64,000 bases of DNA. Origin: a virus. The number at the start of each line of letters is the position of its first letter. The stretch's first letter is position 1. The translations under genes were made by a program, and so were the position numbers. The notes under the pieces are model-generated. The model was not told the origin of the DNA and ran no database searches. It was given only the letters and a program-made list of their open reading frames with translations. The stretch lies in IMG/VR virus record IMGVR_UViG_3300045988_183533; one strand, 5' to 3'. This document shows, piece by piece, positions 1-64,000 of this stretch.

Positions 1-283
1 GTCAACGACAACATTCACATCCGGCGGCGCAATTTTAGCCAGACCATAGTTCAAGAAGAACGAGCCGGGAATGTCATCGACATCGCCCCAGTTCCAGCAA
101 CCACAGTTGATTTCAAGCTGTCGTTTGCCTTCGTCCGTCTTGAGATAATCTTTGATTGCGCCGCGCAGGACGCTTTCCGGGTCATGGATTTGCTCCGGAT
201 TATAGCTGAATTGCATCAGCGTGCATTCCGTTGTGGATAAGCCAATGGCCTCATTGGCAACAATTGTAAAAAGCTTTGTCATA
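1..283 (-). CDS. Hypothetical protein, 5' part only (gene continues beyond window start)
   Basis: Minus-strand ORF starts at ATG 283 (MTKLFTIVANEAIGLSTTECT...) with AGGAGG RBS 7 nt upstream (cctcct at 285-290). It runs off the window edge and is not in the supplied track because it is partial. Confidence 0.5.
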
Positions 284-304
284 GTAATCCTCCTCAATAA
301 ACAG

Positions 305-760
305 TCAGGCACAACGAACGCGAATGACATTATCATCATTCGACAAGCAAACAATCACGTCCACATCCGGTCCCTCTTTCTCAAGAGCACCTTCAAGGAT
401 TGGCTTTATTTTGTGCCATTGATTTTCTGTGATTTTGCAGCCGGGGCTCATAAGCAGAATATTTGCTTCGGCCAGCTTTGCTTTCATGACCACTTGCAGG
501 AAACAACCGTATAGGTATCCGTAATTCACCTTGTTACTTTCAAGACAAATCATATCTGCTATTACGGTCCTTTTATTGCCATAGCAGTTCACAACATGTC
601 CCAAGTGATGCTCAGATTTGTCATACCGTACCTTGGCATCCGGAAACATGCTTTCAATAAATTCGTTTTTGAAAACACCACTGCTATCACAAAAAACACA
701 AACGATATTTTTGCCGGAAAACTCCTGACTTGATAAACAGCTTTTTGTCTTTTTTATCAA
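305..760 (-). CDS. Hypothetical protein (151 aa), probable TTG start
   Basis: ORF-track ORF; TTG at 760 preceded by a GGA-rich RBS. An A-type promoter (866-897) lies about 100 nt upstream. Confidence 0.45.
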   Translation of the reverse strand: MIKKTKSCLSSQEFSGKNIVCVFCDSSGVFKNEFIESMFPDAKVRYDKSEHHLGHVVNCYGNKRTVIADMICLESNKVNYGYLYGCFLQVVMKAKLAEANILLMSPGCKITENQWHKIKPILEGALEKEGPDVDVIVCLSNDDNVIRVRCA

Positions 761-865
761 TTCTTCTTCATCATCCTTTCGGCGATAACAAAAAATACCG
801 CCACCTCTTACGAGATAGCGGTATGTTGATTTTGAATTGTAATTGTATTTTATCTATCGAATATA

Positions 866-897
866 CTTAGTATATCGATTTTGCAGCAATTTGCAAG
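866..897 (-). promoter_or_regulatory. A-type sigmaA promoter-like element, copy a (TTGCAA-N16-TATACT read on the minus strand) with palindromic core TTGCAgcaatTTGCAA
   Basis: -35 at 891-896, -10 at 869-874, spacer 16. One of six copies of a conserved ~60-bp element. Confidence 0.5.
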
Positions 898-953
898 CGC
901 AGCTATTTAGTGGCGCTTCAACTTTTTCCGGGGGTTTTATTTTTTCGCTTTAC

Positions 954-1751
954 TTACAGCAAACTCATCTCTGCACGATATGCATCGGCATCGTAGCCCC
1001 AGATATTACAAGCAAAATCGATTGCTGCGTTACCTTCGCTGGGATAACCGTCGTCAACAAAATCTCCTTTGCAAAGCGCATACCAACCACAATTACTTCC
1101 GATATCCTCATCCGCATATTCTACACGAATATTGGCGTGTGGAAATTTACGGCTCAGTTCGACAATGGCGCATGTAGGCGTATTCCAAGGAGTCTTAAAG
1201 TTAACAGTGATTTCCGTATCATTTGTTCTACGGATACTCACATCGAAGACATCCCACTTTACGCCCCAATTTGCGACACGCCAATAATACCACGAGGCAT
1301 ATCCATAGCTTACGGCGTTTTCCAATGTACGTTCCGCCACAGCGTCGAACTCCTCGATATTATAGGGGATACGTTTCAGGTTGATGAGTTTGCTATCTTT
1401 CACATGTTCCAGTTTGGAGCGAGCTTCCGCAGCTTCCTTGCAAACACCAACCATATCTGATGCAGTAAGTTTTTCCTTCCTGTGCAGGAGAAAAGTTTCT
1501 CTGCAAATAGCCTTTCTTACGTTTTCCGGATACTTCTCCGGGTCAATTCCGTATTTATTTACGGCCGCCCATGCGAGCATCCTGTCACATGGCGATACGA
1601 TTTGCAGTGATTCCGGCATAGGAACAACAGACTGAAGCGAAAAATCTTTTTCGCCATCATCGTCTTTTCCCTTGACACGATTCAGAAAATCCTCCAACTC
1701 TGCCTGAGAATTGAAAGAAACAAACATGATATTCATGATATTGTTTGCCAT
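954..1751 (-). CDS. Conserved hypothetical protein (265 aa) with W-rich motif (YGYASWYYWRVANWGVKWDV); possibly DUF1281/Api92-like
   Basis: Long ORF with ATG start; family assignment is from motif recall only. Confidence 0.55.
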   Translation of the reverse strand: MANNIMNIMFVSFNSQAELEDFLNRVKGKDDDGEKDFSLQSVVPMPESLQIVSPCDRMLAWAAVNKYGIDPEKYPENVRKAICRETFLLHRKEKLTASDMVGVCKEAAEARSKLEHVKDSKLINLKRIPYNIEEFDAVAERTLENAVSYGYASWYYWRVANWGVKWDVFDVSIRRTNDTEITVNFKTPWNTPTCAIVELSRKFPHANIRVEYADEDIGSNCGWYALCKGDFVDDGYPSEGNAAIDFACNIWGYDADAYRAEMSLL

Positions 1752-1768
1752 TTATTTTCTCCTTTGTC

Positions 1769-1957
1769 TTACGCGGGTACGCGTACGCAAGAATAGTGGC
1801 AAGCTCCACAATTCAGGAACTTTGCCCGCTTCATCGCCTCATCCAAGCTGAACCGCGTCGCTTCGTTAATGTTGGCAGTATCACTCTTACACTCTACGTA
1901 AAAACGCACATCTCCAAAAAACGGGTCTTTACGGCTTAGCGCATACATATTTTCCAA
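1769..1957 (-). CDS. Small Cys-containing protein (62 aa; CGACHYSC)
   Basis: TTG start at 1957 with AGGAGG RBS (1965-1970). This is the intact copy of a duplicated cassette. Confidence 0.45.
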   Translation of the reverse strand: MENMYALSRKDPFFGDVRFYVECKSDTANINEATRFSLDEAMKRAKFLNCGACHYSCVRVPA

Positions 1958-1984
1958 AATAAGTCCTCCTCAAATATACTTCTC

Positions 1985-2065
1985 TCAGAACTTCTCGAAT
2001 TCCTCGCTCGGCATCTGTGCTTCCGCTTCATCCAGCAGTCTTTTGTAGGAATCGCTGGAAACATT
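1985..2065 (-). pseudogene. 3' fragment (about 27 codons, ...VSSDSYKRLLDEAEAQMPSEEFEKF*) of a paralog of the 2554..3294 gene
   Basis: About 85% nucleotide identity to 2556-2640. It has no start codon and is preceded by in-frame stops. Confidence 0.5.
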
Positions 2066-2094
2066 TCCTTTCCTTATTAGGGTATTTATTTTCG

Positions 2095-2436
2095 TCAAAT
2101 GATAACGGCTTCCAATGCTACAGCACCAGACCCAATTTCATCAGCAACTTTTGATGCTGTTGCAAAATCGTGGTGAGCATATGGCCCTTGCGAATCCATA
2201 TAAGTGACTCGGTAGGCATAATCTGGCTCAAATGATGGGCTTACAATAATGTAAATACCAGTATTTAACTGATATGTGATGGCATCAGCTTTTTCGATTT
2301 GAGCGATGATTTCCTTTCGACGCTTAGCTTCCGACTGCAAGTATTCAGATGCTGCCTCTTTAATAGGGTCACAAAGGAAAATATCGTCTGGATTACCCGT
2401 AATCGGGGGTAGGTCACCCGGATAATAGGATATCAT
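2095..2436 (-). CDS. Hypothetical protein (113 aa), inserted between the two cassette copies
   Basis: ATG 2436 with GGAG RBS; sits exactly between the duplicated segments. Confidence 0.55.
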   Translation of the reverse strand: MISYYPGDLPPITGNPDDIFLCDPIKEAASEYLQSEAKRRKEIIAQIEKADAITYQLNTGIYIIVSPSFEPDYAYRVTYMDSQGPYAHHDFATASKVADEIGSGAVALEAVII

Positions 2437-2505
2437 GCTTTCATCTCCTTCTTTTTGTCTTCAGCGATGACTTTTTGGAACACGTTAATGTTGGTAGTAT
2501 CGCTC

Positions 2506-2541
2506 TTACGCTTTACGGCTCAACACATACATATTTTCCAA
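2506..2541 (-). pseudogene. Truncated second copy of the small Cys ORF (MENMYVLSRKA*), cut short by an approximately 36-nt deletion
   Basis: Same AGGAGG-TTG start context as 1957 and identical first 5 codons. The deletion relative to the 1769..1957 copy creates a stop. Confidence 0.4.
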
Positions 2542-2553
2542 AATAAGTCCTCC

Positions 2554-3294
2554 TCAAATGTACCTCTCCCAGAACTTTTCGAATTCCTCGCTTGGCATCT
2601 GTGCTTCCGTTTCATCCAACAGTCTTTCGTAAGAATCACTGGAAACATCGGTGCCAATAAAATCGGCAACGGCATCATGACCGCGCTGCATCAAGGCGTC
2701 TTTCAGAATCGCCCAACGACATTCGTGAATGGCATCATCCAGCGTTTTGTTGCCAGCAGGCTGCCAATACTCGTCTGTCTGCTGAATTCGATAAAACTCA
2801 TCCAGCGCATCATCAACATTGTTTTCGCTAAGAATATCGTCAATAAAATTGACAGGATAATCCTTGCCGTTGATTTCCACTTCTGCATAACTGAAACAGT
2901 CGTCATCACACGGCATTGCTGCACAGGTGACATCGAAAATTTCGTGCGTTTCCTTGTTTACCTTGCAAGGCAACTGGAACGTTGCTCCTGACTCGAAGTA
3001 AGAAAAGACGACCGCTTCCTCAACATCGTTGTCGGGGCATTTCGCAGACTGGATGAATTCCGGCATAGACAGCACATCAATACTCTCTCTTCGGTCGCCC
3101 ATGGCAGGATAAACCTTCATGATTGTATAACCATCATGCTGCAGCTTTCGGATAGCACGGCACAGGTCGAGATGCATTTCATGAAGACTGATGTCACTGC
3201 CTCGCCCGTCTTTTTTGGTATAGATTTCGACAACTACATCTTCAGAGGTGGTCTGAACAACATAATAGGTCTTATCATTACAAATCTTAAACAT
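2554..3294 (-). CDS. Hypothetical acidic protein (about 246 aa)
   Basis: ATG at 3294 with GGGAG RBS is preferred over the track TTG at 3315. Its C-terminus is duplicated as the fragment at 1985-2065. Confidence 0.6.
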   Translation of the reverse strand: MFKICNDKTYYVVQTTSEDVVVEIYTKKDGRGSDISLHEMHLDLCRAIRKLQHDGYTIMKVYPAMGDRRESIDVLSMPEFIQSAKCPDNDVEEAVVFSYFESGATFQLPCKVNKETHEIFDVTCAAMPCDDDCFSYAEVEINGKDYPVNFIDDILSENNVDDALDEFYRIQQTDEYWQPAGNKTLDDAIHECRWAILKDALMQRGHDAVADFIGTDVSSDSYERLLDETEAQMPSEEFEKFWERYI

Positions 3295-3315
3295 AGCACT
3301 TATCTCCCTTCTCAA

Positions 3316-3513
3316 TCAAACAAAAGCCAGAAAATCGTTGGCCGGAATCTGTCGCTGAGCATCGTAAGCGGTGCCGTAGACATCATCACCCCAACTGATT
3401 TGCACATCCTTCGTCCACAGAGCAAGCTCGGACATTTTTGCTGCCACGGCTTTTGCGGAGCTGCAGATATACTTCTTGACGGCGTTGTTTTCTTTTACGT
3501 TAATTGTAAACAT
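3316..3513 (-). CDS. Small hypothetical protein (65 aa)
   Basis: ATG 3513 with perfect AGGAGG RBS. The track's N-terminal extension would run through a terminator hairpin, so it is rejected. Confidence 0.5.
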   Translation of the reverse strand: MFTINVKENNAVKKYICSSAKAVAAKMSELALWTKDVQISWGDDVYGTAYDAQRQIPANDFLAFV

Positions 3514-3533
3514 TTCAATTTCCTCCTTAACAC

Positions 3534-3567
3534 AACAAAAAAACAGCCATCTCGATTGAGATGGCTG
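3534..3567 (-). terminator. Rho-independent terminator (10-bp stem CAGCCATCTC/GAGATGGCTG, T7 run)
   Basis: Hairpin plus T-run on the minus strand, lying between A-promoter copy b and the RBS of the 3316..3513 gene. Confidence 0.6.
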
Positions 3568-3629
3568 CACGAACAGATTTTGAACTAAAACAAGTCAAGG
3601 AATTGATACTTTGATTTATCTTAGTTTCT

Positions 3630-3660
3630 TAATTATATCTACTTTGCAGCAATTGACAAG
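3630..3660 (-). promoter_or_regulatory. A-type promoter-like element, copy b (TTGTCA-N16-TATAAT)
   Basis: -35 at 3654-3659, -10 at 3632-3637. Confidence 0.5.
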
Positions 3661-3689
3661 ATAGCCACAACAGGAATGCAACATCGTAT

Positions 3690-3911
3690 TCACGGTACTT
3701 TTTCAACGACATCTTCACCGTAAACCACGAACAGACCAGAGCCGTTATCCCAGCGAACCATGATACTGCCGGTATCGTCTATACCTGAAACTGTGCCGAG
3801 TGTTCCAATAGGCGGAGCCTGAATATCATCCATTTTCAGCAGTTTCACGCGTGTTCCGGCTGGATATTCGGCACGGAGCGCAGCAACGATTTCTCGATTT
3901 GGAAAAATCAT
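3690..3911 (-). CDS. DUF4314 family protein (73 aa)
   Basis: PGTRVKL...MDD..AP.P.GT.GTV..IDD.G.I.V.WDNG.S pattern typical of DUF4314, a family common on Firmicutes mobile elements. GAGGTG RBS. Confidence 0.6.
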   Translation of the reverse strand: MIFPNREIVAALRAEYPAGTRVKLLKMDDIQAPPIGTLGTVSGIDDTGSIMVRWDNGSGLFVVYGEDVVEKVP

Positions 3912-3927
3912 AAATACACCTCGCCTC

Positions 3928-4476
3928 TTAGTATGTCACGGTGTCAAAGAACTCCTGACATTCCTCATCGTTCAACACAACACCAAAGTAGGCAACACGC
4001 TCGACGGTGGTTTCCCACACCTTAACGGTACGCGTCATAGGCTGAACGACCCACGAATGCTGTCGCCAAAGGCCATCTTCACTCAGGGCATATCCGGTCG
4101 CAATCTGACATCTGCCACGATTTGCATCCCACAGATAAGCAGCGTTCTGATGGCAACGACAATCTTCGCCCTTCTTCATGTACCTGGAGTTATAAAAAAA
4201 CTGTCCTCGTTCCAGCACTTTCTCCGCATCTTCGTCACGAGTATTGAGCAAAACCTCATCGCCACCGAAAGTTAAAATTCTGTCACGCAGAGCACGCAAA
4301 GTCTTTTTCATTTCGTTTGTGAGCCAAGGCGCGGTGGCGTCCTCGTTGTACAGCTGCATTGCCTCTACTCGTTTTTTCCATTCCTTATCCATTGGATTCC
4401 AGCGGACAGGGTTCGCAACCATATCAGGAGAGGTCATGGGCGTTTTGGCATTCCAACTAAATTTCTTATTTGCCAT
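3928..4476 (-). CDS. Hypothetical protein (about 182 aa)
   Basis: ATG 4476 with AAAGGAG RBS is preferred over the track start at 4497. Confidence 0.55.
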   Translation of the reverse strand: MANKKFSWNAKTPMTSPDMVANPVRWNPMDKEWKKRVEAMQLYNEDATAPWLTNEMKKTLRALRDRILTFGGDEVLLNTRDEDAEKVLERGQFFYNSRYMKKGEDCRCHQNAAYLWDANRGRCQIATGYALSEDGLWRQHSWVVQPMTRTVKVWETTVERVAYFGVVLNDEECQEFFDTVTY

Positions 4477-4490
4477 TATAATACTCCTTT

Positions 4491-4532
4491 TCAACAAAAC
4501 CGCTTACCTTTTTCAGGTAAGCGGTTATATTT
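4491..4532. terminator. Bidirectional hairpin terminator (CCGCTTACC/GGTAAGCGG with flanking T/A runs)
   Basis: 9-bp stem with T-rich runs on both sides. Confidence 0.5.
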
Positions 4533-4535
4533 TGA

Positions 4536-5189
4536 TTATGCGAGCATGGGATATATTTCTTTCTTTACCGCCCTCATAAGAGCGGCAGCATGTGCAGCGT
4601 TTTGTGCATTGCCAACACCTGCGCGAGATATTTTTGGATTCACACGCTCAATGAAATTTTTCTTATACGGGGCAGAAATGCTCCTTGCAGCATCGATAAT
4701 CTGTTTCATGTTTTCAGCGTCGATTTTTTGCTGAACGCATAATTCTTGTAACCGTGTGCAAAAAGCGTCTTTGTTGTCCCGTACAGAAGTAGAATGATTT
4801 TTTGTTTCTTTATGTGGGATGACTGCCTCACAGGCTATCCGTTTAACGCTTAACCATTTACTGCACATGGTCTGAATAAGCCCGTCATATCCCTTGTCTG
4901 CCGACACGATGATATAATTACTTTTCTTTCCTGTTGTGCAAAGACTACCAAGTTTAGCAACAACGTGGAAATCCATGCTGTTTTTCCCTGCATTGGAGAC
5001 GCAGAACTCTACTTGGTTGACTGGGTACTTTGCCAGAAAAACCTGCAATTCTTTAAGTGACATGTATGTGGCTTCCGGACCGATGAAGATAATCAGCTTG
5101 TCCTTTTTGGTTTTAAAATGCACTACATTTAGCCATTTCTTTTGGACATTCTCGGTATCTATCAGCCAAATGGTTCGAGTGCAGCTCAC
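4536..5189 (-). CDS. NYN-domain (LabA/PIN-like) putative nuclease
   Basis: IWLIDTENV ... NYIIVSADKGYDGLI motifs resemble the NYN D-x-E-N and SxD acidic clusters. Start is uncertain: GTG at about 5189 after GGGGGTGA. Confidence 0.5.
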   Translation of the reverse strand: MSCTRTIWLIDTENVQKKWLNVVHFKTKKDKLIIFIGPEATYMSLKELQVFLAKYPVNQVEFCVSNAGKNSMDFHVVAKLGSLCTTGKKSNYIIVSADKGYDGLIQTMCSKWLSVKRIACEAVIPHKETKNHSTSVRDNKDAFCTRLQELCVQQKIDAENMKQIIDAARSISAPYKKNFIERVNPKISRAGVGNAQNAAHAAALMRAVKKEIYPMLA

Positions 5190-5194
5190 ACATT

Positions 5195-5491
5195 TCACCC
5201 CCACACTTCGGTGACTTTTCTGGGGATTCCGTGCTTGTCGATACACTGCCGGTAAATTGTAAACTTACTGTTCGGGTGCGCCTTCATATAGTCAGCGCGT
5301 GCCGCGTCCGTGTTCGCAATCAGCAGATTTTTATCAGCAATAAGAACGCTTTCCCATCCGGAATCGAGAAGCGTACTGGCAACATCCTTGAAAGATACGT
5401 CTGCAGGCGTGTCGCACTTACAAACCCCTCGTGCGATAGGATGCGCAGTGGCAATGATTTTTGCTGCCGTTATCACAGTCTCGTAACTCAT
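5195..5491 (-). CDS. Hypothetical protein (98 aa)
   Basis: ORF-track ORF in an operon with neighbouring genes. Confidence 0.5.
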   Translation of the reverse strand: MSYETVITAAKIIATAHPIARGVCKCDTPADVSFKDVASTLLDSGWESVLIADKNLLIANTDAARADYMKAHPNSKFTIYRQCIDKHGIPRKVTEVWG

Positions 5492-5503
5492 AGTGTCCTC
5501 CTA

Positions 5504-5761
5504 TCACGCCACCTCGAAATACTTTTCGACATCGCTGTTGATAGAACGCGCAGGAACACCCTTGGTCTTCTCACTGTAGTAGCCACGCTTTTTCAGCGTG
5601 TTCTTAACAATAGAAATGCTCTTGTCGCTGCGCATGGTACGCTTTCTCTTTTCGATGCGTGCAGAACGAATGCGCTTTTCGTACTTCTGCATACGAACAG
5701 CGTCCATAATGATAGGAGCAGTAGTCTCCGCGACATACTCGTTAAAAGTTTTCATATTCAC
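5504..5761 (-). CDS. Small basic hypothetical protein (85 aa)
   Basis: ATG 5761 with GGAGGA RBS. Confidence 0.5.
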   Translation of the reverse strand: MNMKTFNEYVAETTAPIIMDAVRMQKYEKRIRSARIEKRKRTMRSDKSISIVKNTLKKRGYYSEKTKGVPARSINSDVEKYFEVA

Positions 5762-5785
5762 ATATCCTCCGTAATATATTATTTT

Positions 5786-5830
5786 TCTAAATAAAAAAGG
5801 CAGCTATTTTCTCAAAAATAGCTGCCTTTA
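5786..5830 (-). terminator. Rho-independent terminator (14-bp stem AAGGCAGCTATTTT, T-run)
   Basis: Strong hairpin plus TTTTTTATTT on the minus strand, downstream of A-promoter copy c. Confidence 0.65.
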
Positions 5831-5915
5831 GTACATTGTGATTGGCGATAATTCAATCATACACGCCCATAAAACTCTGGTACGATGCATTGTGTGATTT
5901 TATTTATCGGATAAC

Positions 5916-5947
5916 TATATATTATTAACTTTGCAGCAATTTGCAAG
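5916..5947 (-). promoter_or_regulatory. A-type promoter-like element, copy c (TTGCAA-N16-TAATAT)
   Basis: -35 at 5941-5946, -10 at 5919-5924. Confidence 0.5.
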
Positions 5948-6002
5948 TACAGGATACAATAAAAAGCGCCTCCCATATTACGGGGAAGCGCCTTAGTGTT
6001 AT

Positions 6003-6602
6003 TTATTCTTTGTTGTCCGAAGAAATTTTCGGAGACTTCTTCTTCTCAACGAAAGCATCAATCGTTCGGCCGAAACGATTAAGAAGCATTGCGCCAAGAT
6101 AAAGAATGATGCCGCTAATCATGATACCAACATCAAGCGTCTCAAATCCTGCAAAACTCTTGCAATAAATAGAACTAACTGCGAGAGCGCCAAGCGTTGG
6201 CAGCGAAGCAATCGTTACCGTAAGTGCCGCATACACAACACTATTCAGAACAGTACCAATACTTGCAATGATGCCGCGCTTTTTAAAAGTGCGCTGCTTA
6301 TCGTAGGACATCTGATAAGCCCCGATAAGACTTGGTTCACGAATAATGTCGCGCAGATGCAGCAGACACCACGCCAAAACAGCACACCCGATGCCGCAGC
6401 CGACCTTATAGGCGCTCATGCGAGAACCCAACAGGTCATTTGCGTTGACGGGAACGATGAACGCCAGAATGTTGAACAGGACGGCAAACAAGACGAACAT
6501 TGCCATGTGGGGATTCTTGGCAGTGTTGCGAGCCTCGTTCTTTGCCTTACTTGCGACTTCCTCGGTCTGATTGTGAATTTTCACATTGAGAATCTTTTCC
6601 AT
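6003..6602 (-). CDS. Integral membrane protein (199 aa, 4-5 TM)
   Basis: Hydrophobic segments with ATG start. Confidence 0.55.
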   Translation of the reverse strand: MEKILNVKIHNQTEEVASKAKNEARNTAKNPHMAMFVLFAVLFNILAFIVPVNANDLLGSRMSAYKVGCGIGCAVLAWCLLHLRDIIREPSLIGAYQMSYDKQRTFKKRGIIASIGTVLNSVVYAALTVTIASLPTLGALAVSSIYCKSFAGFETLDVGIMISGIILYLGAMLLNRFGRTIDAFVEKKKSPKISSDNKE

Positions 6603-6649
6603 TTTTTACCTTTCCTTTCGTGCGAACGATTTAGTTATAAATCGTTTTT

Positions 6650-6961
6650 TTAGTCGTGATAGCGGTGCGAAATACCGTATATGATTGCGAGCGCTAATGC
6701 AATGTAGATATAAAGATATCCCTTCTCAATCATGTTCAGAATCGCAATAGTTAAGTACGAAAAAGCACCGCAAGAAGAAGCGGCACTCATTTTGCCGAAA
6801 AAGAACATCACCATCTGGGAAGCGATTGCTGCAGGAATGGTAATCTGGAAGCACCAAGCCTCAATGATTCCGTTCCAGTCGAGAGCGGCGATGAAGCTGA
6901 CTCCCATGGCAAAAGTCCATAAAAACGCGGCAACGAGAACGATACTGTCAAACACATTCAT
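6650..6961 (-). CDS. Small membrane protein (about 103 aa, 3 TM)
   Basis: ATG 6961 with GGAGG RBS is preferred over the track start at 6976. Confidence 0.55.
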   Translation of the reverse strand: MNVFDSIVLVAAFLWTFAMGVSFIAALDWNGIIEAWCFQITIPAAIASQMVMFFFGKMSAASSCGAFSYLTIAILNMIEKGYLYIYIALALAIIYGISHRYHD

Positions 6962-7011
6962 AGTAAATACCTCCATAATTTAAAGAGTTGTAAACATCGG
7001 ACATCTATATA

Positions 7012-7053
7012 AACAGCAAAAAGCCGCCGATGGAACAATCCATTGGCGGCTCA
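7012..7053 (-). terminator. Rho-independent terminator (12-bp stem AGCCGCCGATGG)
   Basis: Hairpin plus TTTTTGCTGTTT on the minus strand. Confidence 0.6.
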
Positions 7054-7102
7054 GTTGCCGATTGCAATAATACAGTTAAATCATTTGATTTATGTTATGT
7101 TT

Positions 7103-7133
7103 CAATTATATTAACTTCGCAGCATAATGCAAG
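7103..7133 (-). promoter_or_regulatory. A-type promoter-like element, copy d (TTGCAT-N16-TATAAT)
   Basis: -35 at 7127-7132, -10 at 7105-7110. It directly abuts the sortase stop codon. Confidence 0.5.
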
Positions 7134-7139
7134 TGTTTT

Positions 7140-8111
7140 TTAAAAAACCTGGTCAAGCTTTGCGCATACGATAAAACGAGTATCGTAATTATCACTGCCG
7201 GAACAGGTAGACAAAATCAAAACCTTATCATTCAATCCAACTTCTGTGGCGTACTGATTGTAAGAATAAGCTTTCATACTTGCAATCTCTGTCAGGAAAT
7301 ACGAATCGTCCGGATTCGCAATGGTATAACTTGGGTCAATAGGATAATCGGCAACAGCAAAGATTTTCCATCGTGTCTGCTGTTCACCCAAGGTAAGATA
7401 AATATACCGATGTTCCTTTGCAAAGTTGACATCGCGAAAGTATTTCAAAACACTGAATTTCTTGTGCATACTATTTCCGTTGCTATGTCCAAAAATAACA
7501 GTTACTCTGTACATATCGTCAACATTGCTGACATTCCATTCGGAAGGAACAAAATAAGCGCCCCAGATACTTTCCCTATCGAACTCATTGTGAGTCAGGT
7601 AATAATCATCGTCTGTGGGATGCTGCAAAATGGGCTCATCTGTAACATCAACGCCGGGAACGGTTAAGTAACCAATGGTGTTTTTGGAATACGCTGGCTT
7701 TGGTGTCGGTTCCGGTTCTGAATCACTCTCACTTGAATTAGAAGACGGGATAAGAATCGAGGGAGTAGAGACGGGTTCTTCTACATCGTCGGAGATGTTT
7801 CCTGTCTCATATGCAGGGATATGATAGTAATCATACGCCTTCCATCCAATATAGCCAATCATGGCAATAAGAACGATGCAAATTACGACCAACAAAACTG
7901 TCCAGATGGAAAATCGCCGTTTCTCTTTGTCCTCTGACGCGTCCATCGCATCCATCGATTCATTGTCATCCTCGTCATGACTTGCCTTTTGATGAGGGAA
8001 GTTTTCACCAGTTCCATCATCCTCATCATTTGGAATGTAATTGTACGCACCAAGTTCCTGCTCGAAATGTTCTTCTTCAGGCAGTGGTGGAATAATAGGT
8101 GTTTTTGCCAT
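7140..8111 (-). CDS. srtB: Sortase-family transpeptidase, class B-like (323 aa; N-terminal acidic tail, one TM, catalytic domain)
   Basis: Catalytic motifs VIFGHS (His), LILSTCS (TLxTC Cys) and downstream TRF (Arg). Start has an AAGGTGA RBS. Confidence 0.75.
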   Translation of the reverse strand: MAKTPIIPPLPEEEHFEQELGAYNYIPNDEDDGTGENFPHQKASHDEDDNESMDAMDASEDKEKRRFSIWTVLLVVICIVLIAMIGYIGWKAYDYYHIPAYETGNISDDVEEPVSTPSILIPSSNSSESDSEPEPTPKPAYSKNTIGYLTVPGVDVTDEPILQHPTDDDYYLTHNEFDRESIWGAYFVPSEWNVSNVDDMYRVTVIFGHSNGNSMHKKFSVLKYFRDVNFAKEHRYIYLTLGEQQTRWKIFAVADYPIDPSYTIANPDDSYFLTEIASMKAYSYNQYATEVGLNDKVLILSTCSGSDNYDTRFIVCAKLDQVF

Positions 8112-8122
8112 AATACATCACC

Positions 8123-9286
8123 TTATTCAGCTGCGGCAGACCGCTCGTACACATCAATGCAGTAGTTGCCCATAATCTTGTTGTACATGCACTCCTGTGC
8201 CAAAGGACCTGCCCCATAGGTATCAACGGCGTTATCGTAGTTACTACCAATATAAGCTTTCACTTCATCGACAGACGGTTTATAGTCCTGTTCCTCTGCC
8301 AGATACTGCGCAACAAGGCTCAGTAAAACATTTTCTTCCGTCTGACTACGAAGACTTTCTGAATACTCCTCCGAGGTCTTATAATTGCTGTATGTCTGAA
8401 CGAATGTCTCCAAGTCCATATTGTAGGCAGTTGCTTCGTTTTCGACATACTTCAAGTTGGTTTCAAGACTCAGGTTGACAAGGTCTGTCGTATCCTTTTT
8501 GAGTTTTACATTGTCAATGAAATACTGTTCAATCTCATTCTGAATCTTATTCATCCGAAGATTCTCTTCAACATATTCACGAAGCAGAGCTACTGTGGTT
8601 ACAGCAGTGCCGTCTTGCAGCTTGTAGCCACTCATGATACCGGCAACATCAGCATCTGTCATGCTATATTGAGAAATTTTATTAAGCGTTACATGGAAAA
8701 CAGCTTCCTTGTTGGCGAGTTCGATAGTCTGCTCGCCTGTAGTTCTATCTGTTGTACTGCTATATCCATCAGGGAATGTTACCGTAACATCAAACGAATC
8801 CCCCGTGTTATGCCCGACGATTTGCTCTTCAAATCCGTCAATAAAGGTATTGGAACCGAGTTCCAAATCGTAGTCTTCTGTTGTTCCACCGGTAAAAGCA
8901 ACACCATCAACCGTACCCTCATAGTCAATGTTCACAACATCGCCTTCCTGTGCGGCGCGGTCTGTTACCTCTGTCGTCAGCTTGTAATTGGACTGAAAAT
9001 AATCCAACTCGCTTTGAATCTCCTCGTCTGTAACGGCGTATACATCTTTGCTGACCGTATACTTCTTATAATCCTTGGGCATCTTTATGTATTTGGACGC
9101 AGTCACATCACGAAAATACCCGTCATCATCAAGACCGAGGTCATACTCAACAGCGGAAGCTGTTTCGGAGGTGGCTGTTTCCGCAGTCTCAGATGCACTT
9201 GTATCGGCCGTATCTTTACTGCACGCAGTCAATGCAATACACGCAGCACTGATGACCGCCAGAATCATTTTTGCGTTTTTCTTCAT
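8123..9286 (-). CDS. Lipoprotein with trigger-factor-like FKBP PPIase domain and TF C-terminal-like domain (extracytoplasmic foldase candidate)
   Basis: Start MKKNAKM at 9286 with AAAGGAGA RBS. Signal peptide plus lipobox LTAC. GDVVNIDYEGTVDGVAFTGG...LELGSNTFIDGFEEQIVGHNTGDSFDVTVTFPDGY closely resembles the trigger factor PPIase region. The track's N-terminal extension is rejected. Confidence 0.65.
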   Translation of the reverse strand: MKKNAKMILAVISAACIALTACSKDTADTSASETAETATSETASAVEYDLGLDDDGYFRDVTASKYIKMPKDYKKYTVSKDVYAVTDEEIQSELDYFQSNYKLTTEVTDRAAQEGDVVNIDYEGTVDGVAFTGGTTEDYDLELGSNTFIDGFEEQIVGHNTGDSFDVTVTFPDGYSSTTDRTTGEQTIELANKEAVFHVTLNKISQYSMTDADVAGIMSGYKLQDGTAVTTVALLREYVEENLRMNKIQNEIEQYFIDNVKLKKDTTDLVNLSLETNLKYVENEATAYNMDLETFVQTYSNYKTSEEYSESLRSQTEENVLLSLVAQYLAEEQDYKPSVDEVKAYIGSNYDNAVDTYGAGPLAQECMYNKIMGNYCIDVYERSAAAE

Positions 9287-9300
9287 GAAAATCTCCTTTA

Positions 9301-9338
9301 TAAAAATACCCCGGCAGACAGGTTGCCTACCGGGGCAG
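9301..9338 (-). terminator. Rho-independent terminator (12-bp stem with two G-U pairs, TATTTTTAT)
   Basis: Lies after the SecE-like stop at 9343. Confidence 0.55.
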
Positions 9339-9342
9339 TATT

Positions 9343-9594
9343 TTAAACGAACAGGAACGGAACGTGAAGCAACAGAGCGTATGCCGCATCCATAATGCCA
9401 ATAATAACGGCGGATACAGCACTCACAACAAGAACTGCTCCGGTTCGATGGAGCGTGTTGTGCATACTCGGCCAAGTCACATTTTTGGGTGCAACCAAAT
9501 TGTGCAGCTTCTTAGGCGTGCTCTTGACGAAAGAAGGAATTGCCTTCACGAAATTCGCAATAGCCGTTCCTACCTTTTTCAGTTTATATTTCAT
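9343..9594 (-). CDS. secE: SecE-like small translocon subunit (83 aa)
   Basis: Start MKYKLKK with AGGAGG RBS; ATGA overlap with the upstream gene. KNVTWPS...TGAVLVVSAVSAVIIGIMDAAY matches the SecE C-terminal TM signature. Confidence 0.6.
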   Translation of the reverse strand: MKYKLKKVGTAIANFVKAIPSFVKSTPKKLHNLVAPKNVTWPSMHNTLHRTGAVLVVSAVSAVIIGIMDAAYALLLHVPFLFV

Positions 9595-9845
9595 GCCGCG
9601 CCTCCTACTCCGGTTACTACGAACATGATGATTGCGATAACAAGCAGAATAGCTGTACATACAGCAACCAGTTTATTTGCGGACGTTTTCGTGCTGTCTT
9701 TAGCACTCGAGCGCATTGTATCACTGATTCCGGTGATAACACTAAGACTGTTCTTGTCAGCCTTATCCATGGAAAGCGTAACCGCACAAACCAGAACAGA
9801 AACCAGCAGAATCAAGATGCACAGAATGATTTCATAAATTGCCAT
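9591..9845 (-). CDS. SecG-like small membrane protein (84 aa, TM-loop-TM)
   Basis: GGGAGGG RBS. Topology and the ...TAILLVIAIIMFVV TM2 resemble SecG/Asp5. Confidence 0.45.
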   Translation of the reverse strand: MAIYEIILCILILLVSVLVCAVTLSMDKADKNSLSVITGISDTMRSSAKDSTKTSANKLVAVCTAILLVIAIIMFVVTGVGGAA

Positions 9846-9860
9846 TGTGTTGCCCTCCCG

Positions 9861-11201
9861 TCAATTCAAGAAACCCTTGTGATGGCGAACCACCAAATGG
9901 CTGTTAAGAGAATCGATAACTTCAAGCGTAACACCTGTGACAATCAACAGACTGGTACCGCCAAAGTGCATGTTCAGACCTGTAACCGCAGTTGCCAAGA
10001 TAGGCACACATGCAATAACCGAAAGAACAAATGCTCCCGAACCGGCGAGAGAATGGCAAGCATTGCGCAGATAATCACTGGTAGCTTTGCCTGCTCGAAT
10101 ACCGGGGATACTGCCGCCGTTCTTACGCAGGTTGTTTGCCATTTCGATGGGGTCAAATGTGATGTCGATGTAGAATAAGTTGAATGCAAAAATCAGGGCT
10201 ACATACGCAACATCATAAATCCAATTCCGCGAATTCCAAGATGCCAGCGCCATATACAGGCTGGGGTGCTTGTTGTAATCGAGGAACATCGTCACGAGAG
10301 ACGGCATACTGCAAATGGTGGACGAGAAAATAATCGGCATAACACCCGACATAATCAGTTTGATGGGGATATAACTGGACTGACCAGTAGATGCTTTGTT
10401 TCCTACATTTTTACCGGCATACTGAACAGGAACGCGGCGCTCTGCATCGCTTGCGAAAACGACATAGAAGGTGGCCGCCAAAACAAAGAGGATGACGCCG
10501 GGAATCATCAGATAATACCACCATCCATTTTCTTTGCCCATTGCAATAGAGTTCTGGAACAACGAGATGACGGCATCCCATCTGGAAATGATACCGGTAA
10601 AGATGATAAGGGAAATACCGTTGCCAATACCTTTTTCGTCAATCAGCCATCCAAGCCAGATGACGATTTGAGAACCAGCAGTCAGAATGGCAATAACAGT
10701 AATGGCTTCCACGACCTGCGAAATGCCGGAAGTGTATTTCATCGCACCGTAGTTCTTCATAATAAAGAAGTACCCGATAGCTGTTACAGCCGCCAAACCA
10801 CAGCCAACATACTGCGTGATTTTATTGATTTGCTTCTGCCCGCCGATGTCCTTGCTGATTTCTTCCAGTTTCGGAATCGCAACAGTCAAAAGCTGGATAA
10901 TGATGCTTGCGTTGATGTATGCAGATACGCCAATCGCAAATACCGCACACTGAGAAAGTGCGCCACCGGAAACCAGATTGTAATAATCCAGTACAGAGGT
11001 GCTTCCGAACATAGTCTGAAGCGCAGCGGTGTTTACGAACGGAATCGTAATACCGCAACCCAGACGATAAATCAGAAGACAAAGGATGGTGAAGAGAATC
11101 TTGTTGCGAACATCATCCACCATCAGCTTCTGAAAGATGGTGCTGTTCGAATAAGACTTTTTGAGTTTCGGCTTTTTCGCCGGATTTTTAATGTTGTCCA
11201 A
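9861..11201 (-). CDS. secY: SecY family preprotein translocase subunit (446 aa), a non-ribosomal-operon copy
   Basis: Full-length 10-TM SecY with GITIPFVNTAALQ, YINASIIIQLLT and plug/hinge regions. TTG start with GGAAGGAG RBS. No rplO/adk/map neighbours. Confidence 0.85.
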   Translation of the reverse strand: MDNIKNPAKKPKLKKSYSNSTIFQKLMVDDVRNKILFTILCLLIYRLGCGITIPFVNTAALQTMFGSTSVLDYYNLVSGGALSQCAVFAIGVSAYINASIIIQLLTVAIPKLEEISKDIGGQKQINKITQYVGCGLAAVTAIGYFFIMKNYGAMKYTSGISQVVEAITVIAILTAGSQIVIWLGWLIDEKGIGNGISLIIFTGIISRWDAVISLFQNSIAMGKENGWWYYLMIPGVILFVLAATFYVVFASDAERRVPVQYAGKNVGNKASTGQSSYIPIKLIMSGVMPIIFSSTICSMPSLVTMFLDYNKHPSLYMALASWNSRNWIYDVAYVALIFAFNLFYIDITFDPIEMANNLRKNGGSIPGIRAGKATSDYLRNACHSLAGSGAFVLSVIACVPILATAVTGLNMHFGGTSLLIVTGVTLEVIDSLNSHLVVRHHKGFLN

Positions 11202-11225
11202 TGCTTACTCCTTCCGCGACTGAGA

Positions 11226-11501
11226 TTATCGAGCAAAGAAAGCAACGATGATTCGCATCAGAAAGGCTACAACGGCCAACTTCGTTGCAAGCCACATGAA
11301 CCAATCGAGTTTGTCGATACCTTCGTCGAATACATTTGTTGCGGCAGCATCTTTTTTGTTACTGTCGCAATCCCCGTCAACATGGTTTTTCTTGATTTTG
11401 TTGCGATTAAGCACAAACAAAGTTCGAAACAAAGCCCATGTTGCAATACAGAATCCGTATACGATTAGAAGCTCGATACAGAAACTGTGCAAAGACGACA
11501 T
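11226..11501 (-). CDS. Small 2-TM membrane protein (91 aa)
   Basis: Translationally coupled to the upstream gene (TAATG overlap). Confidence 0.45.
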   Translation of the reverse strand: MSSLHSFCIELLIVYGFCIATWALFRTLFVLNRNKIKKNHVDGDCDSNKKDAAATNVFDEGIDKLDWFMWLATKLAVVAFLMRIIVAFFAR

Positions 11502-12178
11502 TAAGCGGATGCGCCGTTGGCGTCAGGAGTCGTATTGGAGGAGGTCTCGGCAACGGCCTCTACCGGAGTTTCCGTGACAGTCTCTGCGGGAGAAGTGATA
11601 TCCCCGGTGATTGCGGGGACATTGGCATCTTCTGCGACCGACTCATTGACGGGCGCTTCAATAACCGCATCCTTGACTCCATCAGCAGTCACTTTCTTTG
11701 CTGCGATTTTTGCGAAGTGCTCATTGCGCTTTTCACGGCAAGCCTTGCAGCGGGTGGGGAGCTTGTAGTCATGGACGACATACCAGTACAGCTCGCGATT
11801 GGTAAACTGCAGCTTCTGACCGCAATCTGCGCAGGTGTCTTCCAGACCGATGTTATCCAGCCCGCGCTTCACGAAGTCGCGATGAATTTTGCGGCATTCC
11901 GGGCAGCGGTTCGGCAGAGAATAACCGTGACTCTCGAAGAAATCGCGGTCACGATTGGTGATGTCGAATTCATGACCGCAGTCAACGCACTTGCGGGTCT
12001 CAAACACCTCATTGCTCTTTGCATCAGCTTCCTTGCGAGCTTCATCCTCTGCGCGGCGCTTTGCGAAATCGTCACGCATACGACACTCGCGGCACAGCAC
12101 CTCGCTCTCATTGGCGGTGCTGAACGGCTTGTTGCACTTCTCACAGGTCTTGCGGAATTTCTTTGCTGCATCTTTCAT
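11501..12178 (-). CDS. Triple zinc-ribbon protein (three CxxC-N17-23-CxxCR units, FmdB-like) with acidic C-terminal tail
   Basis: ATG with AAAGGAGA RBS. Units: CEKCN..CRECR, CVDCGHEF..CPECR, CADCGQ..CKACR. Confidence 0.55.
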   Translation of the reverse strand: MKDAAKKFRKTCEKCNKPFSTANESEVLCRECRMRDDFAKRRAEDEARKEADAKSNEVFETRKCVDCGHEFDITNRDRDFFESHGYSLPNRCPECRKIHRDFVKRGLDNIGLEDTCADCGQKLQFTNRELYWYVVHDYKLPTRCKACREKRNEHFAKIAAKKVTADGVKDAVIEAPVNESVAEDANVPAITGDITSPAETVTETPVEAVAETSSNTTPDANGASA

Positions 12179-12222
12179 GGTTTAAGTCTCCTTTATGGTA
12201 AAAAAATTAAAATAATGATTGA

Positions 12223-12738
12223 TTAGGCGTTGGGACCAGAAAAAGAATCGATAATTTCATCAACGTGGACGTTCAAGTCGGACTTGTCATCATCTTTCTT
12301 GGCGGGCTGTTTTACAGGAACAACGATATCAGGCTCATTCTTCTTTTCCTCCGCCGCCTTTTCTTCAACAGGCTTCTCTGCGGATTCATCCTTGGCCTTA
12401 GTGACCTCGGACGCGTTATCGGAATCTGCCTTGGCGGATTCATCCTTATCGGCATCAGGATTCGCTTCGGTTGCCTTATCAGTATCCTTTTTCGCTTCGT
12501 CATGCTGGCGCTCTACACGGATGACATGAACGGCAGTCACAGGCGCGTGATGAATATCATCGATGCAATCGTCACAGCCGCAGCAGTCATCACAGTCATC
12601 GCAGTCGTCGTCATCATGAAGATAGCCGTCATCCTCCAACTCCTTGATGACCTCATGCTTGACATACTTGGTCGTGAGTTTCAGGGCAACGGCTGCAACG
12701 GTGGCGGCACCAATAACGGACAGAATGTTCTTCTTCAT
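12223..12738 (-). CDS. Membrane-anchored or secreted protein with dense Asp/Cys cluster (DDDDCDDCDDCCGCDDCIDD) and K/E/D-rich tail
   Basis: N-terminal signal anchor; AAAGGAGA RBS. First gene of the SecYEG operon, directly downstream of B-type promoter 12780-12814. Confidence 0.55.
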   Translation of the reverse strand: MKKNILSVIGAATVAAVALKLTTKYVKHEVIKELEDDGYLHDDDDCDDCDDCCGCDDCIDDIHHAPVTAVHVIRVERQHDEAKKDTDKATEANPDADKDESAKADSDNASEVTKAKDESAEKPVEEKAAEEKKNEPDIVVPVKQPAKKDDDKSDLNVHVDEIIDSFSGPNA

Positions 12739-12779
12739 AAATTTCTCCTTTGACTAAAAAACAATGTTTCGCTTGGAAT

Positions 12780-12814
12780 ATTTATATTATACCACATAAA
12801 TATAATGTGGTCAA
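12780..12814 (-). promoter_or_regulatory. B-type sigmaA promoter (TTGACC-N17-TGTGGTATAAT) overlapping palindrome CCACATAAATATAATGTGG
   Basis: -35 at 12809-12814; extended -10 at 12786-12791 with TRTG. Confidence 0.7.
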
Positions 12815-12825
12815 TACAAATTGCG

Positions 12826-12860
12826 AATAAAAAAATGCCCCGCCGAAGCAGGGCATGAAA
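12826..12860 (-). terminator. Rho-independent terminator (ATGCCCTGC-TTCG-GCGGGGCAT, T7)
   Basis: Hairpin plus T-run downstream of the 12874 gene. Confidence 0.65.
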
Positions 12861-12873
12861 AATCAGAAATGTT

Positions 12874-13527
12874 TTAACGAATACCGTATCCCATATCTTG
12901 CCGTACAAGCTTTATCTCCGAGGTGTCCTTTAGACTGTCGGGGAATATCTCCTTGATATAATCCTGATAGCGTTTCGTAACATACTTTACGCCGAGCTCC
13001 TCCGGCTTGATACCTTCAGCCGCTTTTCTGATACGCTGATTCGATGCGCGGGAAGCACATTTCTTGCACAAGCAAAGTGCGACATTAGAGATACCTTCAC
13101 TGCCGCAGACAGCGCATTTTGCATGCACTTTATCTCTGTCCCATTCCTTTATTTCTTTTCCGTTTTCCGGGTCTATCACAAGGCGGTTGCGCTTACAACG
13201 ACGCACGTAAAACACACTTTGGCAACAGGCAACACACAAGCCTAAATCTCTGCGGTAGTGAGAAGAACGTCCATCTGTGACTTCACCGCACAAAAGACAC
13301 TTGTTCTGAGAAACAATGCTCTGGTACTTGAGAACCTTATTCACCAATAACCTTTTTATAAGTTCACCGGTCAAATCGGGTTTCGGAGGATACATGTCCC
13401 ACCCATTTACTGGGAACAAGCTGGTGAAATCGCTCCATTCATCATCGGAAAACGAGCAGCCGACAGGCTTGAGCACCTTTGGAAGCTTGTTGGACCATAC
13501 TTTTTCGGCATTGGATTTCTTCGGCAT
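12874..13527 (-). CDS. Cys-rich zinc-finger protein (about 217 aa)
   Basis: Multiple CxxC pairs (CLLCGE, CVACC, CAVCG, CLCKKC). ATG 13527 with GGAG RBS is preferred over 13584. Confidence 0.5.
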   Translation of the reverse strand: MPKKSNAEKVWSNKLPKVLKPVGCSFSDDEWSDFTSLFPVNGWDMYPPKPDLTGELIKRLLVNKVLKYQSIVSQNKCLLCGEVTDGRSSHYRRDLGLCVACCQSVFYVRRCKRNRLVIDPENGKEIKEWDRDKVHAKCAVCGSEGISNVALCLCKKCASRASNQRIRKAAEGIKPEELGVKYVTKRYQDYIKEIFPDSLKDTSEIKLVRQDMGYGIR

Positions 13528-13558
13528 ACAGATTGCTCCTTTGAGGGGGGTGACAAAA

Positions 13559-14983
13559 TCAATATTCTGCCACGATGTTATCATCGGGTTTTTTCTTTAT
13601 CAAAGAGTCCCCGAATCGATTTACATGTTCTTTCGGCGGTTCAATGACCTCGATATCGACATCCTCCACTTTTTCGATTTCGTCAGAGGATTCATCGCCC
13701 TTTTCGTCCTGAACACTATCCGATGGATTGGTGGTTTGTGCGTCCTCCTTTGCGACATCCGAAAGCAAATCAAATGTCAGCTGAGAATTTGAAGACGCTG
13801 GTTTCTTTTCTCTTTTTTTGGTTGTTTGGCGTTTTTTGGAAGTCCTTTTGGGTTTTACATGTTCACTGGAACCAACCTCACTTACTGCAGAACTTATTGT
13901 GCTTGTATCGGCAACAATGTCCACGGAAGCTGTGCCCTTGTCTGTTTCGGTTATAGGTTCTTGAACTTCTTCGTTTTTCGGTAAATCACCTTTATCAGGT
14001 TGCCTTGCTTTTAAGGCAGAAGGCTTCTGCACGTTCGCTTCCGGTTCTTCTTGCACCACGGCCTCTTCCTTGACTGGAATCTTGGCGGCTCCTTTTTGCA
14101 AAAGGCCATCGATTGCTACAACGGCCTCAGATTTCTTTTCTTCGGACTCCGCCTTCTGTACTGCACAGCGAATCGCCTCGGCTTTTTCTTTCTTTTCTTT
14201 TTCTGCTGATGCGGTATTTTCGCTTTCTTTTATCTCAGCAGGCACATTCATGTCGGATTTCGAGTTCCACCACTTTTCAATAGTAGTAATCGTTCTCTCT
14301 ACTAATATTATACCACAAAATTTGTGGTTTGACAACTTGCGGCTCGGTACGAAGCATACGATGCCACACAGAGAAGTAACCAATAAAACGATAGCAAACC
14401 CCGTGTCAAAGATGAAGCAGATGAACGATACCGGAATCAGCAGTTCGCAAATGCCGCGCATAATAAATGCCGCTTTATCTCCTTGGTCTTTTCGGTTTTG
14501 CATAAAACTGTCTCTCCCCTTCTGTGGGTGATAAGACAAACCACTTAATAAGCCATTTGTTGCCCAATCACAAGGTATCTCGTAGGTCTTTTCTCCTAAG
14601 CAGTCTGTGTACTGAATTACGGTAATATCGAAGTAATCACCATTCTTTTGCGATGCCAAGAATGTCTGTAAGAATTCCTTTCCAACAGACCGAGCAGGAA
14701 CGATGATTGTTTCGATGCCGTCAGAATCTTTTGCAGCGATATCTACCACATAGGTATCATCTTCACCGCGCCATACGTTCTGCACAATACCGCGCACCAA
14801 TATGCCACGCTTATGAACACGCCTCCCCATAAAAGTAAAGGAGTTTTCAGAATACCATGTATTTACCATGCAATACGCAGCAATAATAAGCAATGTAAGG
14901 TACTTAACATTTATGGTGATAATGCTTAAAGAAAAAATATACGGAACGAGCATCAGCAAGATGAATGATACAAAGCTATTCAC
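13559..14983 (-). CDS. Membrane protein (474 aa): N-terminal 2-TM plus beta-rich domain, second TM block, long K/E-rich low-complexity C-terminus
   Basis: GTG start with GAAGGCGGTGA RBS. The N-terminal module is paralogous to that of the 14980..15654 protein. Confidence 0.5.
14305..14336 (-). promoter_or_regulatory. B-type promoter sequence embedded inside the 13559..14983 coding sequence (TTGTCA-N17-TGTGGTATAAT, palindrome CCACAAATTTTGTGG)
   Basis: Perfect extended -10 and -35 sit within codons ...[11 protein letters not shown]... An in-frame ATG (MNVPAEI) lies about 55 nt downstream. Confidence 0.4.
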
Positions 14984-15654
14984 TTTGAATCACCGCCTTC
15001 ACCAAATCCATCCAAAAAGACGAGGTTGTCTTTGGTGTGTTTCTTTTTTTGCTCAACAACTTCTTTTTCGGCTTCTTGTTTGACTTTATTGTACGCTTCC
15101 AACGGACTCATGGAAGGTGCTGATTTTTGCGTATCAGCGGGGACGATAGTATCATCGTTTTTGACGGCTGTCGTTACACGACTGCAGGTTACGAGATTTC
15201 TGTCATTAAACGCAGTTACGCCATCCTCATTTGATTTAAAAATAAAGTCATACATAGCACCAACGAAGAAAGAGTTTTTAACGTTTTTCTTTGATTCGTT
15301 GACGCTGAGGAAAAAATCGTATTTTCCGTTTTTGTCGATAAACTCTCCGTCCTCATTGACAGGGATGATTCGATAGGTTGAAATCTGCTGGCGAATCATA
15401 TTTTTGCTGGACTCATCGGATACAACAATTCCCTTAACAGTCTTATACCGTTCATTTTTTTCATCATTATGAATCTCATAAATTTGAAAAATAAAATAAG
15501 CAGCGCACATCAAGCCGATAAGAAGAATCTTCCACTCCTGCATTACAACAACACCGAAAATAGAAGCAATCAAGAACAGAATAGCGATAAGCCCATTCTT
15601 CACATACATAGATGTGATAAGAGATTTGCAATCCGGATGATAAATCTTAGACAT
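14980..15654 (-). CDS. Membrane protein (about 224 aa), paralog of the N-terminus of the 13559..14983 protein
   Basis: ATG 15654 with GGCGGTGA RBS. 2 TM, then [11 protein letters not shown] motif similar to [16 protein letters not shown] in the neighbouring gene. Confidence 0.5.
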
Positions 15655-15655
15655 T

Positions 15656-16642
15656 TTATTCACCGCCTTCTACGTTAGAATCTTTATCTGCGCTGTTTGT
15701 CGTACTGGCAGACTGTAAAATGCTTGCACCCTGCTCATTCAGAACATCCTCGATTGTCTTGTTGCGTAGTTTGATGCTGGACAAAACGACATCGTAAGAC
15801 CCCCCAGACGAAGTAGTTACCCGTGCGATATATTGAATGGTCGTATCCCCAGCAAGCAATGCGCCGTCTATTGTTTGCTTCTGACGATTTCCATCCTTAT
15901 CTTCGGTTTCAACCACATACATATCCTGTGACGCTTTTTGTGCAGATACAGAAGACGTCATAACAATATCTCCGGCCTTCATATCAGAGGTCGCGAACTT
16001 ATTTACGATGGAACCTGTTCTATCCACAAAGAACACAGGAGTATCCTGCTGCATCTTCCCATCGCCATCTACGAAATGCGAACCGCATAAGGATTCGTAT
16101 TCGTTGACACTCAAAGTCTTATAGCTGAGTTCTGAATCCTCGATGGTATCCCCGGAAGGAATATCCACATTTACGACAGCGACCTTATACTCTCCGGTAA
16201 GCTGTCCACTGATTTGGACCCAATTTGTGTATACGAAGAAGCCAATAGCGATGGCGACAACGGCAACAATGAACATTGCGATACCGATGTTACGCTTGTT
16301 GTTGTTTTTGATGATTTGTGCCTGTTCAAGGATTTCTTTGCTGGCATGCTTAGTATCTTTAAGCGTCTGGTTTGCTTCATCCAGTGTATCGCTTGTCTTT
16401 GTAAGCACTTCGTAAGCTTTGGTTTCTCTATGGCCGACATTCACATTCAGCCCTTTTGCGCCATTGTTATTGGCAGACTTTGCGTTGTTGTATTCGGCGC
16501 GAAGCGTTTCCACAACAGAATCGTCAAGCGTCATCTGTTCCCCGTTAGGCAGAATTACCGTACCATCATCATAGACATCGAAAACACGTTCTTTGCCTTC
16601 ATACATGGCGCGTACCTGACCGATAACATAATGTTCGTTCAT
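15656..16642 (-). CDS. Bitopic membrane protein with possible SAF-like domain (CpaB/FlgA-type fold)
   Basis: ATG 16642 with AAGGGGTG RBS. TM at about residue 140, then YKVAVVNVDIPSGDTIEDSEL...GDIVMTSSVS. Confidence 0.4.
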   Translation of the reverse strand: MNEHYVIGQVRAMYEGKERVFDVYDDGTVILPNGEQMTLDDSVVETLRAEYNNAKSANNNGAKGLNVNVGHRETKAYEVLTKTSDTLDEANQTLKDTKHASKEILEQAQIIKNNNKRNIGIAMFIVAVVAIAIGFFVYTNWVQISGQLTGEYKVAVVNVDIPSGDTIEDSELSYKTLSVNEYESLCGSHFVDGDGKMQQDTPVFFVDRTGSIVNKFATSDMKAGDIVMTSSVSAQKASQDMYVVETEDKDGNRQKQTIDGALLAGDTTIQYIARVTTSSGGSYDVVLSSIKLRNKTIEDVLNEQGASILQSASTTNSADKDSNVEGGE

Positions 16643-16656
16643 GTTTATCACACCCC

Positions 16657-17151
16657 TTATCTCTTGTACTTTTCGAACACCTTGCGCGAAGGAGCTCTCG
16701 GACCGCACATCTTGCACTTTTTACTCTGCTCAACATAATCAATGAGCATCTGACGTTCCCATTCAAGGTATTCGTCCATATTTTTTTCTTTCCATGAATC
16801 GAATTTGCCGTATGAAACACCGAGATAACTGGCGAATATGCTGACAGCATTCAGCATATAATCATTCGGGATTACAACCCTTTTTCCGTCCAGATTGTAA
16901 GCATGTCCCGTAGTGATTTTATTTCTTGTCTGTCCTATCTTCATTCGCCTCGTTTCTGTGTTCTTCTTTACCTGAGTTTCTCTTCTTAGGGTACTGCAGA
17001 ACTTACAATATTGAGTGTTTTTGGCGGTAGAATAAAAAATCCTGCCGCATTCCTTGCATTTGCGCTCGTACGTTATGGTTTTAGGAGTTGTACTTTGTTT
17101 TTGGGTTTCTGTATGGTTGATGTTTTCAGAAGTACAATGATTCCGAGCCAT
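16657..17151 (-). CDS. Basic zinc-ribbon protein (164 aa; CKECG...CKFC; CKMCG)
   Basis: AGAGGT RBS. Confidence 0.5.
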   Translation of the reverse strand: MARNHCTSENINHTETQKQSTTPKTITYERKCKECGRIFYSTAKNTQYCKFCSTLRRETQVKKNTETRRMKIGQTRNKITTGHAYNLDGKRVVIPNDYMLNAVSIFASYLGVSYGKFDSWKEKNMDEYLEWERQMLIDYVEQSKKCKMCGPRAPSRKVFEKYKR

Positions 17152-17167
17152 AATCTGTACCTCTTAT

Positions 17168-18229
17168 TTAAACGCGAGCGTCAATCAGGCAATTAAGCAG
17201 CCCGTTCGCGTCACAGCCAAACAATAAGCATCCGAACACACCAATGGCATGTCCTTTTCTGGTAGAGAATGTTCCTGCCGTAACACCAAGATGCCCGGCA
17301 ATCTGCTCATCTGTCCAGTTGTACTTTTTCCCCTCAATCATTGCAAGGATAACGTCATAATAACGTTGGCCAAGCGGGAACTGTTTCATGATTTCGATAG
17401 CCCCTCGTACGAGTTTTACATACTCCACAATGAGATAGGCATCGCTTCTGTTTTTATCAGAAACTTTGATTTTACTCAAATCTTCGTACGAAGAAGACCC
17501 AAGCAGCTTCATGGCGGGGTCCTTTGACCGTGAGGCACGATACAGAATACGCGTGTATTCCGTAAGGAGCAGCGGAACATTATGATAAAGGCTTGCTTCT
17601 TCTACCCCGTCCACATCACTGCTTGTCATCAGGATTTTATAATATTCCTTGATAACACTACCTGCTGTATTGTAAACGGATTCAATGCACCGCTCGCAAT
17701 ACTTCATGATTTTAATGCGGCCATTCTTCGGAAGAACAGCGGGATTCAGAAAACAGTCAAATACCTCCCGCATGCTGGAACAGTAGTCGACTTCGTACAA
17801 AAGCTCTGACCGCGATTCCTCAATAGCATCGAGAAGCATCTGACAACTTTCGAAGTATTCTTTGCGTTTTCTGAAATGCAAAGACTCTTCCTCAATGTTC
17901 GGAGCCAGCCAGCTCTGGATGCGGCGCAGACGGGAAATGGCTTCGACGTCGCACATCTCATCGTCGTGAACGCTTTCACAGTTCTGCATCATGACATCAA
18001 GGTCTTTCGCCTGCATCATCCATTTGAGTGCCGGATACAATATCATCAGAACAGCCGCTTCTTTCAGTTCCGGCCGCTCTTCCACGACACGATTTACACA
18101 CTTCGTCAGCACATAAGAATTGGGGATGTCTCCGCCAAAGCTTCTACGCAGAACAATGTTGTCATGCATAATGGCATCGAGCAATGCGTAAAGCTGCTGT
18201 TCTTGGGCTTTATTCAATGCTTCGGACAA
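17168..18229 (-). CDS. Putative transcription regulator with C-terminal sigma-70 region-4-like HTH
   Basis: C-terminus WTDEQIAGHLGVTAGTFSTRKGHAIGV resembles sigma-70 region 4.2. TTG start at 18229 with AAAGGAGGG RBS is preferred over the track start at 18274. Confidence 0.5.
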   Translation of the reverse strand: MSEALNKAQEQQLYALLDAIMHDNIVLRRSFGGDIPNSYVLTKCVNRVVEERPELKEAAVLMILYPALKWMMQAKDLDVMMQNCESVHDDEMCDVEAISRLRRIQSWLAPNIEEESLHFRKRKEYFESCQMLLDAIEESRSELLYEVDYCSSMREVFDCFLNPAVLPKNGRIKIMKYCERCIESVYNTAGSVIKEYYKILMTSSDVDGVEEASLYHNVPLLLTEYTRILYRASRSKDPAMKLLGSSSYEDLSKIKVSDKNRSDAYLIVEYVKLVRGAIEIMKQFPLGQRYYDVILAMIEGKKYNWTDEQIAGHLGVTAGTFSTRKGHAIGVFGCLLFGCDANGLLNCLIDARV

Positions 18230-18669
18230 TTTGTCTTCCCTCCTTTCGCAAGATTCGTTTCGATGTAAATGCACGTGTTGTCATGTACGGTTTCGGATAA
18301 AAGGCCACTGTAATAGAACATGACCTTGTATTTCTTTGCGGTACAGGCATATTTGAGCCGCGCCCAAAGGTCTTTGTTATGGCTGGGCTCAGTGTCTCCG
18401 TCCTCTACCCCAAAAGAGGCACCGGTGCGTGCAATCACACTATCACTGCTGAATACTGCGATTTGAGACCCTGTCGGCAATCCGATATTCTCAATAATGC
18501 GACAAAGCTCTGCCAATTTCAGCCTCGTATAACCAATCGGAGCGGCCATAAAGTAAGTATCCTTCTGCCTATCCGACTTGGCGGAAGGATTTACGACAAA
18601 ACTGTGGACGCACACCTCACCGTTCAACTCCGGCGTTTTGACGATATCAAGATAGATAATAGCGGCCAT
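18214..18669 (-). CDS. Hypothetical protein (151 aa)
   Basis: ATG 18669 with GGGGGAG RBS. Confidence 0.5.
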   Translation of the reverse strand: MAAIIYLDIVKTPELNGEVCVHSFVVNPSAKSDRQKDTYFMAAPIGYTRLKLAELCRIIENIGLPTGSQIAVFSSDSVIARTGASFGVEDGDTEPSHNKDLWARLKYACTAKKYKVMFYYSGLLSETVHDNTCIYIETNLAKGGKTNCPKH

Positions 18670-18703
18670 AAACTGCTCCCCCTAACGTACAGTAATTGAC
18701 TTT

Positions 18704-18740
18704 TTCGCGTTTTTGTGGTATTATATAAGTGCAGTAAAGG
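18704..18740 (+). promoter_or_regulatory. Plus-strand sigmaA promoter (TTGACT-N17-TGTGGTATTAT) in a divergent control region; IR ATTACCGG-N18-CCGGTAAT lies downstream at 18766-18799
   Basis: Its -10 overlaps face-to-face with a minus-strand TATAAT at 18729-18734. Confidence 0.55.
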
Positions 18741-18823
18741 TATAATTTATATTACCGGTTACAAAGATTGTTGCTCCCGGTAATTGTATGAACTTGTCTA
18801 TCAAACCAAACAGGAGGGGAATT

Positions 18824-19486
18824 ATGAGTAATAACATCAATGAGAACTCCAAGCCAGTAGAGAACATCTTCGACGCTTTCTCAATGGGGAGCAAGATGAA
18901 TACCGCTTCAAAACAAGAACGAGCCAAAATTGTGGCTGCATTTATGGAACAGGCAAAATCTTGCTTTGTTGACACGGAGAATACCGTGAAATATCTGAAC
19001 GTCCTGATGGAAAGAACGAGACTCCGCTACGGGTTTTCCGCTGATGAGTTCGCGGCAATGCTGGGATTCAGTAGCACTGCTGCCTACAACAAGACATTCA
19101 TGCAACCCAATGCGAACTTTGGAACTGTGTTATTCCCCTATGTGGTTCAGTTTTGCTATCTGTTTGGCTATAATCTGTCAATTCCGGATTCCGTATCTAC
19201 TCCGCAGACGGTAGCAGACCTGTACTCTTTGGAACTGGCCTCTTTTCTGATTTCTCTTGGCCCTGATGCAATGGATGATATTTCAAGAACATTGGTCGGT
19301 GCCGAATACCTTGACCCGAATTTAAGAAAACTGAGTTCTCAAATCCTTTCAAAGGCAAAGAAATACTTCTATGGTAACAATGGTGAAGCGCTACCTAATG
19401 AAATCCAGTATCGCAACAGATTAGATAACGCCGAAAGTAGGATTGAGCGTCTCGAGAAAGTAGAGAAGGCCAATCTTGATAAATGA
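18824..19486 (+). CDS. Putative HTH regulator (XRE-like helix-turn-helix near residues 75-110)
   Basis: ATG 18824 with AGGAGGGG RBS; RLRYGFSADEFAAMLGFSSTAAYNK HTH-like segment. One of only two plus-strand genes. Confidence 0.5.
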   Translation: MSNNINENSKPVENIFDAFSMGSKMNTASKQERAKIVAAFMEQAKSCFVDTENTVKYLNVLMERTRLRYGFSADEFAAMLGFSSTAAYNKTFMQPNANFGTVLFPYVVQFCYLFGYNLSIPDSVSTPQTVADLYSLELASFLISLGPDAMDDISRTLVGAEYLDPNLRKLSSQILSKAKKYFYGNNGEALPNEIQYRNRLDNAESRIERLEKVEKANLDK

Positions 19487-19951
19487 TTAACCGCCAAACA
19501 TATCGGCTAACTGTAATGCAAGCATCGCCTCTTCCGAAATGGGAGGCGGTGCTTCTTCTGCTTTGGGGGTTGCGTTAATGATTTGTGTGTCTGTGATGTT
19601 TTGGGAGGAGTAGTTTGAGGTTTGCGCAGCTACCGCAATTCCGTTCTTCTGAATGCTGCTGGTCACCGCATCCACAATCTGGGGAATGCAACTTCTGATT
19701 TCTTCAGCTATCGTATTTTGCAGTTCCTCTTTTAGAGCGGACTGCGCCTCCTGCATCTCATGCTGTTTTGTGGCCTTGTCGATTATTGCATTTACAACCG
19801 CATCGGTTTTTCCACCGCGCTGCAAGCTGTTCAGGTAATCGTATACGAGTACATGATTATCCTTGCTTAAATCGAAAACAAGTGTGGTTCGTACCGTCGT
19901 GCCAACGGTCTCTTTTTCTGTTTCGTTCTTCTTGGGGCGTCCACGCGGCAT
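19487..19951 (-). CDS. ParR-like partition adaptor candidate (154 aa, N-terminal MPRGRPKK)
   Basis: Lies immediately downstream of the parM-like gene in the same operon; basic N-terminus. Confidence 0.4.
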   Translation of the reverse strand: MPRGRPKKNETEKETVGTTVRTTLVFDLSKDNHVLVYDYLNSLQRGGKTDAVVNAIIDKATKQHEMQEAQSALKEELQNTIAEEIRSCIPQIVDAVTSSIQKNGIAVAAQTSNYSSQNITDTQIINATPKAEEAPPPISEEAMLALQLADMFGG

Positions 19952-19984
19952 TCGGTACTCACCACGCTTTCACAATCAGTGTTT

Positions 19985-20944
19985 TTAAATCTCACCGTTC
20001 ATGGTCAGCTTAGCACGAGCCATGATTTCATATCCCTTTGCGTTTGCCGTTACATCCGTCAAGAAGAAGAGGTTCTTGGTATCGATAGCCCGCTCGATGC
20101 TTTCACGCATCATGGCAGAACCGCCGCCCATAAAAATGAAATAGGATGTCTTGAAATCATCCTTGATTTTCTCCGAAATCGTACGAATCAATGCTGTTGC
20201 ATAATTGTCTGCGGTCTCCTTGGCAATCTTTACAGCATTTTCATCAACCAGCATGTTGTTGTTCCCCGCGAGAATTGCTTCGGCCATGTAGTCATCGACC
20301 GACAGAGAACAATGCACACGCAGTTCGCTCTCGACAGTGCTCAGGAGCTCAATGACGCCACGGTCATAGCTTTCGCAGAAAGAAAGGTCCGGAGCGTAAG
20401 TGTTGCCACGACCAGAGAAACGAATCACATCCGTTGTATACCCGCCGATGTCTACAACATAAGAACGGGGATAGCGCTTGATTTCCTTCTGAATTTCGCC
20501 TGCTGCCGTAATAGAAAAGCCCTGAGGATAGACAAAGACATGCTTGACAGTAATCTCGAACGGGATATCTTTGTACATGAAATTGATGAGTTTCCCGTTT
20601 TTGCCGAAATATTCATCGTACTTCGCTTTCAGGGACATATGCTGCGGGGGCAAACCCATCGCGAGGCATACATCGTATTTGTAGAACTTCTGATTGGGAT
20701 ACTTCTTCATGAGGTTCTTTGCTACAGCAATCAGCGTCAGCAAAAAGTAAGTATCATCCTTCGTCTTATCTTGCTGATAAGGCGTGCGGCTGTCATTGAG
20801 GGAATAATACTTCCCCATGTAGCACATCGTCTCTCCCTTGATAGCCGGTTCAGTCGTACCATGACGAACAAGACCAGTAGGAAACGGCTCACAGCCAGGC
20901 GTCTTCATTGCCTTGTTTCCAGTATCTACTCCAATAATCTCCAT
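19985..20944 (-). CDS. parM: ParM/StbA-family actin-like segregation ATPase
   Basis: Start MEIIGVDTGNKAMKT at 20944 with GGAGGA RBS. Actin-fold motifs IGVDTGN, VVDIGGYTTDV, FMGGGSAMM. The track's N-terminal extension is rejected. Confidence 0.7.
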   Translation of the reverse strand: MEIIGVDTGNKAMKTPGCEPFPTGLVRHGTTEPAIKGETMCYMGKYYSLNDSRTPYQQDKTKDDTYFLLTLIAVAKNLMKKYPNQKFYKYDVCLAMGLPPQHMSLKAKYDEYFGKNGKLINFMYKDIPFEITVKHVFVYPQGFSITAAGEIQKEIKRYPRSYVVDIGGYTTDVIRFSGRGNTYAPDLSFCESYDRGVIELLSTVESELRVHCSLSVDDYMAEAILAGNNNMLVDENAVKIAKETADNYATALIRTISEKIKDDFKTSYFIFMGGGSAMMRESIERAIDTKNLFFLTDVTANAKGYEIMARAKLTMNGEI

Positions 20945-21061
20945 AAAAAATCCTCCGAACGAGTCGCAATATAGTTGAAAGTACGAATTTTGGGATACTC
21001 TGCGTGATAAAATATAAGTGTCTACCAGATAACAATGGGACTCACTGACTGATGCATAGCG

Positions 21062-21162
21062 GTTGTTAAAACGGAAAGAACAACTAATATACAACTGCCT
21101 GTTGTTATCATGATACCACATATGCAGTTGTCCGGCAACGAACTTTTGTTCGCGTAGACAAC
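21062..21162. promoter_or_regulatory. Cluster of GTTGT...ACAAC inverted repeats (candidate parC centromere or XRE operator) between parM and the divergent XRE gene
   Basis: GTTGTTaaaacggaaagaACAAC; ACAACtgcctGTTGT; GTTGTCcggcaacgaacttttgttcgcgtaGACAAC. Confidence 0.45.
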
Positions 21163-21181
21163 AAAAAGAAAGGAGTTATTT

Positions 21182-21412
21182 ATGCCATCCACCTTTGACA
21201 CTATGGTAGGAAAGCGAATCAAAAAGCAACGAATGGAAATCAATTACAGCCAAGAACAGTTGGCGGCGAGTACAAATTGTTCCTATCGCTGCATCCAGAA
21301 ATGGGAGTCAGGAAAGACGCTGCCGCGAGCTCAGATGCTATGCAATTTAGCAAAAGCCTTACATGTTTCGTCTGACTGGCTGCTGGGCATTTCCAATGAC
21401 AGAAACGGTTAA
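21182..21412 (+). CDS. XRE-family (Cro/CI-type) HTH transcriptional regulator (76 aa)
   Basis: IKKQRMEINYSQEQLAASTNCSYRCIQKWESGKTLPRAQMLCNLAKALHVSSDWLLG is canonical HTH_XRE. AAAGGAG RBS. Confidence 0.8.
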   Translation: MPSTFDTMVGKRIKKQRMEINYSQEQLAASTNCSYRCIQKWESGKTLPRAQMLCNLAKALHVSSDWLLGISNDRNG

Positions 21413-22758
21413 TCGTTTACCGGGAAAACCAGCGTCTTAGCGATTGTCTCGGCAAGGTCCTGAAACTCACTCTCAACGTGCTCCGGGATAAAACCGATAG
21501 CAGCTTCCCTCTTCAAAACGTCGATAGCCTTCGTAAACTGAGAACGGGTGTACGAATACCCCCAACGAAGACCATCGGCGTTTTGCTGTAGAATTTCGCA
21601 AAGCGGGTCCAGCACAACAAACATGATTTCCTTCACGTTGTTTTCCGTGCAGATACGCATAGCCTCGATAGCTCCGGCAAAGCCGTATTCCCATTCATCA
21701 CTCGTGTGCCCGCACATGCCGTGAATGACCCGTTTGTCACCCATATCAACTACGATACCGTAAGCGCCTTCGCGCGTCTCGTCGTTGTAAACGCAGGTGA
21801 GAAATACATTCGTACGGAATGCATTTGATGCCTTCATGGCGGAATCATATTTTGAACCACGGTCGCTCTTCATCGGAACAATGCCGGTAATGGAAAGCTT
21901 GTCTGTCTTAGGCTTCTCCATCTGCATACCAGACTGTCCACGAGCCATGATTGCACTATTCCCTTTCTGAGGAGATTCTGTGCGCTGTGCAGGCTGTAAA
22001 ACAGGCTTCTGAACGGGTTTCGCCTCTGACTTCATTTCCGGTGCAGAAACCGTCTTATCCGTCACGGGCTTTTTATCCTTAGCCGGAATGACAGGAGGCT
22101 TGGGCTGTTCCGAAATCTGTTCGGAAACAGGAGGCTTTGCAATCACCGGAGCAACCTTCTTCTGTTCCGGTTCGGCATCTTTCGGCCTCTGTTCGCTCTC
22201 TTCCGTTTTATTCAGAACCGTTTCAAAAATATGGAGCGCTTCCTGCGTTTTAGACTCGGTAGCCTCATTCTTGGATTCGTTCTTTGCAGGAAGAGATTTT
22301 TCTTTTACGGGTTCATCCTTTGTTGCAGGCTTGACGGCGGGATTTGATTGCGGTTTCGGTTCTTTCTTAGCGGTGACACCGAAAAGGTTTGCGAGACGTT
22401 CTTCCTCTTTCTTCTTCCTTTCAGCTTCCTGCTTCTTGCGTTCTTCCGCAAGCTTACGTTCCTGCTCTGCCTTTTCGGCTTCTTCCTTTTCAATTTGCTT
22501 GCGCATCTTTGCGCGGCGAGCTTCCTCGATGCGCTTTGCTTCTTCTTCTTCTTTCTTTTTCTTTTCGAGATACTCAGAGTGAATCGGACGAGATGTCGTG
22601 GGCGCTGCCTGCAGAGGCTTCTTTGCTTCCACCTGTTCCCCCTTATTCTCCTCTTTCTTGAGTTTTTCCTTTTCTGCGGCATCAACTTTGCGCTGTGTCA
22701 TATTGTTAAACAGCTTATTCAACGCCTCAGACTCGGCGATATAAGACTCCTTACTCAT
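21409..22758 (-). CDS. Protein with K/E-rich coiled-coil N-terminus, P/K-rich linker and C-terminal RNase H-like domain
   Basis: C-terminus GAYGIVVDMGDKRVIHGMCGHTSDEWEYGFAGAIEAMRICTENNVKEIMFVVLD fits the RNase HI-like fold. AAGGAGG RBS. Confidence 0.5.
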   Translation of the reverse strand: MSKESYIAESEALNKLFNNMTQRKVDAAEKEKLKKEENKGEQVEAKKPLQAAPTTSRPIHSEYLEKKKKEEEEAKRIEEARRAKMRKQIEKEEAEKAEQERKLAEERKKQEAERKKKEEERLANLFGVTAKKEPKPQSNPAVKPATKDEPVKEKSLPAKNESKNEATESKTQEALHIFETVLNKTEESEQRPKDAEPEQKKVAPVIAKPPVSEQISEQPKPPVIPAKDKKPVTDKTVSAPEMKSEAKPVQKPVLQPAQRTESPQKGNSAIMARGQSGMQMEKPKTDKLSITGIVPMKSDRGSKYDSAMKASNAFRTNVFLTCVYNDETREGAYGIVVDMGDKRVIHGMCGHTSDEWEYGFAGAIEAMRICTENNVKEIMFVVLDPLCEILQQNADGLRWGYSYTRSQFTKAIDVLKREAAIGFIPEHVESEFQDLAETIAKTLVFPVND

Positions 22759-24421
22759 TACCGGTTGCCTCCTTTTTTGTGATGAGTGTATAGATTAACT
22801 CCTCTGTAAGAGGAATAGATGTAACATTGGGCAGATGCTCGAATCGAATACCACGAGCCTTACAAATCTGCTTCGCCTTTCCGTACAAAGAATGACTCAT
22901 CTGTGTAACACGGAAAATAACAATGTCACTGTTTGCGATAAGCGCATCGCAGGTAGCCAGATTACACTGGTCAACATACGAGATGTCCGGCTGTGCATTG
23001 CGAAGCATGTTGACAAAGTTCTGCTGTCCACCGCAGAAAACAATTTTCTTGTTCTTTGCCATCTGATTCAGCTCTTTATGATAGTCAATGACTTCTGTTT
23101 CCTGTTCACAGATACCTGCATCAGAATCATCAAAGTCATCAAACTCGGAAGTTTCTGGCCGAAGCTGAATGAGTTTTCGCTCTGCGTTCGCCAACAGCTT
23201 TTCAAGTTCATGGATTCTACTCTCGGCATCATCGTTCTTTTTGCGCAAAGCCGTTTCTCGTTTCATGGATGTGGCCTTGAAATCGTAAAGTTCTTTCTTG
23301 ACCTTTTCCAGTTTGGCGTTTGTGCTTGCCTCAGCCACTTCCTTTTTGACTTCGGAAGCCTTTTGCTTTAGCTGCTCCTCGTATTTTTTGTTTTCGAGTT
23401 CGCGTTTTCTCAGCTTTCTCTGGTTATAGATTGTAGTGCTCTTTTCGAGAATCGCATTCTTTTGCTGCTTTTCTCCAAAAGAAGAAACAACATATTGCCA
23501 GACAAGAGCAATATAAGCATCACGAATCCCTCTGTCAATAGACGCTCTATGTACCATCTTTCTCGGGTCTACTGTGCAGCTCATTGCCATAATTGCACAA
23601 ATTCGCTCTTTCATTTTCTCAGTGATAGGGAACTTATAAAGCGAATGATGATTGACACCGATACTGGTAGAAATCCGGAAAGAACTCATACACATATCGA
23701 TACGCGGACGACTGGACATATTTAACGGAGGCGCTGGAGCAACGCCATTCTTGACGGCTTGCGTAAAGAAATCCGCCATTTCCGGCATATCCCAGCTGTT
23801 ACAGTCACTGTCGTATCGCAGCGCATAAATCATATCGCCGAGTGTGGCGACATCCCAGATATCGGATACTGCTTCTTTTACAAAGGCCATCATCGCTTCC
23901 GTGCCGCTGTCAGAGAAGGAGTTATCGAAATCTTTGACGATTTTCCTAATACTGTCTCCGTCTTTCACAGATGCTGCCTGAAAAATGTCCAATGCAGCCT
24001 TAAATCCACGCGTGATGGTCCTCTTACTCAAATCATTCTCGTGGAACATCTTTTCGAATAGCTTATCTGATTCGCCGTCGATTTTCTTTACAATCTGGTA
24101 CAGCGTGGGATTCGTCTTATCGGCTTTGATGACCAGATACGAAAGAATATCAAGTGCCGTATCTGTCAATCCATCATTCCCTGCAAGAATGATGGTAAGG
24201 TCATTTTCGCCTTTAAGGATTTTCCTTTTCATCTTCTGGCAATCGTTGTCTGACTGAGCCAGTTCAATGATTTCTTTCCTCAGAGGGAAGCACTCGATTA
24301 GAAAAGCAATTCGCTGATACACGAAATCAACGGTGCTGATTTTAAATTCTCTCGGGAAATCCCTGATTTCAGCAATATCATCAGGAATTACAAAGCCGTT
24401 AATCACATTCTGTGTAACCAA
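22751..24421 (-). CDS. Coiled-coil protein (556 aa) with DUF2325-like C-terminal domain
   Basis: TTG start with GAAGGAG RBS. C-terminus KIVFCGGQQNFVNML...ADIVIFRVTQMSHSLYGKAK resembles DUF2325. Confidence 0.45.
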   Translation of the reverse strand: MVTQNVINGFVIPDDIAEIRDFPREFKISTVDFVYQRIAFLIECFPLRKEIIELAQSDNDCQKMKRKILKGENDLTIILAGNDGLTDTALDILSYLVIKADKTNPTLYQIVKKIDGESDKLFEKMFHENDLSKRTITRGFKAALDIFQAASVKDGDSIRKIVKDFDNSFSDSGTEAMMAFVKEAVSDIWDVATLGDMIYALRYDSDCNSWDMPEMADFFTQAVKNGVAPAPPLNMSSRPRIDMCMSSFRISTSIGVNHHSLYKFPITEKMKERICAIMAMSCTVDPRKMVHRASIDRGIRDAYIALVWQYVVSSFGEKQQKNAILEKSTTIYNQRKLRKRELENKKYEEQLKQKASEVKKEVAEASTNAKLEKVKKELYDFKATSMKRETALRKKNDDAESRIHELEKLLANAERKLIQLRPETSEFDDFDDSDAGICEQETEVIDYHKELNQMAKNKKIVFCGGQQNFVNMLRNAQPDISYVDQCNLATCDALIANSDIVIFRVTQMSHSLYGKAKQICKARGIRFEHLPNVTSIPLTEELIYTLITKKEATGNE

Positions 24422-24445
24422 GTTATCAACTCCTTCACCGGCAGT

Positions 24446-24727
24446 TTAAGTTCGATGGACTTTATTTTTCATACAACAAGGAAGGCAACAGATGCCGTAT
24501 GTGTTATTGCCCCACTCGCAGTGCGCCCGACTGCAAATAACACCGCGTTGGGCTTTGACGGTTTTCTTCTCTTCTTTCTTCTTTTCGATTTCGCCTTCCC
24601 GAAGGATGGTCTTTACTTCCTTTGTTGTGATACCATACTTTCTGGCAATCTGAACGACCGTTTTTCCTCCGTTGAATTCCTCTACAGCCTGTTCATGTGT
24701 TACGCCACAACCAAATTTTCCGTACAT
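24446..24727 (-). CDS. Small protein with N-terminal HTH-like segment and C-terminal Cys cluster (93 aa)
   Basis: GAGGG RBS; GKTVVQIARKYGITTKEVKTIL; CSRAHC...CCLPCC. Confidence 0.45.
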   Translation of the reverse strand: MYGKFGCGVTHEQAVEEFNGGKTVVQIARKYGITTKEVKTILREGEIEKKKEEKKTVKAQRGVICSRAHCEWGNNTYGICCLPCCMKNKVHRT

Positions 24728-24811
24728 GATTTAACCCTCACTCTAAATACGGCAAAAAGGCCATGCGCTCTATTTCCTATAAGAAATGGCGGTATGGCCT
24801 GTTTGCCTCGC

Positions 24812-25330
24812 TTAAATAATCGAGAACTTACGCTTTTTGTTTGTGAACTCAACAATCATAGAAGGACGACGACTGCCGATAGTCTCTTTCCGATTCTCAG
24901 AGTCAATGAACAGATAAGGGTTCGTCATCTTGATTCTGGCTGGCAGAAACTTTACCCTTACTCCCTGCTGTCCATAAATGTATCTCTGGAACCAGTCAGA
25001 GTCCGTAGAAACGGGTAAAAGCATGACGACCGTGGTATTCTTTTTCCTTGACTCCTCGTACGCCTTGCGCACCCACAACTTAAAGGACTTATGCCCTGTC
25101 GGGGGATTGCAAAATACTGTTTCACCTTTCCAGTCCTGCAAGAGACCATCGACACGCTCCGTGTAATATTTCTTGCATTTATGATTTTTGTCCGATGCAG
25201 CCGCATCCAGAGTGAAACCGTATTCCTTGTTCAGGTCATCGAAAAGCCCCTGAGGCGTCTCCCATTCCTGTTTGTGAGTATTCTTGACTGCATAAGCCTT
25301 ATCCGTTGTTTTCGTTTCTACGCTGTTCAT
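24812..25330 (-). CDS. Phage-type DNA N6-adenine methyltransferase (Dam family, 172 aa)
   Basis: WETPQGLFDDLNKEYGFTLDAAAS...GLLQDW...VFCNPP...VVMLLPVSTDSDWF are diagnostic of phage Dam-type N6A methyltransferases. Confidence 0.75.
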   Translation of the reverse strand: MNSVETKTTDKAYAVKNTHKQEWETPQGLFDDLNKEYGFTLDAAASDKNHKCKKYYTERVDGLLQDWKGETVFCNPPTGHKSFKLWVRKAYEESRKKNTTVVMLLPVSTDSDWFQRYIYGQQGVRVKFLPARIKMTNPYLFIDSENRKETIGSRRPSMIVEFTNKKRKFSII

Positions 25331-25359
25331 GGCAATCTTCCCCTTACGATTGATGATGT

Positions 25360-25998
25360 TTATTTCGTGGTCTTTGGGCCTTTTAAAAGCCCCTTGGTTC
25401 TGAGAATGTTCCGCACATATGCAAGGCGTCTTCTGCCAAAACCATGTGCATTCTGCTTACTTTTGTTTTCGGCATAAGCCATATCAGAATACTTGATGCC
25501 GTCTTTGTAATGCTTCAAGAGATAATCTGTAACAGTCGTATCTCTGATTGCAAGAATAGCATCGACAATTCTCGCTTCTTCTTTTTTCGAATAAGGATAA
25601 TCATCGATGTTATACCTGACCCCGTCCAGCCCGCAAATGATATTCACGGGCCAACCCTTACGGAAGGCAATGTTTGCTTCGCGGATATTCCGTTCTGTCA
25701 TGACATCGCCGGTCTTATCTCTTCTGTGCCTATACAATGTTCGCTGCGCACAGGCTTTGCATACGCCACGCGCATATATGATAGAAAGCCTATTACAAAT
25801 AGGACATTCTTCGATTCGGACATGCTTTCCTGACTTAACGGTTTGATAATCCAATCCGTTGATGTAAGTCTTATTGTTAAAGGTGATTGTTTCCGCACCC
25901 TTGTATTCAGGGAACTCATCTCCCGTATAAGTTCCCTTCATCTCTGCGGGGAGGGTATCTGCGTCGCTTTGAAGTACGTAGAATTTCTTTTTGCTCAT
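25360..25998 (-). CDS. Zinc-ribbon-containing hypothetical protein (212 aa)
   Basis: CPICN-N12-CKACAQR. Confidence 0.5.
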   Translation of the reverse strand: MSKKKFYVLQSDADTLPAEMKGTYTGDEFPEYKGAETITFNNKTYINGLDYQTVKSGKHVRIEECPICNRLSIIYARGVCKACAQRTLYRHRRDKTGDVMTERNIREANIAFRKGWPVNIICGLDGVRYNIDDYPYSKKEEARIVDAILAIRDTTVTDYLLKHYKDGIKYSDMAYAENKSKQNAHGFGRRRLAYVRNILRTKGLLKGPKTTK

Positions 25999-26017
25999 GG
26001 TCTACCACCGTTTCTGC

Positions 26018-26737
26018 TTATCCTGCGATGCTGCTTTCAGCAACCTCGAATGGCTTTACATCAACAAGCCTTACAGAAACAATGGTAGCAAGCAGGTCTT
26101 TGGTGCTATTGAAGATGATGTTCTTCTTCTCGCCAAAGGTATCATAGAACTGAGCAGAGCAGCGATTCGGATTGTCATCGGTATCCAGCATTTTGAATCC
26201 GCTCTCTCCTCTGCACAGCATCGTGGTAATATAACTACCCATATTGCAGAAGAAATCGGTTGTAGTGAACCGGAATACCGGAGGCGTTTTCTTACGGATG
26301 GTGATGTACCGCTCGTAAAGTTCTCCGTTGATTTCCGTAACCATCAGAAGTTCAAAGGTACAGACGAACTGCCCTGCTGTCGGTGCCGGAATTCCGTGTG
26401 TAGGCGTTCCCTTGTGCTGTGCTGCACTCTCCGCCTCGTACATGATTCCGTACTGCGTAACATTGACGGTGCCGAGGTTGTCAATCTTCTTGACAGTCTG
26501 ATGCTTGACGAGATAGCCATCGTACATAAGACGGTCAATGATTCTCTCGCCCTTGGCTTTCAGATTGTCGCCCTCAATCGTTGAAACGACTTCGTCAGAA
26601 CCCTCGTACTGATAGCCAACGACACGACCAAAACATGCAGGCGCATCGTTTTCACTTTCTACTTTCAGGGACATAACTGACCCGAAAGGGCAATACTCCG
26701 GAATTCTTTTCTTTGCTACATAACGTTTTTCTACCAT
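26018..26737 (-). CDS. Hypothetical protein (239 aa)
   Basis: GGGGGA RBS. Lies downstream of two tandem B-type promoters (26786-26814 and 26900-26931). Confidence 0.5.
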   Translation of the reverse strand: MVEKRYVAKKRIPEYCPFGSVMSLKVESENDAPACFGRVVGYQYEGSDEVVSTIEGDNLKAKGERIIDRLMYDGYLVKHQTVKKIDNLGTVNVTQYGIMYEAESAAQHKGTPTHGIPAPTAGQFVCTFELLMVTEINGELYERYITIRKKTPPVFRFTTTDFFCNMGSYITTMLCRGESGFKMLDTDDNPNRCSAQFYDTFGEKKNIIFNSTKDLLATIVSVRLVDVKPFEVAESSIAG

Positions 26738-26899
26738 TGAATCTGTCCCCCGTGTTTGCTTGTTGATTCGTATGATATTGCCTATTTATTCTAATATAGT
26801 CAACATCAAAAAACTGCGTAAAAAATCGCACAGATGTTCTTCTGCGCTGTTCCACCATAGAAATATCACCGATATTCCCTGTTCATCTTGAACATATCT

Positions 26900-26931
26900 A
26901 TATTATACCACATTAAAACAAGGTAGTCAAC
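26900..26931 (-). promoter_or_regulatory. B-type promoter (TTGACT-N17-TGTGGTATAAT); a second weaker copy lies at 26786-26814 (TTGACT-N17-CAATAT)
   Basis: -35 at 26925-26930, -10 at 26902-26907. Confidence 0.65.
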
Positions 26932-26939
26932 GACAAAAA

Positions 26940-26992
26940 CCGTCGCAAATGTTAGTTTTCGCATTTACGACGGCTGAAGTTATATTTTTTTG
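26940..26992 (-). terminator. Rho-independent terminator downstream of the flotillin gene (about 12-bp stem CCGTCGTAAATG/CATTTGCGACGG)
   Basis: Hairpin followed by a T-run on the minus strand. Confidence 0.55.
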
Positions 26993-26998
26993 AGCAAA

Positions 26999-28534
26999 TT
27001 ATTTTATATCGCTTGCGTTTTCGTCAGGTTCGATGTGTGCATTGTCATCAGCCTTCTCGATTACAGGCAAACCGTGAATGTTGATATTGCGGTCAGTCTT
27101 AGCATTGATACTATTCGCACGAACGATATCGGCCATATCAATACCGGTAGCTTCCTTGACGGTCTGCATGGTCTGTGCCATCAGCACGGGAACATTCCCG
27201 GACACGCCGGACACGCCAGATGCATCGCCGCCGATGATAGATACCTTATCGATTGCGGACAAGGGCTGAGCCACATTCTTAGCAATATCAGGCAGGACTT
27301 TGATAAGCATTTCAGCGACAGCGGCATCGTTGTACTGCTTGTAAGCCTCCGCCTTTTGCTTCATAGCTTCGGCTTCAGCAATACCCTTCTGACGGATAGC
27401 CTCAGCTTCTGCCTTACCTACAAGGGCAATACCTTCGGCTTCCTGCTGCTTTGCAAATTTCTGAGCCTCAGCAGCGCGTTCGGCTTCGTATTTTTTTGCT
27501 TCTGCTTCTTTTTGGCGTTTATACAATTCGGCATCCGCAGCTTTGCGAACCTCTGCATCCAGTTTTCTCTGCTGAACCTCGGCTTCCTGTGCAGCAAGGT
27601 CGACCATCTTCTTCTGCTTTGCGATTTCCGCATCAGCTTCGGCTTCCTTGATTTCCTTGGCGCGAAGATTTGTCTGAATCTGTCCTGCAGCGTTGGCATC
27701 AGCAGCAGCCTTGTCAGCCTCGGCCTTCAATTTGGCCTTTGCCAGCTGCAATTCATTGTTGCGCTGTGCAATAGCAGTCTGGGCTTCAACTTCCTTTTCA
27801 TTGGCTGCCATTTCAGCGTCAGCCTTTGCGCGAGCAATATCACGAGCGGCTTCGGCACGAGCAATCTCTGCACGTTTCTTGACGGCTTCTTCCTGCTCAA
27901 TACCAATAGCCTCAATGACGCCGTGATTGTGACCCTGCGCATCAACGGCGTCTTTTACATCCTGCACATTGAAGGTTACAACTTCGAGGCCCATCTTTGC
28001 AAGGTCAGGACGGGCATTTTCGATTACTGACAGCGCCATTTGTTTACGATTTGTGAGAATCTGGTCAACCGTCATATCCGAAACGATTTCGCGCAGGTTG
28101 CCTTGCAAGACATCATTTACTTTGTCATTGATGCCTTTTTCGTCCATACCAAGGAAGTTCGAAATAGCCGACTGCTGACGACCCGTAATATATTCTTTGA
28201 CATCCTTTGCACCAGATGCCTGAACCTCAGAGTCGAGAACAGTAGAATTATCGCTGTATACCTGAATCGTTACAACAGAATCAATCCAGAGCGATACGCC
28301 TTCTTTTGTCTTGACACCCGTCTCGGGGGTTTTGACATCAATTTTCAGAAGACGCATATTCAGCTTATCTGCACGCTGCAGCACAGGGATGACAAATGTA
28401 CCCTTTCCACAAACGACCTTGGGCTTTTTCAAGCCAAATCCAGTCACAACGATGGCTGCTGTGGGAGGCGCTTTTTTGTAGCATGTGAATGCGAACAAAA
28501 CAAACAATACGACAATGATGATTCCTAAAAACAT
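26999..28534 (-). CDS. floT: Flotillin / SPFH (band-7) family protein (511 aa)
   Basis: N-terminal TM, SPFH domain, long A/E/K-rich coiled coil (EA repeats) and a C-terminal domain. Architecture and length match FloT/YuaG. AAAGGAG RBS. Confidence 0.7.
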   Translation of the reverse strand: MFLGIIIVVLFVLFAFTCYKKAPPTAAIVVTGFGLKKPKVVCGKGTFVIPVLQRADKLNMRLLKIDVKTPETGVKTKEGVSLWIDSVVTIQVYSDNSTVLDSEVQASGAKDVKEYITGRQQSAISNFLGMDEKGINDKVNDVLQGNLREIVSDMTVDQILTNRKQMALSVIENARPDLAKMGLEVVTFNVQDVKDAVDAQGHNHGVIEAIGIEQEEAVKKRAEIARAEAARDIARAKADAEMAANEKEVEAQTAIAQRNNELQLAKAKLKAEADKAAADANAAGQIQTNLRAKEIKEAEADAEIAKQKKMVDLAAQEAEVQQRKLDAEVRKAADAELYKRQKEAEAKKYEAERAAEAQKFAKQQEAEGIALVGKAEAEAIRQKGIAEAEAMKQKAEAYKQYNDAAVAEMLIKVLPDIAKNVAQPLSAIDKVSIIGGDASGVSGVSGNVPVLMAQTMQTVKEATGIDMADIVRANSINAKTDRNINIHGLPVIEKADDNAHIEPDENASDIK

Positions 28535-28549
28535 GGTATACTCCTTTTC

Positions 28550-28780
28550 TTATCTGCAATGTGATTTGCAATACTTTGACACTTTGCTGGCGACCTCTTT
28601 CTTGAATGCATATTCATCACATTGTGCCAAACGCATTTTATATATCTCCTGCTGTTTGGCAACACGAGCCGAATAGCCTTCGCATATGGAATGACATCCA
28701 GCTTTGCGATGTGGGCATTGATAACAGGTTCTAAAAATGTCGTGTTCGCTCGCACTTCCAGTATTGCTGTTCGATGTCAT
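28550..28780 (-). CDS. Small Cys-rich protein (76 aa), co-operonic with the flotillin gene
   Basis: GGGGGA RBS; CYQCPHRKAGCHSICEGY ... CKSHC. Confidence 0.5.
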   Translation of the reverse strand: MTSNSNTGSASEHDIFRTCYQCPHRKAGCHSICEGYSARVAKQQEIYKMRLAQCDEYAFKKEVASKVSKYCKSHCR

Positions 28781-28816
28781 AAATGGAATTCCCCCTGTCT
28801 TTCCAATTGATATATT

Positions 28817-28848
28817 ATATTATACCACAAATAAGCAAGCGAATCAAT
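28817..28848 (-). promoter_or_regulatory. B-type promoter (TTGATT-N17-TGTGGTATAAT)
   Basis: -10 at 28819-28824, -35 at 28842-28847. Confidence 0.6.
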
Positions 28849-28898
28849 CAAAAAGACGAGTAAGATACTTCTCACTCGCCTTCTACTCTTTTGTATTG

Positions 28899-29987
28899 TT
28901 AGGTTTCTTCGCTGTCTTCGCTATCTTCTTCTTTGCGACTATCCTTAGAGAACCCAACAAAACCGCATGCGCCTGCAGAAATTCCAAAGATTACTGCCAT
29001 GATGGGCATGATGAGTCTGTTTCGATATACAGCGCCTACAATGAAATTGGCGTTAGCTACCTGCTCCAATACATAGTGTGCAATCGCACAAATCGTAAGT
29101 TCGGAAGCATTACCGAACGATTCATCAAGACCGATGCTGAGCAGCGACATGGAATAGGTTGCGCTGGCTACATACTTGATTTCGATAGGTGCAGCGGTTT
29201 CATATACAGCTACATAACTCTTGCCTGTGTTCTTTTGGCCGTAGATAGACAGTGTACGGTAGAAACCACCCTCTGCTCTCGCCACCGGGCCGCTCGTCCA
29301 TTTACCGCCTGTGATTTTGTAGGAATCACTACTCAGACCGATGGCAGACATCAAGTCATTCTTATATCCATCCCAGAGCGGCGTGGCGGGGTTGTATGGA
29401 TGGATTTTTCCGAGATAGACATATGCGGTGGCACCTTCCGGAATTACGACTTGTCCATCAATCGTGAAATCGACCCATGTATCGGTGTCCTCGACTTCAT
29501 TGACCTCTTTCAGAACGCCTTCAACTTCCGTACCATCATCAAGAGTGAAGGTCTTGTTTTGCGGGGCGTTCGGTTTTTTGTCTTCGCCCTTGTACTCCAC
29601 TGTCATTTCCGTAGGAATATCCGCCTGCTCCTCCGTATACTGAACATCTTCGAGCGGCAACTCATACTGTTCTCCACCCAGCGTTACAGTATAGGTCTGA
29701 GGAACTTCTTTTACAGTCAAATCCGTATATTCTACGGTTTCTTGATACTTGGTATTGAGTTCCCTTTGCTGATAATCTACGCTGTCTTCGTCGAGGACAT
29801 AGGTATTGCCGTTCTCCTCAATTTCCTTCGGAAGAGGATTGGCATCGGCTTCTTCTTGGTCCTTGTAATTGAACTCACGAGTGATATCAATATCAACATC
29901 GCCAAGAGAAGTCAACGCTTGTGTAGAAATACATCCTACACAAAGCAGCGCACTTACAAAAGCAAGCACTCTCATTACATTTTTCAT
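28899..29987 (-). CDS. Secreted protein with C-terminal TM anchor and acidic tail (about 363 aa)
   Basis: Preferred start is MKNVMRVLAFVSALL (signal peptide), but the RBS is weak and the track's longer start at 30104 cannot be excluded. Confidence 0.45.
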   Translation of the reverse strand: MKNVMRVLAFVSALLCVGCISTQALTSLGDVDIDITREFNYKDQEEADANPLPKEIEENGNTYVLDEDSVDYQQRELNTKYQETVEYTDLTVKEVPQTYTVTLGGEQYELPLEDVQYTEEQADIPTEMTVEYKGEDKKPNAPQNKTFTLDDGTEVEGVLKEVNEVEDTDTWVDFTIDGQVVIPEGATAYVYLGKIHPYNPATPLWDGYKNDLMSAIGLSSDSYKITGGKWTSGPVARAEGGFYRTLSIYGQKNTGKSYVAVYETAAPIEIKYVASATYSMSLLSIGLDESFGNASELTICAIAHYVLEQVANANFIVGAVYRNRLIMPIMAVIFGISAGACGFVGFSKDSRKEEDSEDSEET

Positions 29988-30049
29988 AGCTTTTTTGGGC
30001 GTCTTAGCAGCTTGTCTGCTTGTACGCCGCCTCCTTTCGAATTCTCCTT

Positions 30050-30080
30050 TTATTGTATCTACTTTGCAGCAAATAGCAAA
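30050..30080 (-). promoter_or_regulatory. A-type promoter-like element, copy e (TTGCTA-N16-TACAAT)
   Basis: -35 at 30074-30079, -10 at 30052-30057. Confidence 0.45.
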
Positions 30081-30126
30081 GAAAAAAGCCGAGCGGCTTA
30101 TCACCGCTCGGCATCCCCATCACATA

Positions 30127-30678
30127 TCAATCTTCATCGACGTCTTCGTTGACAGTCGTGTTTACTCGTTCCTCTTTCGGAATGTACTTAGGTGTGGGCT
30201 CACAACGACATTTGAGTACATATTCACTATCACCAAACGCAAGTTCCATCAATGCTAACGGGTAGGCAAAAAATAGTTTCTTGGCAAACGCTTCATCCTT
30301 ATCAAATGCTTTGGCAAGCTTCTTGTAAAAAAACCAACAATAAATCGCCAATGCAATGGTACAGACTACATAATCGCAATCCAAAATCGTAAAGCGTGGA
30401 TGTTGAACTCTATCCATAAAGAACGCAATCCAAAAGAACGACGGAATGCATGGGGCAATAGAACCGACACCGTATACTATGGGATATACACCGTAAGAGC
30501 CGTATGCGAAAATTAACGGCGATGCGCCTTTCTTGTACGCTTTATAAGACATTTTCATAACGCATACAAAAACAGTTATGAGCACGGCGTAAATCGGGAG
30601 TATGGCGATGACATGGAAAATACCGAGCTCTCTTGTAAAGGTGTACAAAAGTGTGCTTAAAAATAAAATAACTGGCAT
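30127..30678 (-). CDS. Polytopic membrane protein (183 aa)
   Basis: GAGGAGG RBS; B-type promoter 30699-30730 directly upstream. Confidence 0.5.
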   Translation of the reverse strand: MPVILFLSTLLYTFTRELGIFHVIAILPIYAVLITVFVCVMKMSYKAYKKGASPLIFAYGSYGVYPIVYGVGSIAPCIPSFFWIAFFMDRVQHPRFTILDCDYVVCTIALAIYCWFFYKKLAKAFDKDEAFAKKLFFAYPLALMELAFGDSEYVLKCRCEPTPKYIPKEERVNTTVNEDVDED

Positions 30679-30698
30679 TTTTATTCCTCCTCTTTTTT

Positions 30699-30730
30699 AT
30701 ATTATACCACATTTCGCTTTAATGGTCAAC
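30699..30730 (-). promoter_or_regulatory. B-type promoter (TTGACC-N17-TGTGGTATAAT)
   Basis: -10 at 30701-30706, -35 at 30724-30729. Confidence 0.65.
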
Positions 30731-30740
30731 TTGCATAATA

Positions 30741-30776
30741 CAAAAAAGATAGCCACCCATTTCTGAGCGGCTATCT
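30741..30776 (-). terminator. Rho-independent terminator (GATAGCC...GGCTATC, T6)
   Basis: Lies downstream of the lipoprotein gene ending at 30926. Confidence 0.5.
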
Positions 30777-30925
30777 GAAGATTTGAGGTCCGCATTCAGT
30801 GCCTAAACACTGTTTTGTCTCCCTGATGACTGGTTTTATCGTTGCTCACCAACCGCAGGTCTATACATCCTGCATCGCACTTGAGAAAATAATCGAGTTT
30901 ATGTGCCAGCCTCACAAGGTGTCTT

Positions 30926-31582
30926 TTAGCCTACTGCAGTTTCGTCAGCAGGGGCCTCGGACTCAGCAGCAGAATCAGCCTCGGCAGTATCCTCAGAGGA
31001 AGCCTCCTCAGTGGATTCGGCGGCATCGCCATCAGTCTCGGTGCTTTCAGCCTCGCTGTCGGAAGTCTCACTGTCAGCAGCTTCAGATTCAGCAGTGCTC
31101 TCAGTCTCGGATGCGGCCGCTTCCTCAGCAGGCACGGAGGTAGCCACCAGCAGATTGCCCTCGGCGTCAGCCTGACCACAGTTGTACAGATATGCGAACG
31201 CGGCGCTCAGATTGTCGAACTTGGACAGGTCAGGGACCTCAACGGTAGAACCGTCCTCAGCGGTCTTGGTGCCGTCGAAATGAACGCTGCCATCCTCGTC
31301 ATAGCGAACGGCGACAGTGTAACCATCGCTTGCCAGAGCTTCGGTCATATAAGCGGCATAAGCGTTCATGGTGGTCTTCATCTGGTCCTCACTCAGAGAA
31401 ACACCATCGGGCATCTCAGTCAGCTTGCTGTTATCCAGAACCTCAACTGCGGACTCACTGGTCGCGCCGCTTGCACTGGCAGCATCATCCTTCTTGCCAC
31501 AACCAACAAATGCAGTGCAGGCCATTGCCATAGCGAGACACAGCGCAGCACCCTTCTTTACAGAACTCTTGTTAACCTTCTG
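30926..31582 (-). CDS. Lipoprotein with acidic S/T/E/D-rich C-terminal tail
   Basis: Start MQKVNKSS at 31582 with AAAAGGAGAAG RBS; lipobox FVGC. Confidence 0.6.
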   Translation of the reverse strand, partial: QKVNKSSVKKGAALCLAMAMACTAFVGCGKKDDAASASGATSESAVEVLDNSKLTEMPDGVSLSEDQMKTTMNAYAAYMTEALASDGYTVAVRYDEDGSVHFDGTKTAEDGSTVEVPDLSKFDNLSAAFAYLYNCGQADAEGNLLVATSVPAEEAAASETESTAESEAADSETSDSEAESTETDGDAAESTEEASSEDTAEADSAAESEAPADETAVG

Positions 31583-31651
31583 CATGAGTAACTTCTCCTT
31601 TTTCATGTGTGTTTGTTTGACGTGCATAAACAAGCTTCATGCACTATGCTT

Positions 31652-31683
31652 ATATTATACCACCAAAAGCATAAATAGTCAAC
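31652..31683 (-). promoter_or_regulatory. B-type promoter (TTGACT-N17-TGGTGGTATAAT)
   Basis: -10 at 31654-31659, -35 at 31677-31682. Confidence 0.65.
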
Positions 31684-31761
31684 AAAGAATAGCGCCCCAC
31701 AGATTTACCTGTGGAGCGCTATATGTTATCTCTTACGCGGAGTAGAGATTATTTCAGTTGG

Positions 31762-34700
31762 TTACTGCTTCTTTTCCTCGGTTTTATCCTCGGTCTTTTC
31801 AGCAGCTTTTTCTTCGCTATCGCCCTTCTTCTTCTTAACGATGACAAATGCGCCAACGCCAATCAGAGCAACAACAACGATAACAGGAACGATGATGTCT
31901 GCGCCAAAACCAACGCCAGTCTTGTAGTTGACTACAACAGGTGCCGGAGTGGGAGCGGGTTCATTCTTGACTACAGGAGTCGGAGTCGGTCTGCTTTCTT
32001 CCGGAGGATTCTCCAGCTTAACACTTGCTACCCGAACATCACCGTAGTTGCCTGCCTTATCGACTGTACGGGTCACAATGTAACCAGTCCAATCGGGGCT
32101 CAGCTTGAAGGTAACATAACCGTTGTCCTTATCAATGTTTGTAACATTGACAGTCTCGAACTTGGTTTCGTCGAAGGTGTAATCGCCATCAGCACTCTTG
32201 GCAATAGCAGAACCATTGACCTTGTAATACTGAATCTTAGCGACACCGGAGTTGTACTCGCCATCCAGAGCGGAGATAGCAGGAACGGAATCCTTGACCT
32301 TTACAACAGGCACGAAGTCGGGGTCTTCGGTATCATCCTTGCCACCGTTTTCGTCGGGAGTAGCAACGACATCGTTACCGTTTTCATCACCGGTCTCGTC
32401 GCCGGTTGTGAAGAGAGCGGGCTTACCATGAGCAATACGAAGCGTAGTGGCTTCGGTCTTGTCATTGGTCGTTTCGGTCTTTTCGGACTCGGCGGGAACC
32501 TTCTCATCTGTACCGGATTCGGTTTCATCCTTCTTACCGGAATCTTCCTTCTTGTCGGTATCGTCCTTCTTATCGTCGTCCTTTTCGGGAGCCTTGCCAG
32601 TCTCTTCACCAGTAATGAACACATTGATGGTGCTCTCGAACTTGACGAACTTCTCGTTCAGCAAATCGGTCTTATTGGTGGAATCAACCTTATCGGCAGC
32701 GAAAGCAGAAGCAACGACAGGAGCTTCGGTATCAACAGATGTGGTGATAGTTCCCATCTCGGTAATGGCACCGGTCTTCAGGTCAATCAGGTAATAGGTA
32801 GAAGTAACCTTCTCACTATTAGCGGAAATGACCATCTTCTCGGCCCACTCAGCATCGGTCAGGGAATCGCTGGTTCCGATTGCGTAACCCTTAGGAGCGA
32901 TAACTTCAACCTTAGAGTTGAAGTACAGGCCACTCAGGTCATCAGTCGTCTTCTTGGTAACCTCAACAGGCTTACCGGTCTTTTCGTCAGCCACAGTACC
33001 AACGATAGTTGCGGGCTCTACATCGGAAAGATGCAGACGCTGAACTTCGAGGTCTCCGGTGGTAGGCAGGTAATTGTAGTTGTCGTAAGCGCCGCCAACA
33101 TACTTGAAAGCGTCCTTCGTCAAGCCAACATTACCGAAAATACCATCGATGCTGGAAGCAACAATGAGTTCGAAGGAAGGCAACTTAACGGTTTCAGCAG
33201 TCTCGTCGAAAGCGTAACCACTGGTCTTGATTTCGGGAATCTCCGTCTTGGTGCCATACAGCTTGACGACGGGGTTCGGGTCGAGAGTAACCGTCAGGTC
33301 TTTGCGAGCGATAACGAACTGACCATCGGCTTCGTTCTTATCAGCATCAACGACCTTGATGGTTACTGCGTAATTCTGCTCGACAGCGGCATCATAATCA
33401 GAGGTAACGGTGTAGGTGTAAGTACCAGCGTTCTTGACGTTTTCAGTCTTGAACTGGCTGTCACTCTCCACGCCGTCATCGCCGCTTGCGATATCAGGAG
33501 TCAGAGTCGCCTTTGCATCAGCAGTCAAGGGAGCAGTCTGTGCATTGTCGGTGGTCTTGTCGTTCTCGAAAGGAGTATAAACAAGTGCCATTTTCAGGCC
33601 CAGAGAATCAGGCTTGACAGCTGCACCGTGCGTACCATCGCCATTGGTGGCAACAGCATTTACGGTAAAGTCGGGGTTGGTGGTGTCGCCGTAAACGATA
33701 TCCTTCGGCTCGGTGACAGTGACTTCGACCAGACGCTCGCCAATGGTGTAGACGCCATTGACAATCGTAATCAGATAGTCATCGTTGTCATAAGAACCGA
33801 CCATATCGTAAGCGCCGTAGTCCTTCACGGACTCGGGCACGCTCTCCGCAACCAGAGAAGCAGCACCATCAACAGACTTCATGGAAATCTCTTCGGCAAC
33901 CGCATTCTCAACATCCTTCTTGGTGATGCTGATAATAGCTTTCAGGTCATCGCCATTCACGATAGTCTTCTTATCGGCATCGCCAGTATAGGTGAGGGTA
34001 TTGCTCAGTTCGGCCATTTCATTGCCGTAGACAGAACCAACAGTGCCGATGGTCCAAGTCAGAGGACGCTGAGTGACCGTGTAAGTGCCGTTCATGGCAG
34101 TTACCAGATAATCCTGATAAGAAGCCTGACCGACGCGGTGAGCCAGACCGGAGAAGGAAGGAACGATGTCGTAGCCTCCGACATGGCTTGCAGAAGTGAC
34201 GAGGCACAGGTTCGTGCCTTCCAGAATATCACCATTGACCAGAGCTGCCTTGGCAGTGTCGCCAGTGTATTCCAGAACGTTCACTGTGCCGTAATCAGAC
34301 CAATCTTCAACAGCAACATCGTCGCCATAGATGGAAGTCTGGGGCTTAGCAGTGATAGTGATGGGACGCTTGTTGATAACGAAATCAACAGGGGCGTAAA
34401 CAAAGGTGTAGTTGTTTGCGGCGGCATTCTCAACATTTGCAGGAACGACCTTGCCGGTACCAGCGTGAGAAGCTACCGTTGCAGGAGCACCCTCAGCGTC
34501 AGTAAAGTTGAAGGTCAGGTTCGCAACGCTCAGAACACCAGCGTCATCAGGAGTAGTGTTGCCCTTGACGGGTTTTACAACGAATCCATCGAAAATCAGG
34601 TTATCGCCGGAGAGAACAGGGTTCTCATCGCCGTAAATCTTGCTCTGAGCTGCCAGAGTGACATTCAGAGTAGCAGGAGTGATTTCGAAGGTGTTGTTTA

Positions 34701-37700
34701 CGCGGGTGATGTTGAAGTTGACATCGTCACCTTCAATAATCATCGGATGCTTGCCGACATCCTCACCAGCATCGGTGCCAGCGTCAGGGCGAACAACCTT
34801 CAGGTTTGCGAGGTCACCTGCATTCTTGCTTACATAGTAAGCGCCGTCGCCAGTTGCAGTCCAAGTCAGTTCGGGGTCAGCCTCGCCGTAGACCTTCTTC
34901 TGGCCTTCATCAACAACCACGATTACATCGCGCTTATCGACATGCAGAGAACCATCCACATAGACGATGGGGTCATAGTTCTTTGCGCCATTGTTTTCCA
35001 GACCGCTCATGGTGATGACATAATCGCCAGCAGCAGGACGAGCGGGAATCTCGGACAGAGAACCGTCAGCATTCTTGATGTTGTAGACAACCGAGCCAGT
35101 GAATGCGGAAGCAACGGTGTCATTGTTCTTCAAGCCAGTAACGGTGTAGCTGAACGTGGGAACGGTGCCGCCATAAATCATGGAATAACCGCCAGCCACA
35201 GTAAAGGTGACCTTAACGGGCTTGATGGTCAGAGTAGCAACTTCCATAGCTTCGGGCTCGGTGGTGGAAGAACCAACGTCGACGGAAGTGCCGGAGCCAG
35301 TCACGATGGTGATGGCGTAGTTGCCGTACTTGTTGTACAGAGTGGAGCTGATGGGGTATTCACCAACATCCTCACCGGCTTTGCGAGTGACAGAGCCGCT
35401 CAGAGCACCAGTAGTCAGTTCCAGCGTATTCTTCTTCAGACCATCGTTGGAAATGTTGCCGGAAATCTCGCTGTAAGAGAATGCGGGGTCTGCATCGCCG
35501 TAATCCTTCTCGTAGTTGGAGAAAGTCAGGGTGATGGGACGAGGAGTGATGGTGATGGTAGAATCAATCACCGTCAGGTCGTAGTTGGCAGGCTGTGCGT
35601 AGATAGCTTTCAGAGCATAAGTGCCAACGCTTGCGGAAGCAGAAGTTGCACCGGAAGTCAGGGTAATGCCCTTAAGAATCTTTTCGGCTTCTGCTGCCTG
35701 AACATCAGTAGTAGTCAGCAGACCAGTGCCGCCCTTGATGTAATCCTTCACGTTCATAGAAGTGAGGGTCTCACCATAGGTCTTTTCGGTTTCGAGCAGG
35801 TTGATAACGGCAGTACGCTTATTGATGGTGAAGCGAACATCATTGGTGAAGCTGATACGATAGTTCTTTGCCATCGTCTGCTCATAGATGTTACCGCTGT
35901 AAATCGGATAAGTGCCAGCGTTCTCGCCTGCTTCACGGCTCAGACGAGCCTGTGCAAAGTCGGCCTTGGGTTCTGCGAAGCTGGTGGTGTTGTAGTCGAA
36001 GATGACATAGGTATCGTTGACTGCAAAGCTGGGGTCAGTCTCGCCGTAAGTCTTGGACAGACCATAGCGAGGAGTGATGGTCAGGGGCATCTGATGAACA
36101 ATCAGCATGTTCTTGCCATCGGGCTCAGACAGCTTAACGCTGTTTGCAGGCTGGTTATCCAGACGGAAGGTCAGGTTGTAAGAGCCTGCATCGTACAGAC
36201 CAGAAGCGTTCGCAGTAGCCTCAACAGCGATACGAACAACGCCCAGAGAAACATCCTTGCCGTCCATCTTGATATTGACGGTTTCGCCATCGTGGTAAAT
36301 CTGAGTGCCATCGGAGGTATTCACGTTGACGGAAACTTCCTTGGCGATGGTATCGGGCTTCTTCTCACCGTAAGTAGTCTGCAGTGCGTTGAAGGTGACA
36401 GAGACATCAGCCTCGGTAACTTGGAACGTGGCCTGCGGAGCAATCGTTACGATGTAGTTGGGGTTCTCATCATAGGAGATGGTAGCTTCATAGTTGCCGA
36501 CAACCGTAGTGGGGTCTTCCCACTTGGTCAGGTCGATGTGGATGTTCAGCGGGCTGCCCTGCGGGTCAACCACATTGATAGCCTGAGAACCGGTCTCGTC
36601 ATACAGCGCATAGCTGGGGGTATTCTTACCGGCAACGCCGTACTTACGGACGCTGTTGGTAGTACCCTTGATGGTGACAGGCAGTGCATTGATAGTCAGC
36701 GTACCGCTTGTACCATCGCTGTAAGTTCCGGTATAAACGATGTTGTAGTTGGGGTTGGTGTAACCGGAAACAACAATAGGATAGGTACCGACACCAGTCA
36801 GCTTACCAACAGTATTGTCAACGCCATACTTGATGGTGACAGTGCCGCCCAGAGAAGCGACGGTATCATGGATGCCGATTTCATCGTTGCTTGCGAAGTT
36901 CTTGTATTCCAGTGCGCCGGTAATGTCGGCATCGCTGGGATTCTCGGAACCATACAGACGTTCACGGTTCGGAACGGTGATAGTCAGAGTACGCTTGGTG
37001 ATAGTGTACTTATCGGGGGCATTGAAGGTGATGTCGTAGTTCTTGGCGATTTCAGCAGTCTGGAACTGTGCATCGCTGTAAGCGTAAGAACCAACGGTCT
37101 CGCCGACCTCACGGGTCACAACGCAGCCAGCAAAGTCGGAACCAACACGGCCGCCCTTGCCATTGACGGGGTCAAGAGTAAAGGCAACGCCGCCCTTGGC
37201 ATCACTGTCGCCGTAAACCTTCGTCTGACCACCCATCACATTGATGGCGATAGGACGCTTGGTGACGGTCAGCTTGCTGCTGACAAAACGAACCAGATAG
37301 TTGTCGTAACGGTCGTAGTTCTTGCCATCGGCATTGGGGTCCCAGTCAGAAGACCAACGCTCCTGAGAAGCACCCTGCACAGATGCGCTGACGGTGTATT
37401 CGCCAACATTGGCTGTTGTAGGAGTACCGCTGTTGCCAGCCGCATCTACCATAGTAAAGCCAAGCTTGTCCTCGGTCAAACCGATGCTTGCCTGTGTATC
37501 GTTCAGCTTGAAACCTTCGATGGATTTAATCTTACCGGAACGAGCAGCGCCATACATTGCGGACAGGTCATCGAGAGTAACAGTCAGCATTGCGGGATGG
37601 ATGATGTACTTGCTGTTGATGACCTTGACGTCATAGTAAGCAGTGCATGCAGGGGGGACTTCGACAGTCATCGGATATTCGCCAACATTCTTATTGTCGA

Positions 37701-39771
37701 TATCCTGACGCTGTGTTGTCAGAACCATGCTGACCAGCTTGTTCACACCGTCATCAGCGGTGATGTCGGAACCGGCGACAATACGCTTATCGGAGGCCAC
37801 TGCCTGAGCAGCACCGTTATAAGCAACAGCGTCGAAGGTAATGGTGGAAGACTTGCCCTTTTCAGCCTCACCATAGATGGCATCAATCTGGTCGTTGGTG
37901 ATGGTTACGTTACGCTTGGTAATCTCAAACGTTGCGGTAGCAAGGTTGATGTTATAACCATTGATAGGCGCATTCGTCTGGATATTGCCGATTGTAACAG
38001 TGTAGCCACCGGGAGCAGAGGTGATGCTGGGCAGAACAACGGTGGGTTCACCGCTCAGGCCAAGCATTTCTTTCAGAGCAACTGCGTTGGACTTGTGTTC
38101 ATTATTGGTCTTATACTCGAAATTGGTTTTATCGGTATCAGACCAACCGGTAATCACGAAGTCAACCTGAGGATTCTGCTGACCATACTGACGAGTGGCT
38201 TTGCTGCCGGTCGTCTGTACGCCATCATTGCCCTTGAAGACAAATACGGGAGTCAGGGTCAGAGTCTTTTCGGAAACGACAACATACACATCGCCGGTAT
38301 TGGGCTGAATGTCGATGTTGTAGTTCGTGTTGCTCTTCGCGGAGGAACCTAAGATGATTTTGTAAGAACCGGTAGTGTCCTTATCAAAGTTCTCTGTGGT
38401 CAGAACATCCGCAGGAAGCAGGTCGCCGTCAACCAGACCACCATTGGTATCCATAACGGTGTAGTTAATCTGGCTGATAGTATTGCCCTTCGTAACATAG
38501 GTGGTATGAGGGACAATGTAAATCTGACGTTTGTTGATAGTCACACCCGTGTCATTGCGGATATTCTTGGAGGAATCCAAGTTAGAACCGTCAATGATGG
38601 TATAGTTCAGACCATTCACAGTAACACTTGTTGCACCCGTATCGACATAAGTCGGATAAGTACCGGCATTGCAATGAATGTCTGTAGGATTCTGGCCGTC
38701 GCCGTCAGCCGGAGCGTACATGATGAAGCTCAGACCGTCGATAGCTGCCTGAATATCCTTTTCAACTTCCTGAGAAGTACGGGAATCAGCAGTGCTGTAT
38801 TCGATGGTCAGGCCCTTGGACTTGAAGGAATCACCGTAGGTGTAGGTAACAGTCTGGGGCAGGATACGAATAACGTTTTCCTGACCGCCAATCTTGGTGT
38901 ACTGAATACCAGTACCAGCGGCAATCTGCTTACCAGTCTCAGCGGCAGTGATTGCCTGATAGTCACCGATGACAGTGGTTGAACCGCCGCCACCAAATGC
39001 GCTGGCACCGCTTGTGTCTATGGGGTTTTCCTGACGGTCACAAACCTGCAGATACAGGTCAGACATATCAAGGTATGCATTCATGACGGGCTCGGCGACC
39101 TGCTCATCCTCGCTCAGAGAATAATACATGTCCTCAATGGGTTCCCAGTCATAAACTGCATCCAGTTCCTCAGTGCGACGCGTGACCATCGCATCAAGAA
39201 CCGCATTTTCCTTGTCAGCCTGCCATGCCTTGCTTGCAAGGCCGAAGTTGTTTGCAGCAGTCAGAATTTCATCTTTACGGCTTACGAGAGCGTTGGCCGC
39301 ATCGATAAATGCCTGTGCCGCTTCGCTGATGTTGCTGCCAGTGGTAGAAGCTTCGCTGGAAGTGCTGGTGCTTGCACCAGTATCAGAGGCAGCACTGTTT
39401 GCGGAGGCAGTGGTCGTCTCGGCCCCTGCCTGACTTGTAGCCTCAGAAGCAACATTGCTCGTTACAGAAGTATCGTTGGACGCGGAACTTGCTGTGTCGG
39501 TAACATCGCTTTTCGGCGCGGGAGTAGTAGCGGAAGAGTCGGAGTTTGTTGTCGTAGTGCTGAGCGCATCAGTTTCCTTCGGAGCTTCCTCACTCTGCGT
39601 GATTCCACTCGCGCTCTCTACTGCATAAGCAGTGACAGGAGCAAACTGAGACAGGCACATTGCTACGGCGACAATCGCACTCAAAAACCGCTTACGAGGT
39701 TTCTGCATGTTAGTTGCCCTCCTAATAATGTGAGTGTTCTGTGGCTTGACCACAGTCGGATTTATATACAC
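31762..39771 (-). CDS. Giant cell-wall-anchored surface protein (2669 aa): signal peptide, S/T-rich stalk, at least 14 MBG-type YGD-motif repeats, Ig-like domains, C-terminal sorting signal VNYKTGVGFG plus TM plus KKKK
   Basis: Repeated K-x-YG-D/E-x-D/N-P ... TY ... NY-x-I core motifs. The C-terminal tripartite sorting signal matches that of the 7323-aa protein. Confidence 0.8.
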   Translation of the reverse strand: MYINPTVVKPQNTHIIRRATNMQKPRKRFLSAIVAVAMCLSQFAPVTAYAVESASGITQSEEAPKETDALSTTTTNSDSSATTPAPKSDVTDTASSASNDTSVTSNVASEATSQAGAETTTASANSAASDTGASTSTSSEASTTGSNISEAAQAFIDAANALVSRKDEILTAANNFGLASKAWQADKENAVLDAMVTRRTEELDAVYDWEPIEDMYYSLSEDEQVAEPVMNAYLDMSDLYLQVCDRQENPIDTSGASAFGGGGSTTVIGDYQAITAAETGKQIAAGTGIQYTKIGGQENVIRILPQTVTYTYGDSFKSKGLTIEYSTADSRTSQEVEKDIQAAIDGLSFIMYAPADGDGQNPTDIHCNAGTYPTYVDTGATSVTVNGLNYTIIDGSNLDSSKNIRNDTGVTINKRQIYIVPHTTYVTKGNTISQINYTVMDTNGGLVDGDLLPADVLTTENFDKDTTGSYKIILGSSAKSNTNYNIDIQPNTGDVYVVVSEKTLTLTPVFVFKGNDGVQTTGSKATRQYGQQNPQVDFVITGWSDTDKTNFEYKTNNEHKSNAVALKEMLGLSGEPTVVLPSITSAPGGYTVTIGNIQTNAPINGYNINLATATFEITKRNVTITNDQIDAIYGEAEKGKSSTITFDAVAYNGAAQAVASDKRIVAGSDITADDGVNKLVSMVLTTQRQDIDNKNVGEYPMTVEVPPACTAYYDVKVINSKYIIHPAMLTVTLDDLSAMYGAARSGKIKSIEGFKLNDTQASIGLTEDKLGFTMVDAAGNSGTPTTANVGEYTVSASVQGASQERWSSDWDPNADGKNYDRYDNYLVRFVSSKLTVTKRPIAINVMGGQTKVYGDSDAKGGVAFTLDPVNGKGGRVGSDFAGCVVTREVGETVGSYAYSDAQFQTAEIAKNYDITFNAPDKYTITKRTLTITVPNRERLYGSENPSDADITGALEYKNFASNDEIGIHDTVASLGGTVTIKYGVDNTVGKLTGVGTYPIVVSGYTNPNYNIVYTGTYSDGTSGTLTINALPVTIKGTTNSVRKYGVAGKNTPSYALYDETGSQAINVVDPQGSPLNIHIDLTKWEDPTTVVGNYEATISYDENPNYIVTIAPQATFQVTEADVSVTFNALQTTYGEKKPDTIAKEVSVNVNTSDGTQIYHDGETVNIKMDGKDVSLGVVRIAVEATANASGLYDAGSYNLTFRLDNQPANSVKLSEPDGKNMLIVHQMPLTITPRYGLSKTYGETDPSFAVNDTYVIFDYNTTSFAEPKADFAQARLSREAGENAGTYPIYSGNIYEQTMAKNYRISFTNDVRFTINKRTAVINLLETEKTYGETLTSMNVKDYIKGGTGLLTTTDVQAAEAEKILKGITLTSGATSASASVGTYALKAIYAQPANYDLTVIDSTITITPRPITLTFSNYEKDYGDADPAFSYSEISGNISNDGLKKNTLELTTGALSGSVTRKAGEDVGEYPISSTLYNKYGNYAITIVTGSGTSVDVGSSTTEPEAMEVATLTIKPVKVTFTVAGGYSMIYGGTVPTFSYTVTGLKNNDTVASAFTGSVVYNIKNADGSLSEIPARPAAGDYVITMSGLENNGAKNYDPIVYVDGSLHVDKRDVIVVVDEGQKKVYGEADPELTWTATGDGAYYVSKNAGDLANLKVVRPDAGTDAGEDVGKHPMIIEGDDVNFNITRVNNTFEITPATLNVTLAAQSKIYGDENPVLSGDNLIFDGFVVKPVKGNTTPDDAGVLSVANLTFNFTDAEGAPATVASHAGTGKVVPANVENAAANNYTFVYAPVDFVINKRPITITAKPQTSIYGDDVAVEDWSDYGTVNVLEYTGDTAKAALVNGDILEGTNLCLVTSASHVGGYDIVPSFSGLAHRVGQASYQDYLVTAMNGTYTVTQRPLTWTIGTVGSVYGNEMAELSNTLTYTGDADKKTIVNGDDLKAIISITKKDVENAVAEEISMKSVDGAASLVAESVPESVKDYGAYDMVGSYDNDDYLITIVNGVYTIGERLVEVTVTEPKDIVYGDTTNPDFTVNAVATNGDGTHGAAVKPDSLGLKMALVYTPFENDKTTDNAQTAPLTADAKATLTPDIASGDDGVESDSQFKTENVKNAGTYTYTVTSDYDAAVEQNYAVTIKVVDADKNEADGQFVIARKDLTVTLDPNPVVKLYGTKTEIPEIKTSGYAFDETAETVKLPSFELIVASSIDGIFGNVGLTKDAFKYVGGAYDNYNYLPTTGDLEVQRLHLSDVEPATIVGTVADEKTGKPVEVTKKTTDDLSGLYFNSKVEVIAPKGYAIGTSDSLTDAEWAEKMVISANSEKVTSTYYLIDLKTGAITEMGTITTSVDTEAPVVASAFAADKVDSTNKTDLLNEKFVKFESTINVFITGEETGKAPEKDDDKKDDTDKKEDSGKKDETESGTDEKVPAESEKTETTNDKTEATTLRIAHGKPALFTTGDETGDENGNDVVATPDENGGKDDTEDPDFVPVVKVKDSVPAISALDGEYNSGVAKIQYYKVNGSAIAKSADGDYTFDETKFETVNVTNIDKDNGYVTFKLSPDWTGYIVTRTVDKAGNYGDVRVASVKLENPPEESRPTPTPVVKNEPAPTPAPVVVNYKTGVGFGADIIVPVIVVVALIGVGAFVIVKKKKGDSEEKAAEKTEDKTEEKKQ

Positions 39772-39850
39772 CCTTACCTACTCCCTAGTGTGCAGCCTTG
39801 ATTGTAGATAAGAAAGTATATCAAAACACAGGCAATCAAATTGCATATTT

Positions 39851-39882
39851 ACAATATGCCACAAAAAGACATAAAAGTCAAT
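39851..39882 (-). promoter_or_regulatory. B-type promoter for the MBG-repeat giant gene (TTGACT-N17-TGTGGCATATT)
   Basis: -10 at 39853-39858, -35 at 39876-39881. Confidence 0.55.
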
Positions 39883-39895
39883 CAAAAATTTCGGC

Positions 39896-39958
39896 ACAAA
39901 AAGGCCACCCATGAGCGCATAATCGTATTTCGTATGGACATGGATGGCTGAAACATTA
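39896..39958 (-). terminator. Hairpin with T-run (CCATCCATG...CATGGGTGG, about 30-nt loop); weak terminator or structured RNA element
   Basis: Sits between A-promoter copy f and the B-type promoter of the 31762..39771 gene. Confidence 0.35.
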
Positions 39959-40008
39959 ACACAGAACCTGCTTGACTATTATTTATTCTGAAAAATTTGA
40001 TGCTGTAT

Positions 40009-40039
40009 TTATATCTATTATATTACTCACTTTGCAGCA
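40009..40039 (-). promoter_or_regulatory. A-type promoter-like element, copy f (TTGACC-N16-TAATAT)
   Basis: -35 at 40033-40038, -10 at 40011-40016. Confidence 0.45.
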
Positions 40040-40079
40040 GCGGTCAATAATAATTCTGAAAAACAGAAGTTTTTTATGC

Positions 40080-40117
40080 AAAAAAAAGAGCGGCGGCTCT
40101 TTCGAACCACCGCTCTA
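40080..40117 (-). terminator. Rho-independent terminator of the 7323-aa gene (10-bp stem AGAGCGGTGG/CCGCCGCTCT, T8)
   Basis: Lies directly after the stop at 40130. Confidence 0.65.
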
Positions 40118-40129
40118 TTGTTTTACCGC

Positions 40130-43100
40130 TTATTCAGCGGAATCATCCTTATGGTTATCTTTGTTGTCGTTTTCGTCCTTCTTGCGCTTGTGGTTTACTA
40201 CCACCAGAGCAGCGACGCCAATGCCAACCATTGCTGCCAGACCAACAATGCTCTGTGCAAATCCGATACCAGTCTTCTTATTGCTCGTGAAGATAGAGAA
40301 GAGGGAGAAGGGTTTGCCGTCTACCTTGAAGATATCGAGCCAGCCAATCGGCGGGGTCTTGGGCTTCTCAGTAGGAACAGGTGTCGGAGTAGGCTTCGGG
40401 TTGTCGGGAGTCGGAGTCGGCTTAGGCTCGTCAGGCGTTGTGGGAGTAGAGGGCTTCACAACAGGGACTTTTACCTCGTTGGAAGGTTTCTCTACATCTT
40501 CATCAATCGGCTTGGACGGGTCCTTACCATGACCCGGATTCTCGGGGTCTTCGGGATTCTGACCCGGAGCCTTAGCGACAGCCACGTTAATGACATCGTG
40601 TCCGGCATCCGCGTCAACGGCAACATAAGAATAGGTCAGAGTGAAGGATTCGCCAACGGGGATACGAGCAATAGTGAACGTTGTCGTTGCGCTATCGTAA
40701 GTATATCCATCACCGTTCTTGGCTTCAATATGGCTTGCGCCGTCATTGTTGTCCTTTACGGTTACATTGACAAGGTCTACCTCACCGGTATTGGTTACTA
40801 CCACACGATAATTGATGGTTTCACCGACATTGACTTTCGTCTTGTCAGCACTCTTCACAATCGTGAGGCTCTTTTCCAGCGGGATGTCAGTTTCCGTACC
40901 GGAACCCGGAACTTCCACATCAACCTTGTTGGACGGAATATCCGTATCAGGGTCAATCGGTTTCGTCGGGTCTTTACCCTGTCCGGGATTCTCCGGGTCT
41001 TCAGGGTTCGTGCCGGGAACATGAATCGTCGCTACGTTTTCGAGGATGTGCGTAGTCACATCGGCGATACCAACAGTATAAGCGTAGTGGACAACCACAT
41101 CGCCGCCAGCAGGAATCGTGTCGATGGTGAATACACCATTCTCATAGTGATAACCAGCGCCATCCACTGCGAAGATGCTTCCGGAGAAGTTATTCTCATC
41201 AGTCAGAGCAGCATTCTGAATATCGTGGTTTTTGCCATTGTGTACCGTTACGGTATAGGTGACAGTCTCACCCGGCTTTGCGACAGTCTTGTTTGCAGAC
41301 TTCCAGATGGTGACAACGCCATCATCAGGCTTCTTCACATCGACTGTATTGGACGGGATATTATACTGCTCGCCATCGTGCGTGTACTTAATGGCTGCGG
41401 TATTTTCCATAACGCTCTCATCGGTCGTCTCTACCGTATAGGTATAAACGATATCAAGAGCCTCACCGGCATCCAGATAACCGATAGTCCAAGTACCGTC
41501 TCCGTTATAGGTATAGCGGTTAGAACTCTCAGCCGTAACATCACCCGCAAAGTTGTTATGGTCTGCGACAGTGATATCGTTTACGGTTTCGTCTGTCGTG
41601 TTCTTCACCGTAATGGTGTAGGTCACAACATCCGTCACCTTAGCAATATACTTATCGGCATCCTTTTCAACATCGATAGGCGGTGTCGGGTCTTTCACAA
41701 CAGCAGCGTTCAGGACCTTAGGAGCATCAGCGGTAACTACCACATAGGTAAAGTTAAGCGTTACGCTCTCACCAGCCTTTACAGTGCTGATGGTATAGGA
41801 GTTGTCGCCGTTATCCGCAACGCCATCCATGGGCACAAAGTTGAGCGTTCCGTTGCCATCGAAGAAGTCTTCGACCACAACATTTTCCGCATCAGCCTTG
41901 CCCTTGTTGGCGACAGTAACCGTATAGTTGAGCGTATCGCCAACCTTAGCTTCTGCCTTATCAACGGACTTGGTGATTTCGATTACAGGAATCTCTGTTT
42001 CGGTTTCAGAGCCGGGAACTTCCACATCAACCTTGTTGGACGGAATCTCCGTATCGGGGTCAATGGGTTTCTCGGGGTCTTTACCGTGACCCGGATTATT
42101 CGGGTCTTCGGGATTCGTGCCGGGAACATGGATTGTTGCAATGTTTTCGAGAATCTGCGTGGGCACATCAGCAATTTCAACCGTATAGGTGTAGTGGATA
42201 ACCACATCACCGCCTGCGGGAATCTTATTGATTGTGAATTCGCCGTTCTCGAAGGTGTAATCCGCACCGTCAACGCTTACGATTTCACCAGCAAAGTTGT
42301 TGGTGTCTGTCAGACGAGCGTTTTCGATGTCGTGATTCTTTCCGTTATGAACCGTGACGGTATAGGTTACAACCTCACCCGGCTCAGCCTTTGTCTTATC
42401 TGCAGCCTTGCGGATGGTGACAACACCATCATCAGGCTTTTCGACATCGACGGGGTTAGAGGGGATATTGTAATCTGTGCCATCCTTGCTGTAAGTCACA
42501 TTTGCAATGTTTTCGATGACGGTGGCATCCTCAGCCTGCATCGTATAGGTGTAGGTGATATGGATGGTCTCGCCAGCGGCAATAGTCGGAATAGTCCATG
42601 TCTTATTGCCATTGTAAGTGTACTTGTCAGCGTTTTCGGCCTTGATTTCGCCCTTGAAGTTGTTAGTATCGGTGACAGTTACATTGTCAACAGGCTCAGA
42701 AGTGGTGCTCTTCACGGAAATCGTGTAGGTTACAACCTCATCTACCTTTGCAATGTGCTTGTCGGCTTCCTTCTCGACATCAATAGGCGGTGTCGGGTCT
42801 TTGATTACTGCGGCGTTCAGTACGAGAGGTTCGTCTCCTTCAACTACAACATAGCTGAAACGAAGCTTTACGCTCTCCCCTGCTTTGACCGTAGAAATAG
42901 TGTAGGTGTTGTCTCCGTTATCTGTCACACCATCCATGGCCTTGAAGTTCAGCGTTCCGTTTCCGTCAAAGAAATCCTTAATCAGGATATTCTCAGCATC
43001 CGCGTTACCGCCGTTCTTGACAGTGACGGTGTAGTTTAGCGTATCACCAATCTTGGCAGTAGGCTTATCTACAGACTTGGTAATAGAGATTTCCGGAATC

Positions 43101-46100
43101 TCGGTCTCAACTTCGGAACCGGGGACTTCCACTTCGACCTTATTGGACGGAATGTCCGTATCGGGGTCAATAGGTTTATCCGGGTCCTTGCCGTGTCCGG
43201 GATTTTCAGGGTCTTCCGGATTCGTGCCGGGCACATGTGCCGTGGCAACATTTTCCAGAATGTGAGTGGGTACATCTGCAATCTGCACCGTGTAGGTGTA
43301 GGTCAGAACAGCGTCTGCACCTGCAGCAATCTTGTCGATTACAAAGTGTCCGTCAACGAACTTGTAGCCGACACCATTCGAGCCTGTAATCGTTCCAGCA
43401 AAGTTGTTGGAATCGCTTACGACCACGTTGGTGATGTCATGCGCCTTGCCGTTGTGAATCGTAACCGTGTAGGTCACGACCTCACCGGGCTCTGCAATCT
43501 TCTTGTCACCGCTCTTGACAATCGTAACTTCGCCATCCTTCGGGACAACGACTTCAACGGGGTCTGCCTTGATGACATACTCGCCGTCATCGGTCGTGTA
43601 GCGAACATCAGCTTCGTTGACCAGCGTAGAGGGGTCGGTAGTCTTCACCGTATAGGTGTAGAGAATATCGATGCTCTCACCAGCCTTGATGCTGGGGATA
43701 GTCCAAGTATGGTTGCCATTGTAGGTGTACTTGGCGTTGTCTTTAGAGGCGATTGCACCTGTAAAGTTGTTGGTGTCGCTGACCAGCAGGTCGGTAACGG
43801 CCTTATCGGTCGTGTTCTTCACCGTGATGGTGTAGTTGACGACTTCATCGACCATTGCTACATGCTTGTCTGCGGTCTTCTCGATGTCAACGGGAGGAGT
43901 CGGGTCTTTCACAACAGCAGCGTTCAGGACCATCGGCGCATCTCCGGCAACGACCGTGTAAGTGAAGCGGAGCGTAATGCTCTGACCCTTCTCCACATTC
44001 GCAACCGTGTAGGTGTAATCACCGTTATCCGTCACACCGTCCATCGGAACGAAGTTCAGGACACCGTTACCGTCAAAGAAATCCTTGACGACAGCGTTCT
44101 TGACTGCCTGTCCGCCAACATTCGTCAGCGTAATCGTGTAGTTCAGCGTATCGCCAACCTTGGCTTCCGTTTTGTCTACACTCTTAACGATTTCGAGCTT
44201 GCCTTCCGGCACATCAACATGCGTGCCGTCACCGGGAACTTCAACATCGACCTTGTTGGAAGGAATCTCCTCGTCAGGGTCGCCGGGGTTCTTGCCGGGG
44301 ACATGAGCCGTTGCAACATTCTCAAGAATCTTAGTCGGAACATCGGAAATCTGGACTGTGTAGGTGTAGTGAACCACTGCGTCACCGCCAGCAGGAATCT
44401 TGTCAATGACAAATTCGCCGTTGATGAACTTGTAGCCAGCACCGTCAACGCCCTCAATCTTGCCCGCGAAGTTGTTCGCGTCAGTCAGACGGACATTCTT
44501 GATGTCGTAATCCTTACCGTTGTGAATTGTAACTGTATAGGTAACGACCTCGTTCGGTTCAGCCTTGGTCTTGTCGGCAGTCTTAAAGATGGTAACGACA
44601 CCATCGTTAGGCTTCTCAACATCAACCGGGTTGGACGGAATATCGTAGTCAGTACCGTTGTGGCTATAACGCACATCGGCAGTGTTTTCAATCACGGTTT
44701 CATCGCTTGCCTGCATCGTATAGGTGTAGGTAATGTCGATGGACTTGCCGGATTCGAGCGTTGCGATGGTCCAAGTCTTATCACCGTTGTAGGTGTAGCC
44801 CTTGCCATCCTTGGCTTCGATTTCGCCCTTGAAGTTGTTCGTATCGCTTACCAGCAGATTCGTCAGCGTGTCCTTAGAATTGTTCTTCACCGTGATGGTG
44901 TATGTAACAATCTCATTGACCTTGGCGATATGCTTGTCTGCGCTCTTCACAATATCCGTGGGCGGTTCGGGAGTTGTGATGACTGCCGCGTTCAGAACCT
45001 CAGGTGCGTCACCGTCAACCACCACATAGGTGAAGTTAAGCGTTACGCTCTCGCCAGCCTTGACGCTTGCAATCGTGTAGGTGTTGTCACCGTTATCGGT
45101 GACGCCATCCATAGCCACGAAGTTCAGTGTGCCCTTGCCGTCGAAGAAGTCCTTGACTGTGACATTCTCAGCATCGCCCTTGCCGTTGTTCTTGACAGTA
45201 ATCGTGTAGTTCAGAGTATCACCGACAACGGCTTCATTCTTATCCACACTCTTTGTCAGAACAAGGTCAGGAATCTTGGTTTCAGTCTCGGAACCCGGAA
45301 CCTCAACATCGACAGGATTCGAAGGAATCTTCTCATCGTTATCGATAGGCTTGTTCGGGTCTTTACCGTGACCGGGGTTGTTCGGGTCTTCGGGATTCGT
45401 TCCGGGAACATCAGCCGTAGCGATATTCTCCAGAATCTGAGTAGGCACATCACCAATTTCAACCGTGTAGGTGTAGGTCAGAGTGACCGAAGCGCCTGCG
45501 GCAATCTCAGCAATATGGAACTCACCGTTCTCGAAGGTGTAATCTGCGCCGTCAACGCCAGTGATTTTACCAGCGAAGTTATTAGCATCGGTTACTACAA
45601 CATCGTGAACATCGAAGCCCTTGTTGTTAGTAACGGTGACATTGTAGGTGACGACCTCACCCGGCTTAGCCATCTTCTTGTCCGCTTCCTTGTGGATGGA
45701 GACAGTGCCCTTATCGGGTACGACCACATCAACAGTCGGCGTATCAAGTTTCACGGTATCGCCGTTCTCGGAATACGTCACATCAGCCTTGTTCTCGAGG
45801 AGCTTCTCATCATTGCTCTGTACCGTGTAGGTATAGGTAATGTCGATGGTCTCCCCTGCTCCGATTTCCGGAATCGTCCAAGTATTATCGCCGTTATAGG
45901 TGTACTTGTCTGTATTGGTGGCATTGATGCTGCCAACAAAGTTATTGGTATCCTTGACAGTGACATTCGTCTTTGCCTTGGTGTCGGGGTTATACACGCT
46001 GATGGTGTAAGTCACGATTTCATCGACAAATGCGAACTTCTTGTCAGCCGTCTTGGTGGGTTCGAGCGGCGGGTCAACGGGCGGTGTCGTGACGACAGCG

Positions 46101-49100
46101 GTGTTCAGGACCTCAGGCTCATCGCCTTCCACGATAACATAGGTGAAGCGGAGCTCCATGAATGTACCGGCAGGCAGTTTGTTGATGGTGTAAGTGCCAT
46201 CACCGTTCACTACAACACCGACAGCCGGGATGTAGTTGAGTTTACCGTGTCCATCGAAGAAGTCTTCGACCAGAATATTTTTCAGTTCGCCATCGCCAAC
46301 ATTAGACACCTTAACGGTGTAATGCAGCATATCGCCAACAGAAGCACTCTTCTTGTCTACGAATTTCTCGACTTTCAACTTGCCCTCGGGCGGGTTGACA
46401 GGAACAGGTACATCACTGCCGGGAACCTTGACGGTGACCTCGTTAGAAGGCTTCGTCTTTTCATTCTCAGGAGTCTGGTCTTCGTCAGCGAACCAGTAAT
46501 GCAGCGTAGCCACATTCTTCAGCTCGTTGTAAGTATCCTGACCCTTACCGGCATCGGTGTTTAGCACAATGTAATCATACTCTACCGTGACAGTCTTGCC
46601 AGCCGGAATAGTGCCGACCTTGATGACTGCGGAACCGGCAGATGCAGATTCCAGAGTGCCGTTCTTGACATTCGTGATAACGCCGTTGAAGTTGTTCTTG
46701 TCGTACAGCGCTGCATTCACATAGTCAACAGTGTCATTGTTGTGCATGACGACAGTGTAATGCACCGTATCGCCGATGTTTGCAATGGCCTTATCTGCCT
46801 GTTTCACAACGGTGGGTCCGACATGTTCCGGCGTGGGAGTTTCGGGGATGATAGGGATATCAACCTCATTGGAAGGAATCTTTACCTTGCCAGAATCCGT
46901 CACATATGTCATTTCGGCGTTATTGACAAGCATGGTATTAGGAGCATCTTCATTCATTACCGTGTAGGTGTAGACAATGTCTACGCTCTCACCAGCGCCG
47001 ATAGAAGAAATATTCCAGACCTTGTCGCCAATATAGCTTACAACATCAGTGTTTTCGGCAGGCGTGATAACACTCGTGAAGTTGTTTGTATCCTTGACCT
47101 CAACATTCGTCTTGGTCTCGTTAGTCGTATTGGTAACGGTAATGGTGTAAGTCACCACCTCGCCAACCACTACGGTCTGTTTATCTGCCTTTTTCTCGAT
47201 TTTGGGAACTTCCGGAATCTCGACAGCAGCATTGTTTACGGTGCCCTTGTCGCCTTCCTGTACGGTATAGGTGACAGGAATCTCAACGACCTCACCAGCC
47301 GCAATTTCTGCGATGGTGAAGGAATGAGTCGCTGCGTCATAGGTGTACTTGTCGGAACTTGCAGCATTGATTTCACCAATGCCATCATTGAAGTCGCGCA
47401 CAACTACATTCTGAGCAGTCATTGTACCGTTGTTCGTAACGGTAATGGTGTAGTGAATGGTATCGCCAATCATCACACTGGATTCAAGAGAAGCCTTCAC
47501 AACGCGAATATCGCGGTCAGGCACTTCGCCTACATGGACAGTCTCAGTATCGGGGTCGCTCGTAACAGTCTTGTTGTCGGGGTTCTTGCCCTCAGCAACA
47601 GCTGTATTCACGATGTTACCGTTATCGAGGTTCATGTCCTCTGCCACAGCAGTATAGACATAAGTGATTTCAACGGAATCGCCTGCGTTCAGCTCAGGAA
47701 TCATCCACTTGCCGTTTCCGTCATACATCAAATCGCCAGTGTACTCGACAGTGCCGTTGCCGTTGGATGTATCGGTAACGATAACATTCGTCAGCTTGGT
47801 ATTGCCACTGTTCTTAACGGTCAGAGTATAGGTTACGGTCGTGTCATTGCCGTTCATATCAACGAAACTCTTGTCAGCGTTCTTTACGATGGTCAGTTCA
47901 TCACGGAGCACATCAACCTCAACAGGTTTAGAAGGTTCTTCGATGTCCTTGTCACCCGGAATCTCAGTATTGGGATTCTTGGGAGCGTGAGCAGTAGCTA
48001 CGTTGATAATCGTTTCGGGGTCACCGTTCTGCACAATATACAGGTAATTCAGAGTAACGGAATCACCGACATTCAGAGCAGGAATGGTGAACAATCTGGT
48101 TTCGGGGTTATAGGTATATCCGTCGCCGGTAGAGACGATAAACATACCCAGAGCATTGGTGTTATCGGAGACGGTAACATTCGTCATATCGACAGTGCCG
48201 TCGTTCGTGACAGTGACCTGATACTTGACGACTTCGCCGGGATAAGCGTGGTCGCGGTCTGCAGACTTGACAATCGTCAGGTGCTTGTAGTACAGCGGCA
48301 CGATTACTTCGTTGGAATCGACAGGTTTCTCAGGAATAGTCGGGTCTTTGCGAGCAGGAATCGTTGCGGTAGCAATGTTATCCAGCTTGCCGTTTGTGAG
48401 GTCATCTGCGACAACCGTGTACTTATAGGTGATGGTTACGGACTTACCAATGCCAAGGCTGGTGATTGTCCATGTTCCATCATCGTTGACACGATAGCCG
48501 AAGTGGAGCTTCGTGTTCTCGACAGGCTCGCCCATGAAGTTGTTCGTATCCTTTACGACAACATTTTCAAGCTTCGTGTTGCCCGTATTGGTGACTTTCA
48601 GCGTGTAAGTGACGACATCACCTACGCCAGCCTCAGTCTTATCAGCACTCTTTTCGATGGTCAGATTCTGACGGATGATTTCCACATCAACATCAGGAGT
48701 CTCAACCAACCATTCCTTGTTAGGCTCGGTATAGTTCGGAGTGGTGCTGCCATCAGGGTTCTCAGTATAGCTCTCGACTACCTTCATATCGGTAATCTTG
48801 GCGTTGTTTTCGAGGATATCGTTGTTGTTGGTGCCGTGGTCGGTCGGGTCTACCGTGTAGGTATAGGTGAACGTTACGGCATTGGTATGGGTTTCATCGC
48901 GCAGATGGGAAATCTCTGCGATAACGAACTCGCCCTTCTCTGCATCATAGGTCACACCGTTTGCCTGAGACAGGACAGGAACACCAACGAAGTTGTTGGT
49001 ATCTTTAACGATGACGTTGTGCAGGTCATGACTGGTCGCGTTCGTAACGGTAATCGTGTAGCGAATCACATCGTAATCCGTAGCGCGTTCACGGTCAGCA

Positions 49101-52100
49101 GATTTCTCGATAGAGACAATTTCCTTATCGCGAACGGTCAGAGTACCATCCACATACTTGATGATGTAGTTGGCATTGCTGCCGCTGCCATCTTCGGTGT
49201 TGATGATAACTGCATCGCTGGGAACGTTCTTGCTGGAACCCACTTCGGTCTGAGAACCGGTTACGGTCACGGAATCCATCTTATCGTGAATGCCAAGCAG
49301 GTCGTTATCTACGAGTTCCGGAGCGTAGGTATAGCCGGGTTCCGTCAACGGAGTGCCGTCATATACCTTTTCTGCGGAGTTTGCAGTAATGGTTACCTCA
49401 CGCGGGTCAATGAAGAAATGTCCGGGAGTTACTGTGCCAATCTCAATATTATCTACCTCGGTATAGGTAGGAACAATGGAATAGCCGGGGTTCTCAGTAC
49501 GAACATTCTCACCCGGAACACGAGCCGCATCCAGATTCAGGGCACGGTCGATATAATCGCGCAGGTCCTTATCCGGAGTGTAAGGCTCATCTTTCTCGTT
49601 CGTGAGCGTATAGGAAACATTGAACTTGTCGGGGTCGTTATCGCCGTAGGTCTTGCGGTCGTCCTCCGCCTTGATGTTAATAATCAAGGGTTTGACGGTC
49701 AACTTACCATCGATGTAAACGAAATCGTAGTTCGGGTTATGGAAAGTAGAATCCTTGGCAGATACAGGATATTCACCAACAGGGCTCCACTTCTCTGCGT
49801 CCGTCTTGGTCTTGAGCGCATCCTTGCCACCGATATCATCGATGGTATCACCGCGCTTATAGCCGGTAATGGTTACGTTGGGTTTCGGGTTATCTTCGCC
49901 GAAATACTTTTCGTCATCAATAACCGTAACAACGATAGTTGCAGGAACGATGGTCAGAGTACCGGGAGTGGTAATGATTTCATAGTTGCCGGACGGGTCA
50001 GTACCATCAATGGTGATGGGATACTTGCCTACCTGCTCACCGTCATCAGTATCAGCACCGGGACGCTTCGTGGTGATATCGAAGAAGTCCTTGTCGCCTG
50101 GATTGACCAGTTCTTCGGGGTCAGTAATCGTCCAAGTCAGCGGGTCGGGGTCTTTCTCTCCGTAAACCTTCTGCTGGTCATCTGCCTTCACATGGATAGG
50201 TTTCTTACCAATCGTCAGGTCACCGCCAACATAGATAAACTTGTAATTGCTGTTGTCAGCAACCAACTGCTGTCTATCGTAGTTGATGGGATAATTACCA
50301 ACTTTCGTCTTATTCGTTACGGGATTGCCAGCGTTATCGTTGCAGTACATTGTGGCAGTACCGGAAACCTTGGATTCGTCATCCTTGATACCGGTGCCGG
50401 TTTCATCCTTAACGTCACGACCGACAAAGCCAGTGATGGAGTAAGTGAATTCGGGAATCTCATCGCCGTAGGTGGTCTTGTATCCGCCATCGACCGTAAC
50501 AGTAAGTGTTGCGGGGACGATTTTCAGAGAACCATCGTATACGGTGACGGTATAGTTCTTGTTGTTTGTATCGTACTTTGCGGAAATGAGGTAATCGCCA
50601 TCATAGAGGGTGGTTCCCCACTTATTGAGAGAATCGGCTGCGGTAACATCGCCGCGCACAACATTCTCACCCTTGGTGCGGTACAACTCAACGTTCAGTG
50701 GGCTGTTTTCGGGGTCAATCAGGCCAATCACATTGCCAGCATTGTCTTCGTAATGGAAGGTAAATGCCGGGTCAGCGGTGCCGTAGGTCTTGACCTTATG
50801 GTCAATGCGAACAATCAGTTCCTTCGGGTTAACAGTGATATCGCCATTGACATAGCGGATAACATAGTTCTTCTCGAAGTTTGTGTTGCTCTTGACTTCG
50901 AAAGTGGAGCCGATATGCTCTTCACCGTCTTCCAGAACAACGCAATCCGGGTTCACCGCATCCTCATTGTTGTTGCCAGCAGTTACAATGTACTTGCCAG
51001 CGTCAGACAGGTCGAAGCACAGAGTAGCGAAGCCAAGTTCACCGTTCAGAACGGTTTCCTTCGTGTCATCACGCTTGAAGCCGGTAATATCGGCATCAAA
51101 TGCGGGATTCTCTTCGCCATAGGTCTTGGAATAGCCACCCTTTACGGTAACAACCAGCTCAGCCGGAGTAATCGTAAAGTTGCCATTCTCCATGGTAATA
51201 ACGTAGTTGGTGATACCATCCTTGCTGACAGGGCTGATATCGTTGGCGTTGATGGCGTAAGCCTTGCCGAACGAATGCTCGCCAGTCCAGACATCTTCAC
51301 CGGGTTCACGAGTCACGCCAGTACCTTCGAGGTCGCCGGGCTGGACAGGCACATCCGCGCCTTCCTTCTCGGTGAGAACGGGACCGTTTGCGTACTCGAT
51401 GTAGTAGTTGCCATCTTCGCCACGGACACCGTCATGGAGCGTGTACTTCAATTCGGGGTCAGCATCGCCGTAAACCTTGGTGTTATCCGCAGCAATAACG
51501 GAAACGGGGCGAGGAATGATAGTCAGGTTGCCAGCTGTAATCGTGATGTCGTCATCATCATAGATGGTGCTGTGGACACCGGACAGGCTGATGCAATTCT
51601 TGTAGGTTCCGCTGGAACTGGTCTGCGTATCCAGATGCGTGAAGGTGAAGGTGGAGGTATTGAGTCCTGCCTCTTCTGCCGTGATTTCAACAGCTTCGCC
51701 GTTTTCTACCTTGAACACATGATATGTGTAATCGGAAGAACCATCGTAGAAGCGGTTGACACGGTCGCCGTAATAGCGAACCTTATCATCCACGGTAATC
51801 ATCAGACCCTGACGCTTGACAATGAGGTCGTTTGCGTAACGATATTCAAAGTCATAGTTCGGGTTATCCAGCTCAAGCTGTTTCTGGTCATTTGCTGCGA
51901 GGTTTCCAATCTGACGGTCCTGCGGCGTGGAGTAGACGGGATAAGAACCGACTTCTTCACCCTCTGCACGAACCAGATTGAAGACGATGGGAACCTTATC
52001 GGGGTTCACAACAACGCTTGCATCCGTGATGCGGCTGCCTGCGCCGAGCTTCTGCTGACCATTTACGGAATTATGGGTAATCATATCGGTCAGGGTGAAG

Positions 52101-55100
52101 TCCTGAACCTTATCAGCATCGCCCAGTTCCTTCTGCCAGCCAGTGACTTCCAGCAGCATCGGACGAGGTTTGATAGTCAGAACACCGGGCGTGTAGTTCG
52201 CAATCGTATAGTTATAACCGCCATCTGCGTTTTCACGAGGTACGAGAATCGTATGCTCTTCGCAGTAACTCTTATCGCCATACAAGTAATTGGAACCGAC
52301 ATCGGTGTACTTGTTGTAAGTCAGGTTGATGTAATCGCTCAGAACATTCTTTGCGGTTTCAAGAACCTTCGCGGTTGCGCCATCGTTATTCTTCAAAGCA
52401 ACATCAGCAGTATCGCCGTGCTTCAAGCCAACAACGGTCAGCGTGTAGTCGTTTTTGTTATCTTCGCCGTAGTAACGCTCCTGATTACCAAATACGATTG
52501 TCAGCGGGACAGGCGTAATGGTCATCTTAGCGTCGTTCGTTTCGACGATATAGTTGCTTGCTGTGCTCTTTTCGTAAGAAATACGGATGGTATATCCTTC
52601 GTCACGGACATTCTCGCCGCTGTCACGAACTGCCTTGATGCCGAACATTTCGCTGGTAGGCTTAATGATTTCGCCATCGACAGTCCACTTCAATGCGGGT
52701 TCCGTGCCGCCGTATGCTTTCGTTGCATCCAGAGCCGCAATGCGAATCAGACGAGGATGTACTTTCAGAACATTGGACTCATAAACGAGTTCGTAGTTGG
52801 AAACTACCTGTCCTTCACTGTTCGTGACGGTCTTGATGCCAAGAGTATTGCCGTAACCGGTGTTTTCGTTCACGGATACAGGATATCCATTTACGGGAAC
52901 ATGGGTATGCGGGTGGTCGCCGTCATGATAATGCTCATGACCCTTGTGCATTTCGTTGTATTTCTCCAAGCAGTAAGCACATTCTTCTTCGGGAACATCC
53001 GTCTGATAGATTACATCACTGCTCTGTGTAGCGGTTGTCAGATAAGGCAGATTAGAAGTGCCGTTCTTGAATGCCAGAGCGGTGCGAGAAGCACCGTTTA
53101 CGACTTCAACCACATTACCGATGGTATCATTACCAATCAGATGCATGTTGTTGTAATCAACGGTAGCGTCATCGCCCAGAACGGTCCAGTTGTTCTCGTC
53201 CGAAACATCCAGTTCATTGCCTTGGTCATCTGTGCCAAGAACCTTGAATGTGGAGTTGAAGAACGGGTTCGTTGTACCGTAAATCTTCTGGCTTTCGTCA
53301 ACGGAAATCATAATCTTGCGGGGCTTGACCTCGATAGAACCGGGGTCTTCCGTGACAACATAGTTTTTCAATACATCATAGTTGAACTCGTTCAGACCAA
53401 TGTAAGATACAGGGTAAGAACCAGCATCCGTCGTCTCGCTCGGTACTACATTGTATACGAATTTACTCTGATAATTGTTTGTCTTTTTCGCTTTCAGGTC
53501 GAGTTTTTCGTCGTCCGAAGAAGCGGTCTTATGGTCTTCGACCAGACCTTCCATGGTCAGCCAGCTATCAGAACCCTTATTCCAGTAGTAGACATCGTCT
53601 GCATACGGAAGTTTGATATTCTTGAAGCCATGTCCATAAGTGGTGCTTACGCTCTTGACCTGCGCACGCAGCGTCGTACGGTAAATACCACCGCTGAAAG
53701 TCTTGTCTGCGATATAGTAGTCGTTGTAGTTATTGTTCACAAGGTACATTTCATTGTTCTGTTCAATGTCACGCACCAGTGCGTTCGTATCATCGATATC
53801 CTGTACAGTGTACTCGAATACGATGTTTACTGTGCCGCCAACTGGAATTGTGTCAATGTAGAACTCTGTGCCCTGCTGATTCATACGAATGCCATTTGTG
53901 GATTTCAGGGTGATGGGACCATTACCTGCAAATCTGCTCTTCAGACGCAGGTTCTGGATGGCAACAGGAGCAACATAGTTGTTTTGTGCGGCCAGACCAT
54001 ATCCGGTATCCTTGTTCGTAACTGCAATCGTAACAGTCATCTTCTGACCAACCTGCGGGGTGGTCGTGCTGTAGCTGTACTTTACAGAATACGGCAGATG
54101 GCGAATCGTATTCATCGAAAGACCATTGTAACGGTCTTCCTTGATGACACCATTGTCGCCGTTTGCATCATACCCGGTCAGCTGTTCGCCAGCATTGCTG
54201 TCAGCATAAGAACCAACATAGGTCTGAGCATTCAGTTCAACGGAATCATAGTTGGTGATATTATCAATATAGATATTTCCCTGTCCTTCTTCACCGATAT
54301 TGGCGTTGTAGTAGGAATCATATACCTTGATGTTGTTCGGATTCACTACCGTGTTCTGGTAGTTATCCTGTTCGGTCTTGGTATAGCGGGTAATATCGAT
54401 GTTTTCCTGTTTACCAGCAAGAATCATTTCATATGCCTGCTCGATAGTCACATTCTGATTATCGTAGACAGTCGTATCTGTCAGATACTTGCCGTTTCCG
54501 ATATCATTGGAGTTACCATCGTAGTTCCACTTGTATTTGTTCACATCATGATACTGACTGTGAACATACAGAGGACGAGGATTGATGGTACCAGTGAAAT
54601 CTTCACTTGCAATATAATAGTTGTCGAACGGGTTGTTAATCAGTTCAAGAATCGTAACGGTCTTGATACTGTGCAGACCCGTGTGGATGGACTCTCTGAA
54701 ACTCGTCTTTGCGAAGTCCTCAGGAGCATAGTTTTCGCAATAATAGCCGTAAGCCAGTGTACTGTTCAGCGCGACAGTATCGCCGTGAACAATACCGGAA
54801 TCAGCAGTTGCTGCTTTGATTTTAATATCAGATACCTTTGCGGTGCTGATATTGTCGTAAATCTTATTGTTGTCATAGCTGTAAAGATGCAGCGGGCGCG
54901 GATAAATATCGAAGTATACGACATTACCGTTGCCGGATACATATTCATCAGGTGTAGTGCTTTCTCCACGGACTACATAAGTCTTGCCGGGCTTCGTGTT
55001 CTCCCAGCAGAAAGTAACTTCGTACTTGCCCGTGTAGGTTGCCGTAGCAGTGTAGGAGCCGGTACGAACGAGAGGCTTCTTCTTGCTATCGGTAGTAGCG

Positions 55101-58100
55101 TTTGTAGGATATGTGATGTTGGGAGATTCGTTGTTCGAATAGGTGATGTTTACGCCACGCAGGATTTCCTGTTCATCGATACCTGCATCGGTATCGCCGT
55201 CCCATACAACGTGTGCGGCAACAGTCAACTGGTTGCCGTCGTACATCTTGTTAGCAACAGTCAGCATGACCTTGGCACGAGTAGGAGTGCATTCGTTTGC
55301 ATCCTCGAAGCCAATATCCATTGCGTTCTTACCAACGCGACGATACAGACGTTTGTTCAGGTCAACGACCTTGATTTTTGCACGACCAGCCTGACCAATA
55401 CCGGAACCGGCACCGTCATTCAGCTGGTCTGCACCAGTGACGTTTGCTTTAATGATGATGTTGCCGTTGTCAAGGTTTTCACCAACAGAAGCGGCATAAG
55501 AAGAACCACGCAATGCACCATCGGTAGAAGCAGACTGCCAACCAGAACCGCCGCCGTTTTCGTGCAGTGTGTTGTTGTAGCCTTCCTCGTCTTCTCGCTG
55601 CATTTTGATATCACTGCTGTGGGTGCCACTGTAAGTCCAGCCACAGATATCGCCATGATGGTATTCGTAGCCGTCGCTGAAGACCTTGTCTTCCTTTAAT
55701 GCACAGTGATAACGCTGACCACTGTTGTTTGAACCAGAACCGCCGACACCGCGCGTGGTGTATCCGTTGCCGGAAATTATTGCAGCACCGGAACCACCGC
55801 CAGCAACGCCGAACATCGACGAACCGTCACCGTAGTTCTTCAGCTGTCCGTCACCGATAAGGCCAAAAGCAACCGTGGTAGCGCCACCACCACCGCCAAA
55901 GCCTATGGGAGAATTGCTGTGGTAGCTGTGGTCAGGGTCGCCTCCCCCTTTATAGCAGTCATAGAACACTGCGCCGACACCACCGGAACCACCGCCGTTA
56001 TAGCCACCGGAACCACCGGAACCACTGCCGGTAGAACCGCCACCGGAACCACCACCGGAACCGCCACCGCCTGCACCGCCAGCGACAAAGTAGAGGGTCG
56101 TGCCTTCCTTAATGTCTGCTGTGATAATGGTGTGGCTGCCGGAGTTGCCGCTGATACCATCTGTCATACTTGCATTGCCGCCGCCAGCACCCCACAGGTC
56201 AATCTGATAGGTTGCATCGAACGGAGCGGTCCAAGAAGAAGTGGGATTGTTTCCGTCATTGGCTTTGAACGACTTGTCGGCCGCACGAACATTCTTTTCA
56301 TCGATGTAGAAGAAAACCTGTTCGTTGGTGCCGTCAAACTCTTCCATGTCGTAGCAATGATACTGGATAGCATTGCGCCAGAACCATTGCCAGATTTCCT
56401 TCGGGTAAGAATAATCGGACCATAATGCATAGCCGTGGTCCAGATAAGGTGCATAGTCCTCGTTGTTCTTGTCCAGATATCCGCGTTCATCGAGAGAAAT
56501 GCCAAGTTCAGCCATCGTTTTGCCCTGAACATCAATCTGAGAAGGATTGCCGTTCATGTCATAGCGAGTAACGGTTGTCATTTGTCCCTGATACGGGGTA
56601 TTGAGGTTAACACTCAGATGGTCGCTCTGGCTGAACACGGTACGAGAAGTGTCTCTGTGCTTGCCGTACGGGAACTCATTCACAATCTGATAGCGGGACA
56701 TAATGTACCGAAGTCCATTAGGCGCTTCAATTGTCAGTTCGGGATACATGAAAATAGAGTGTTTATCAACGCCACAACTAACAAGATTGCGCTCGTTTGC
56801 ATGGATACTGATATTGTAATCCAGCCACAACTCTGCACCAGTGTCGGTGTTATCTTCATCGATACCGCCATTCACATAGTCAAAGTTATGAGCAAGGGTA
56901 TTTGTGATGGTCTGACTCTTCAGTTTCGTGCTGTTGTAGCCACGAATGTATTCCAGATATGGTTTGCACTGGAAATAGAAGTGCTCAGTACCAAAATCCA
57001 TCGGGTTCGTTGCGGATTCGATATGCAGGCTTGTGGTAATACTCCACTTCGCATATGCGCTGTTGATGTCGAACGGCTGACCGTTCAGCATCGTATCCTC
57101 AACAGGTCTGATATCATCAATGGTGATGTAGGCAGTAAACTTACCGAACGGAGAACCGGAGTGCTCGGTTTCGATTGCGTCAACAACCTGCTTCATTACA
57201 GAACTGTCATCTGTATTGATGTCGTATCTGGTTTTGACGATATTTGCCCAGTCTTTGTAGTTTTCGGTGGTCAATCCGTTTCCGCCATTTGCATACCCGT
57301 TGATATTGATGGGGGCAATGACAGGCTTATAGTCGGTGGATTCCGAATTCAAGTCGTCTTGGAATCCCCACTGCAATACAGGGGTAAGAATACGGTTTCC
57401 AGATTCCGTCAATTTACCGGGGGAGAATGTGATAGTCGTTGTATAAACGGCCACGTTCTTATCGGAAATCAACGGGTTATTAGAACCACCTCTGCTGGCA
57501 TTCCAGTTATCTACTTGGTCCTGTGTAGTCTCAACAGACCAGTAATTCTGACCAAAATCGCCAGTCGCATCGCCCTCGCTGTTATGCTCCTGCATCATCA
57601 ATGCACGGGCTTCCAGCATAGTTGCGGAAACGAAAGGTGCATCGACCTGCAACAGGCCATAACGGGAAGTATCGAACCCTGCATTGTCAGCATCGCCGAT
57701 TGCGCTGTAGGAGTTCTCGACCTTGGTTCTCTTTTCGTTAAAGCGATAGCTTGCAACGATACGGAAATAATATCCGGACCAGTTGTAATCTGCCGCGTGC
57801 AGAGTAAGGGTGATAGTAGTGTGTTTCTGAGCACACTGCTGGTCAGTGAAACCATCAGGACGCCAGAAATCGGCAGGCAGCCATTTGTTGTCATGAATCA
57901 TACTTGCGGTCTCTTTCCCCTTTGCGAGGGTATCGACCGTATGTGCTTCGATGTCAACCTTGTTTACCTGACTATTATCTACGGTATTCAGTGTATAAGT
58001 ACCGCCGAATGTGACGGATGTAGCAAGAGTCTGCCAATCGTCATCATGGGGGTCTTTGTACTGAACATCGTAGCTGTAGCCCTTGTCATCAAGGCCCTTC

Positions 58101-61100
58101 CAGTAATCTGTTTCAAACACGAAGGTTGCTTCGTCCTGAGTCATAACACGCTGATTCGGTGCCTGCGTCATGGACATGGGGCGCTCTTCGATTTGAATGA
58201 TACCGGAAGCTTCCGGAGTGATTACGCCGGGGTCGATGGTGGAATAAGTTTTGCCCTCAACCTCGTAGTCTGTACGAAGCTGAATAGCGTTTCCTGTATA
58301 TGCCAGCATTTGCAGCTGTACATCCACGGAACTGTGCGGGTAATTATATACACCATCATTACCGTCATGGAATACCGGCGTTTTGATGATACCTGTTACG
58401 GCACCGTCTTCGGTAGTGAACTGACCGTAATGACCAATCTTGACCCAGTCGCTCAGAGCATTATTGGTATTACGCAGGTCAACCACGCGGTAATACCATG
58501 TTACGGATTCATTGCTGATGGGCTGATTGTAGATGATACCGGAACCTTCGAGAACCTTGGTGGTCTCGCCTTCCCAGTAACGGTAGTTCTCAATAGGTGT
58601 TGCTTCGATTGTCAGCAGTTCCAGAGGAACCGTTTCACAGTCGTTCCAGAAATGAGGAGGAACCTTTGCAACGATAGGACCGTATTTAGTGACTTCGTTG
58701 CCAGCCTTGTCATATACGCGGGCACGAAGAATCGTTTTGCCGCCTACATAGATACAAGGCAGGTTAGAAATACAATACTGGTCTACGTTGTTGACTACGC
58801 AGCTGAAGTCGTCGCCTTCCTGCAGCAGCGCAGTATTGTCCTCATACCGGATATGGACGGTGTATCCCTCGTGAACCTGACCATCGTTGAACAACTTTGC
58901 GTCGCTCAGCTTGCCGTAGATACGAGCGATACCGGTGGTACGAACGGACGGAGAGCTGTTACCGCTGTCCTTAAAGACAGTGTCCCAGCCTTTCAGTCTA
59001 TCAGTACCAAGGTTCCAGTCGTTGCCGTCTCCGGTACGGTATGCACCCAAATCACCGGTGGTGTTATCGAACAGAGCACCGTTTTTGGGGACTTTTACAT
59101 CGAAGTATTTGCTGTTCCAGTGACCTGTGAAGTTCTTGATAGGCTTCCAAGTCGTGGAATCAAAGCCCAGCTTCGTCAGGTCGAGGTCTTCCATCAGTTC
59201 GTAGCAATCGCTCAGAGGATACCAGTAGCTGCCGCCATTGGCGAGAGCTGTCAGAATCTTCTTGGCGTTTGCTGCATTGACACGATGGACGAAGTGCGTC
59301 ATCTGCTGGTCGGCTTGGTCAGCGGCACAGACTTCACACTGCTTGCGCTGAGAAATCCACATCAGGGTGTTGACGCAAAGTTGCATTTCTTGAGGAGAAG
59401 CGCGGTTAATATGACCACCGCCATCATCCAAAGGAAGGTGACCAATCTGGTTCATAACAAAGTTGCCGGAACCAGCCAGATAGAAGTTATTGGTGCCGCT
59501 GCGTCCATCGACGGTGGGCTCATACAGCTTACCAAGGCCAGCATTTGTGAAATCAGATGCGCAGCCGTTGTACTGAACCCAGATATCGTCGAATGCGACC
59601 TGACCATTACTGTGTGTCAGAGCAGCAGGGACTGTCTGCCCTACACTGAACTTATAAGGCCAGTTAGTCGGTGTACGGTGCTTGATGTCGGGGTTGACCA
59701 TTGCCTCTTCGTATGTGAAACCACCATTAGAACGGATACGAAGACTTTCAGAACCGTAGATTGTTGTCTTTAAGAACGGCCCATGCGAACCACCGGAAGA
59801 CATAATAGCGGAAGGTACAGTCAGCGGGTCAACAATCCAGCCGAAATACGCTTCATCGCTTGCAGAGTAGTAGCCGGAACCAACGAGTGTGTTGGAATTG
59901 TTTTCACCCATCAGAGCGTTCATATTCCAGTGACCACCGCTGACTTCCCAGCTATTTACCTGATAATAACGAGTAGCAGTATCGTTCGGGTCAATCTTTC
60001 TTTCGTCATAAATGTTGTTGGGGTAGCCACGGCCACCGCCATGTGCATCGAACCAGGCACCGGCATAGGCGTACATGGTATCGTGACCAATACCAAAGCC
60101 GTAACCATTGCCAATATAGTTCTTCAAGGCATAATAGGCTTTGCCAGACAAGTCAGGTTCCGAAAAATAGCATGTTCCCCAGTATACAGAATCGACTCGA
60201 TAATTTCCTTCTGCATCCTTTAAATATCTGTCAGGGTCGACGTTAAAATCGTTGCACGAAACTGTATTCAAAGTGATGTGAGCCATACCATTCTGAGAAT
60301 AACCATTTGTCATGGCTTGATTTACATATTCTTTAATGGTAAGGGGAAATGTCCTTCCATCTTCCTCCTTGGTATAGCAGAACAGAACCTGAACAGCATC
60401 CTTGTAGGAAGTGCCGCGACCAGATGCGGGAATAGAAACCGCTGCACCAGTAGCAGTGTTACCTACGATATTGCTATTGTGATAACGGAAGTAAACTGTT
60501 TTGCCGTACCATTCGGAGTTGATTTCGAGTTTGTTGCCGTCCGTGAGCGCAAACGATTTATATTTTCTTGTTCCTCCGGTTGGTTTCCCTTCCGAATCAA
60601 GTTCGTTTGCATTGGCATTGCCATTAAAATTGCCGCCAATATACGACCACATGCGGTCGGCTTGCTGTCCTGTGATTTCGCCGTTTGCAAGCCAACCGCT
60701 TTTGCCGTCTTGTCCATAAATCTTGGCATACATATCAGCTGTCAGGTATTCCATGCCAGCAGACAGACCGGTCACCCACTGAGGATTTGTCTGGCTGTCA
60801 AGTTGGACGCCTGCTGCATAGGTAGCAATGCCAGAAAGGGCAAGACGCTGTTTCAACTTGTCCTCTACAGACAAGTCATTGTACATTTCGTCTTCACTCT
60901 TTTCCATCGACGGGATAGAAACAGTGATTTCTGTTGTGATGGTATTGTCGAGTGTATCATCGGTGAGCTTGTTTTCATCTGCGCCGTTTGCAATCAGTTC
61001 TTCCTTGGCGGCAGCAATATAATTGTCGTCATCGATAGTGATTACACAGCGGTAAGTGGTGTAAGCATCATACTCATCGATGGTATGAGTGTAGGTATCA

Positions 61101-62101
61101 GAAGTTGCTCCCTCAATAGCTTCCCATCCATTGGCCGTAAGAGTATCCTGACTCTCCTCACTTTGTTCGGTTTCTGCCGACTGCACAGCGACATCATTTG
61201 TCGTGCTCTCGGTAAAAACAAATTCATTGTTTTCATTCAGCGTTGCGGAAGCATGTTCGTTACCCTTGTCAGCAGAAATAACGATATTGCCGTCCACGTT
61301 TGCTGCGGTGATTTCGAATCCTTCCAGCGCATAGTTGCGGGTATTGAATTCGATGTTAATGTTGCTGGCGTCTGCTCCGATTGCAGCCATTGCATCGGCA
61401 ACTGCACGATATAACTCGATACCGGACCAAGTAGCATCCGGATTGTCTGCCAATGTTTCGGCAGGAGTTTTATCATCGTTCAGATAACCGTATGTAGTAG
61501 GCTCTGCATCGCTGTAATCGTACTCCATCACATCCATATCGTAATCGGTATCCTGAGGCTCAATGAACCTCTTGTACCACTGATAGTGGAGATTGACGTC
61601 ATTACGATTTACGTGAGCATTGAAAGTGACTTCATCGCCAATTTCGGCCTCGACTTGACCTTCGGTCGCATCATCAGCCAAACTGACAGCCACAAAATCA
61701 CTTTCATCAACGTCAGGAGTTTCCGTTGCTTCCGGAACTTCTGTAGGCTCAGGCGTAGCCGTCGCATCAGGAGTTTCGGTGGGTTCCGGAGTGGATGTTG
61801 GAACCTCGGTGGGCTCCGGAGTCGCCTCCGGTTCTGAGGAATCCGTTTCATCAGGCATTTCTGTGGGGACGGGTGTCCCTACAGGTTCGGTAATCTCTTC
61901 TTCAGACGAAGAAGAGCTGGCAGAGTCTAACGCTTCAACAGTCTCAGTAGAAGTGCTTTCGGATACGGCATCCGTAACAAGACTACTGTCAGTCGTGATG
62001 GGTTCTGCTGCATAAGCGATTGTGGAGCTAAATGTAGACATCGTCATCATGACTGCCAAAACTGCTGAAGCGACACGCTGCCATGTTTTGCCTTTTTGCA
62101 T
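40130..62101 (-). CDS. Giant cell-wall-anchored surface protein (7323 aa): signal peptide, T/P/E-rich linker, glycine-rich insert, MBG-type repeats, about 25 DUF11/Ig-like beta-sandwich repeats joined by PGTNPEDPENPGHGKDP linkers, C-terminal sorting signal SNKKTGIGFA plus TM plus KRKK
   Basis: Single uninterrupted 21,972-nt ORF with AAAGGAGAACGCT RBS and B-type promoter 62199-62230. Tandem DNA repeats of about 1.1 kb. Confidence 0.85.
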   Translation of the reverse strand: MQKGKTWQRVASAVLAVMMTMSTFSSTIAYAAEPITTDSSLVTDAVSESTSTETVEALDSASSSSSEEEITEPVGTPVPTEMPDETDSSEPEATPEPTEVPTSTPEPTETPDATATPEPTEVPEATETPDVDESDFVAVSLADDATEGQVEAEIGDEVTFNAHVNRNDVNLHYQWYKRFIEPQDTDYDMDVMEYDYSDAEPTTYGYLNDDKTPAETLADNPDATWSGIELYRAVADAMAAIGADASNINIEFNTRNYALEGFEITAANVDGNIVISADKGNEHASATLNENNEFVFTESTTNDVAVQSAETEQSEESQDTLTANGWEAIEGATSDTYTHTIDEYDAYTTYRCVITIDDDNYIAAAKEELIANGADENKLTDDTLDNTITTEITVSIPSMEKSEDEMYNDLSVEDKLKQRLALSGIATYAAGVQLDSQTNPQWVTGLSAGMEYLTADMYAKIYGQDGKSGWLANGEITGQQADRMWSYIGGNFNGNANANELDSEGKPTGGTRKYKSFALTDGNKLEINSEWYGKTVYFRYHNSNIVGNTATGAAVSIPASGRGTSYKDAVQVLFCYTKEEDGRTFPLTIKEYVNQAMTNGYSQNGMAHITLNTVSCNDFNVDPDRYLKDAEGNYRVDSVYWGTCYFSEPDLSGKAYYALKNYIGNGYGFGIGHDTMYAYAGAWFDAHGGGRGYPNNIYDERKIDPNDTATRYYQVNSWEVSGGHWNMNALMGENNSNTLVGSGYYSASDEAYFGWIVDPLTVPSAIMSSGGSHGPFLKTTIYGSESLRIRSNGGFTYEEAMVNPDIKHRTPTNWPYKFSVGQTVPAALTHSNGQVAFDDIWVQYNGCASDFTNAGLGKLYEPTVDGRSGTNNFYLAGSGNFVMNQIGHLPLDDGGGHINRASPQEMQLCVNTLMWISQRKQCEVCAADQADQQMTHFVHRVNAANAKKILTALANGGSYWYPLSDCYELMEDLDLTKLGFDSTTWKPIKNFTGHWNSKYFDVKVPKNGALFDNTTGDLGAYRTGDGNDWNLGTDRLKGWDTVFKDSGNSSPSVRTTGIARIYGKLSDAKLFNDGQVHEGYTVHIRYEDNTALLQEGDDFSCVVNNVDQYCISNLPCIYVGGKTILRARVYDKAGNEVTKYGPIVAKVPPHFWNDCETVPLELLTIEATPIENYRYWEGETTKVLEGSGIIYNQPISNESVTWYYRVVDLRNTNNALSDWVKIGHYGQFTTEDGAVTGIIKTPVFHDGNDGVYNYPHSSVDVQLQMLAYTGNAIQLRTDYEVEGKTYSTIDPGVITPEASGIIQIEERPMSMTQAPNQRVMTQDEATFVFETDYWKGLDDKGYSYDVQYKDPHDDDWQTLATSVTFGGTYTLNTVDNSQVNKVDIEAHTVDTLAKGKETASMIHDNKWLPADFWRPDGFTDQQCAQKHTTITLTLHAADYNWSGYYFRIVASYRFNEKRTKVENSYSAIGDADNAGFDTSRYGLLQVDAPFVSATMLEARALMMQEHNSEGDATGDFGQNYWSVETTQDQVDNWNASRGGSNNPLISDKNVAVYTTTITFSPGKLTESGNRILTPVLQWGFQDDLNSESTDYKPVIAPININGYANGGNGLTTENYKDWANIVKTRYDINTDDSSVMKQVVDAIETEHSGSPFGKFTAYITIDDIRPVEDTMLNGQPFDINSAYAKWSITTSLHIESATNPMDFGTEHFYFQCKPYLEYIRGYNSTKLKSQTITNTLAHNFDYVNGGIDEDNTDTGAELWLDYNISIHANERNLVSCGVDKHSIFMYPELTIEAPNGLRYIMSRYQIVNEFPYGKHRDTSRTVFSQSDHLSVNLNTPYQGQMTTVTRYDMNGNPSQIDVQGKTMAELGISLDERGYLDKNNEDYAPYLDHGYALWSDYSYPKEIWQWFWRNAIQYHCYDMEEFDGTNEQVFFYIDEKNVRAADKSFKANDGNNPTSSWTAPFDATYQIDLWGAGGGNASMTDGISGNSGSHTIITADIKEGTTLYFVAGGAGGGGSGGGSGGGSTGSGSGGSGGYNGGGSGGVGAVFYDCYKGGGDPDHSYHSNSPIGFGGGGGATTVAFGLIGDGQLKNYGDGSSMFGVAGGGSGAAIISGNGYTTRGVGGSGSNNSGQRYHCALKEDKVFSDGYEYHHGDICGWTYSGTHSSDIKMQREDEEGYNNTLHENGGGSGWQSASTDGALRGSSYAASVGENLDNGNIIIKANVTGADQLNDGAGSGIGQAGRAKIKVVDLNKRLYRRVGKNAMDIGFEDANECTPTRAKVMLTVANKMYDGNQLTVAAHVVWDGDTDAGIDEQEILRGVNITYSNNESPNITYPTNATTDSKKKPLVRTGSYTATATYTGKYEVTFCWENTKPGKTYVVRGESTTPDEYVSGNGNVVYFDIYPRPLHLYSYDNNKIYDNISTAKVSDIKIKAATADSGIVHGDTVALNSTLAYGYYCENYAPEDFAKTSFRESIHTGLHSIKTVTILELINNPFDNYYIASEDFTGTINPRPLYVHSQYHDVNKYKWNYDGNSNDIGNGKYLTDTTVYDNQNVTIEQAYEMILAGKQENIDITRYTKTEQDNYQNTVVNPNNIKVYDSYYNANIGEEGQGNIYIDNITNYDSVELNAQTYVGSYADSNAGEQLTGYDANGDNGVIKEDRYNGLSMNTIRHLPYSVKYSYSTTTPQVGQKMTVTIAVTNKDTGYGLAAQNNYVAPVAIQNLRLKSRFAGNGPITLKSTNGIRMNQQGTEFYIDTIPVGGTVNIVFEYTVQDIDDTNALVRDIEQNNEMYLVNNNYNDYYIADKTFSGGIYRTTLRAQVKSVSTTYGHGFKNIKLPYADDVYYWNKGSDSWLTMEGLVEDHKTASSDDEKLDLKAKKTNNYQSKFVYNVVPSETTDAGSYPVSYIGLNEFNYDVLKNYVVTEDPGSIEVKPRKIMISVDESQKIYGTTNPFFNSTFKVLGTDDQGNELDVSDENNWTVLGDDATVDYNNMHLIGNDTIGNVVEVVNGASRTALAFKNGTSNLPYLTTATQSSDVIYQTDVPEEECAYCLEKYNEMHKGHEHYHDGDHPHTHVPVNGYPVSVNENTGYGNTLGIKTVTNSEGQVVSNYELVYESNVLKVHPRLIRIAALDATKAYGGTEPALKWTVDGEIIKPTSEMFGIKAVRDSGENVRDEGYTIRISYEKSTASNYIVETNDAKMTITPVPLTIVFGNQERYYGEDNKNDYTLTVVGLKHGDTADVALKNNDGATAKVLETAKNVLSDYINLTYNKYTDVGSNYLYGDKSYCEEHTILVPRENADGGYNYTIANYTPGVLTIKPRPMLLEVTGWQKELGDADKVQDFTLTDMITHNSVNGQQKLGAGSRITDASVVVNPDKVPIVFNLVRAEGEEVGSYPVYSTPQDRQIGNLAANDQKQLELDNPNYDFEYRYANDLIVKRQGLMITVDDKVRYYGDRVNRFYDGSSDYTYHVFKVENGEAVEITAEEAGLNTSTFTFTHLDTQTSSSGTYKNCISLSGVHSTIYDDDDITITAGNLTIIPRPVSVIAADNTKVYGDADPELKYTLHDGVRGEDGNYYIEYANGPVLTEKEGADVPVQPGDLEGTGVTREPGEDVWTGEHSFGKAYAINANDISPVSKDGITNYVITMENGNFTITPAELVVTVKGGYSKTYGEENPAFDADITGFKRDDTKETVLNGELGFATLCFDLSDAGKYIVTAGNNNEDAVNPDCVVLEDGEEHIGSTFEVKSNTNFEKNYVIRYVNGDITVNPKELIVRIDHKVKTYGTADPAFTFHYEDNAGNVIGLIDPENSPLNVELYRTKGENVVRGDVTAADSLNKWGTTLYDGDYLISAKYDTNNKNYTVTVYDGSLKIVPATLTVTVDGGYKTTYGDEIPEFTYSITGFVGRDVKDETGTGIKDDESKVSGTATMYCNDNAGNPVTNKTKVGNYPINYDRQQLVADNSNYKFIYVGGDLTIGKKPIHVKADDQQKVYGEKDPDPLTWTITDPEELVNPGDKDFFDITTKRPGADTDDGEQVGKYPITIDGTDPSGNYEIITTPGTLTIVPATIVVTVIDDEKYFGEDNPKPNVTITGYKRGDTIDDIGGKDALKTKTDAEKWSPVGEYPVSAKDSTFHNPNYDFVYIDGKLTVKPLIINIKAEDDRKTYGDNDPDKFNVSYTLTNEKDEPYTPDKDLRDYIDRALNLDAARVPGENVRTENPGYSIVPTYTEVDNIEIGTVTPGHFFIDPREVTITANSAEKVYDGTPLTEPGYTYAPELVDNDLLGIHDKMDSVTVTGSQTEVGSSKNVPSDAVIINTEDGSGSNANYIIKYVDGTLTVRDKEIVSIEKSADRERATDYDVIRYTITVTNATSHDLHNVIVKDTNNFVGVPVLSQANGVTYDAEKGEFVIAEISHLRDETHTNAVTFTYTYTVDPTDHGTNNNDILENNAKITDMKVVESYTENPDGSTTPNYTEPNKEWLVETPDVDVEIIRQNLTIEKSADKTEAGVGDVVTYTLKVTNTGNTKLENVVVKDTNNFMGEPVENTKLHFGYRVNDDGTWTITSLGIGKSVTITYKYTVVADDLTNGKLDNIATATIPARKDPTIPEKPVDSNEVIVPLYYKHLTIVKSADRDHAYPGEVVKYQVTVTNDGTVDMTNVTVSDNTNALGMFIVSTGDGYTYNPETRLFTIPALNVGDSVTLNYLYIVQNGDPETIINVATAHAPKNPNTEIPGDKDIEEPSKPVEVDVLRDELTIVKNADKSFVDMNGNDTTVTYTLTVKNSGNTKLTNVIVTDTSNGNGTVEYTGDLMYDGNGKWMIPELNAGDSVEITYVYTAVAEDMNLDNGNIVNTAVAEGKNPDNKTVTSDPDTETVHVGEVPDRDIRVVKASLESSVMIGDTIHYTITVTNNGTMTAQNVVVRDFNDGIGEINAASSDKYTYDAATHSFTIAEIAAGEVVEIPVTYTVQEGDKGTVNNAAVEIPEVPKIEKKADKQTVVVGEVVTYTITVTNTTNETKTNVEVKDTNNFTSVITPAENTDVVSYIGDKVWNISSIGAGESVDIVYTYTVMNEDAPNTMLVNNAEMTYVTDSGKVKIPSNEVDIPIIPETPTPEHVGPTVVKQADKAIANIGDTVHYTVVMHNNDTVDYVNAALYDKNNFNGVITNVKNGTLESASAGSAVIKVGTIPAGKTVTVEYDYIVLNTDAGKGQDTYNELKNVATLHYWFADEDQTPENEKTKPSNEVTVKVPGSDVPVPVNPPEGKLKVEKFVDKKSASVGDMLHYTVKVSNVGDGELKNILVEDFFDGHGKLNYIPAVGVVVNGDGTYTINKLPAGTFMELRFTYVIVEGDEPEVLNTAVVTTPPVDPPLEPTKTADKKFAFVDEIVTYTISVYNPDTKAKTNVTVKDTNNFVGSINATNTDKYTYNGDNTWTIPEIGAGETIDITYTYTVQSNDEKLLENKADVTYSENGDTVKLDTPTVDVVVPDKGTVSIHKEADKKMAKPGEVVTYNVTVTNNKGFDVHDVVVTDANNFAGKITGVDGADYTFENGEFHIAEIAAGASVTLTYTYTVEIGDVPTQILENIATADVPGTNPEDPNNPGHGKDPNKPIDNDEKIPSNPVDVEVPGSETETKIPDLVLTKSVDKNEAVVGDTLNYTITVKNNGKGDAENVTVKDFFDGKGTLNFVAMDGVTDNGDNTYTIASVKAGESVTLNFTYVVVDGDAPEVLNAAVITTPEPPTDIVKSADKHIAKVNEIVTYTITVKNNSKDTLTNLLVSDTNNFKGEIEAKDGKGYTYNGDKTWTIATLESGKSIDITYTYTMQASDETVIENTADVRYSHNGTDYDIPSNPVDVEKPNDGVVTIFKTADKTKAEPNEVVTYTVTIHNGKDYDIKNVRLTDANNFAGKIEGVDGAGYKFINGEFVIDKIPAGGDAVVHYTYTVQISDVPTKILENVATAHVPGKNPGDPDEEIPSNKVDVEVPGDGTHVDVPEGKLEIVKSVDKTEAKVGDTLNYTITLTNVGGQAVKNAVVKDFFDGNGVLNFVPMDGVTDNGDYTYTVANVEKGQSITLRFTYTVVAGDAPMVLNAAVVKDPTPPVDIEKTADKHVAMVDEVVNYTITVKNTTDKAVTDLLVSDTNNFTGAIASKDNAKYTYNGNHTWTIPSIKAGESIDILYTYTVKTTDPSTLVNEADVRYTTDDGEYVIKADPVEVVVPKDGEVTIVKSGDKKIAEPGEVVTYTVTIHNGKAHDITNVVVSDSNNFAGTITGSNGVGYKFVDGHFVIDKIAAGADAVLTYTYTVQIADVPTHILENVATAHVPGTNPEDPENPGHGKDPDKPIDPDTDIPSNKVEVEVPGSEVETEIPEISITKSVDKPTAKIGDTLNYTVTVKNGGNADAENILIKDFFDGNGTLNFKAMDGVTDNGDNTYTISTVKAGESVKLRFSYVVVEGDEPLVLNAAVIKDPTPPIDVEKEADKHIAKVDEVVTYTISVKSTTSEPVDNVTVTDTNNFKGEIKAENADKYTYNGNKTWTIPTIAAGETIHITYTYTMQAEDATVIENIANVTYSKDGTDYNIPSNPVDVEKPDDGVVTIRKAADKTKAEPGEVVTYTVTVHNGKNHDIENARLTDTNNFAGEIVSVDGADYTFENGEFTINKIPAGGDVVIHYTYTVEIADVPTQILENIATIHVPGTNPEDPNNPGHGKDPEKPIDPDTEIPSNKVDVEVPGSETETEIPVIEITKSVDKAEAKVGDTLNYTVTVANKGKADAENVVVEDFFDGNGTLNFVPMDGVADNGDNSYTISTVKAGESVTLNFTYVVVTADAPKVLNAAVVKDPTPPIDVEKDADKYIAKVTDVVTYTITVKNTTDETVNDITVADHNNFAGDVTAESSNRYTYNGDGTWTIGYLDAGEALDIVYTYTVETTDESVMENTAAIKYTHDGEQYNIPSNTVDVKKPDDGVVTIWKSANKTVAKPGETVTYTVTVHNGKNHDIQNAALTDENNFSGSIFAVDGAGYHYENGVFTIDTIPAGGDVVVHYAYTVGIADVTTHILENVATIHVPGTNPEDPENPGQGKDPTKPIDPDTDIPSNKVDVEVPGSGTETDIPLEKSLTIVKSADKTKVNVGETINYRVVVTNTGEVDLVNVTVKDNNDGASHIEAKNGDGYTYDSATTTFTIARIPVGESFTLTYSYVAVDADAGHDVINVAVAKAPGQNPEDPENPGHGKDPSKPIDEDVEKPSNEVKVPVVKPSTPTTPDEPKPTPTPDNPKPTPTPVPTEKPKTPPIGWLDIFKVDGKPFSLFSIFTSNKKTGIGFAQSIVGLAAMVGIGVAALVVVNHKRKKDENDNKDNHKDDSAE
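40500..46100 (-). repeat. About five tandem copies of an approximately 1.1-kb intragenic DNA repeat, each encoding about 370 aa (three DUF11-like domains plus linker)
   Basis: Repeat landmarks at 40937, 42036, 43150, 44262 and 45318 (ggaat..tccgtatcggggtcaat..gg..tctttaccgtgacccgg...) at 80-90% identity. Confidence 0.7.
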
Positions 62102-62198
62102 AGCGTTCTCCTTTCAAAATATTGCCAAGTTATACCTTTACGCAATCTTGTTCACATATCTGCACATATATTTGCAAAATTGCATAATCAGCACACTT

Positions 62199-62230
62199 GG
62201 CGGTATCTATATTATGCCACATTTGGGCGC
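62199..62230 (-). promoter_or_regulatory. B-type promoter for the 7323-aa gene (TTGACT-N17-TGTGGCATAAT)
   Basis: -10 at 62201-62206, -35 at 62224-62229. Confidence 0.6.
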
Positions 62231-62252
62231 AATAGTCAATCAAAATTGCAAG

Positions 62253-62288
62253 AAAATAAAAGAAAAAGTCCGTCTAAAAAAGACGGAC
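62253..62288 (-). terminator. Rho-independent terminator (GTCCGTCT-T6-AGACGGAC, long T-run)
   Basis: Ends transcripts coming from the lipoprotein gene or mini-array region before the giant-gene promoter. Confidence 0.6.
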
Positions 62289-62331
62289 CTGAAAACTGAA
62301 GTATCTGTTATAGTGTATTTGCCATTGCTGT

Positions 62332-62432
62332 ATTTCAATCTAACGCAACCAATGCGGGTTGCAACGGTCTCAGCACTCAGACCATCAGGCACAACACCAT
62401 TTCAATCTAACGCAACCCATGCGGGTTGCAAC
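62332..62432 (-). CRISPR. Mini-CRISPR array: two 34-nt repeats (GTTGCAACCCGCATGGGTTGCGTTAGATTGAAAT on the minus strand; the distal copy has one mismatch) and one 33-nt spacer; type I-C-like repeat architecture
   Basis: Repeats at 62399-62432 and 62332-62365; spacer 62366-62398. The repeat has a 7-bp palindrome GCAACCC/GGGTTGC and the ATTGAAAT 3' end typical of I-C repeats. The degenerate copy is at the leader-distal end. Confidence 0.5.
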
Positions 62433-62622
62433 AGCAAACTTGTACAAACGAAGCAATAAGTTGTCATGCATTCTGTACAATGTTTGTCTGTTTTTTGACC
62501 AAACAATATGGTCAGATACTACTTACTGCAATGGAATCATATCCTTTCTTTATATAATACTTGGTGCGAAGAAGCCAGCCGCAAAAGCGATGCATTATCA
62601 CCTTCTTACTTTCTTTAATTTT

Positions 62623-63876
62623 TTAGTTATCGATATCATAAGAATTTTCCTCACTCCCACAAGATTTATCCTGCGTCCAGTCAGTTCCGGACCACTGTCC
62701 GAAGTCCTTATAACGATTATCGTAATCTTCTGTACTACCCGGTACAATATCCCCACCGCTCGGCTGCTGCTGTGCCTGCTGCTGTGCCTGCTGCTGTGCC
62801 TGCTGGGCTGCCTGCTGCTGAGCCTGCTGGGCAGCGGCCTGTGCGGCTGCCTGAGCAGCAGCCTGCTTCTGCGCAGCGGCCTTCTGGTCAGCTGCCTTTA
62901 CCGGGCAGTTGCTGCTGGTGTGACCGGTCTGGCCACAGTAGCTGCAGGTGACTGCCTTTACCGTAAGCTCGTAAGTGGAGCTTACATCCCCATCAGAATT
63001 GACTGCCATAATGGTCACATTCCCAGTGTCCTTGGCGGTCACATTGCCTTCCGCATCTACAGTAGCAATGGACTCATCGCTGCTCTTCCAAGTAACGGCC
63101 TTGTCCGTAGCATCCTCCGGGAACACGGTTGCTTTGATGGTGTGCGTGTTGCCAACGGTCAGAACGCCTTCATTGGAATCCAGCGTAATGGACTCGATTG
63201 CCTTACCGACGGTGACCTTGGTCTCGGCCTTAGCGTTTTCGGGAACGACCAGCATCTCGCTGTCCACACCGGCGTCCTCTGCCGTAGCAGTGGTGTCTGC
63301 CACGATGGTAGTGGTGATGGTGCATTCGCCAACGCCTACTGCGGTGACATTACCGGACTCATCCACGGTCGCTACCGACTCATCGCTGCTCAAGTAAGCA
63401 AGCTTGACATCGGTGGCGTCCTCGGGAGTCATCTTAGCACCCAGCGCCTTGGTAGCCTCACCGTTGAGTTCCAGACTCAGAGTTTCGGGGGCTTCTACTC
63501 CGGTGGGGAGAATCACGACCTTGATATGGGTCGTGGAAGAAATATTGGCATCTGCAACAGATACTGTGATATCAGCCTCACCGGCACCGACTGCAGTGAC
63601 CAGACCAGTTTCATCAACCGTGGCAACCTCTTCGTCGGAGGAGGACCAGGTGAGATTCAGTTTGGATGCTGCCTCGGCAATCTTTTCCTGCTCGGCCTTG
63701 TCGTCGGTACCATACTCGATATTGAGCTGCTGGGTCTCACCCTTTTCCAGCACAATGTCGGTGGGCAGCCCCACTGAGGTGATATCGACGCCGCAGCCAA
63801 CCAGACTGACGGCCATCGCGACTGCCATAATCAGGCACGCGATACGGGTAAATACCTTAACGGACATAGTCTTCAT
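62623..63876 (-). CDS. Lipoprotein with three Big_2 (bacterial Ig-like group 2) domains, CCHC zinc-knuckle-like motif and Q/A-rich C-terminus
   Basis: Start MKTMSVK at 63876 with AAAAGGAGAA RBS; lipobox LVGC. Repeated ATVDE-GLVTAVG-GEADITV Big_2 signatures; CSYCGQTGHTSSNC. Confidence 0.7.
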   Translation of the reverse strand: MKTMSVKVFTRIACLIMAVAMAVSLVGCGVDITSVGLPTDIVLEKGETQQLNIEYGTDDKAEQEKIAEAASKLNLTWSSSDEEVATVDETGLVTAVGAGEADITVSVADANISSTTHIKVVILPTGVEAPETLSLELNGEATKALGAKMTPEDATDVKLAYLSSDESVATVDESGNVTAVGVGECTITTTIVADTTATAEDAGVDSEMLVVPENAKAETKVTVGKAIESITLDSNEGVLTVGNTHTIKATVFPEDATDKAVTWKSSDESIATVDAEGNVTAKDTGNVTIMAVNSDGDVSSTYELTVKAVTCSYCGQTGHTSSNCPVKAADQKAAAQKQAAAQAAAQAAAQQAQQQAAQQAQQQAQQQAQQQPSGGDIVPGSTEDYDNRYKDFGQWSGTDWTQDKSCGSEENSYDIDN

Positions 63877-63983
63877 AGAGTTTCTCCTTTTTATGTAAAT
63901 TGTATTTTTGGTTTCGAACATCTTTTGCCATGCGCGAACCTCCTTTATGTTTATGGAGGGCCTATCTCTTACCCTCTGTCTAT

Positions 63984-64000
63984 ATTATACCACATTTATA
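63984..64000 (-). promoter_or_regulatory. Partial B-type promoter (TGTGGTATAAT extended -10; -35 lies beyond the window end)
   Basis: Identical 14-mer ATGTGGTATAATATA as in the other B-type copies. Confidence 0.45.

Follow-up and report, generated by a model that had tools for sequence, protein, structure and literature searches.

Putative sigma-A-type promoters of uniform sequence on a Hodor-type megaplasmid

The repeated motif in the window (the whole 64,000-nt stretch of DNA that was analysed) is, by its sequence anatomy, a textbook Gram-positive sigma-A promoter with a -35 box, 17-bp spacing, a TRTG -16 element and a -10 box. The sites are probably the standard, near-perfect sigma-A promoters of the “Hodor” megaplasmid, kept by selection with some additional spread of copies. 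Their anatomy, orientation, copy number and conservation pattern were observed directly, and so was the presence of this motif at ordinary genes outside the plasmid. The uniformity of these promoters makes them useful for annotation, and they represent a known kind of signal as opposed to a new mechanism.

The replicon matches the “Hodor”-type conjugative megaplasmids of the human gut, of approximately 340 kb (Yuan et al. 2026, bioRxiv, PMC12934698). This match is based on size (human-gut contigs of 320–350 kb in both), a SecY-SecG-SecE-trigger factor module, 7323-aa and 2669-aa proteins with MBG domains and type I-C CRISPR repeats; a ParM/Alp-like partition gene and misfiling in viral databases are also common to both. 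The preprint reports transcription of Hodor genes (the Sec/trigger factor module and the 7323-aa and 2669-aa proteins). The promoter family is undescribed there, as the words “promoter”, “sigma” and “intergenic” do not occur in its text.

Anatomy and location of the sites

The 14-mer TGTGGTATAATATA is present in the window in five exact copies and in nine at up to one mismatch, compared with 0.01 expected. The original prediction of nine identical copies is thus correct in number at this tolerance but not in identity, and the string quoted as a 14-mer, ATGTGGTATAATATA, has 15 letters and four exact copies, all on the minus strand (0 expected). At up to one mismatch, TGTGGTATAAT gives ten matches in the window against 0.84 expected. 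The window and its right flank hold 11 promoter-like units that fit R-TTGACY-N12-TGTGGTATAAT-ATAARTA, all of them on the same strand as the downstream gene and directed into it. The hexamers are 17 bp apart, as TTGACY-N12-TGTGG. A generic sigma-70 scan places exactly these sites in its top ranks, with 10–11 of the 12 hexamer positions, a 17-bp spacer and an upstream TG. The putative promoters and associated features are as follows.

12783–12797, 26899–26913, 30698–30712 and 63981–63995, minus strand: exact copies of ATGTGGTATAATATA (string count)
12779–12815, minus strand: P1, ATTGACC-N12-TGTGGTATAATATAAATA, from motif counts, boxes invariant in 13 strain variants; predicted from gene calls to drive a 171-aa / zinc-finger / SecY / SecG / SecE / trigger-factor-like operon
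12791–12811, minus strand: interrupted inverted repeat of P1, ACCACAT-N7-ATGTGGT (read from the sequence)
12835–12856, minus strand: terminator hairpin and T-run directly upstream of P1 (terminator-promoter junction)
14300–14336, minus strand: P2, GTTGTCA-N12-TGTGGTATAATATT, internal promoter inside CDS 13559-14983
14312–14328, minus strand: perfect 17-nt palindrome of P2, ACCACAAATTTTGTGGT (read from the sequence)
18695–18731, plus strand: P11, ATTGACT-N12-TGTGGTATTATATAAGT, promoter of gene 18788-19486
21110–21138, minus strand: weak variant TTGCCG-N17-TATCAT after ATGTGG, upstream of an Alp7A/ParM-like actin-like partition gene; it adjoins a divergent HTH_3 gene
26775–26803, minus strand: TTGACT-N17-CAATAT before gene 26737, outside the promoter class
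26815–26894, minus strand: structured RNA of ~80 nt with three hairpins, downstream of P3
26895–26931, minus strand: P3, GTTGACT-N12-TGTGGTATAATATAGATA, upstream of gene 26737
28812–28848, minus strand: P4, ATTGATT-N12-TGTGGTATAATATAATAT, promoter of a 76-aa gene and a flotillin gene
30694–30730, minus strand: P5, GTTGACC-N12-TGTGGTATAATATAAAAA, promoter of a 183-aa membrane protein gene
30747–30776: terminator preceding P5
31647–31683, minus strand: P6, GTTGACT-N12-GGTGGTATAATATAAGCA, promoter of the lipoprotein gene after the 2669-aa gene
31689–31722: terminator preceding P6
39846–39882, minus strand: P7, ATTGACT-N12-TGTGGCATATTGTAAATA, degenerate, before the 2669-aa MBG-domain protein gene
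62204–62240, minus strand: P8, ATTGACT-N12-TGTGGCATAATATAGATA, promoter of the 7323-aa protein gene
63977–64000, minus strand: P9, TGTGGTATAATATAGACA, promoter of a Big_2 lipoprotein gene
67580, plus strand: further copy just outside the window, before the DnaE gene

The sites named in the original prediction are present upstream of genes 12738, 26737, 28780, 30678, 31582/31633, 39771, 62101 and 63876, as is the copy inside a CDS (13559-14983). The second of two tandem sites claimed before 26737 did not hold up: the motif is absent there, and a terminator-like hairpin (26828-26847) lies between the two sites. The list was accurate in its places but incomplete, having missed 18696-18727 (plus strand), the weak variant at 21110-21138 and the copy outside the window at 67580 (plus strand). 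The copy before gene 39771 (P7) is degenerate, reading TGTGGCATATTGTA; the Hodor variant L603 has a perfect TGTGGTATAAT at the P8 site, and the -35 box of P9, GTTGACT, falls just past the end of the window. The RNA at 26815-26894 has an MFE of -24.3 kcal/mol (z = -3.5), is closed by the terminator-like hairpin at 26828-26847 and may serve as a leader or constitute a small RNA.

P1, P5 and P6 each have a terminator hairpin immediately upstream. As the checked promoters directly follow the terminator of the preceding unit, the plasmid would be divided into insulated units. Among these units would be those of the Sec/trigger-factor module, the two giant surface proteins, flotillin, lipoproteins and DnaE.

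Two of the sites had been described as embedded in perfect palindromes that could act as operators. This is correct for CCACAAATTTTGTGG, which is perfect and extendable to 17 nt (14312-14328), but not for the P1 repeat CCACATAAATATAATGTGG, in which only the 7-bp arms (ACCACAT/ATGTGGT) pair and the 7-nt centre is not self-complementary. Inverted repeats were found in three of the 27 promoters catalogued on the replicon, with CCACA-to-TGTGG spacings of 2, 5 and 9 nt. Relatives lack the palindromes in their equivalent promoters: CCACA does not occur in the promoter of the Sec operon in the other Hodor group, and the P2 palindrome was not found in the homologous internal promoter of L358. This rarity, differing geometry and absence from relatives speak against an operator function, and the 27 promoters share no operator-like repeat. 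Most likely, the palindromes are side effects that formed when CCACA appeared in the spacer across from the fixed TGTGG.

The inverted repeats in three promoters, and the conjugative nature of the element with its several partition systems (PMC12934698), would also suit a site for partition or replication, or single-strand promoters or hairpins in conjugative entry. Such a non-promoter role is highly improbable, since every copy in the window and flank has promoter position and orientation with canonical -35/-10 spacing, and the inverted repeats are few, short and unconserved.

Conservation and spread of the copies

A motif search of the rest of the replicon, suggested alongside the original prediction, was positive: in the 346-kb IMG/VR version, eight of the 13 strict copies lie outside the window region. 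At least 16 further promoter units are found elsewhere on the replicon, and 27 distinct members were catalogued in all. Most transcription units seen on the plasmid carry this class, including those of DnaE, flotillin, lipoproteins and unknown proteins, so the proposed co-regulation of the adhesin and Sec genes holds only trivially. Hodor accounts for 34 of the 46 matches to the strict pattern in IMG/VR, an enrichment with some circularity, as Hodor itself was the source of the pattern.

The sequence of the Hodor copies varies less than that of generic promoters of the same type, which agrees with the claim of conservation beyond the generic consensus. G at -13 is found in 27/27 Hodor promoters, the ATA after the -10 box in 25–26/27 per position, and C or T as the sixth base of the -35 box in 26/27. 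In unrelated viral promoters (TTGAC-N13-TGTGNTATAAT) G at -13 has a frequency of ~0.30–0.36, ATA one of 0.08–0.16 and A at the sixth -35 base one of 0.8. The Hodor sites differ systematically from the generic ones: this base is Y and not A, A or G stands in place of C before the -35 box, and the discriminator is fixed.

Among 8–13 strain variants per promoter, variable columns amount to 2/170 in the boxes and 14/120 in the spacers (p = 1.3e-4). The spacer of P4 varies among strains while its boxes are constant, and the 160-nt region of P3 is 100% identical across all 13 variants. In the other Hodor group, the P6 orthologue has the same boxes but another spacer and discriminator. The P2 motif is coding, specifying ten residues within CDS 13559-14983; its core is invariant among strains with flanks that diverge by ~11%, and the homologue of this CDS in a distant element (59% SecY identity) has a promoter at the same position and in the same frame.

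Cassette duplication, as originally proposed, would at its fullest mean a dispersed repeat, recently copied around the plasmid, whose likeness reflects mainly ancestry and not selection. Similar spacers are indeed over-represented, with 23 pairs differing at up to 4/12 positions compared with 12.3 expected (p ~0.001); P10 and L014a differ at 1/12 and P7 and L327b at 2/12, and TTGACTAAGTG... spacers are common to three promoters of the other Hodor group. As a few copies have spacers in common, some appear to have arisen by duplication. However, the majority of spacers and all flanks are unrelated between copies, and P2 is retained in position across deep divergence. Across strains and lineages, orthologous promoters retain their boxes while the spacers change, which is a signature of selection. 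Recent dispersal as the main cause is accordingly quite doubtful.

Recognition of the promoters

A plasmid-wide regulon would require a Hodor-encoded protein to read the extended -10/discriminator block TGTGGTATAATATAARTA and to coordinate all units. Such a protein might act as a sigma-like factor, as an activator or, similar to RK2 KorA/KorB or inc18 omega, as a global repressor, and it would co-evolve with the lineage-specific discriminator. The uniformity above generic promoters is in keeping with this, as is a discriminator that differs between Hodor lineages with a common core. The other Hodor group and the relative with 59% SecY identity use ATTGACT-N12-T(G/A)TGGTATAATA; the discriminator reads ATAARTA in the present replicon, AGGKGTAT in the other Hodor group and AAYG in the distant relative. 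It is not obvious how one host polymerase common to all would account for this difference, although the relatives contributed small samples (4 and ~8 promoters).

The candidate regulator is a conserved, all-helical 353-aa protein (17168-18229) with an HTH-like C-terminal segment, the gene of which is syntenic in the distant relative. Its supposed sigma-region-4-like identity found no backing: there was no Pfam, PHROG or PDB sequence match, and a fold search with a low-confidence structure model returned no significant match, with sigma-28 among the non-significant ones (E ~2). A tblastn search with RpoD region 2 and region 4 queries detected no sigma-70-like gene in ~476 kb of redundant Hodor-family DNA.

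The pattern TTGAC-N13-TGTGGTATAATATA has at least 132 matches in at least 120 unrelated IMG/VR stretches, and the unconstrained positions are promoter-like (TTGACA in 70%, upstream A-tract). Protein-level similarity to the window is found only in L022 and L093 among those stretches and is confined to 62.3–64.0 kb. The strict 34-nt pattern occurs in single copies upstream of tRNA genes in unrelated contigs, and also before ligA (NAD-ligase), rtcB, hsdR and histidine-kinase genes, in contigs of 26–51% GC. A motif scan of genome contigs gave no matches. The presence of the identical pattern at ordinary genes of unrelated contigs means that a plasmid-specific factor is not required, contrary to the dedicated recognition factor first envisaged. 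As the boxes also exactly match host sigma-A and the promoters have no common operator-like repeat, the regulon is unlikely.

The reading of the sites as strong sigma-A-type promoters, already part of the original prediction, is supported by their anatomy. The putative layout comprises a -35 TTGACY, a 17-bp spacer, a “-16” TRTG with G at -13, a -10 TATAAT and an A/T-only discriminator ATAARTA, which would set an A start ~7 nt downstream. The host (Bacillota) RNA polymerase holoenzyme is expected to suffice for recognition, and expression would be strong and probably constitutive. The uniformity would reflect purifying selection at every polymerase contact and some promoter-copy spread within the plasmid lineage.

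Comparison with known promoter families

In RK2 (KorA/KorB) and inc18 plasmids (omega), a defined operator, either a palindrome or heptad repeats, is present at each promoter. Many strong plasmid promoters with a common sequence that could be co-controlled are a shared feature, but the Hodor promoters have no common operator. The early promoters of T4, studied by Wilkens and Rueger, reportedly form a large family on one mobile element, transcribed by host holoenzyme in its unmodified form; their consensus is said to be longer and stricter than that of the host. T4 is likened here by description, as a large promoter family on one mobile element; it differs in host phylum and in sequence (a GTTTAC-like -35 box).

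The TRTG “-16 region”, or extended -10, of Gram-positive sigma-A promoters was reportedly described by Graves and Rabinowitz in 1986, Helmann in 1995 and Voskuil and Chambliss in 1998. Such promoters share with Hodor the TTGAC -35, 17-bp spacing, TRTG adjoining the -10, TATAAT and A/T-rich downstream sequence; a Gemmiger-like S10 operon promoter, used for comparison, reads TTGCAA-N12-TGTGCTATTAT. Compared with generic sigma-A promoters, Hodor fixes G at -13, ATAARTA, Y at the sixth -35 base and R before the -35, and has dozens of near-identical copies on one replicon.

Early transcription of the Bacillus phage SPO1 uses host sigma-A. Its host-takeover module (FJ230960, 1-14000) contains 11–12 early promoters with an extended consensus including TTGACT and YGTG, such as TTGACT-N12-TGTGGCATAAT at 5751. 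SPO1 has a conserved spacer ttnnCTACnAGG, an upstream AAAAGT and an imperfect -10 (AATAAT/CATAAT), whereas in Hodor the spacers vary, the TATAAT is perfect and the discriminator is conserved; the former follows a temporal programme as a lytic phage, and the latter is a plasmid. In both, numerous promoters lie close together on a mobile element, with TTGACT in place of TTGACA, a (T/C)GTG -16 element and an element-specific consensus that exceeds the generic one.

The replicon

The window maps to the ENA contig ERZ28658752 scaffold_7 (339,630 bp) at window position + 142,833, as placed by exact-protein matches, and near-identical contigs of 320-350 kb are present in very many human-gut assemblies. 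The genes include a SecY-SecG-SecE-trigger-factor-like operon, an Alp7A/ParM-like gene, Dam, a flotillin, MBG-domain proteins of 2669 aa and 7323 aa, DnaE and type I-C-like CRISPR repeats. In the features compared, the replicon matches the “Hodor” conjugative megaplasmid of Yuan et al. 2026 (PMC12934698): size (>300 kb), human-gut origin, the Sec/trigger-factor module, the ~7300-aa and ~2640-aa proteins and the type I-C repeats. The Hodor host is described as a member of the Bacillota, and a metatranscriptome indicates that Hodor operons are transcribed (PMC12934698). The text of the preprint does not mention promoters or sigma factors. It does note that viral databases misfile Hodors (PMC12934698), which agrees with IMG/VR, where they are listed as viral genomes (IMGVR_UViG_3300023499_000220, _3300029615_000411 and others). 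A huge phage, as suggested by the DnaE, dCMP deaminase and HNH genes, Dam and the IMG/VR listing, was dropped as an identification because the Hodor preprint fits.

Neither PLSDB nor INPHARED gave a megablast match to 22 kb of the window. A SecY pattern gave 48 matches in the GTDB representative genomes, none of them a relative, the CRISPR-like repeat gave 0 matches in GTDB genomes, and no Rfam family was found in the window. The best matches of DnaE among cultured phages have 30-36% identity, a host clue no finer than Clostridia. An IS200/IS605 element (Y1 transposase and TnpB) lies at 1-464 of L146, the right-hand extension of the same contig (100% identical), about 9.4-9.9 kb past the right end of the window. 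The insertion site is empty in five other strains, and a fragment of the element had no match among plasmids. Other identical copies in that sample could hint at the host.

Plasmid-type SecY proteins fall into identity tiers of 90%, about 71-74%, 66%, 59% and 55% (L488 being among the loci compared). The loci at 90%, 59% and 55% are large mobile elements with giant surface proteins, sortase and bactofilin, so that the private Sec module seems to be a trait of mobile elements more widely. The nearest chromosomal SecY is 49% identical and is labelled Gemmiger.

Copies and anatomy of the promoter family

It had been predicted that nine or more promoters share an identical 14-mer. Nine copies are indeed present at no more than one mismatch (0.01 expected), but they are not all identical, as TGTGGTATAATATA occurs exactly only five times. 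The string originally quoted is a 15-mer with four exact copies in the window, on the minus strand (0 expected), and TGTGGTATAAT has 10 matches there at no more than one mismatch, against 0.84 expected. Reading of the upstream regions and a generic sigma-70 scan gave the form of the unit as R-TTGACY-N12-TGTGGTATAAT-ATAARTA. The same two approaches place units before seven of the gene starts named in the original prediction and one inside a coding sequence, as was claimed. At an eighth gene (39771) the copy exists in degenerate form, and before 26737 the motif is absent from the supposed second tandem site, which lies behind a terminator-like hairpin downstream of P3. Two sites in the window and one beyond it come in addition.

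Table. Class promoters in the window and its right flank
12779-12815, minus strand: P1, before the gene starting at 12738
14300-14336, minus strand: P2, within CDS 13559-14983
18696-18727, plus strand: class copy unlisted in the original prediction (P11, 18695-18731), from the sigma-70 scan or upstream reading
21110-21138: weak variant, likewise unlisted, from the sigma-70 scan or upstream reading
26895-26931, minus strand: P3, before the gene starting at 26737
28812-28848, minus strand: P4, before the gene starting at 28780
30694-30730, minus strand: P5, before the gene starting at 30678
31647-31683, minus strand: P6, before the gene starting at 31582/31633
39846-39882, minus strand: P7, degenerate copy before the gene starting at 39771
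62204-62240, minus strand: P8, before the gene starting at 62101
63977-64000, minus strand: P9, before the gene starting at 63876
67580, plus strand: class copy beyond the window, directly before the DnaE gene, on the same contig extended via L146

All 11 units in the window and flank (11/11) lie upstream of a gene and are co-oriented with it, and a ribosome-binding site and a start codon come after the copies outside the window. The scan shows terminator hairpins directly upstream of P1, P5 and P6; by sequence reading, hairpins with T-runs are likewise seen before P3, P4 and P8.

Across the 27 distinct Hodor promoters catalogued, TTGAC is found in 25, and the remaining two (TTGTCA and TTGATT) are each one base off. 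At the sixth position of the -35 box, 17 carry T, 9 carry C and one carries A, hence C or T in 26/27, and the hexamer scores 5/6 against TTGACA at the window sites in the generic scan. The hexamers are 17 bp apart at every window site that the scan gave (P1-P6 and P11), the remaining catalogued sites having been chosen or aligned at that spacing. A perfect TATAAT occurs in 24/27. The bases of TGTG are matched, in order, in 25, 26, 26 and 27 of the 27, and P9 has TATGG in a strain variant, still compatible with TRTG. There is a G at -13 in every promoter (27/27), the A-T-A-A after the -10 box is matched in 26, 26, 25 and 24, and an A or G precedes the -35 box in 26/27. The motif corresponds to the Gram-positive sigma-A consensus with a -16 TRTG element. 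By hexamers, spacing, TRTG and position before genes, the class is assigned from its sequence to sigma-A/sigma-70 housekeeping promoters with an extended -10. Its -35 and -10 boxes are those of sigma-A, so it does not qualify as an alternative-sigma or phage-RNAP class.

Several non-coding elements were noted along the replicon. Within 26815-26931 (minus strand), P3 and, downstream of it, 80 nt of RNA lie together; the RNA folds into three hairpins (z = -3.5) and ends in a terminator ahead of the following gene. Either a small RNA or a regulated leader may be involved. Thirteen variants that diverge by 4-7% in other parts show 100% identity over the whole 160 nt of the P3 region. A candidate intergenic small-RNA gene at 784-900 (minus strand) has TTGCAA-N17-TATACT, then ~75 nt and a strong terminator, ACCGCTATCTCGTAAGAGGTGGCGGTATTTTTT. 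Copies with 86-90% identity occur on Hodor loci L326 (two) and L322, and on two other IMG/VR contigs (L020 and L325).

A mini CRISPR-like array at 62330-62571 (minus strand) consists of two 34-nt repeats, GTTGCAACCCGCATGGGTTGCGTTAGATTGAAAT, around one 33-nt spacer. The repeat has a type I-C-like hairpin and a ATTGAAAT tail, and a conserved leader of ~100 nt precedes the array. Leader-plus-array modules with 2-3 repeats are also carried by L326, L341, L346, L322, L264 and L093 (two), and their repeat stems differ by compensatory changes; the preprint speaks only of “an apparently degraded repeat array” (PMC12934698). In a 346-kb IMG/VR variant, the point corresponding to window 31615-31629 holds an inserted mini-array copy (L335, 3476-3781) with 94% identity to window 62399-62555. 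As this is just downstream of P6, a class promoter may drive the array in that strain.

Housekeeping consensus, probable selection and a possible dedicated factor

Conservation beyond the generic consensus had been proposed, and the comparison bears this out. The G at -13 is found in 27/27 Hodor promoters versus about 0.30-0.36 (N = G) of unrelated TTGAC-N13-TGTGNTATAAT promoters, where about 0.08-0.16 have ATA after the -10 box and 0.8 have A as the sixth -35 base; these frequencies are biased slightly low because first-scan loci were left out of the set. The stricter pattern TTGACY-N10-WW-TGTGGTATAATATARA has 46 matches across all IMG/VR, 34 of them on Hodor contigs. The search of the rest of the replicon, suggested earlier, found it 13 times on the 346-kb version, with 8 outside the window region, which gives a density of about 38 strict copies per Mb on the plasmid. 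Catalogued Hodor promoters account for 107 of the 140 strict matches listed in metagenome contigs. The enrichment in Hodor, in IMG/VR as well as in these contigs, is partly circular since the pattern was derived from Hodor.

Broader patterns reach well beyond the plasmid. TTGAC-N13-TGTGGTATAATATA has at least 132 matches in at least 120 IMG/VR stretches with no nucleotide-level relation to Hodor, of which only two share protein-level similarity with the window, within 62.3-64.0 kb alone. Among the matches listed, the unconstrained positions are promoter-like (TTGACA in 70%, an upstream A-tract). The looser TTGAY-N13-TRTGGTATAATAGG was not specific enough to be useful. The strict pattern itself is found singly, among the matches listed, in unrelated metagenome contigs of 26-51% GC, where the downstream genes are tRNA, ligA, rtcB, hsdR and a hybrid histidine kinase. 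As it fronts such ordinary genes, the motif would act as an ordinary bacterial promoter context whose recognition requires nothing Hodor-specific. The Hodor promoters nevertheless stand out in their uniformity and number.

A different account would treat TGTGGTATAAT plus ATAARTA (AGGKGTAT in the sister group) as the site for a Hodor-encoded transcription factor or sigma-modifying factor. If true, dozens of units, including those of the giant surface proteins, the private Sec translocon and DnaE, would be tied into a single plasmid-wide regulon functioning across various Bacillota hosts. We consider this account improbable. The candidate put forward originally, a sigma-region-4-like protein of 353 aa (17168-18229), matched nothing in sequence searches of Pfam, PHROGs and the PDB. 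Homologues of it form only four clusters, each in Hodor-like contigs. The AlphaFold model (5-sequence alignment, pLDDT 60.8) gave no Foldseek match at E <= 1e-3, and a sigma-28 fold match of this low-confidence model at E about 2 carries no evidential weight. A tblastn search with RpoD regions 2 and 4 found no sigma factor in ~476 kb of redundant Hodor-family DNA covering part of the replicon; the sole match was weak and to an HD-domain ORF.

The proposal that the palindromes are operators is not supported. P2 does contain a perfect palindrome of 17 nt, but that of P1 proved to be a 7-bp inverted repeat with a non-palindromic 7-nt centre. CCACA/TGTGG inverted repeats occur in just 3/27 promoters with spacings of 2, 5 and 9 nt, a geometry incompatible with a single dimeric operator. 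The P2 palindrome is not retained in the homologue on the distant relative L358, and inverted repeats are absent from the relatives' corresponding promoters. No operator common to every promoter, of the KorA/KorB-like or omega-like kind, was found among the 27.

Comparison of 8-13 strain variants per promoter (93-100% identity) shows variation in 2/170 box columns and 14/120 spacer columns (p = 1.3e-4), the two varying box positions being the T and R of TRTG. The sister Hodor group (L355, SecY 90% identical) and L358 (59%) have ATTGACT-N12-T(G/A)TGGTATAATA, followed by AGGKGTAT in the L355 group and AAYG in L358, versus ATAARTA here. The promoter after the ~2650-aa gene, itself an orthologous site in the two groups, keeps its boxes with a changed spacer and discriminator.

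The gene for a 474/585-aa membrane protein (window 13559-14983; L358 6116-7873) holds a full promoter inside its coding sequence, where the membrane domain meets a low-complexity tail, and this arrangement is conserved across distant relatives. The L358 counterpart of P2 has the same position and reading frame, with TGT GGT ATA ATA coding for Cys-Gly-Ile-Ile. From this internal promoter, the 3′ half and the downstream genes could be transcribed separately.

The idea of a duplicated promoter cassette is only partly upheld. Spacers and flanks are mostly unrelated across the 27 promoters, but similar spacer pairs are in excess (23 versus 12.3 expected, p about 0.001), with catalogue members P10 and L014a differing at 1/12 spacer bases. 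The excess suggests that part of the copies arose via duplication. The family would probably represent an optimised, host-independent sigma-A promoter, kept by selection and partly spread by duplication.

Significance and comparison with known systems

On sequence grounds, the promoter family of this recently described megaplasmid is real and well defined. It is the family that is new here, the sigma-A promoter kind itself being already known, and the motif alone does not reveal a new regulatory mechanism. Sensing of the initiating nucleotide (iNTP) is established in Bacillus, and by extension the all-A/T discriminator would fix an ATP start. Hodor also encodes a 241-aa HD-domain protein (L327, 502-1227), which resembles (p)ppGpp hydrolases by its HD...LHDTVEDT motif, read by eye; it may be relevant if A-start promoters respond to nucleotide pools.

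The genes of these newly described, very prevalent gut megaplasmids are mostly unannotated and their promoters were previously undescribed, and the motif offers a simple map of their transcription units. In Bacillota these promoters would probably be strong and work regardless of host. This suits a plasmid for which movement between Clostridia and Bacilli has been proposed, and it makes the promoters candidates for use in engineering gut Firmicutes. The host might be identified with the help of motif density in candidate chromosomes.

The closest tested analogue is the host-takeover module of phage SPO1 (FJ230960), a mobile element with many stricter-than-generic promoters read by the host sigma-A. 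Its 11-12 early promoters have an extended consensus of their own, AAAAGTn-TTGACT-ttnnCTACnAGG-YGTGn-(A/C/T)ATAAT, and include TTGACT-N12-TGTGGCATAAT. Like the SPO1 and T4 early type, the Hodor class has many copies on one element and a consensus stricter than the host-generic one (27 members). Unlike them, it constitutes no phage early temporal class, as the element is a conjugative plasmid, and its promoters front structural, secretion and replication genes alike.

Follow-up and report, generated by a model that had tools for sequence, protein, structure and literature searches.

Predicted sorting signals of two giant surface proteins on a human-gut Hodor megaplasmid and their plausible pairing with a divergent class B sortase

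Class B sortases with NPKTG-like recognition motifs are textbook enzymes; class A (SrtA) enzymes require the Leu and Pro of LPXTG, and xVPTG is a motif type of pilins. Among the systems closest to the locus described here, in which two giant proteins (A and B) end in related motifs, are the SrtB/IsdC pairs of B. anthracis (NPKTG) and S. aureus (NPQTN). The locus resembles these in the predicted class B fold and triad of its sortase and in motifs with Asn at P4, Lys (Lys or Gln in the SrtB motifs) at P2 and Thr at P1, the cut falling before Gly (or Asn). The reading of P2'/P3' residues by B. anthracis SrtB (PMC11987632) likewise parallels the conserved [VI]-G-[FL] of A and B. Unlike the SrtB motifs, those of the A/B family have Tyr, Lys, Trp or Ser rather than Pro at P3, and unlike the small NEAT haem protein IsdC the candidate substrates are giant adhesins of 2.6-7.3 kaa, with no isd/iron context here and with enzyme and substrates encoded in separate operons. 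Listeria monocytogenes SrtB, which acts with SvpA/Lmo2186 (NAKTN, NPKSS), tolerates a non-Pro second position in the manner of N-[YKWS]-K-T-G (PMC8225981), although its motifs end in Asn or Ser instead of Gly and the system occupies one chromosomal operon with small substrates. C. difficile SrtB (S/PPxTG) and the pilus-type class B sortases (Spy0129, S. pneumoniae type II pilus) use x-P-x-T-G motifs outside iron uptake and are the closest analogues for two motifs encountered below, QAPTG in a sister lineage and VPKTG at locus L144; the C. difficile enzyme differs in being the only, housekeeping-like sortase of its cell, and the pilus enzymes in polymerising pilins. Published class B motifs are NPKTG, NPQTN, NAKTN/NPKSS and S/PPxTG (PMC8225981), and N-x-K-T-G, proposed as a class B-type motif in a preliminary description of this DNA, falls inside that range; the label "non-canonical" given to it there is apt only relative to LPXTG.

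The window (the whole 64,000-nucleotide stretch analysed, from IMG/VR record IMGVR_UViG_3300045988_183533) belongs to a conjugative megaplasmid of the "Hodor" type from human-gut Bacillota, its gene content and protein sizes matching those in the accessible text of Yuan et al. (bioRxiv 2026, PMC12934698), to which all statements taken from that source refer. Hodor elements are >300-kb human-gut plasmids earlier filed as huge phages. IMG/VR lists the contigs as viral, but a phage origin was dropped on the reclassification of these elements as plasmids in PMC12934698; a PHROGs search with 10 proteins gave a partition protein as its single match type. Human-gut assemblies contain the exact sortase sequence on contigs 200-390 kb long. 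Searches with the sortase gave only matches of 28-34% identity in INPHARED phages and PLSDB plasmids (tblastn) and of 26-32% in GTDB species representatives, indicating that the element is absent from those collections.

According to PMC12934698, a giant of 7309-7704 aa is followed on Hodor plasmids by a second of ~2642 aa; each carries a signal peptide (reported from DeepTMHMM predictions) and a cell-wall sorting signal, and the two genes are co-transcribed. The same study independently proposes sortase anchoring of both proteins, in the wording "class A and/or B sortases", and the core idea that both bear sorting signals and are anchored by plasmid sortases is already published. Its accessible text leaves the motif unnamed, assigns no single sortase class and does not note the trigger-factor-like protein as a lipoprotein. 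Added here are a motif-level assignment, a cross-lineage motif comparison and the adjacency of sortase and substrates at L144; no new kind of system is described. The corresponding features of the window are:

40130..62101, minus strand: giant surface protein B, 7323 aa (ORF, Pfam, orthologues)
62009..62101, minus strand: predicted signal peptide of B, MQKGKTWQRVASAVLAVMMTMSTFSSTIAYA, read from the sequence by inspection
40133..40282, minus strand: sorting signal of B, comprising NKKTGIGF (40259-40282), AQS, the TM helix IVGLAAMVGIGVAALVVV, NHKRKK and a 15-aa charged tail
31762-39771, minus strand: ORF of giant surface protein A, 2669 aa from a GTG at 39771
31765..31929, minus strand: sorting signal of A, comprising NYKTGVGF (31906-31929), GAD, the TM helix IIVPVIVVVALIGVGAFVIV, KKKK and a 19-aa charged tail

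The true start of A is likely the ATG at 39708, which gives MQKPRKRFLSAIVAVAMCLSQFAPVTAYA, a protein of 2648 aa and a gene at 31762..39708 (minus strand). Protein A then consists of a signal peptide, at least seven MBG_2 domains, a unique C-terminal domain, a P/T linker and the sorting signal. In B a signal peptide is followed by an N-terminal region of ~3500 aa almost without Pfam match, MBG_2 domains, ~22 DUF11/DUF7507 repeats, a P/T-rich linker and the sorting signal. By inspection, the N-termini of both proteins show a basic n-region and a hydrophobic core together with A-Y-A, features kept in distant homologues, and the pattern MQ-x-x-K..[ST]-x-F/Q...A-Y-A is common to the signal peptides of A, B and distant A homologues.

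Immediately before their stop codons, A ends in ...VVNYKTGVGFGAD-IIVPVIVVVALIGVGAFVIV-KKKKGDSEEKAAEKTEDKTEEKKQ and B in ...SNKKTGIGFAQS-IVGLAAMVGIGVAALVVV-NHKRKKDENDNKDNHKDDSAE. These ends have a common layout of N-[YK]-K-T-G-[VI]-G-F, ~6 residues to the helix, a hydrophobic helix of ~20 aa and a K/R cluster. The ORFs and the succession of motif, TM segment and basic tail first reported for both proteins are as described, except that the sequences then quoted leave off the last 17 aa of A and the last 12 aa of B. The cytoplasmic tails are 22-25 aa long, of mixed charge and longer than those of typical sorting signals. N.KTG occurs once in each protein, at the sorting-signal position, and the motif codons of A and B differ at synonymous sites, which excludes recent DNA conversion. 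A scan of the window ORFs for the motif with a TM segment and basic tail returned A and B and no further protein. Across the whole of IMG/VR, tails in which the strict motif precedes a TM segment and a stop were confined to contigs of this element (two per contig in the window's lineage) and of the sister lineage (one per contig). The TIGR01167 LPXTG_anchor model scored 13.3 bits on A against a cut-off of 15.9 and gave no match on B, and no class B sorting-signal model was listed against either tail even at E<=10.

Homologues of the A tail were collected by exhaustive HMMER search. T-G stands at the same position in all A and B homologues found, including those of 33-49% identity, while the neighbouring residues vary and the linkers adjoining the motif are diverged or contain indels. 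In the sister lineage the 2.6-kaa A protein has QAPTGVGL in the same columns as NYKTGVGF, without the N and K, and B keeps NKKTGIGF unchanged although the sequence just before it differs by a 13-aa indel. In a third lineage the motifs are NYKTGVSL (A) and NWKTGIGF (B). Further homologue tails contain NSKTGVGP, IPKTGIGF, IPQTGITA, SQTGVSI, PAKTGVGL and LPATGDTF, and a canonical LPATG occupies the homologous site in distant homologue P0052. The N-x-K earlier described as conserved is thus common but variable, and given QAPTGVGL in the sister lineage the conserved core is T-G-[VI]-[GS]-[FL]. An x-x-x-T-G motif, C-terminal hydrophobic helix and K/R-rich tail are kept in 13 homologous tails from at least six lineages. 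Since the fixed distance from T-G to the TM helix and the K/R tail persist down to 33% identity, in one case with LPATG, the C-termini of A and B are, as judged from sequence comparison, bona fide cell-wall sorting signals.

The gene of the candidate enzyme shares an operon with those of SecY/G/E and of a trigger-factor-like lipoprotein, an arrangement corresponding to the hyp-SecY-SecG-SecE-trigger factor-class B sortase region reported on Hodor plasmids (PMC12934698):

7140..8111, minus strand: divergent class B sortase, 323 aa (sequence profiles, PDB matches, predicted structure)
8123..9286, minus strand: trigger-factor-like FKBP PPIase, 387 aa, with lipoprotein signal peptide MKKNAKMILAVISAACIALTAC/S, co-operonic with the sortase
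9343..9594, minus strand: SecE-like subunit, 83 aa (Pfam PF00584 on the orthologous gene call)
9591..9845, minus strand: small two-TM protein between SecY and SecE, 84 aa, named SecG in PMC12934698
9861..11201, minus strand: plasmid-encoded SecY paralogue, 446 aa (Pfam SecY E=1e-86)

In the sortase, an acidic cytoplasmic N-extension of 66 aa precedes a TM helix at ~68-92, and a linker rich in P/S/E leads to the catalytic domain at 141-323. His209, Cys303 (LSTC) and Arg312 align with the catalytic residues of C. perfringens SrtB and are invariant among 20 family members. TIGR03064 matched with E=7e-22 and 77.9 bits, below its trusted cut-off of 153.75; the next match was an SrtB subfamily model, and the class E model reached only E=0.03. 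The score below the TIGR03064 cut-off, together with the lack of a match to Pfam Sortase PF04203 even at E<=10, indicates a divergent subfamily and not an SrtB equivalog. All nine significant matches in a PDB sequence search were SrtB, and identity to the B. anthracis and S. aureus enzymes is ~21-27%. With the AF2 model as query (catalytic domain pLDDT ~85-95), Foldseek against the PDB placed class B structures at ranks 1-19 (E 3e-15 to 2e-11, TM-target 0.65-0.84) and the first class A structure at rank 20 (E ~1e-6, i.e. ~1e5-fold weaker). The model has the long beta6/beta7 helix: two helices, 260-263 and 269-282, separate strand 244-257 from strand 297-303. The class B-like nature previously suggested for this ORF is therefore borne out by TIGR03064, the SrtB-only PDB sequence matches and the Foldseek ranking, the predicted structure assigning it to class B rather than to the housekeeping class A; profiles and model together identify it as a divergent class B sortase with an intact triad.

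Class B sortases have an N-terminal helical extension packed on the barrel. The predicted model shows no helix across residues 97-144, which link the TM helix to the first strand (pLDDT <50 at 122-134), and this apparent absence of the helices typical of the class counts against the pairing of enzyme and giant proteins. In B. anthracis SrtB, which requires the P2'/P3' residues of its substrate, the P4 Asn touches a Ser located two positions ahead of the catalytic Cys, and the P2 Lys touches an acidic residue of the beta7-beta8 loop (PMC11987632); the equivalents here are Ser301, which is invariant, and Asp310, which is mostly D/E in the family.

The sortase gene had been called adjacent to the giant genes, which is incorrect: 23.6 kb and ~25 genes separate 7140-8111 from the end of A in the window, and ~9 kb in the sister lineage. 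The sortase, the SecYEG-trigger factor operon and both giant genes are all kept in the window's lineage and in the sister lineage, whose sortase is 75% identical, and the operon is also kept in a lineage with a 68%-identical sortase. Few genes accompany the giant genes in both Hodor groups, and the class B sortase is among them (PMC12934698). One distant homologue of A, with the motif NSKTG, is encoded 7 kb away from SecY/G/E, and the assembly of its sample also contained a family sortase. At L144, a 40%-identical family sortase is encoded directly downstream of three adhesins ending in VPTTGVGY, VPKTGVEA and VPKTGIDV; these are adhesin-type proteins (Flg_new, LRR_5), and their adjacency supports the specificity of the sortase family, which appears to prefer x-x-K-T-G followed by Val/Ile. 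Around homologues of 42-51% identity (L030, L043, L045, L047) no sorting-signal proteins were present within 10 kb, the neighbours being DnaE/TopA/sigma-70 genes or SipW/TasA-like genes, and the sortase alignment, used to scan IMG/VR for family members, returned nothing outside the two known lineages. The 23.6 kb gap, the TIGR03064 score below cut-off, the sorting-signal HMM matches that are below cut-off or absent, and the long charged tails weigh against a pairing, as does the QAPTG of the sister A protein, which lacks N and K though the sister sortase is 75% identical.

Every Hodor reportedly has a class A sortase besides class B, and one group also has class C (PMC12934698); class A/C sortases were sought and none was found in the window, in any fetched locus, within 10 kb to the left, or upstream of the gene at 62623-63921. 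Given these reported class A (and C) enzymes, a dedicated pairing of A and B with the sortase at 7140-8111 is plausible only, and the earlier interpretation is partly supported, the locus resembling a class B-type system of ordinary kind whose carrier is unusual. On balance we consider it probable that A and B are exported by Sec, possibly via the plasmid's own SecYEG, and become anchored to the wall through their sorting signals. The C-terminal signal would hold each protein in the membrane while a sortase, most likely the divergent class B enzyme of the plasmid, cuts between Thr and Gly in N-[YK]-K-T/G-[VI]-G-F and joins the Thr to a host peptidoglycan precursor. If so, the plasmid brings giant adhesins plus the machinery for their export, folding and anchoring, which could account for the ability of one conjugative element to function in distant Bacillota hosts, and a class B sortase with N-x-K-T-G-[VI] specificity may be useful in sortase-mediated ligation.

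It is unlikely that these are true sorting signals served by a different sortase (the Hodor class A enzyme or the host housekeeping enzyme), with the class B enzyme devoted to other cargo or another step. NYKTG, NKKTG, NWKTG and NSKTG are without the Leu and Pro needed by class A, and their Asn at P4, Lys at P2 and T-G agree with the class B motif NPKTG. The L144 family member, moreover, adjoins xPKTG[VI] substrates, and few genes besides the class B sortase are common to both Hodor groups along with the giants (PMC12934698). Such an assignment would nonetheless accommodate the presence of class A on every Hodor and the open phrase "class A and/or B" (PMC12934698), the LPATG of P0052, which implies that LPXTG-type enzymes can act on this protein family, the deviation of QAPTG from N-x-K in the sister lineage, and a class B gene that is not beside the giant genes.

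That A and B are instead plain tail-anchored proteins, retained uncut by the TM helix with T-G-[VI]-G-[FL] as a juxtamembrane structural element, is distinctly improbable. The unusual length and mixed charge of the 22-25 aa tails and the sorting-signal HMM results are compatible with it, and a G-x-G beside a TM helix could be structural. A structural role sits poorly, however, with a T-G that is invariant at 33-49% identity while adjoining residues change, with LPATG at the homologous site in P0052, and with a textbook spacing of ~6 residues to the helix followed by a K/R cluster; the at least three sortase genes reported per plasmid (PMC12934698) also point to sortase cargo. Least credible, and very improbable, is a pilus-type polymerase role in which the class B sortase joins A and/or B into a fibre: the S. 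pyogenes and S. pneumoniae type II pilus class B sortases are among the structural matches (3psq, 4y4q), the substrates are reportedly co-transcribed (PMC12934698) and QAPTG is like the xVPTG pilin motifs, but Pfam gives MBG_2 and DUF11, with no pilin-type domains found in A or B, the L144 substrates are adhesin-type rather than pilins, and monomers of 2.6 and 7.3 kaa are far above known pilin size.

Beyond the favoured anchoring of A and B by the class B sortase, a broader role for the operon is possible though doubtful, namely that Hodor-type megaplasmids bring a complete display pathway of their own, independent of the host and with private addressing at each end of the cargo. The conserved signal peptide (MQ-x-x-K-K-R...[ST]-Q...P...A-x-A) would then be matched to the plasmid SecYEG, and the trigger-factor-like lipoprotein would serve as an extracytoplasmic foldase. 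The sequence recognised by the new class B subfamily would be K-T-G-[VI]-G-[FL], in which the P2' Val/Ile would serve as family-specific determinant, and pairing may be aided by the acidic cytoplasmic N-extension of the sortase meeting the basic tails of the substrates. One plasmid could in that case put the same giant adhesins on phylogenetically distant Bacillota. The accessory Sec system (SecA2/SecY2) likewise has a second SecY, for giant serine-rich LPXTG adhesins with distinctive signal peptides. Unlike in that system, the SecY of the window scores as canonical (TIGR00967 329.6 bits, over cut-off; SecY2 model 145.5 bits, under cut-off), and no SecA2, Asp or glycosyltransferase genes were seen in the window. 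The trigger-factor-like protein is without the ribosome-binding N-domain, its gene is preceded by the RBS AAAGGAG 7 nt upstream, and its lipobox is also present in the lineage with the 68%-identical sortase (L032).

A further lipoprotein gene is located next to the giant genes:

30926..31633, minus strand: acidic lipoprotein with lipobox FVGC, directly downstream of A (sequence)

PMC12934698 places this gene in the giant-protein operon, and at L049 an orthologue comes after an A-like gene.

The two giant surface proteins, A and B, are encoded on the minus strand by the ORFs listed below.

31762-39771, minus strand: protein A, 2669 aa, very long ORF
31906-31929, minus strand: sorting motif of A, N-x-K-T-G-[VI]-G-F block
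40130-62101, minus strand: protein B, 7323 aa, very long ORF
40259-40282, minus strand: sorting motif of B, N-x-K-T-G-[VI]-G-F block

Translation of A likely starts at an ATG at 39708, giving MQKPRKRFLSAIVAVAMCLSQFAPVTAYA, and the N-terminus of B is MQKGKTWQRVASAVLAVMMTMSTFSSTIAYA; the signal peptides, assigned by eye, are alike in the two translations, and Pfam marks the pair as MBG/DUF11 adhesins. The C-termini are ...VVNYKTGVGFGAD / IIVPVIVVVALIGVGAFVIV / KKKKGDSEEKAAEKTEDKTEEKKQ for A and ...SNKKTGIGFAQS / IVGLAAMVGIGVAALVVV / NHKRKKDENDNKDNHKDDSAE for B. The N-x-K-T-G-[VI]-G-F block given for both ends in the preliminary description is real, since both C-terminal translations show it, although the tails as quoted there stop 12-17 charged residues short of the ends. 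N.KTG occurs once per protein, at the tail position only, and the motif codons of A and B differ at synonymous sites. The suggested search for further NxKTG tails found the combination of motif, TM segment and basic tail in no ORF of the window besides A and B. When all of IMG/VR was scanned with the back-translated strict motif, 47 matches were obtained, of which only 10 run on into a TM helix and stop codon; all 10 fall in contigs of the window's element or of a sister lineage (sortase 75% identical). Contigs of the window's own lineage, one of 346 kb among them, have two each and those of the sister lineage one. On these grounds the match between the tails of A and B is judged to be beyond chance.

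In the sister lineage B ends in GNKKTGIGFVQG, a TM segment and NHKRKK, despite a 13-aa indel just upstream, and A ends in AAQAPTGVGLSAN, a TM segment and KKKGGKK; a third lineage (L048) has NYKTGVSL in its A-like protein (P0047) and NWKTGIGF in its B-like one. When the C-terminal 180 aa of A were used in an exhaustive HMMER search, distant full-length homologues were recovered, 33-39% identical and with the same signal-peptide pattern and last domain. Ahead of a TM helix and then a K/R cluster, their tails read IPQTGITA, SQTGVSI, IPKTGIGF, NSKTGVGP in two proteins and, once, the canonical LPATGDTF. The B-like neighbour of one homologue (P0048) ends in PAKTGVGL. Across homologues T-G never varies, nor does its distance to the helix; P2 is nearly always K and P2' nearly always V or I, and Asn is common at P4 without being obligatory (positions relative to the presumed T↓G cleavage site). 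This T-G/K/[VI] conservation is the pattern predicted by selection for sortase cleavage, and the comparative data thus speak for the tails of A and B as true sorting signals. That A and B are instead uncleaved tail anchors is improbable: the charged tails are longer than usual and the LPXTG_anchor HMM places A just under its cut-off and misses B, both of which count against a textbook signal, yet the conservation pattern would be hard to explain in a plain membrane anchor. Processing of A and B by a sortase of some kind is rated highly probable.

The candidate enzyme is the 323-aa product of the ORF at 7140-8111 (minus strand). Pfam matched nothing in this ORF, TIGR03064 (class B equivalog) aligned at E=7e-22 and 77.9 bits, under its cut-off of 153.75, and the only significant PDB sequence matches were class B sortases. 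Its family comprises 41 homologues grading from 100% to 29% identity; wherever the genomic context of a member was retrieved, the contig was large and mobile-element-like. His209, Cys303 (LSTC) and Arg312 are invariant among 20 aligned members; the AF2 model built on this alignment, from which the structural features are taken, has a confident catalytic domain with a predicted long beta6/beta7 helix. Foldseek against the PDB returned class B sortases at ranks 1-19 (E 3e-15 to 2e-11) and a class A enzyme first at rank 20 (E ~1e-6). The TIGR03064, PDB and Foldseek results bear out the class B-like assignment proposed earlier and, as far as sequence and predicted structure indicate, place the enzyme in a divergent subfamily. 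Unusually, a strongly acidic 66-aa extension (residues 1-66; 7914-8111, minus strand) precedes the TM helix; it and the basic, charged substrate tails would both be cytoplasmic. Similar extensions are present in the closer relatives P0007, P0009 and P0011 and absent from the distant P0036, P0037 and P0039.

Class B motifs include NPKTG (B. anthracis IsdC, cut between T and G), NPQTN (S. aureus), NAKTN/NPKSS (Listeria) and S/PPxTG (C. difficile) (PMC8225981). B. anthracis SrtB requires the P2' and P3' residues and reads P4 Asn via a Ser two residues ahead of the catalytic Cys and P2 Lys via an acidic beta7-beta8 loop residue (PMC11987632). In the window sortase Ser301 is invariant and Asp310 is D/E in most family members; these would be the equivalent Asn- and Lys-reading residues. 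Independent support for the fit of motif and enzyme comes from a 146-kb JGI metagenome contig (L144), found by a metagenome scan with the sortase family alignment, where the locus at 2763-10798 has three adhesin genes with Flg_new (Listeria-Bacteroides) repeats and BspA-type LRR and, immediately after them, a family sortase of 40% identity. The tails of these adhesins, VPTTGVGY, VPKTGVEA and VPKTGIDV, share K/T-T-G and then V/I, all ahead of a TM helix and basic tail. Co-inheritance is a further line of support: the SecY-SecG-SecE-trigger factor-sortase operon is kept in the lineage with a 68%-identity sortase, and SecY/G/E is found 7 kb from a distant A homologue with an NSKTG tail, a family sortase having been assembled from the same sample, which does not prove a single replicon. 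Contrary to the earlier description, the enzyme is not adjacent to its putative substrates: some 25 genes and 23.6 kb separate it from the giant genes in the window, and ~9 kb in the sister lineage. Class A sortases require a Leu and a Pro in their motif, and N-[YKWS]-K-T-G has neither. Hodor conjugative megaplasmids are reported to encode sortases of classes A, B and C (G1) or A and B (G2), and the authors leave the anchoring to class A and/or B (PMC12934698). Processing of proteins A and B by another sortase is unlikely; the class B enzyme is probably the one responsible. Pilus-style polymerisation of A and B by this same enzyme, as opposed to their anchoring, is very improbable.

The lineage whose A protein has the QAPTG tail (L109, L113, L117, L118, L120, L121, L127, L129) has two class B sortase variants, 75% and 63-66% identical to that of the window; with either variant the A tail is the same or nearly so, L109 showing slight differences in its charged part. 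Elsewhere (L043 10001-20091; GCA_020047415.1) the family is found with other cargo: after a sortase homologue of 42% identity come a SipW-like signal peptidase, two Peptidase_M73/TasA-like proteins and, running off the contig, an ORF of >2165 aa.

Other minus-strand features, the last four of plasmid-maintenance or accessory type, are as follows.

8123-9286, minus strand: trigger-factor-like protein, adjoining the sortase; start at an internal ATG preceded by a good RBS
4536-5246, minus strand: PIN-domain protein
19985-21121, minus strand: ParM/Alp7A-like actin
24812-25330, minus strand: Dam methyltransferase
26999-28534, minus strand: flotillin/SPFH

In the trigger-factor-like protein the N-terminus is a lipoprotein signal peptide, MKKNAKMILAVISAACIALTAC↓S, with an LTAC lipobox and an RBS upstream, and the ribosome-binding N-domain is missing (TIGR00115 aligned only from profile position 108); the lineage of 68% identity keeps the lipobox (L032: ...ALSLAAC↓S). 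With this signal and without that domain, the protein looks like an extracytoplasmic PrsA-like foldase, not a cytosolic chaperone. In the proposed pathway the giant proteins would be exported by Sec, possibly via the plasmid's own SecYEG, folded outside the membrane with the help of this lipoprotein, retained by the TM helix and K/R tail, and finally cut at K-T↓G and transferred to peptidoglycan by the class B-like sortase. The pattern MQ-x-x-K-K-R-[FL]-[LV]-S-A...A-M-A-x-[ST]-Q-x-x-P...A-[YLF]-A is common to the signal peptides of A, B and distant A homologues (39622-39708 and 62009-62101, minus strand; P0047-P0051); such conservation exceeds the need of a generic Sec signal, and the pattern may be matched to the plasmid-encoded SecYEG.

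The exact sortase sequence occurs on human-gut contigs of 200-390 kb and on IMG/VR "viral" contigs up to 389 kb; phage, plasmid and GTDB reference collections gave only matches of 26-34% identity, and PHROGs gave no phage structural matches among the window proteins searched. According to the main text of Yuan et al. (bioRxiv 2026; PMC12934698), Hodor megaplasmids were first binned as huge phages, stood out through their encoded sortases, and carry, besides a hyp-SecY-SecG-SecE-trigger factor-class B sortase region, genes for two giant proteins in succession, the first of 7309-7704 aa and the second of ~2642 aa, each bearing a signal peptide and cell-wall sorting signal. The window matches these reported features in its SecY-to-sortase region and two giant proteins; the element, both proteins, the sorting-signal architecture and the proposed anchoring by plasmid sortases are already described there, and the main text does not state the sorting motif itself. 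Added here are the explicit motif and its lineage variation, the P2' V/I signature, the structure-based class, the L144 adjacency and the correction on non-adjacency. Functionally the system would be of the class B sortase/NPKTG type, with a megaplasmid as its carrier and giant MBG/DUF11 adhesins as its probable cargo.

The actin, Dam, flotillin and PIN genes are assigned to the stretch that separates the sortase operon from the giant genes, together with ~15 ORFs of 150-560 aa matching neither Pfam nor PHROG. Lipoproteins flank the giant pair on both sides (minus strand: 30926-31633, lipobox FVGC; 62623-63921, lipobox LVGC); the upstream one (62623-63921) has three Big_2 domains, a CCHC zinc-knuckle-like match, a Q/A-rich stretch and a variable C-terminal part (54-91% identity between plasmids). 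Very long ORFs antisense to the giant genes (31711-38352, 43193-46564, 46742-55699 and 56435-59773, all plus strand; 1112-2985 aa) are most likely a by-product of the repetitive, stop-poor coding strand, not genes. GC rises from ~0.44-0.46 in the small-gene region (1-32000) to ~0.48-0.51 across the giant genes (32001-62000), and the sign of GC skew flips between the two.

Follow-up and report, generated by a model that had tools for sequence, protein, structure and literature searches.

What is a CRISPR array of two repeats and one spacer doing on an element with no cas genes in view? An earlier note had recognized such a locus in the 64,000-nt stretch of DNA analysed here (the window) and proposed that it borrows host Cas machinery against competitors. 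The locus raises the questions of whether it is a genuine array, where its Cas proteins would come from, and what its spacer recognizes.

Anatomy and transcription of the array

Two 34-nt direct repeats with one mismatch, as previously described, lie exactly at 62332-62365 (ATTTCAATCTAACGCAACCAATGCGGGTTGCAAC, plus-strand reading) and 62399-62432 (ATTTCAATCTAACGCAACCCATGCGGGTTGCAAC, plus-strand reading), with a start-to-start distance of 67 nt and a 33-nt spacer between them (62366-62398). No further copies with up to three mismatches were found in the 64-kb window, and the number of repeat matches expected by chance was 0.00 (100 shuffles of the window). The functional (crRNA) strand of the array is the minus strand, an orientation fixed by the leader, spacer variation, leader-end gain, stem covariation, and PAM presented below; the earlier minus-strand reading agrees with both the leader side and the PAM. 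Along this strand, the Big_2 lipoprotein gene is followed by 190 nt of non-coding sequence, repeat-spacer-repeat, a terminator, a promoter-like site, and a 7,323-codon ORF.

63979-63997, minus strand: promoter-like motif (extended -10), AAATGTGGTATAATATAGA, upstream of the Big_2 gene; consensus match only
62623-63876, minus strand: Big_2 lipoprotein gene, 417 aa, three Pfam Big_2 matches, the "self" allele
62433-62583, minus strand: leader, ~150 nt, ending ...TTTGTACAAGTTTGCT directly before repeat 1
62399-62432, minus strand: repeat 1, leader-proximal, exact family consensus
62366-62398, minus strand: spacer, GGTGTTGTGCCTGATGGTCTGAGTGCTGAGACC, 33 nt
62332-62365, minus strand: repeat 2, terminal, leader-distal, degenerate (G15T)
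62256-62290, minus strand: intrinsic terminator directly downstream of the array, 10-bp stem plus T-run (-15.2 kcal/mol, z = -4.9)
40130-62101: giant ORF of 7,323 codons, beyond the terminator and the promoter-like site

Read on the minus strand, the repeat is GTTGCAACCCGCATGGGTTGCGTTAGATTGAAAT, which is the consensus of its repeat family. The repeat RNA folds into a 7-8-bp stem with a 4-nt loop (-12.6 kcal/mol, z = -3.1), and the 12-nt tail 3' of this hairpin ends in ATTGAAAT. The G-to-T change in repeat 2 opens the closing pair of the stem (-8.8 vs -12.6 kcal/mol). This mutated copy, at 62332-62365, had been assigned to the leader-distal end, and that is where it lies. The AT-rich flank at the opposite end, previously a candidate leader, is a true leader: where other arrays sit among unrelated genes, the sequence ahead of their first repeat is 82-87% identical to it. 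A hairpin within it (62497-62513) is conserved, with compensatory changes in relatives, and the leader-end motif is present at 11 of the 13 array sites of a 345,980-bp IMG/VR contig.

The real start of the Big_2 gene is ATG 63876, preceded by an AGGAG ribosome-binding site; the longest-ORF start at 63921 is not real. The promoter-like motif upstream of this gene recurs in front of the giant gene (62206-62224) and at the head of the leader modules of other arrays. A TTGAC-N17-TGTGGTATAAT (TTGAC-N17-TATAAT) promoter module present at other arrays is missing from the window's leader copy, so transcription of the array would depend on read-through. No convincing terminator was found between gene and array, the single terminator-like match being weak and located inside the Big_2 coding region (63564-63548), and the intrinsic terminator comes only after the array. 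The earlier suggestion that the array rides on the Big_2 3' UTR is thus plausible, and read-through from the lipoprotein gene probably supplies the array transcript.

Five IMG/VR contigs of 30-346 kb have arrays with the exact 34-mer, and a degenerate version of the repeat was found at 26 IMG/VR loci on 12 contigs, always in small arrays of one to five repeats. Contigs with this repeat family span 30-350 kb; two to five repeats is the typical array size of the whole family, and its spacers are mostly 33-37 nt. Spacer content varies. A related locus, L003, is 94.8% identical to window positions 51435-62531, and its orthologous array has three repeats and two different spacers. Arrays at two further loci, L001 and L007, have three spacers in common (spacers 1-3 of L007), to which L001, cut off inside the next repeat after the shared spacers, adds a further one at the leader end. 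Covariation is seen in the repeat stem (AACCC/GGGTT to ACCCC/GGGGT), with an unchanged 3' tail. Because of the conserved leader, variable spacers, leader-end gain, and stem covariation, the locus is a genuine CRISPR array, as first proposed, and not a generic intergenic repeat. A generic repeat lacking spacers is ruled out by the variable spacers in relatives' arrays. The general features of CRISPR are also present: repeats of constant length, spacers of similar length, a leader opposite the degenerate repeat, and spacer turnover among relatives. The array does not vary inside the sub-lineage of the window: all eight listed contigs with this Big_2 allele have the same single spacer. Relatives also contain solitary repeats and chimeric arrays.

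As an array, the exact 34-mer is absent from 185,579 species-representative genomes. The degenerate pattern GTTGC-N14-GCRTTAGATTGAAA is likewise absent as an array from this set, in which two single-copy matches in Proteobacteria MAGs are consistent with chance. The array region (62100-62700) had no match in GenBank phages or PLSDB plasmids, and a comparison with Rfam returned no CRISPR-DR family, just weak, terminator-driven matches.

The carrier element and its cas operon

Contigs that encode window proteins reach 345-357 kb. One window protein occurs in identical form in 2,473 blocks of a public assembly index (contigs up to 357 kb), and the sampled index records that state a source are human-gut metagenomes. 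The ~350-kb extrachromosomal element is thus very common in the human gut. Its genes encode SecY, an FKBP/trigger-factor-like protein, a ParM/Alp7A-like actin, Dam, a flotillin-like protein, and two giant surface-type proteins, with a DnaE-type Pol III alpha just past the window; related loci carry tRNAs, a CCA-adding enzyme, a sortase, IscB, and TnpB. The 345-kb contig has at least 13 dispersed array sites of one to four repeats each over ~190 kb, most with their own leader. IMG/VR classes the contigs as viral, yet of 105 family ORFs and the window ORFs scanned with PHROGs, none matched a capsid, terminase, or portal protein. Matches to "tail" and "Ig structural" PHROGs were seen and could reflect Ig-like (Big_2-type) domains. 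The element may be a huge phage or a megaplasmid. Identity with the Inocles was considered and rejected on GC content (24-32% in Inocles, 42-52% here). The literature searched gave no specific description of the element or of dispersed mini-arrays.

The earlier statement that no cas genes are in view holds for the 64-kb window and fails for the element. A Pfam scan of the 30 main ORFs of the window found none, nor did PADLOC and PHROGs applied to ten window ORFs (nine without a Pfam match and one with a weak DUF2325 match). Cas genes hidden among the unannotated window ORFs (12874-24421 and 28737-30152) were considered and dismissed, as both searches came back empty there. Scanning 105 representative ORFs of related loci returned Cas_Csd1 and Cas3c, which were traced to two loci (L017 and L029) where an array with its own leader is followed by cas3, cas5c, cas8c/Csd1, and cas7/Csd2. 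The cas3 product has 743 aa (cas3_core, 2.8e-30; cas3_HD, 2.9e-18), and the others match Cas5c TIGR01876 (5.4e-22), Cas8c TIGR01863 (2.9e-59), and Cas7/Csd2 TIGR02589 (9.1e-44). Three of these four proteins, Cas5c, Cas8c, and Cas7, score under the NCBIfam curated cutoffs, and Cas8c is 22-25% identical to annotated Cas8c. On these scores the module is a very divergent type I-C variant. Cas5c is the pre-crRNA nuclease of type I-C systems; the element's Cas5 matches solved type I-C Cas5 pre-crRNA endonucleases by homology alone, and no Cas6 was found within 10 kb on either side of the operon.

Contigs with an identical array and Big_2 protein link this operon to the window. The 350,589-bp contig ERZ28535911 NODE_9 carries the identical array, spacer, Big_2 protein, and 7,323-aa gene (locus L048) together with the cas operon (locus L054). 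On it, the array lies at ~206.3 kb. The operon, encoded by the same strand, occupies 249.2-255.1 kb; it is thus 43-49 kb away from the array and 41-47 kb past the window's right edge. The window therefore shows no cas genes because it is too small to reach the operon. The layout of the 345,980-bp IMG/VR contig is consistent with that of NODE_9, with a homologue of window positions 28-32 kb at 146-150 kb and the operon at ~215-222 kb. The exact 417-aa Big_2 protein was present on eight contigs among the matches listed, all with the identical array, spacer, and 7,323-aa gene, and over 11.4 kb a locus on a 216,655-bp contig (L045) shares 99.2% identity with the window. The earlier note had supposed that host Cas proteins are borrowed for interference and had looked to host genomes for a cas operon with the same repeat. 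Neither idea survived: no representative genome of the 185,579 species carries the repeat family, and the element itself encodes cas3-cas5c-cas8c-cas7 with same-repeat arrays.

Borrowing may still apply to spacer acquisition, as no cas1, cas2, or cas4 was found. The six ORFs after cas7 at L017 and L029 gave no cas match, and six further contigs (Pfam tables) show the same cas3-cas5-cas8c-cas7 order followed by nothing recognizable. Searches with tblastn for Cas1c, Cas4, and Cas2 were negative over 1.24 Mb of family loci in which Cas5 and Cas7 controls matched, and a Cas1c pattern scan of IMG/VR, a test of low sensitivity, matched no family contig. The adaptation-gene search covered about half of the element, and in that half the family has no recognizable cas1, cas2, or cas4. 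Leader-end gain and PAM-correct spacers are nevertheless seen in the family.

The assignment of the array itself to type I-C follows from its repeat architecture and its PAM. For comparison we used repeats from arrays beside annotated I-C operons, in Treponema pTS2 (GTCGCACCCTCACGGGTGCGTGAATTGAAAC) and Brevibacillus p1821L01 (ATCGCTCCTTATACAGGAGCGTGGATTGAAAC). The window repeat has the same architecture, a stem-loop and then a ~11-nt handle ending ATTGAAA(C/T), and is 2-3 nt longer. The type I-C PAM is 5'-TTC, and among ten family spacers with mapped protospacers, TTC precedes the best protospacer of nine and CTC that of one. On these sequence grounds the array is assigned to type I-C, and the "I-C-like" label given to the repeat at the outset is borne out.

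Targets of the spacer and of its relatives

The exact 33-mer spacer is absent from IMG/VR, and a codon-wobble version of it, scanned without a PAM constraint, matched family contigs of 345 kb and 240 kb. A search of metagenome data, as the earlier note had called for, used "TC" followed by the 23 leading nt of the spacer and matched 36 contigs; those whose records state a source are human-gut metagenome assemblies. Of 38 protospacer sites, 27 match at 33/33 and 11 have one mismatch, with TTC before all of them; the two sites from the PAM-unconstrained scan are also TTC-flanked. In sibling elements, the protospacer is part of the orthologous Big_2 lipoprotein gene, on its sense strand. These perfect, TTC-flanked matches in siblings support the suggestion that the array may act against competitors.

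The Big_2 alleles are near-identical over the first ~120 residues (four substitutions between the window and the sibling locus L089) and then diverge. Where the targeted allele reads ...DSSF-GVVPDGLSAET-KVTV, that of the window reads ...DSEM-LVVPENAKAET-KVTV, and the homologous site in the window (~63220-63252) has 16 mismatches to the 33-nt spacer, with ATG where TTC would stand. Comparison of the spacer with the window by BLAST found only the array itself and no partial self match; at a near-identical locus the best spacer match was 22/33, equal to the maximum in shuffles. Homology of four siblings (L059, L060, L088, and L089) to the window stops at ~62245-62267 and resumes at ~63310. They are collinear with the window on both sides of this ~1-kb segment, and the targeted allele occupies its place.

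62267-63310: haplotype-specific cassette comprising the terminator, the array, the leader, and the 3' two-thirds of the Big_2 gene

The spacer target is thus shown to be an alternative sibling allele of the adjoining Big_2 gene, and the window's own allele escapes.

Targeting across the family was mapped with sibling loci. Both spacers of the orthologous L003 array match this region in other haplotypes. One matches the Big_2 gene at 37/37 with TTC, and the second has its protospacer in the giant gene of the window.

60368-60402, plus strand: protospacer in the 7,323-codon gene, 34/35 nt to L003 spacer 2, 5' flank CTC

L003's own copy of the latter site is mismatched at five of the first seven nt (TACCGTG vs CTTGGTA). 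Arrays adjacent to cas3 behave similarly: in the window's lineage (L053/L054) one spacer is a perfect TTC-flanked match to the other haplotype, and so is one spacer of the cas3-adjacent array of the 345-kb contig (L024). Other family spacers match a tRNA-Tyr gene and a repeated intergenic family element, the carrier's own copy being mismatched at the seed end. A search of GenBank phages, and of phages only, with the 41 family spacers concatenated gave no match. By these matches, the mapped targets are siblings and not unrelated phages.

A rule that spacers target the gene next door is only partly supported, because distant arrays, including cas3-adjacent ones, target the same variable region. 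A homologous site lies within 2 kb of the own array for 5 of 41 spacers (~0.5 expected), and the other haplotype's ~14-kb region with the Big_2 and giant genes is matched by 8 of 42 spacers (~1.4 expected); both figures carry an ascertainment bias, as the loci fetched centre on arrays or on that region.

Proposed mechanism, alternatives, and known systems

The array very probably belongs to an element-encoded, adaptation-less type I-C system with dispersed mini-arrays that serves exclusion between sibling elements. The array would be transcribed on the minus strand, likely by read-through from Big_2, with the transcript ending at the terminator at 62290-62256. The element's Cas5c would cut at the 3' base of each repeat hairpin, giving one crRNA of ~65-68 nt that consists of an 11-12-nt 5' handle ending ...AUUGAAAU, the 33-nt spacer, and a 3' hairpin. 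Cas8c, Cas7, and Cas5c would assemble on this crRNA and Cas3 would be recruited, leading to degradation of DNA in which 5'-TTC is followed by the protospacer. A cell that holds the element would in this way destroy incoming siblings of the other haplotype, a form of exclusion or incompatibility. Since no recognizable cas1, cas2, or cas4 was found on the element, new spacers would presumably be added in trans, for example by host machinery.

Our confidence is high for the anatomy of the array and its targets; expression and interference are predictions. We infer processing, Cascade assembly, target degradation, and exclusion from established type I-C biology, and activity of the Cas proteins cannot be assumed given their sub-cutoff scores and the divergent Cas8c. 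Some observations count against the exclusion system: the terminal repeat, which would form the crRNA 3' hairpin, is weakened, the array has no promoter module of its own, no turnover is seen in the lineage, and the search over about half of the element yielded no adaptation genes.

An orphan mini-array might instead work only with host Cas, the element giving the guide and the host giving Cascade and Cas3. Such arrays on mobile elements are documented (PMC6858448, PMC9071438), the 64-kb window has no cas genes, and a family in which cas1, cas2, and cas4 were not found likely depends on outside help for adaptation. We nonetheless consider this explanation quite unlikely, as a full I-C interference module is present on the replicon itself, with same-repeat arrays immediately upstream of cas3, and the repeat array is absent from the 185,579 representative genomes. 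It is also improbable that the locus is a decaying relic of a once longer array, neither expressed nor used now. Perfect TTC-flanked protospacers in 27 gut-metagenome contigs speak against decay, as do a leader as conserved as at other arrays, a leader-proximal repeat that is the exact consensus, full-length cas ORFs on the same contig, and the normality of two- to five-repeat arrays in the family. A relic would account for the single spacer, the mutated terminal repeat, the lack of a promoter module, the invariance in eight contigs, and the solitary repeats and chimeric arrays of relatives.

We give very little credence to a regulatory or decoy RNA, that is, a crRNA-like repressor of a self gene acting by partial pairing or a repeat-mimic anti-CRISPR (Racr). 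Phages do carry RNAs of these kinds (PMC10651486; bioRxiv 10.1101/2024.10.29.618823), imperfect copies of some family spacers lie 0.2-2 kb from the array concerned, and relatives contain single-repeat sites. The window's spacer, however, has no partial self match (17/33 at the homologous site, with no PAM), the matches in siblings are full-length and perfect with a canonical PAM, and the locus does not have the form of a Racr. The self copies of other spacers are mismatched at the PAM-proximal seed end, which looks like escape and not like tuned repression.

Building on the exclusion system, a wider model is conceivable, and we advance it as speculative. The ~350-kb elements would run CRISPR strain exclusion with a dozen or more leader-bearing mini-arrays whose spacers discriminate haplotypes at hypervariable surface-protein loci, spacer and immune allele being inherited together in one ~1-kb cassette like a poison-antidote pair, and spacers being gained without Cas1, Cas2, or Cas4 of their own. 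Because the spacer and the immune allele share the cassette at 62267-63310, killer and resistance would be co-inherited and suicidal recombinants would be unlikely. The two spacer counts given above, with their ascertainment bias, lend this model support. If this model is true, CRISPR inside one giant gut-element family would decide which strain occupies a cell. The family's own variable surface-protein genes would be the targets, providing a handle on strain-level exclusion and on the haplotype structure of an uncharacterized major gut replicon. The system would also offer a compact, very divergent type I-C effector for which the repeat is defined, the PAM is TTC, and arrays with one guide occur naturally. 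It raises the question of how arrays grow on a replicon without Cas1 or Cas2.

CRISPR systems on mobile elements without adaptation genes, mini-arrays that target relatives, and spacer acquisition in trans are already known, and the present case belongs to the same kind. What differs is the combination of a very divergent I-C module that keeps Cas3, guides distributed over at least a dozen mini-arrays with leaders, alleles of the family's own surface genes as targets, and a spacer and immune allele in one cassette. Huge phages and large plasmids carry CRISPR-Cas systems without adaptation genes and with compact arrays that target competitors (Al-Shayeb et al., 2020, PMC7162821; Pinilla-Redondo et al., 2021, PMC9071438). 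The element resembles these in being a very large mobile replicon with an interference module without cas1, cas2, or cas4, small arrays, and spacers against related or competing elements; the Brevibacillus plasmid p1821L01 likewise carries cas3-5c-8c-7 only. A type I-C variant without Cas1 and Cas2 has been reported in huge phages, with another helicase in place of Cas3, whereas Cas3 is kept here. In contrast to the compact arrays of huge phages and plasmids, at least 13 dispersed sites are present, and the spacers with mapped targets match hypervariable surface-protein genes in the allelic form of siblings.

Sulfolobales SPV viruses use mini-arrays in interviral conflict, encode no Cas, rely on host type I and III systems, and have host-like repeats (Medvedeva et al., 2019, PMC6858448). 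Their mini-arrays share with ours one to few spacers that match close relatives, the escape of the carrier's own genome, and an inferred role in exclusion. Unlike SPV, the element has a type I-C effector of its own, and its repeat is absent from representative genomes.

Among annotated I-C systems, that of Treponema saccharophilum pTS2 shares the order cas3-cas5c-cas8c-cas7, the absence of cas6, spacers of 33-37 nt, and the PAM 5'-TTC; its repeat has the same 5' GT(C/T)GC stem, 4-nt loop, and 3' ...GATTGAAA(C/T) handle. Departures from canonical I-C include the repeat length (34 nt vs 31-32 nt), TTAG in place of TG(G/A) before ATTGAAA, a cas4-cas1-cas2 set that was not found, and a Cas8c with just 22-25% identity. 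Whereas pTS2 has one array of ~60 repeats, the arrays here are tiny and scattered.

Plasmid type IV-A3 systems act in inter-plasmid conflict and acquire spacers in trans (bioRxiv 10.1101/2023.06.23.546257). The present case is likewise an adaptation-less system on a large plasmid-like element directed against competitors, with acquisition presumed to occur via the Cas1 and Cas2 of another system. Type IV-A3, by contrast, has DinG and no nuclease and acts by silencing, whereas Cas3 on this element predicts DNA degradation.

Recombination around the arrays

Siblings of the window's element (close relatives with other haplotypes) carry a three-repeat array with its leader, inserted precisely between the positions homologous to window 31615 and 31629 (L004 3483-3666; L037 6740-6908), and the window itself has no array at this insertion site (31600-31630). 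The 42-nt 'spacer' of the inserted array is a chimera that joins local flank, matching window 31600-31627, to a duplicated leader end. Together, the position of the insertion and this chimeric sequence indicate that arrays in the family are gained, lost or rearranged through recombination.

The IMG/VR contig 3300023499_000220 (345,980 bp), from which loci L001, L004, L011, L014-L016, L019, L024 and L026 were drawn, carries arrays at 13 separate sites within 92-279 kb, with 1-4 repeats per site. Several sites are single repeats, and a leader-end motif of its own accompanies 11 of the 13.

A short intergenic element also recurs in the window and its relatives. A family spacer from L005 matches this element at all but three positions, next to a TTC PAM. 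The L002 locus has one copy joined directly to a solitary repeat at the spacer-like sequence, a fusion that resembles the product of recombination between spacer and protospacer.

Copies of the intergenic element
Window, about 3521-3663, 786-896, 5896-5949, 30048-30090 and 39845-39893
Related contig locus L002, 6561-6905
Related contig locus L005, 12558-12685

Giant genes, a shared motif and a possible export route

Two giant open reading frames in the window look like genes for hypervariable surface proteins. Sibling-to-sibling identity of the longer one is just 89-95%, and 60368-60402 within it is the protospacer for a spacer of a sibling; an orthologue of the shorter one has an MBG_2 domain match. 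The 7,323-codon gene and the Big_2 lipoprotein gene are both preceded by an identical promoter-like motif of 19 nt (minus strand AAATGTGG(C/T)ATAATATAGA), which is similar to the promoter module TGTGGTATAATATA at the head of other arrays' leaders. The extrachromosomal element also carries a full-length SecY homologue (Pfam 1e-86) adjoining a gene for an FKBP/trigger-factor-like protein, a pair that may be specialised in exporting the giant surface proteins. Relatives of the element additionally encode a sortase.

Candidate surface, promoter and export features of the window
40130-62101, minus strand, giant open reading frame of 7,323 codons
31762-39771, minus strand, giant open reading frame of 2,669 codons
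62206-62224, 19-nt motif upstream of the 7,323-codon gene
63979-63997, 19-nt motif upstream of the Big_2 gene
9861-11201, minus strand, SecY homologue
8123-9475, minus strand, FKBP/trigger-factor-like protein

Related modules and replicon maintenance

A second group of viral-binned IMG/VR contigs (L031-L036, 73-161 kb) encodes a Cas8c 42-43% identical to that of the family. No repeat within 10 mismatches of the family repeat was found in these contigs, which may be a sister lineage whose repeat differs. The annotated Brevibacillus laterosporus plasmid p1821L01 (L097, CP033461.1 19319-35019) resembles the family element in carrying cas3-cas5c-cas8c-cas7, here followed by an 11-repeat array, with no cas4, cas1 or cas2. 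Interference-only type I-C modules are therefore already present in sequenced plasmids.

The window's element has its own gene for a DnaE-type DNA polymerase III alpha, and its ParM/Alp7A-like actin gene adjoins that of an HTH regulator. Both serve replicon maintenance and fit a megaplasmid-like lifestyle. IscB and TnpB RNA-guided nucleases and a Y1 transposase occur in related elements, close to some arrays.

Maintenance and nuclease genes
L045 (shares the window's array) 2121-6260, about 4-8 kb past the window's right end, DnaE-type polymerase, 1,379 aa
Window 19985-21121, minus strand, ParM/Alp7A-like actin
Related contig loci L018 1420-2967, L019 9999-11588 and L050 1-464, IscB, TnpB and Y1 transposase sites
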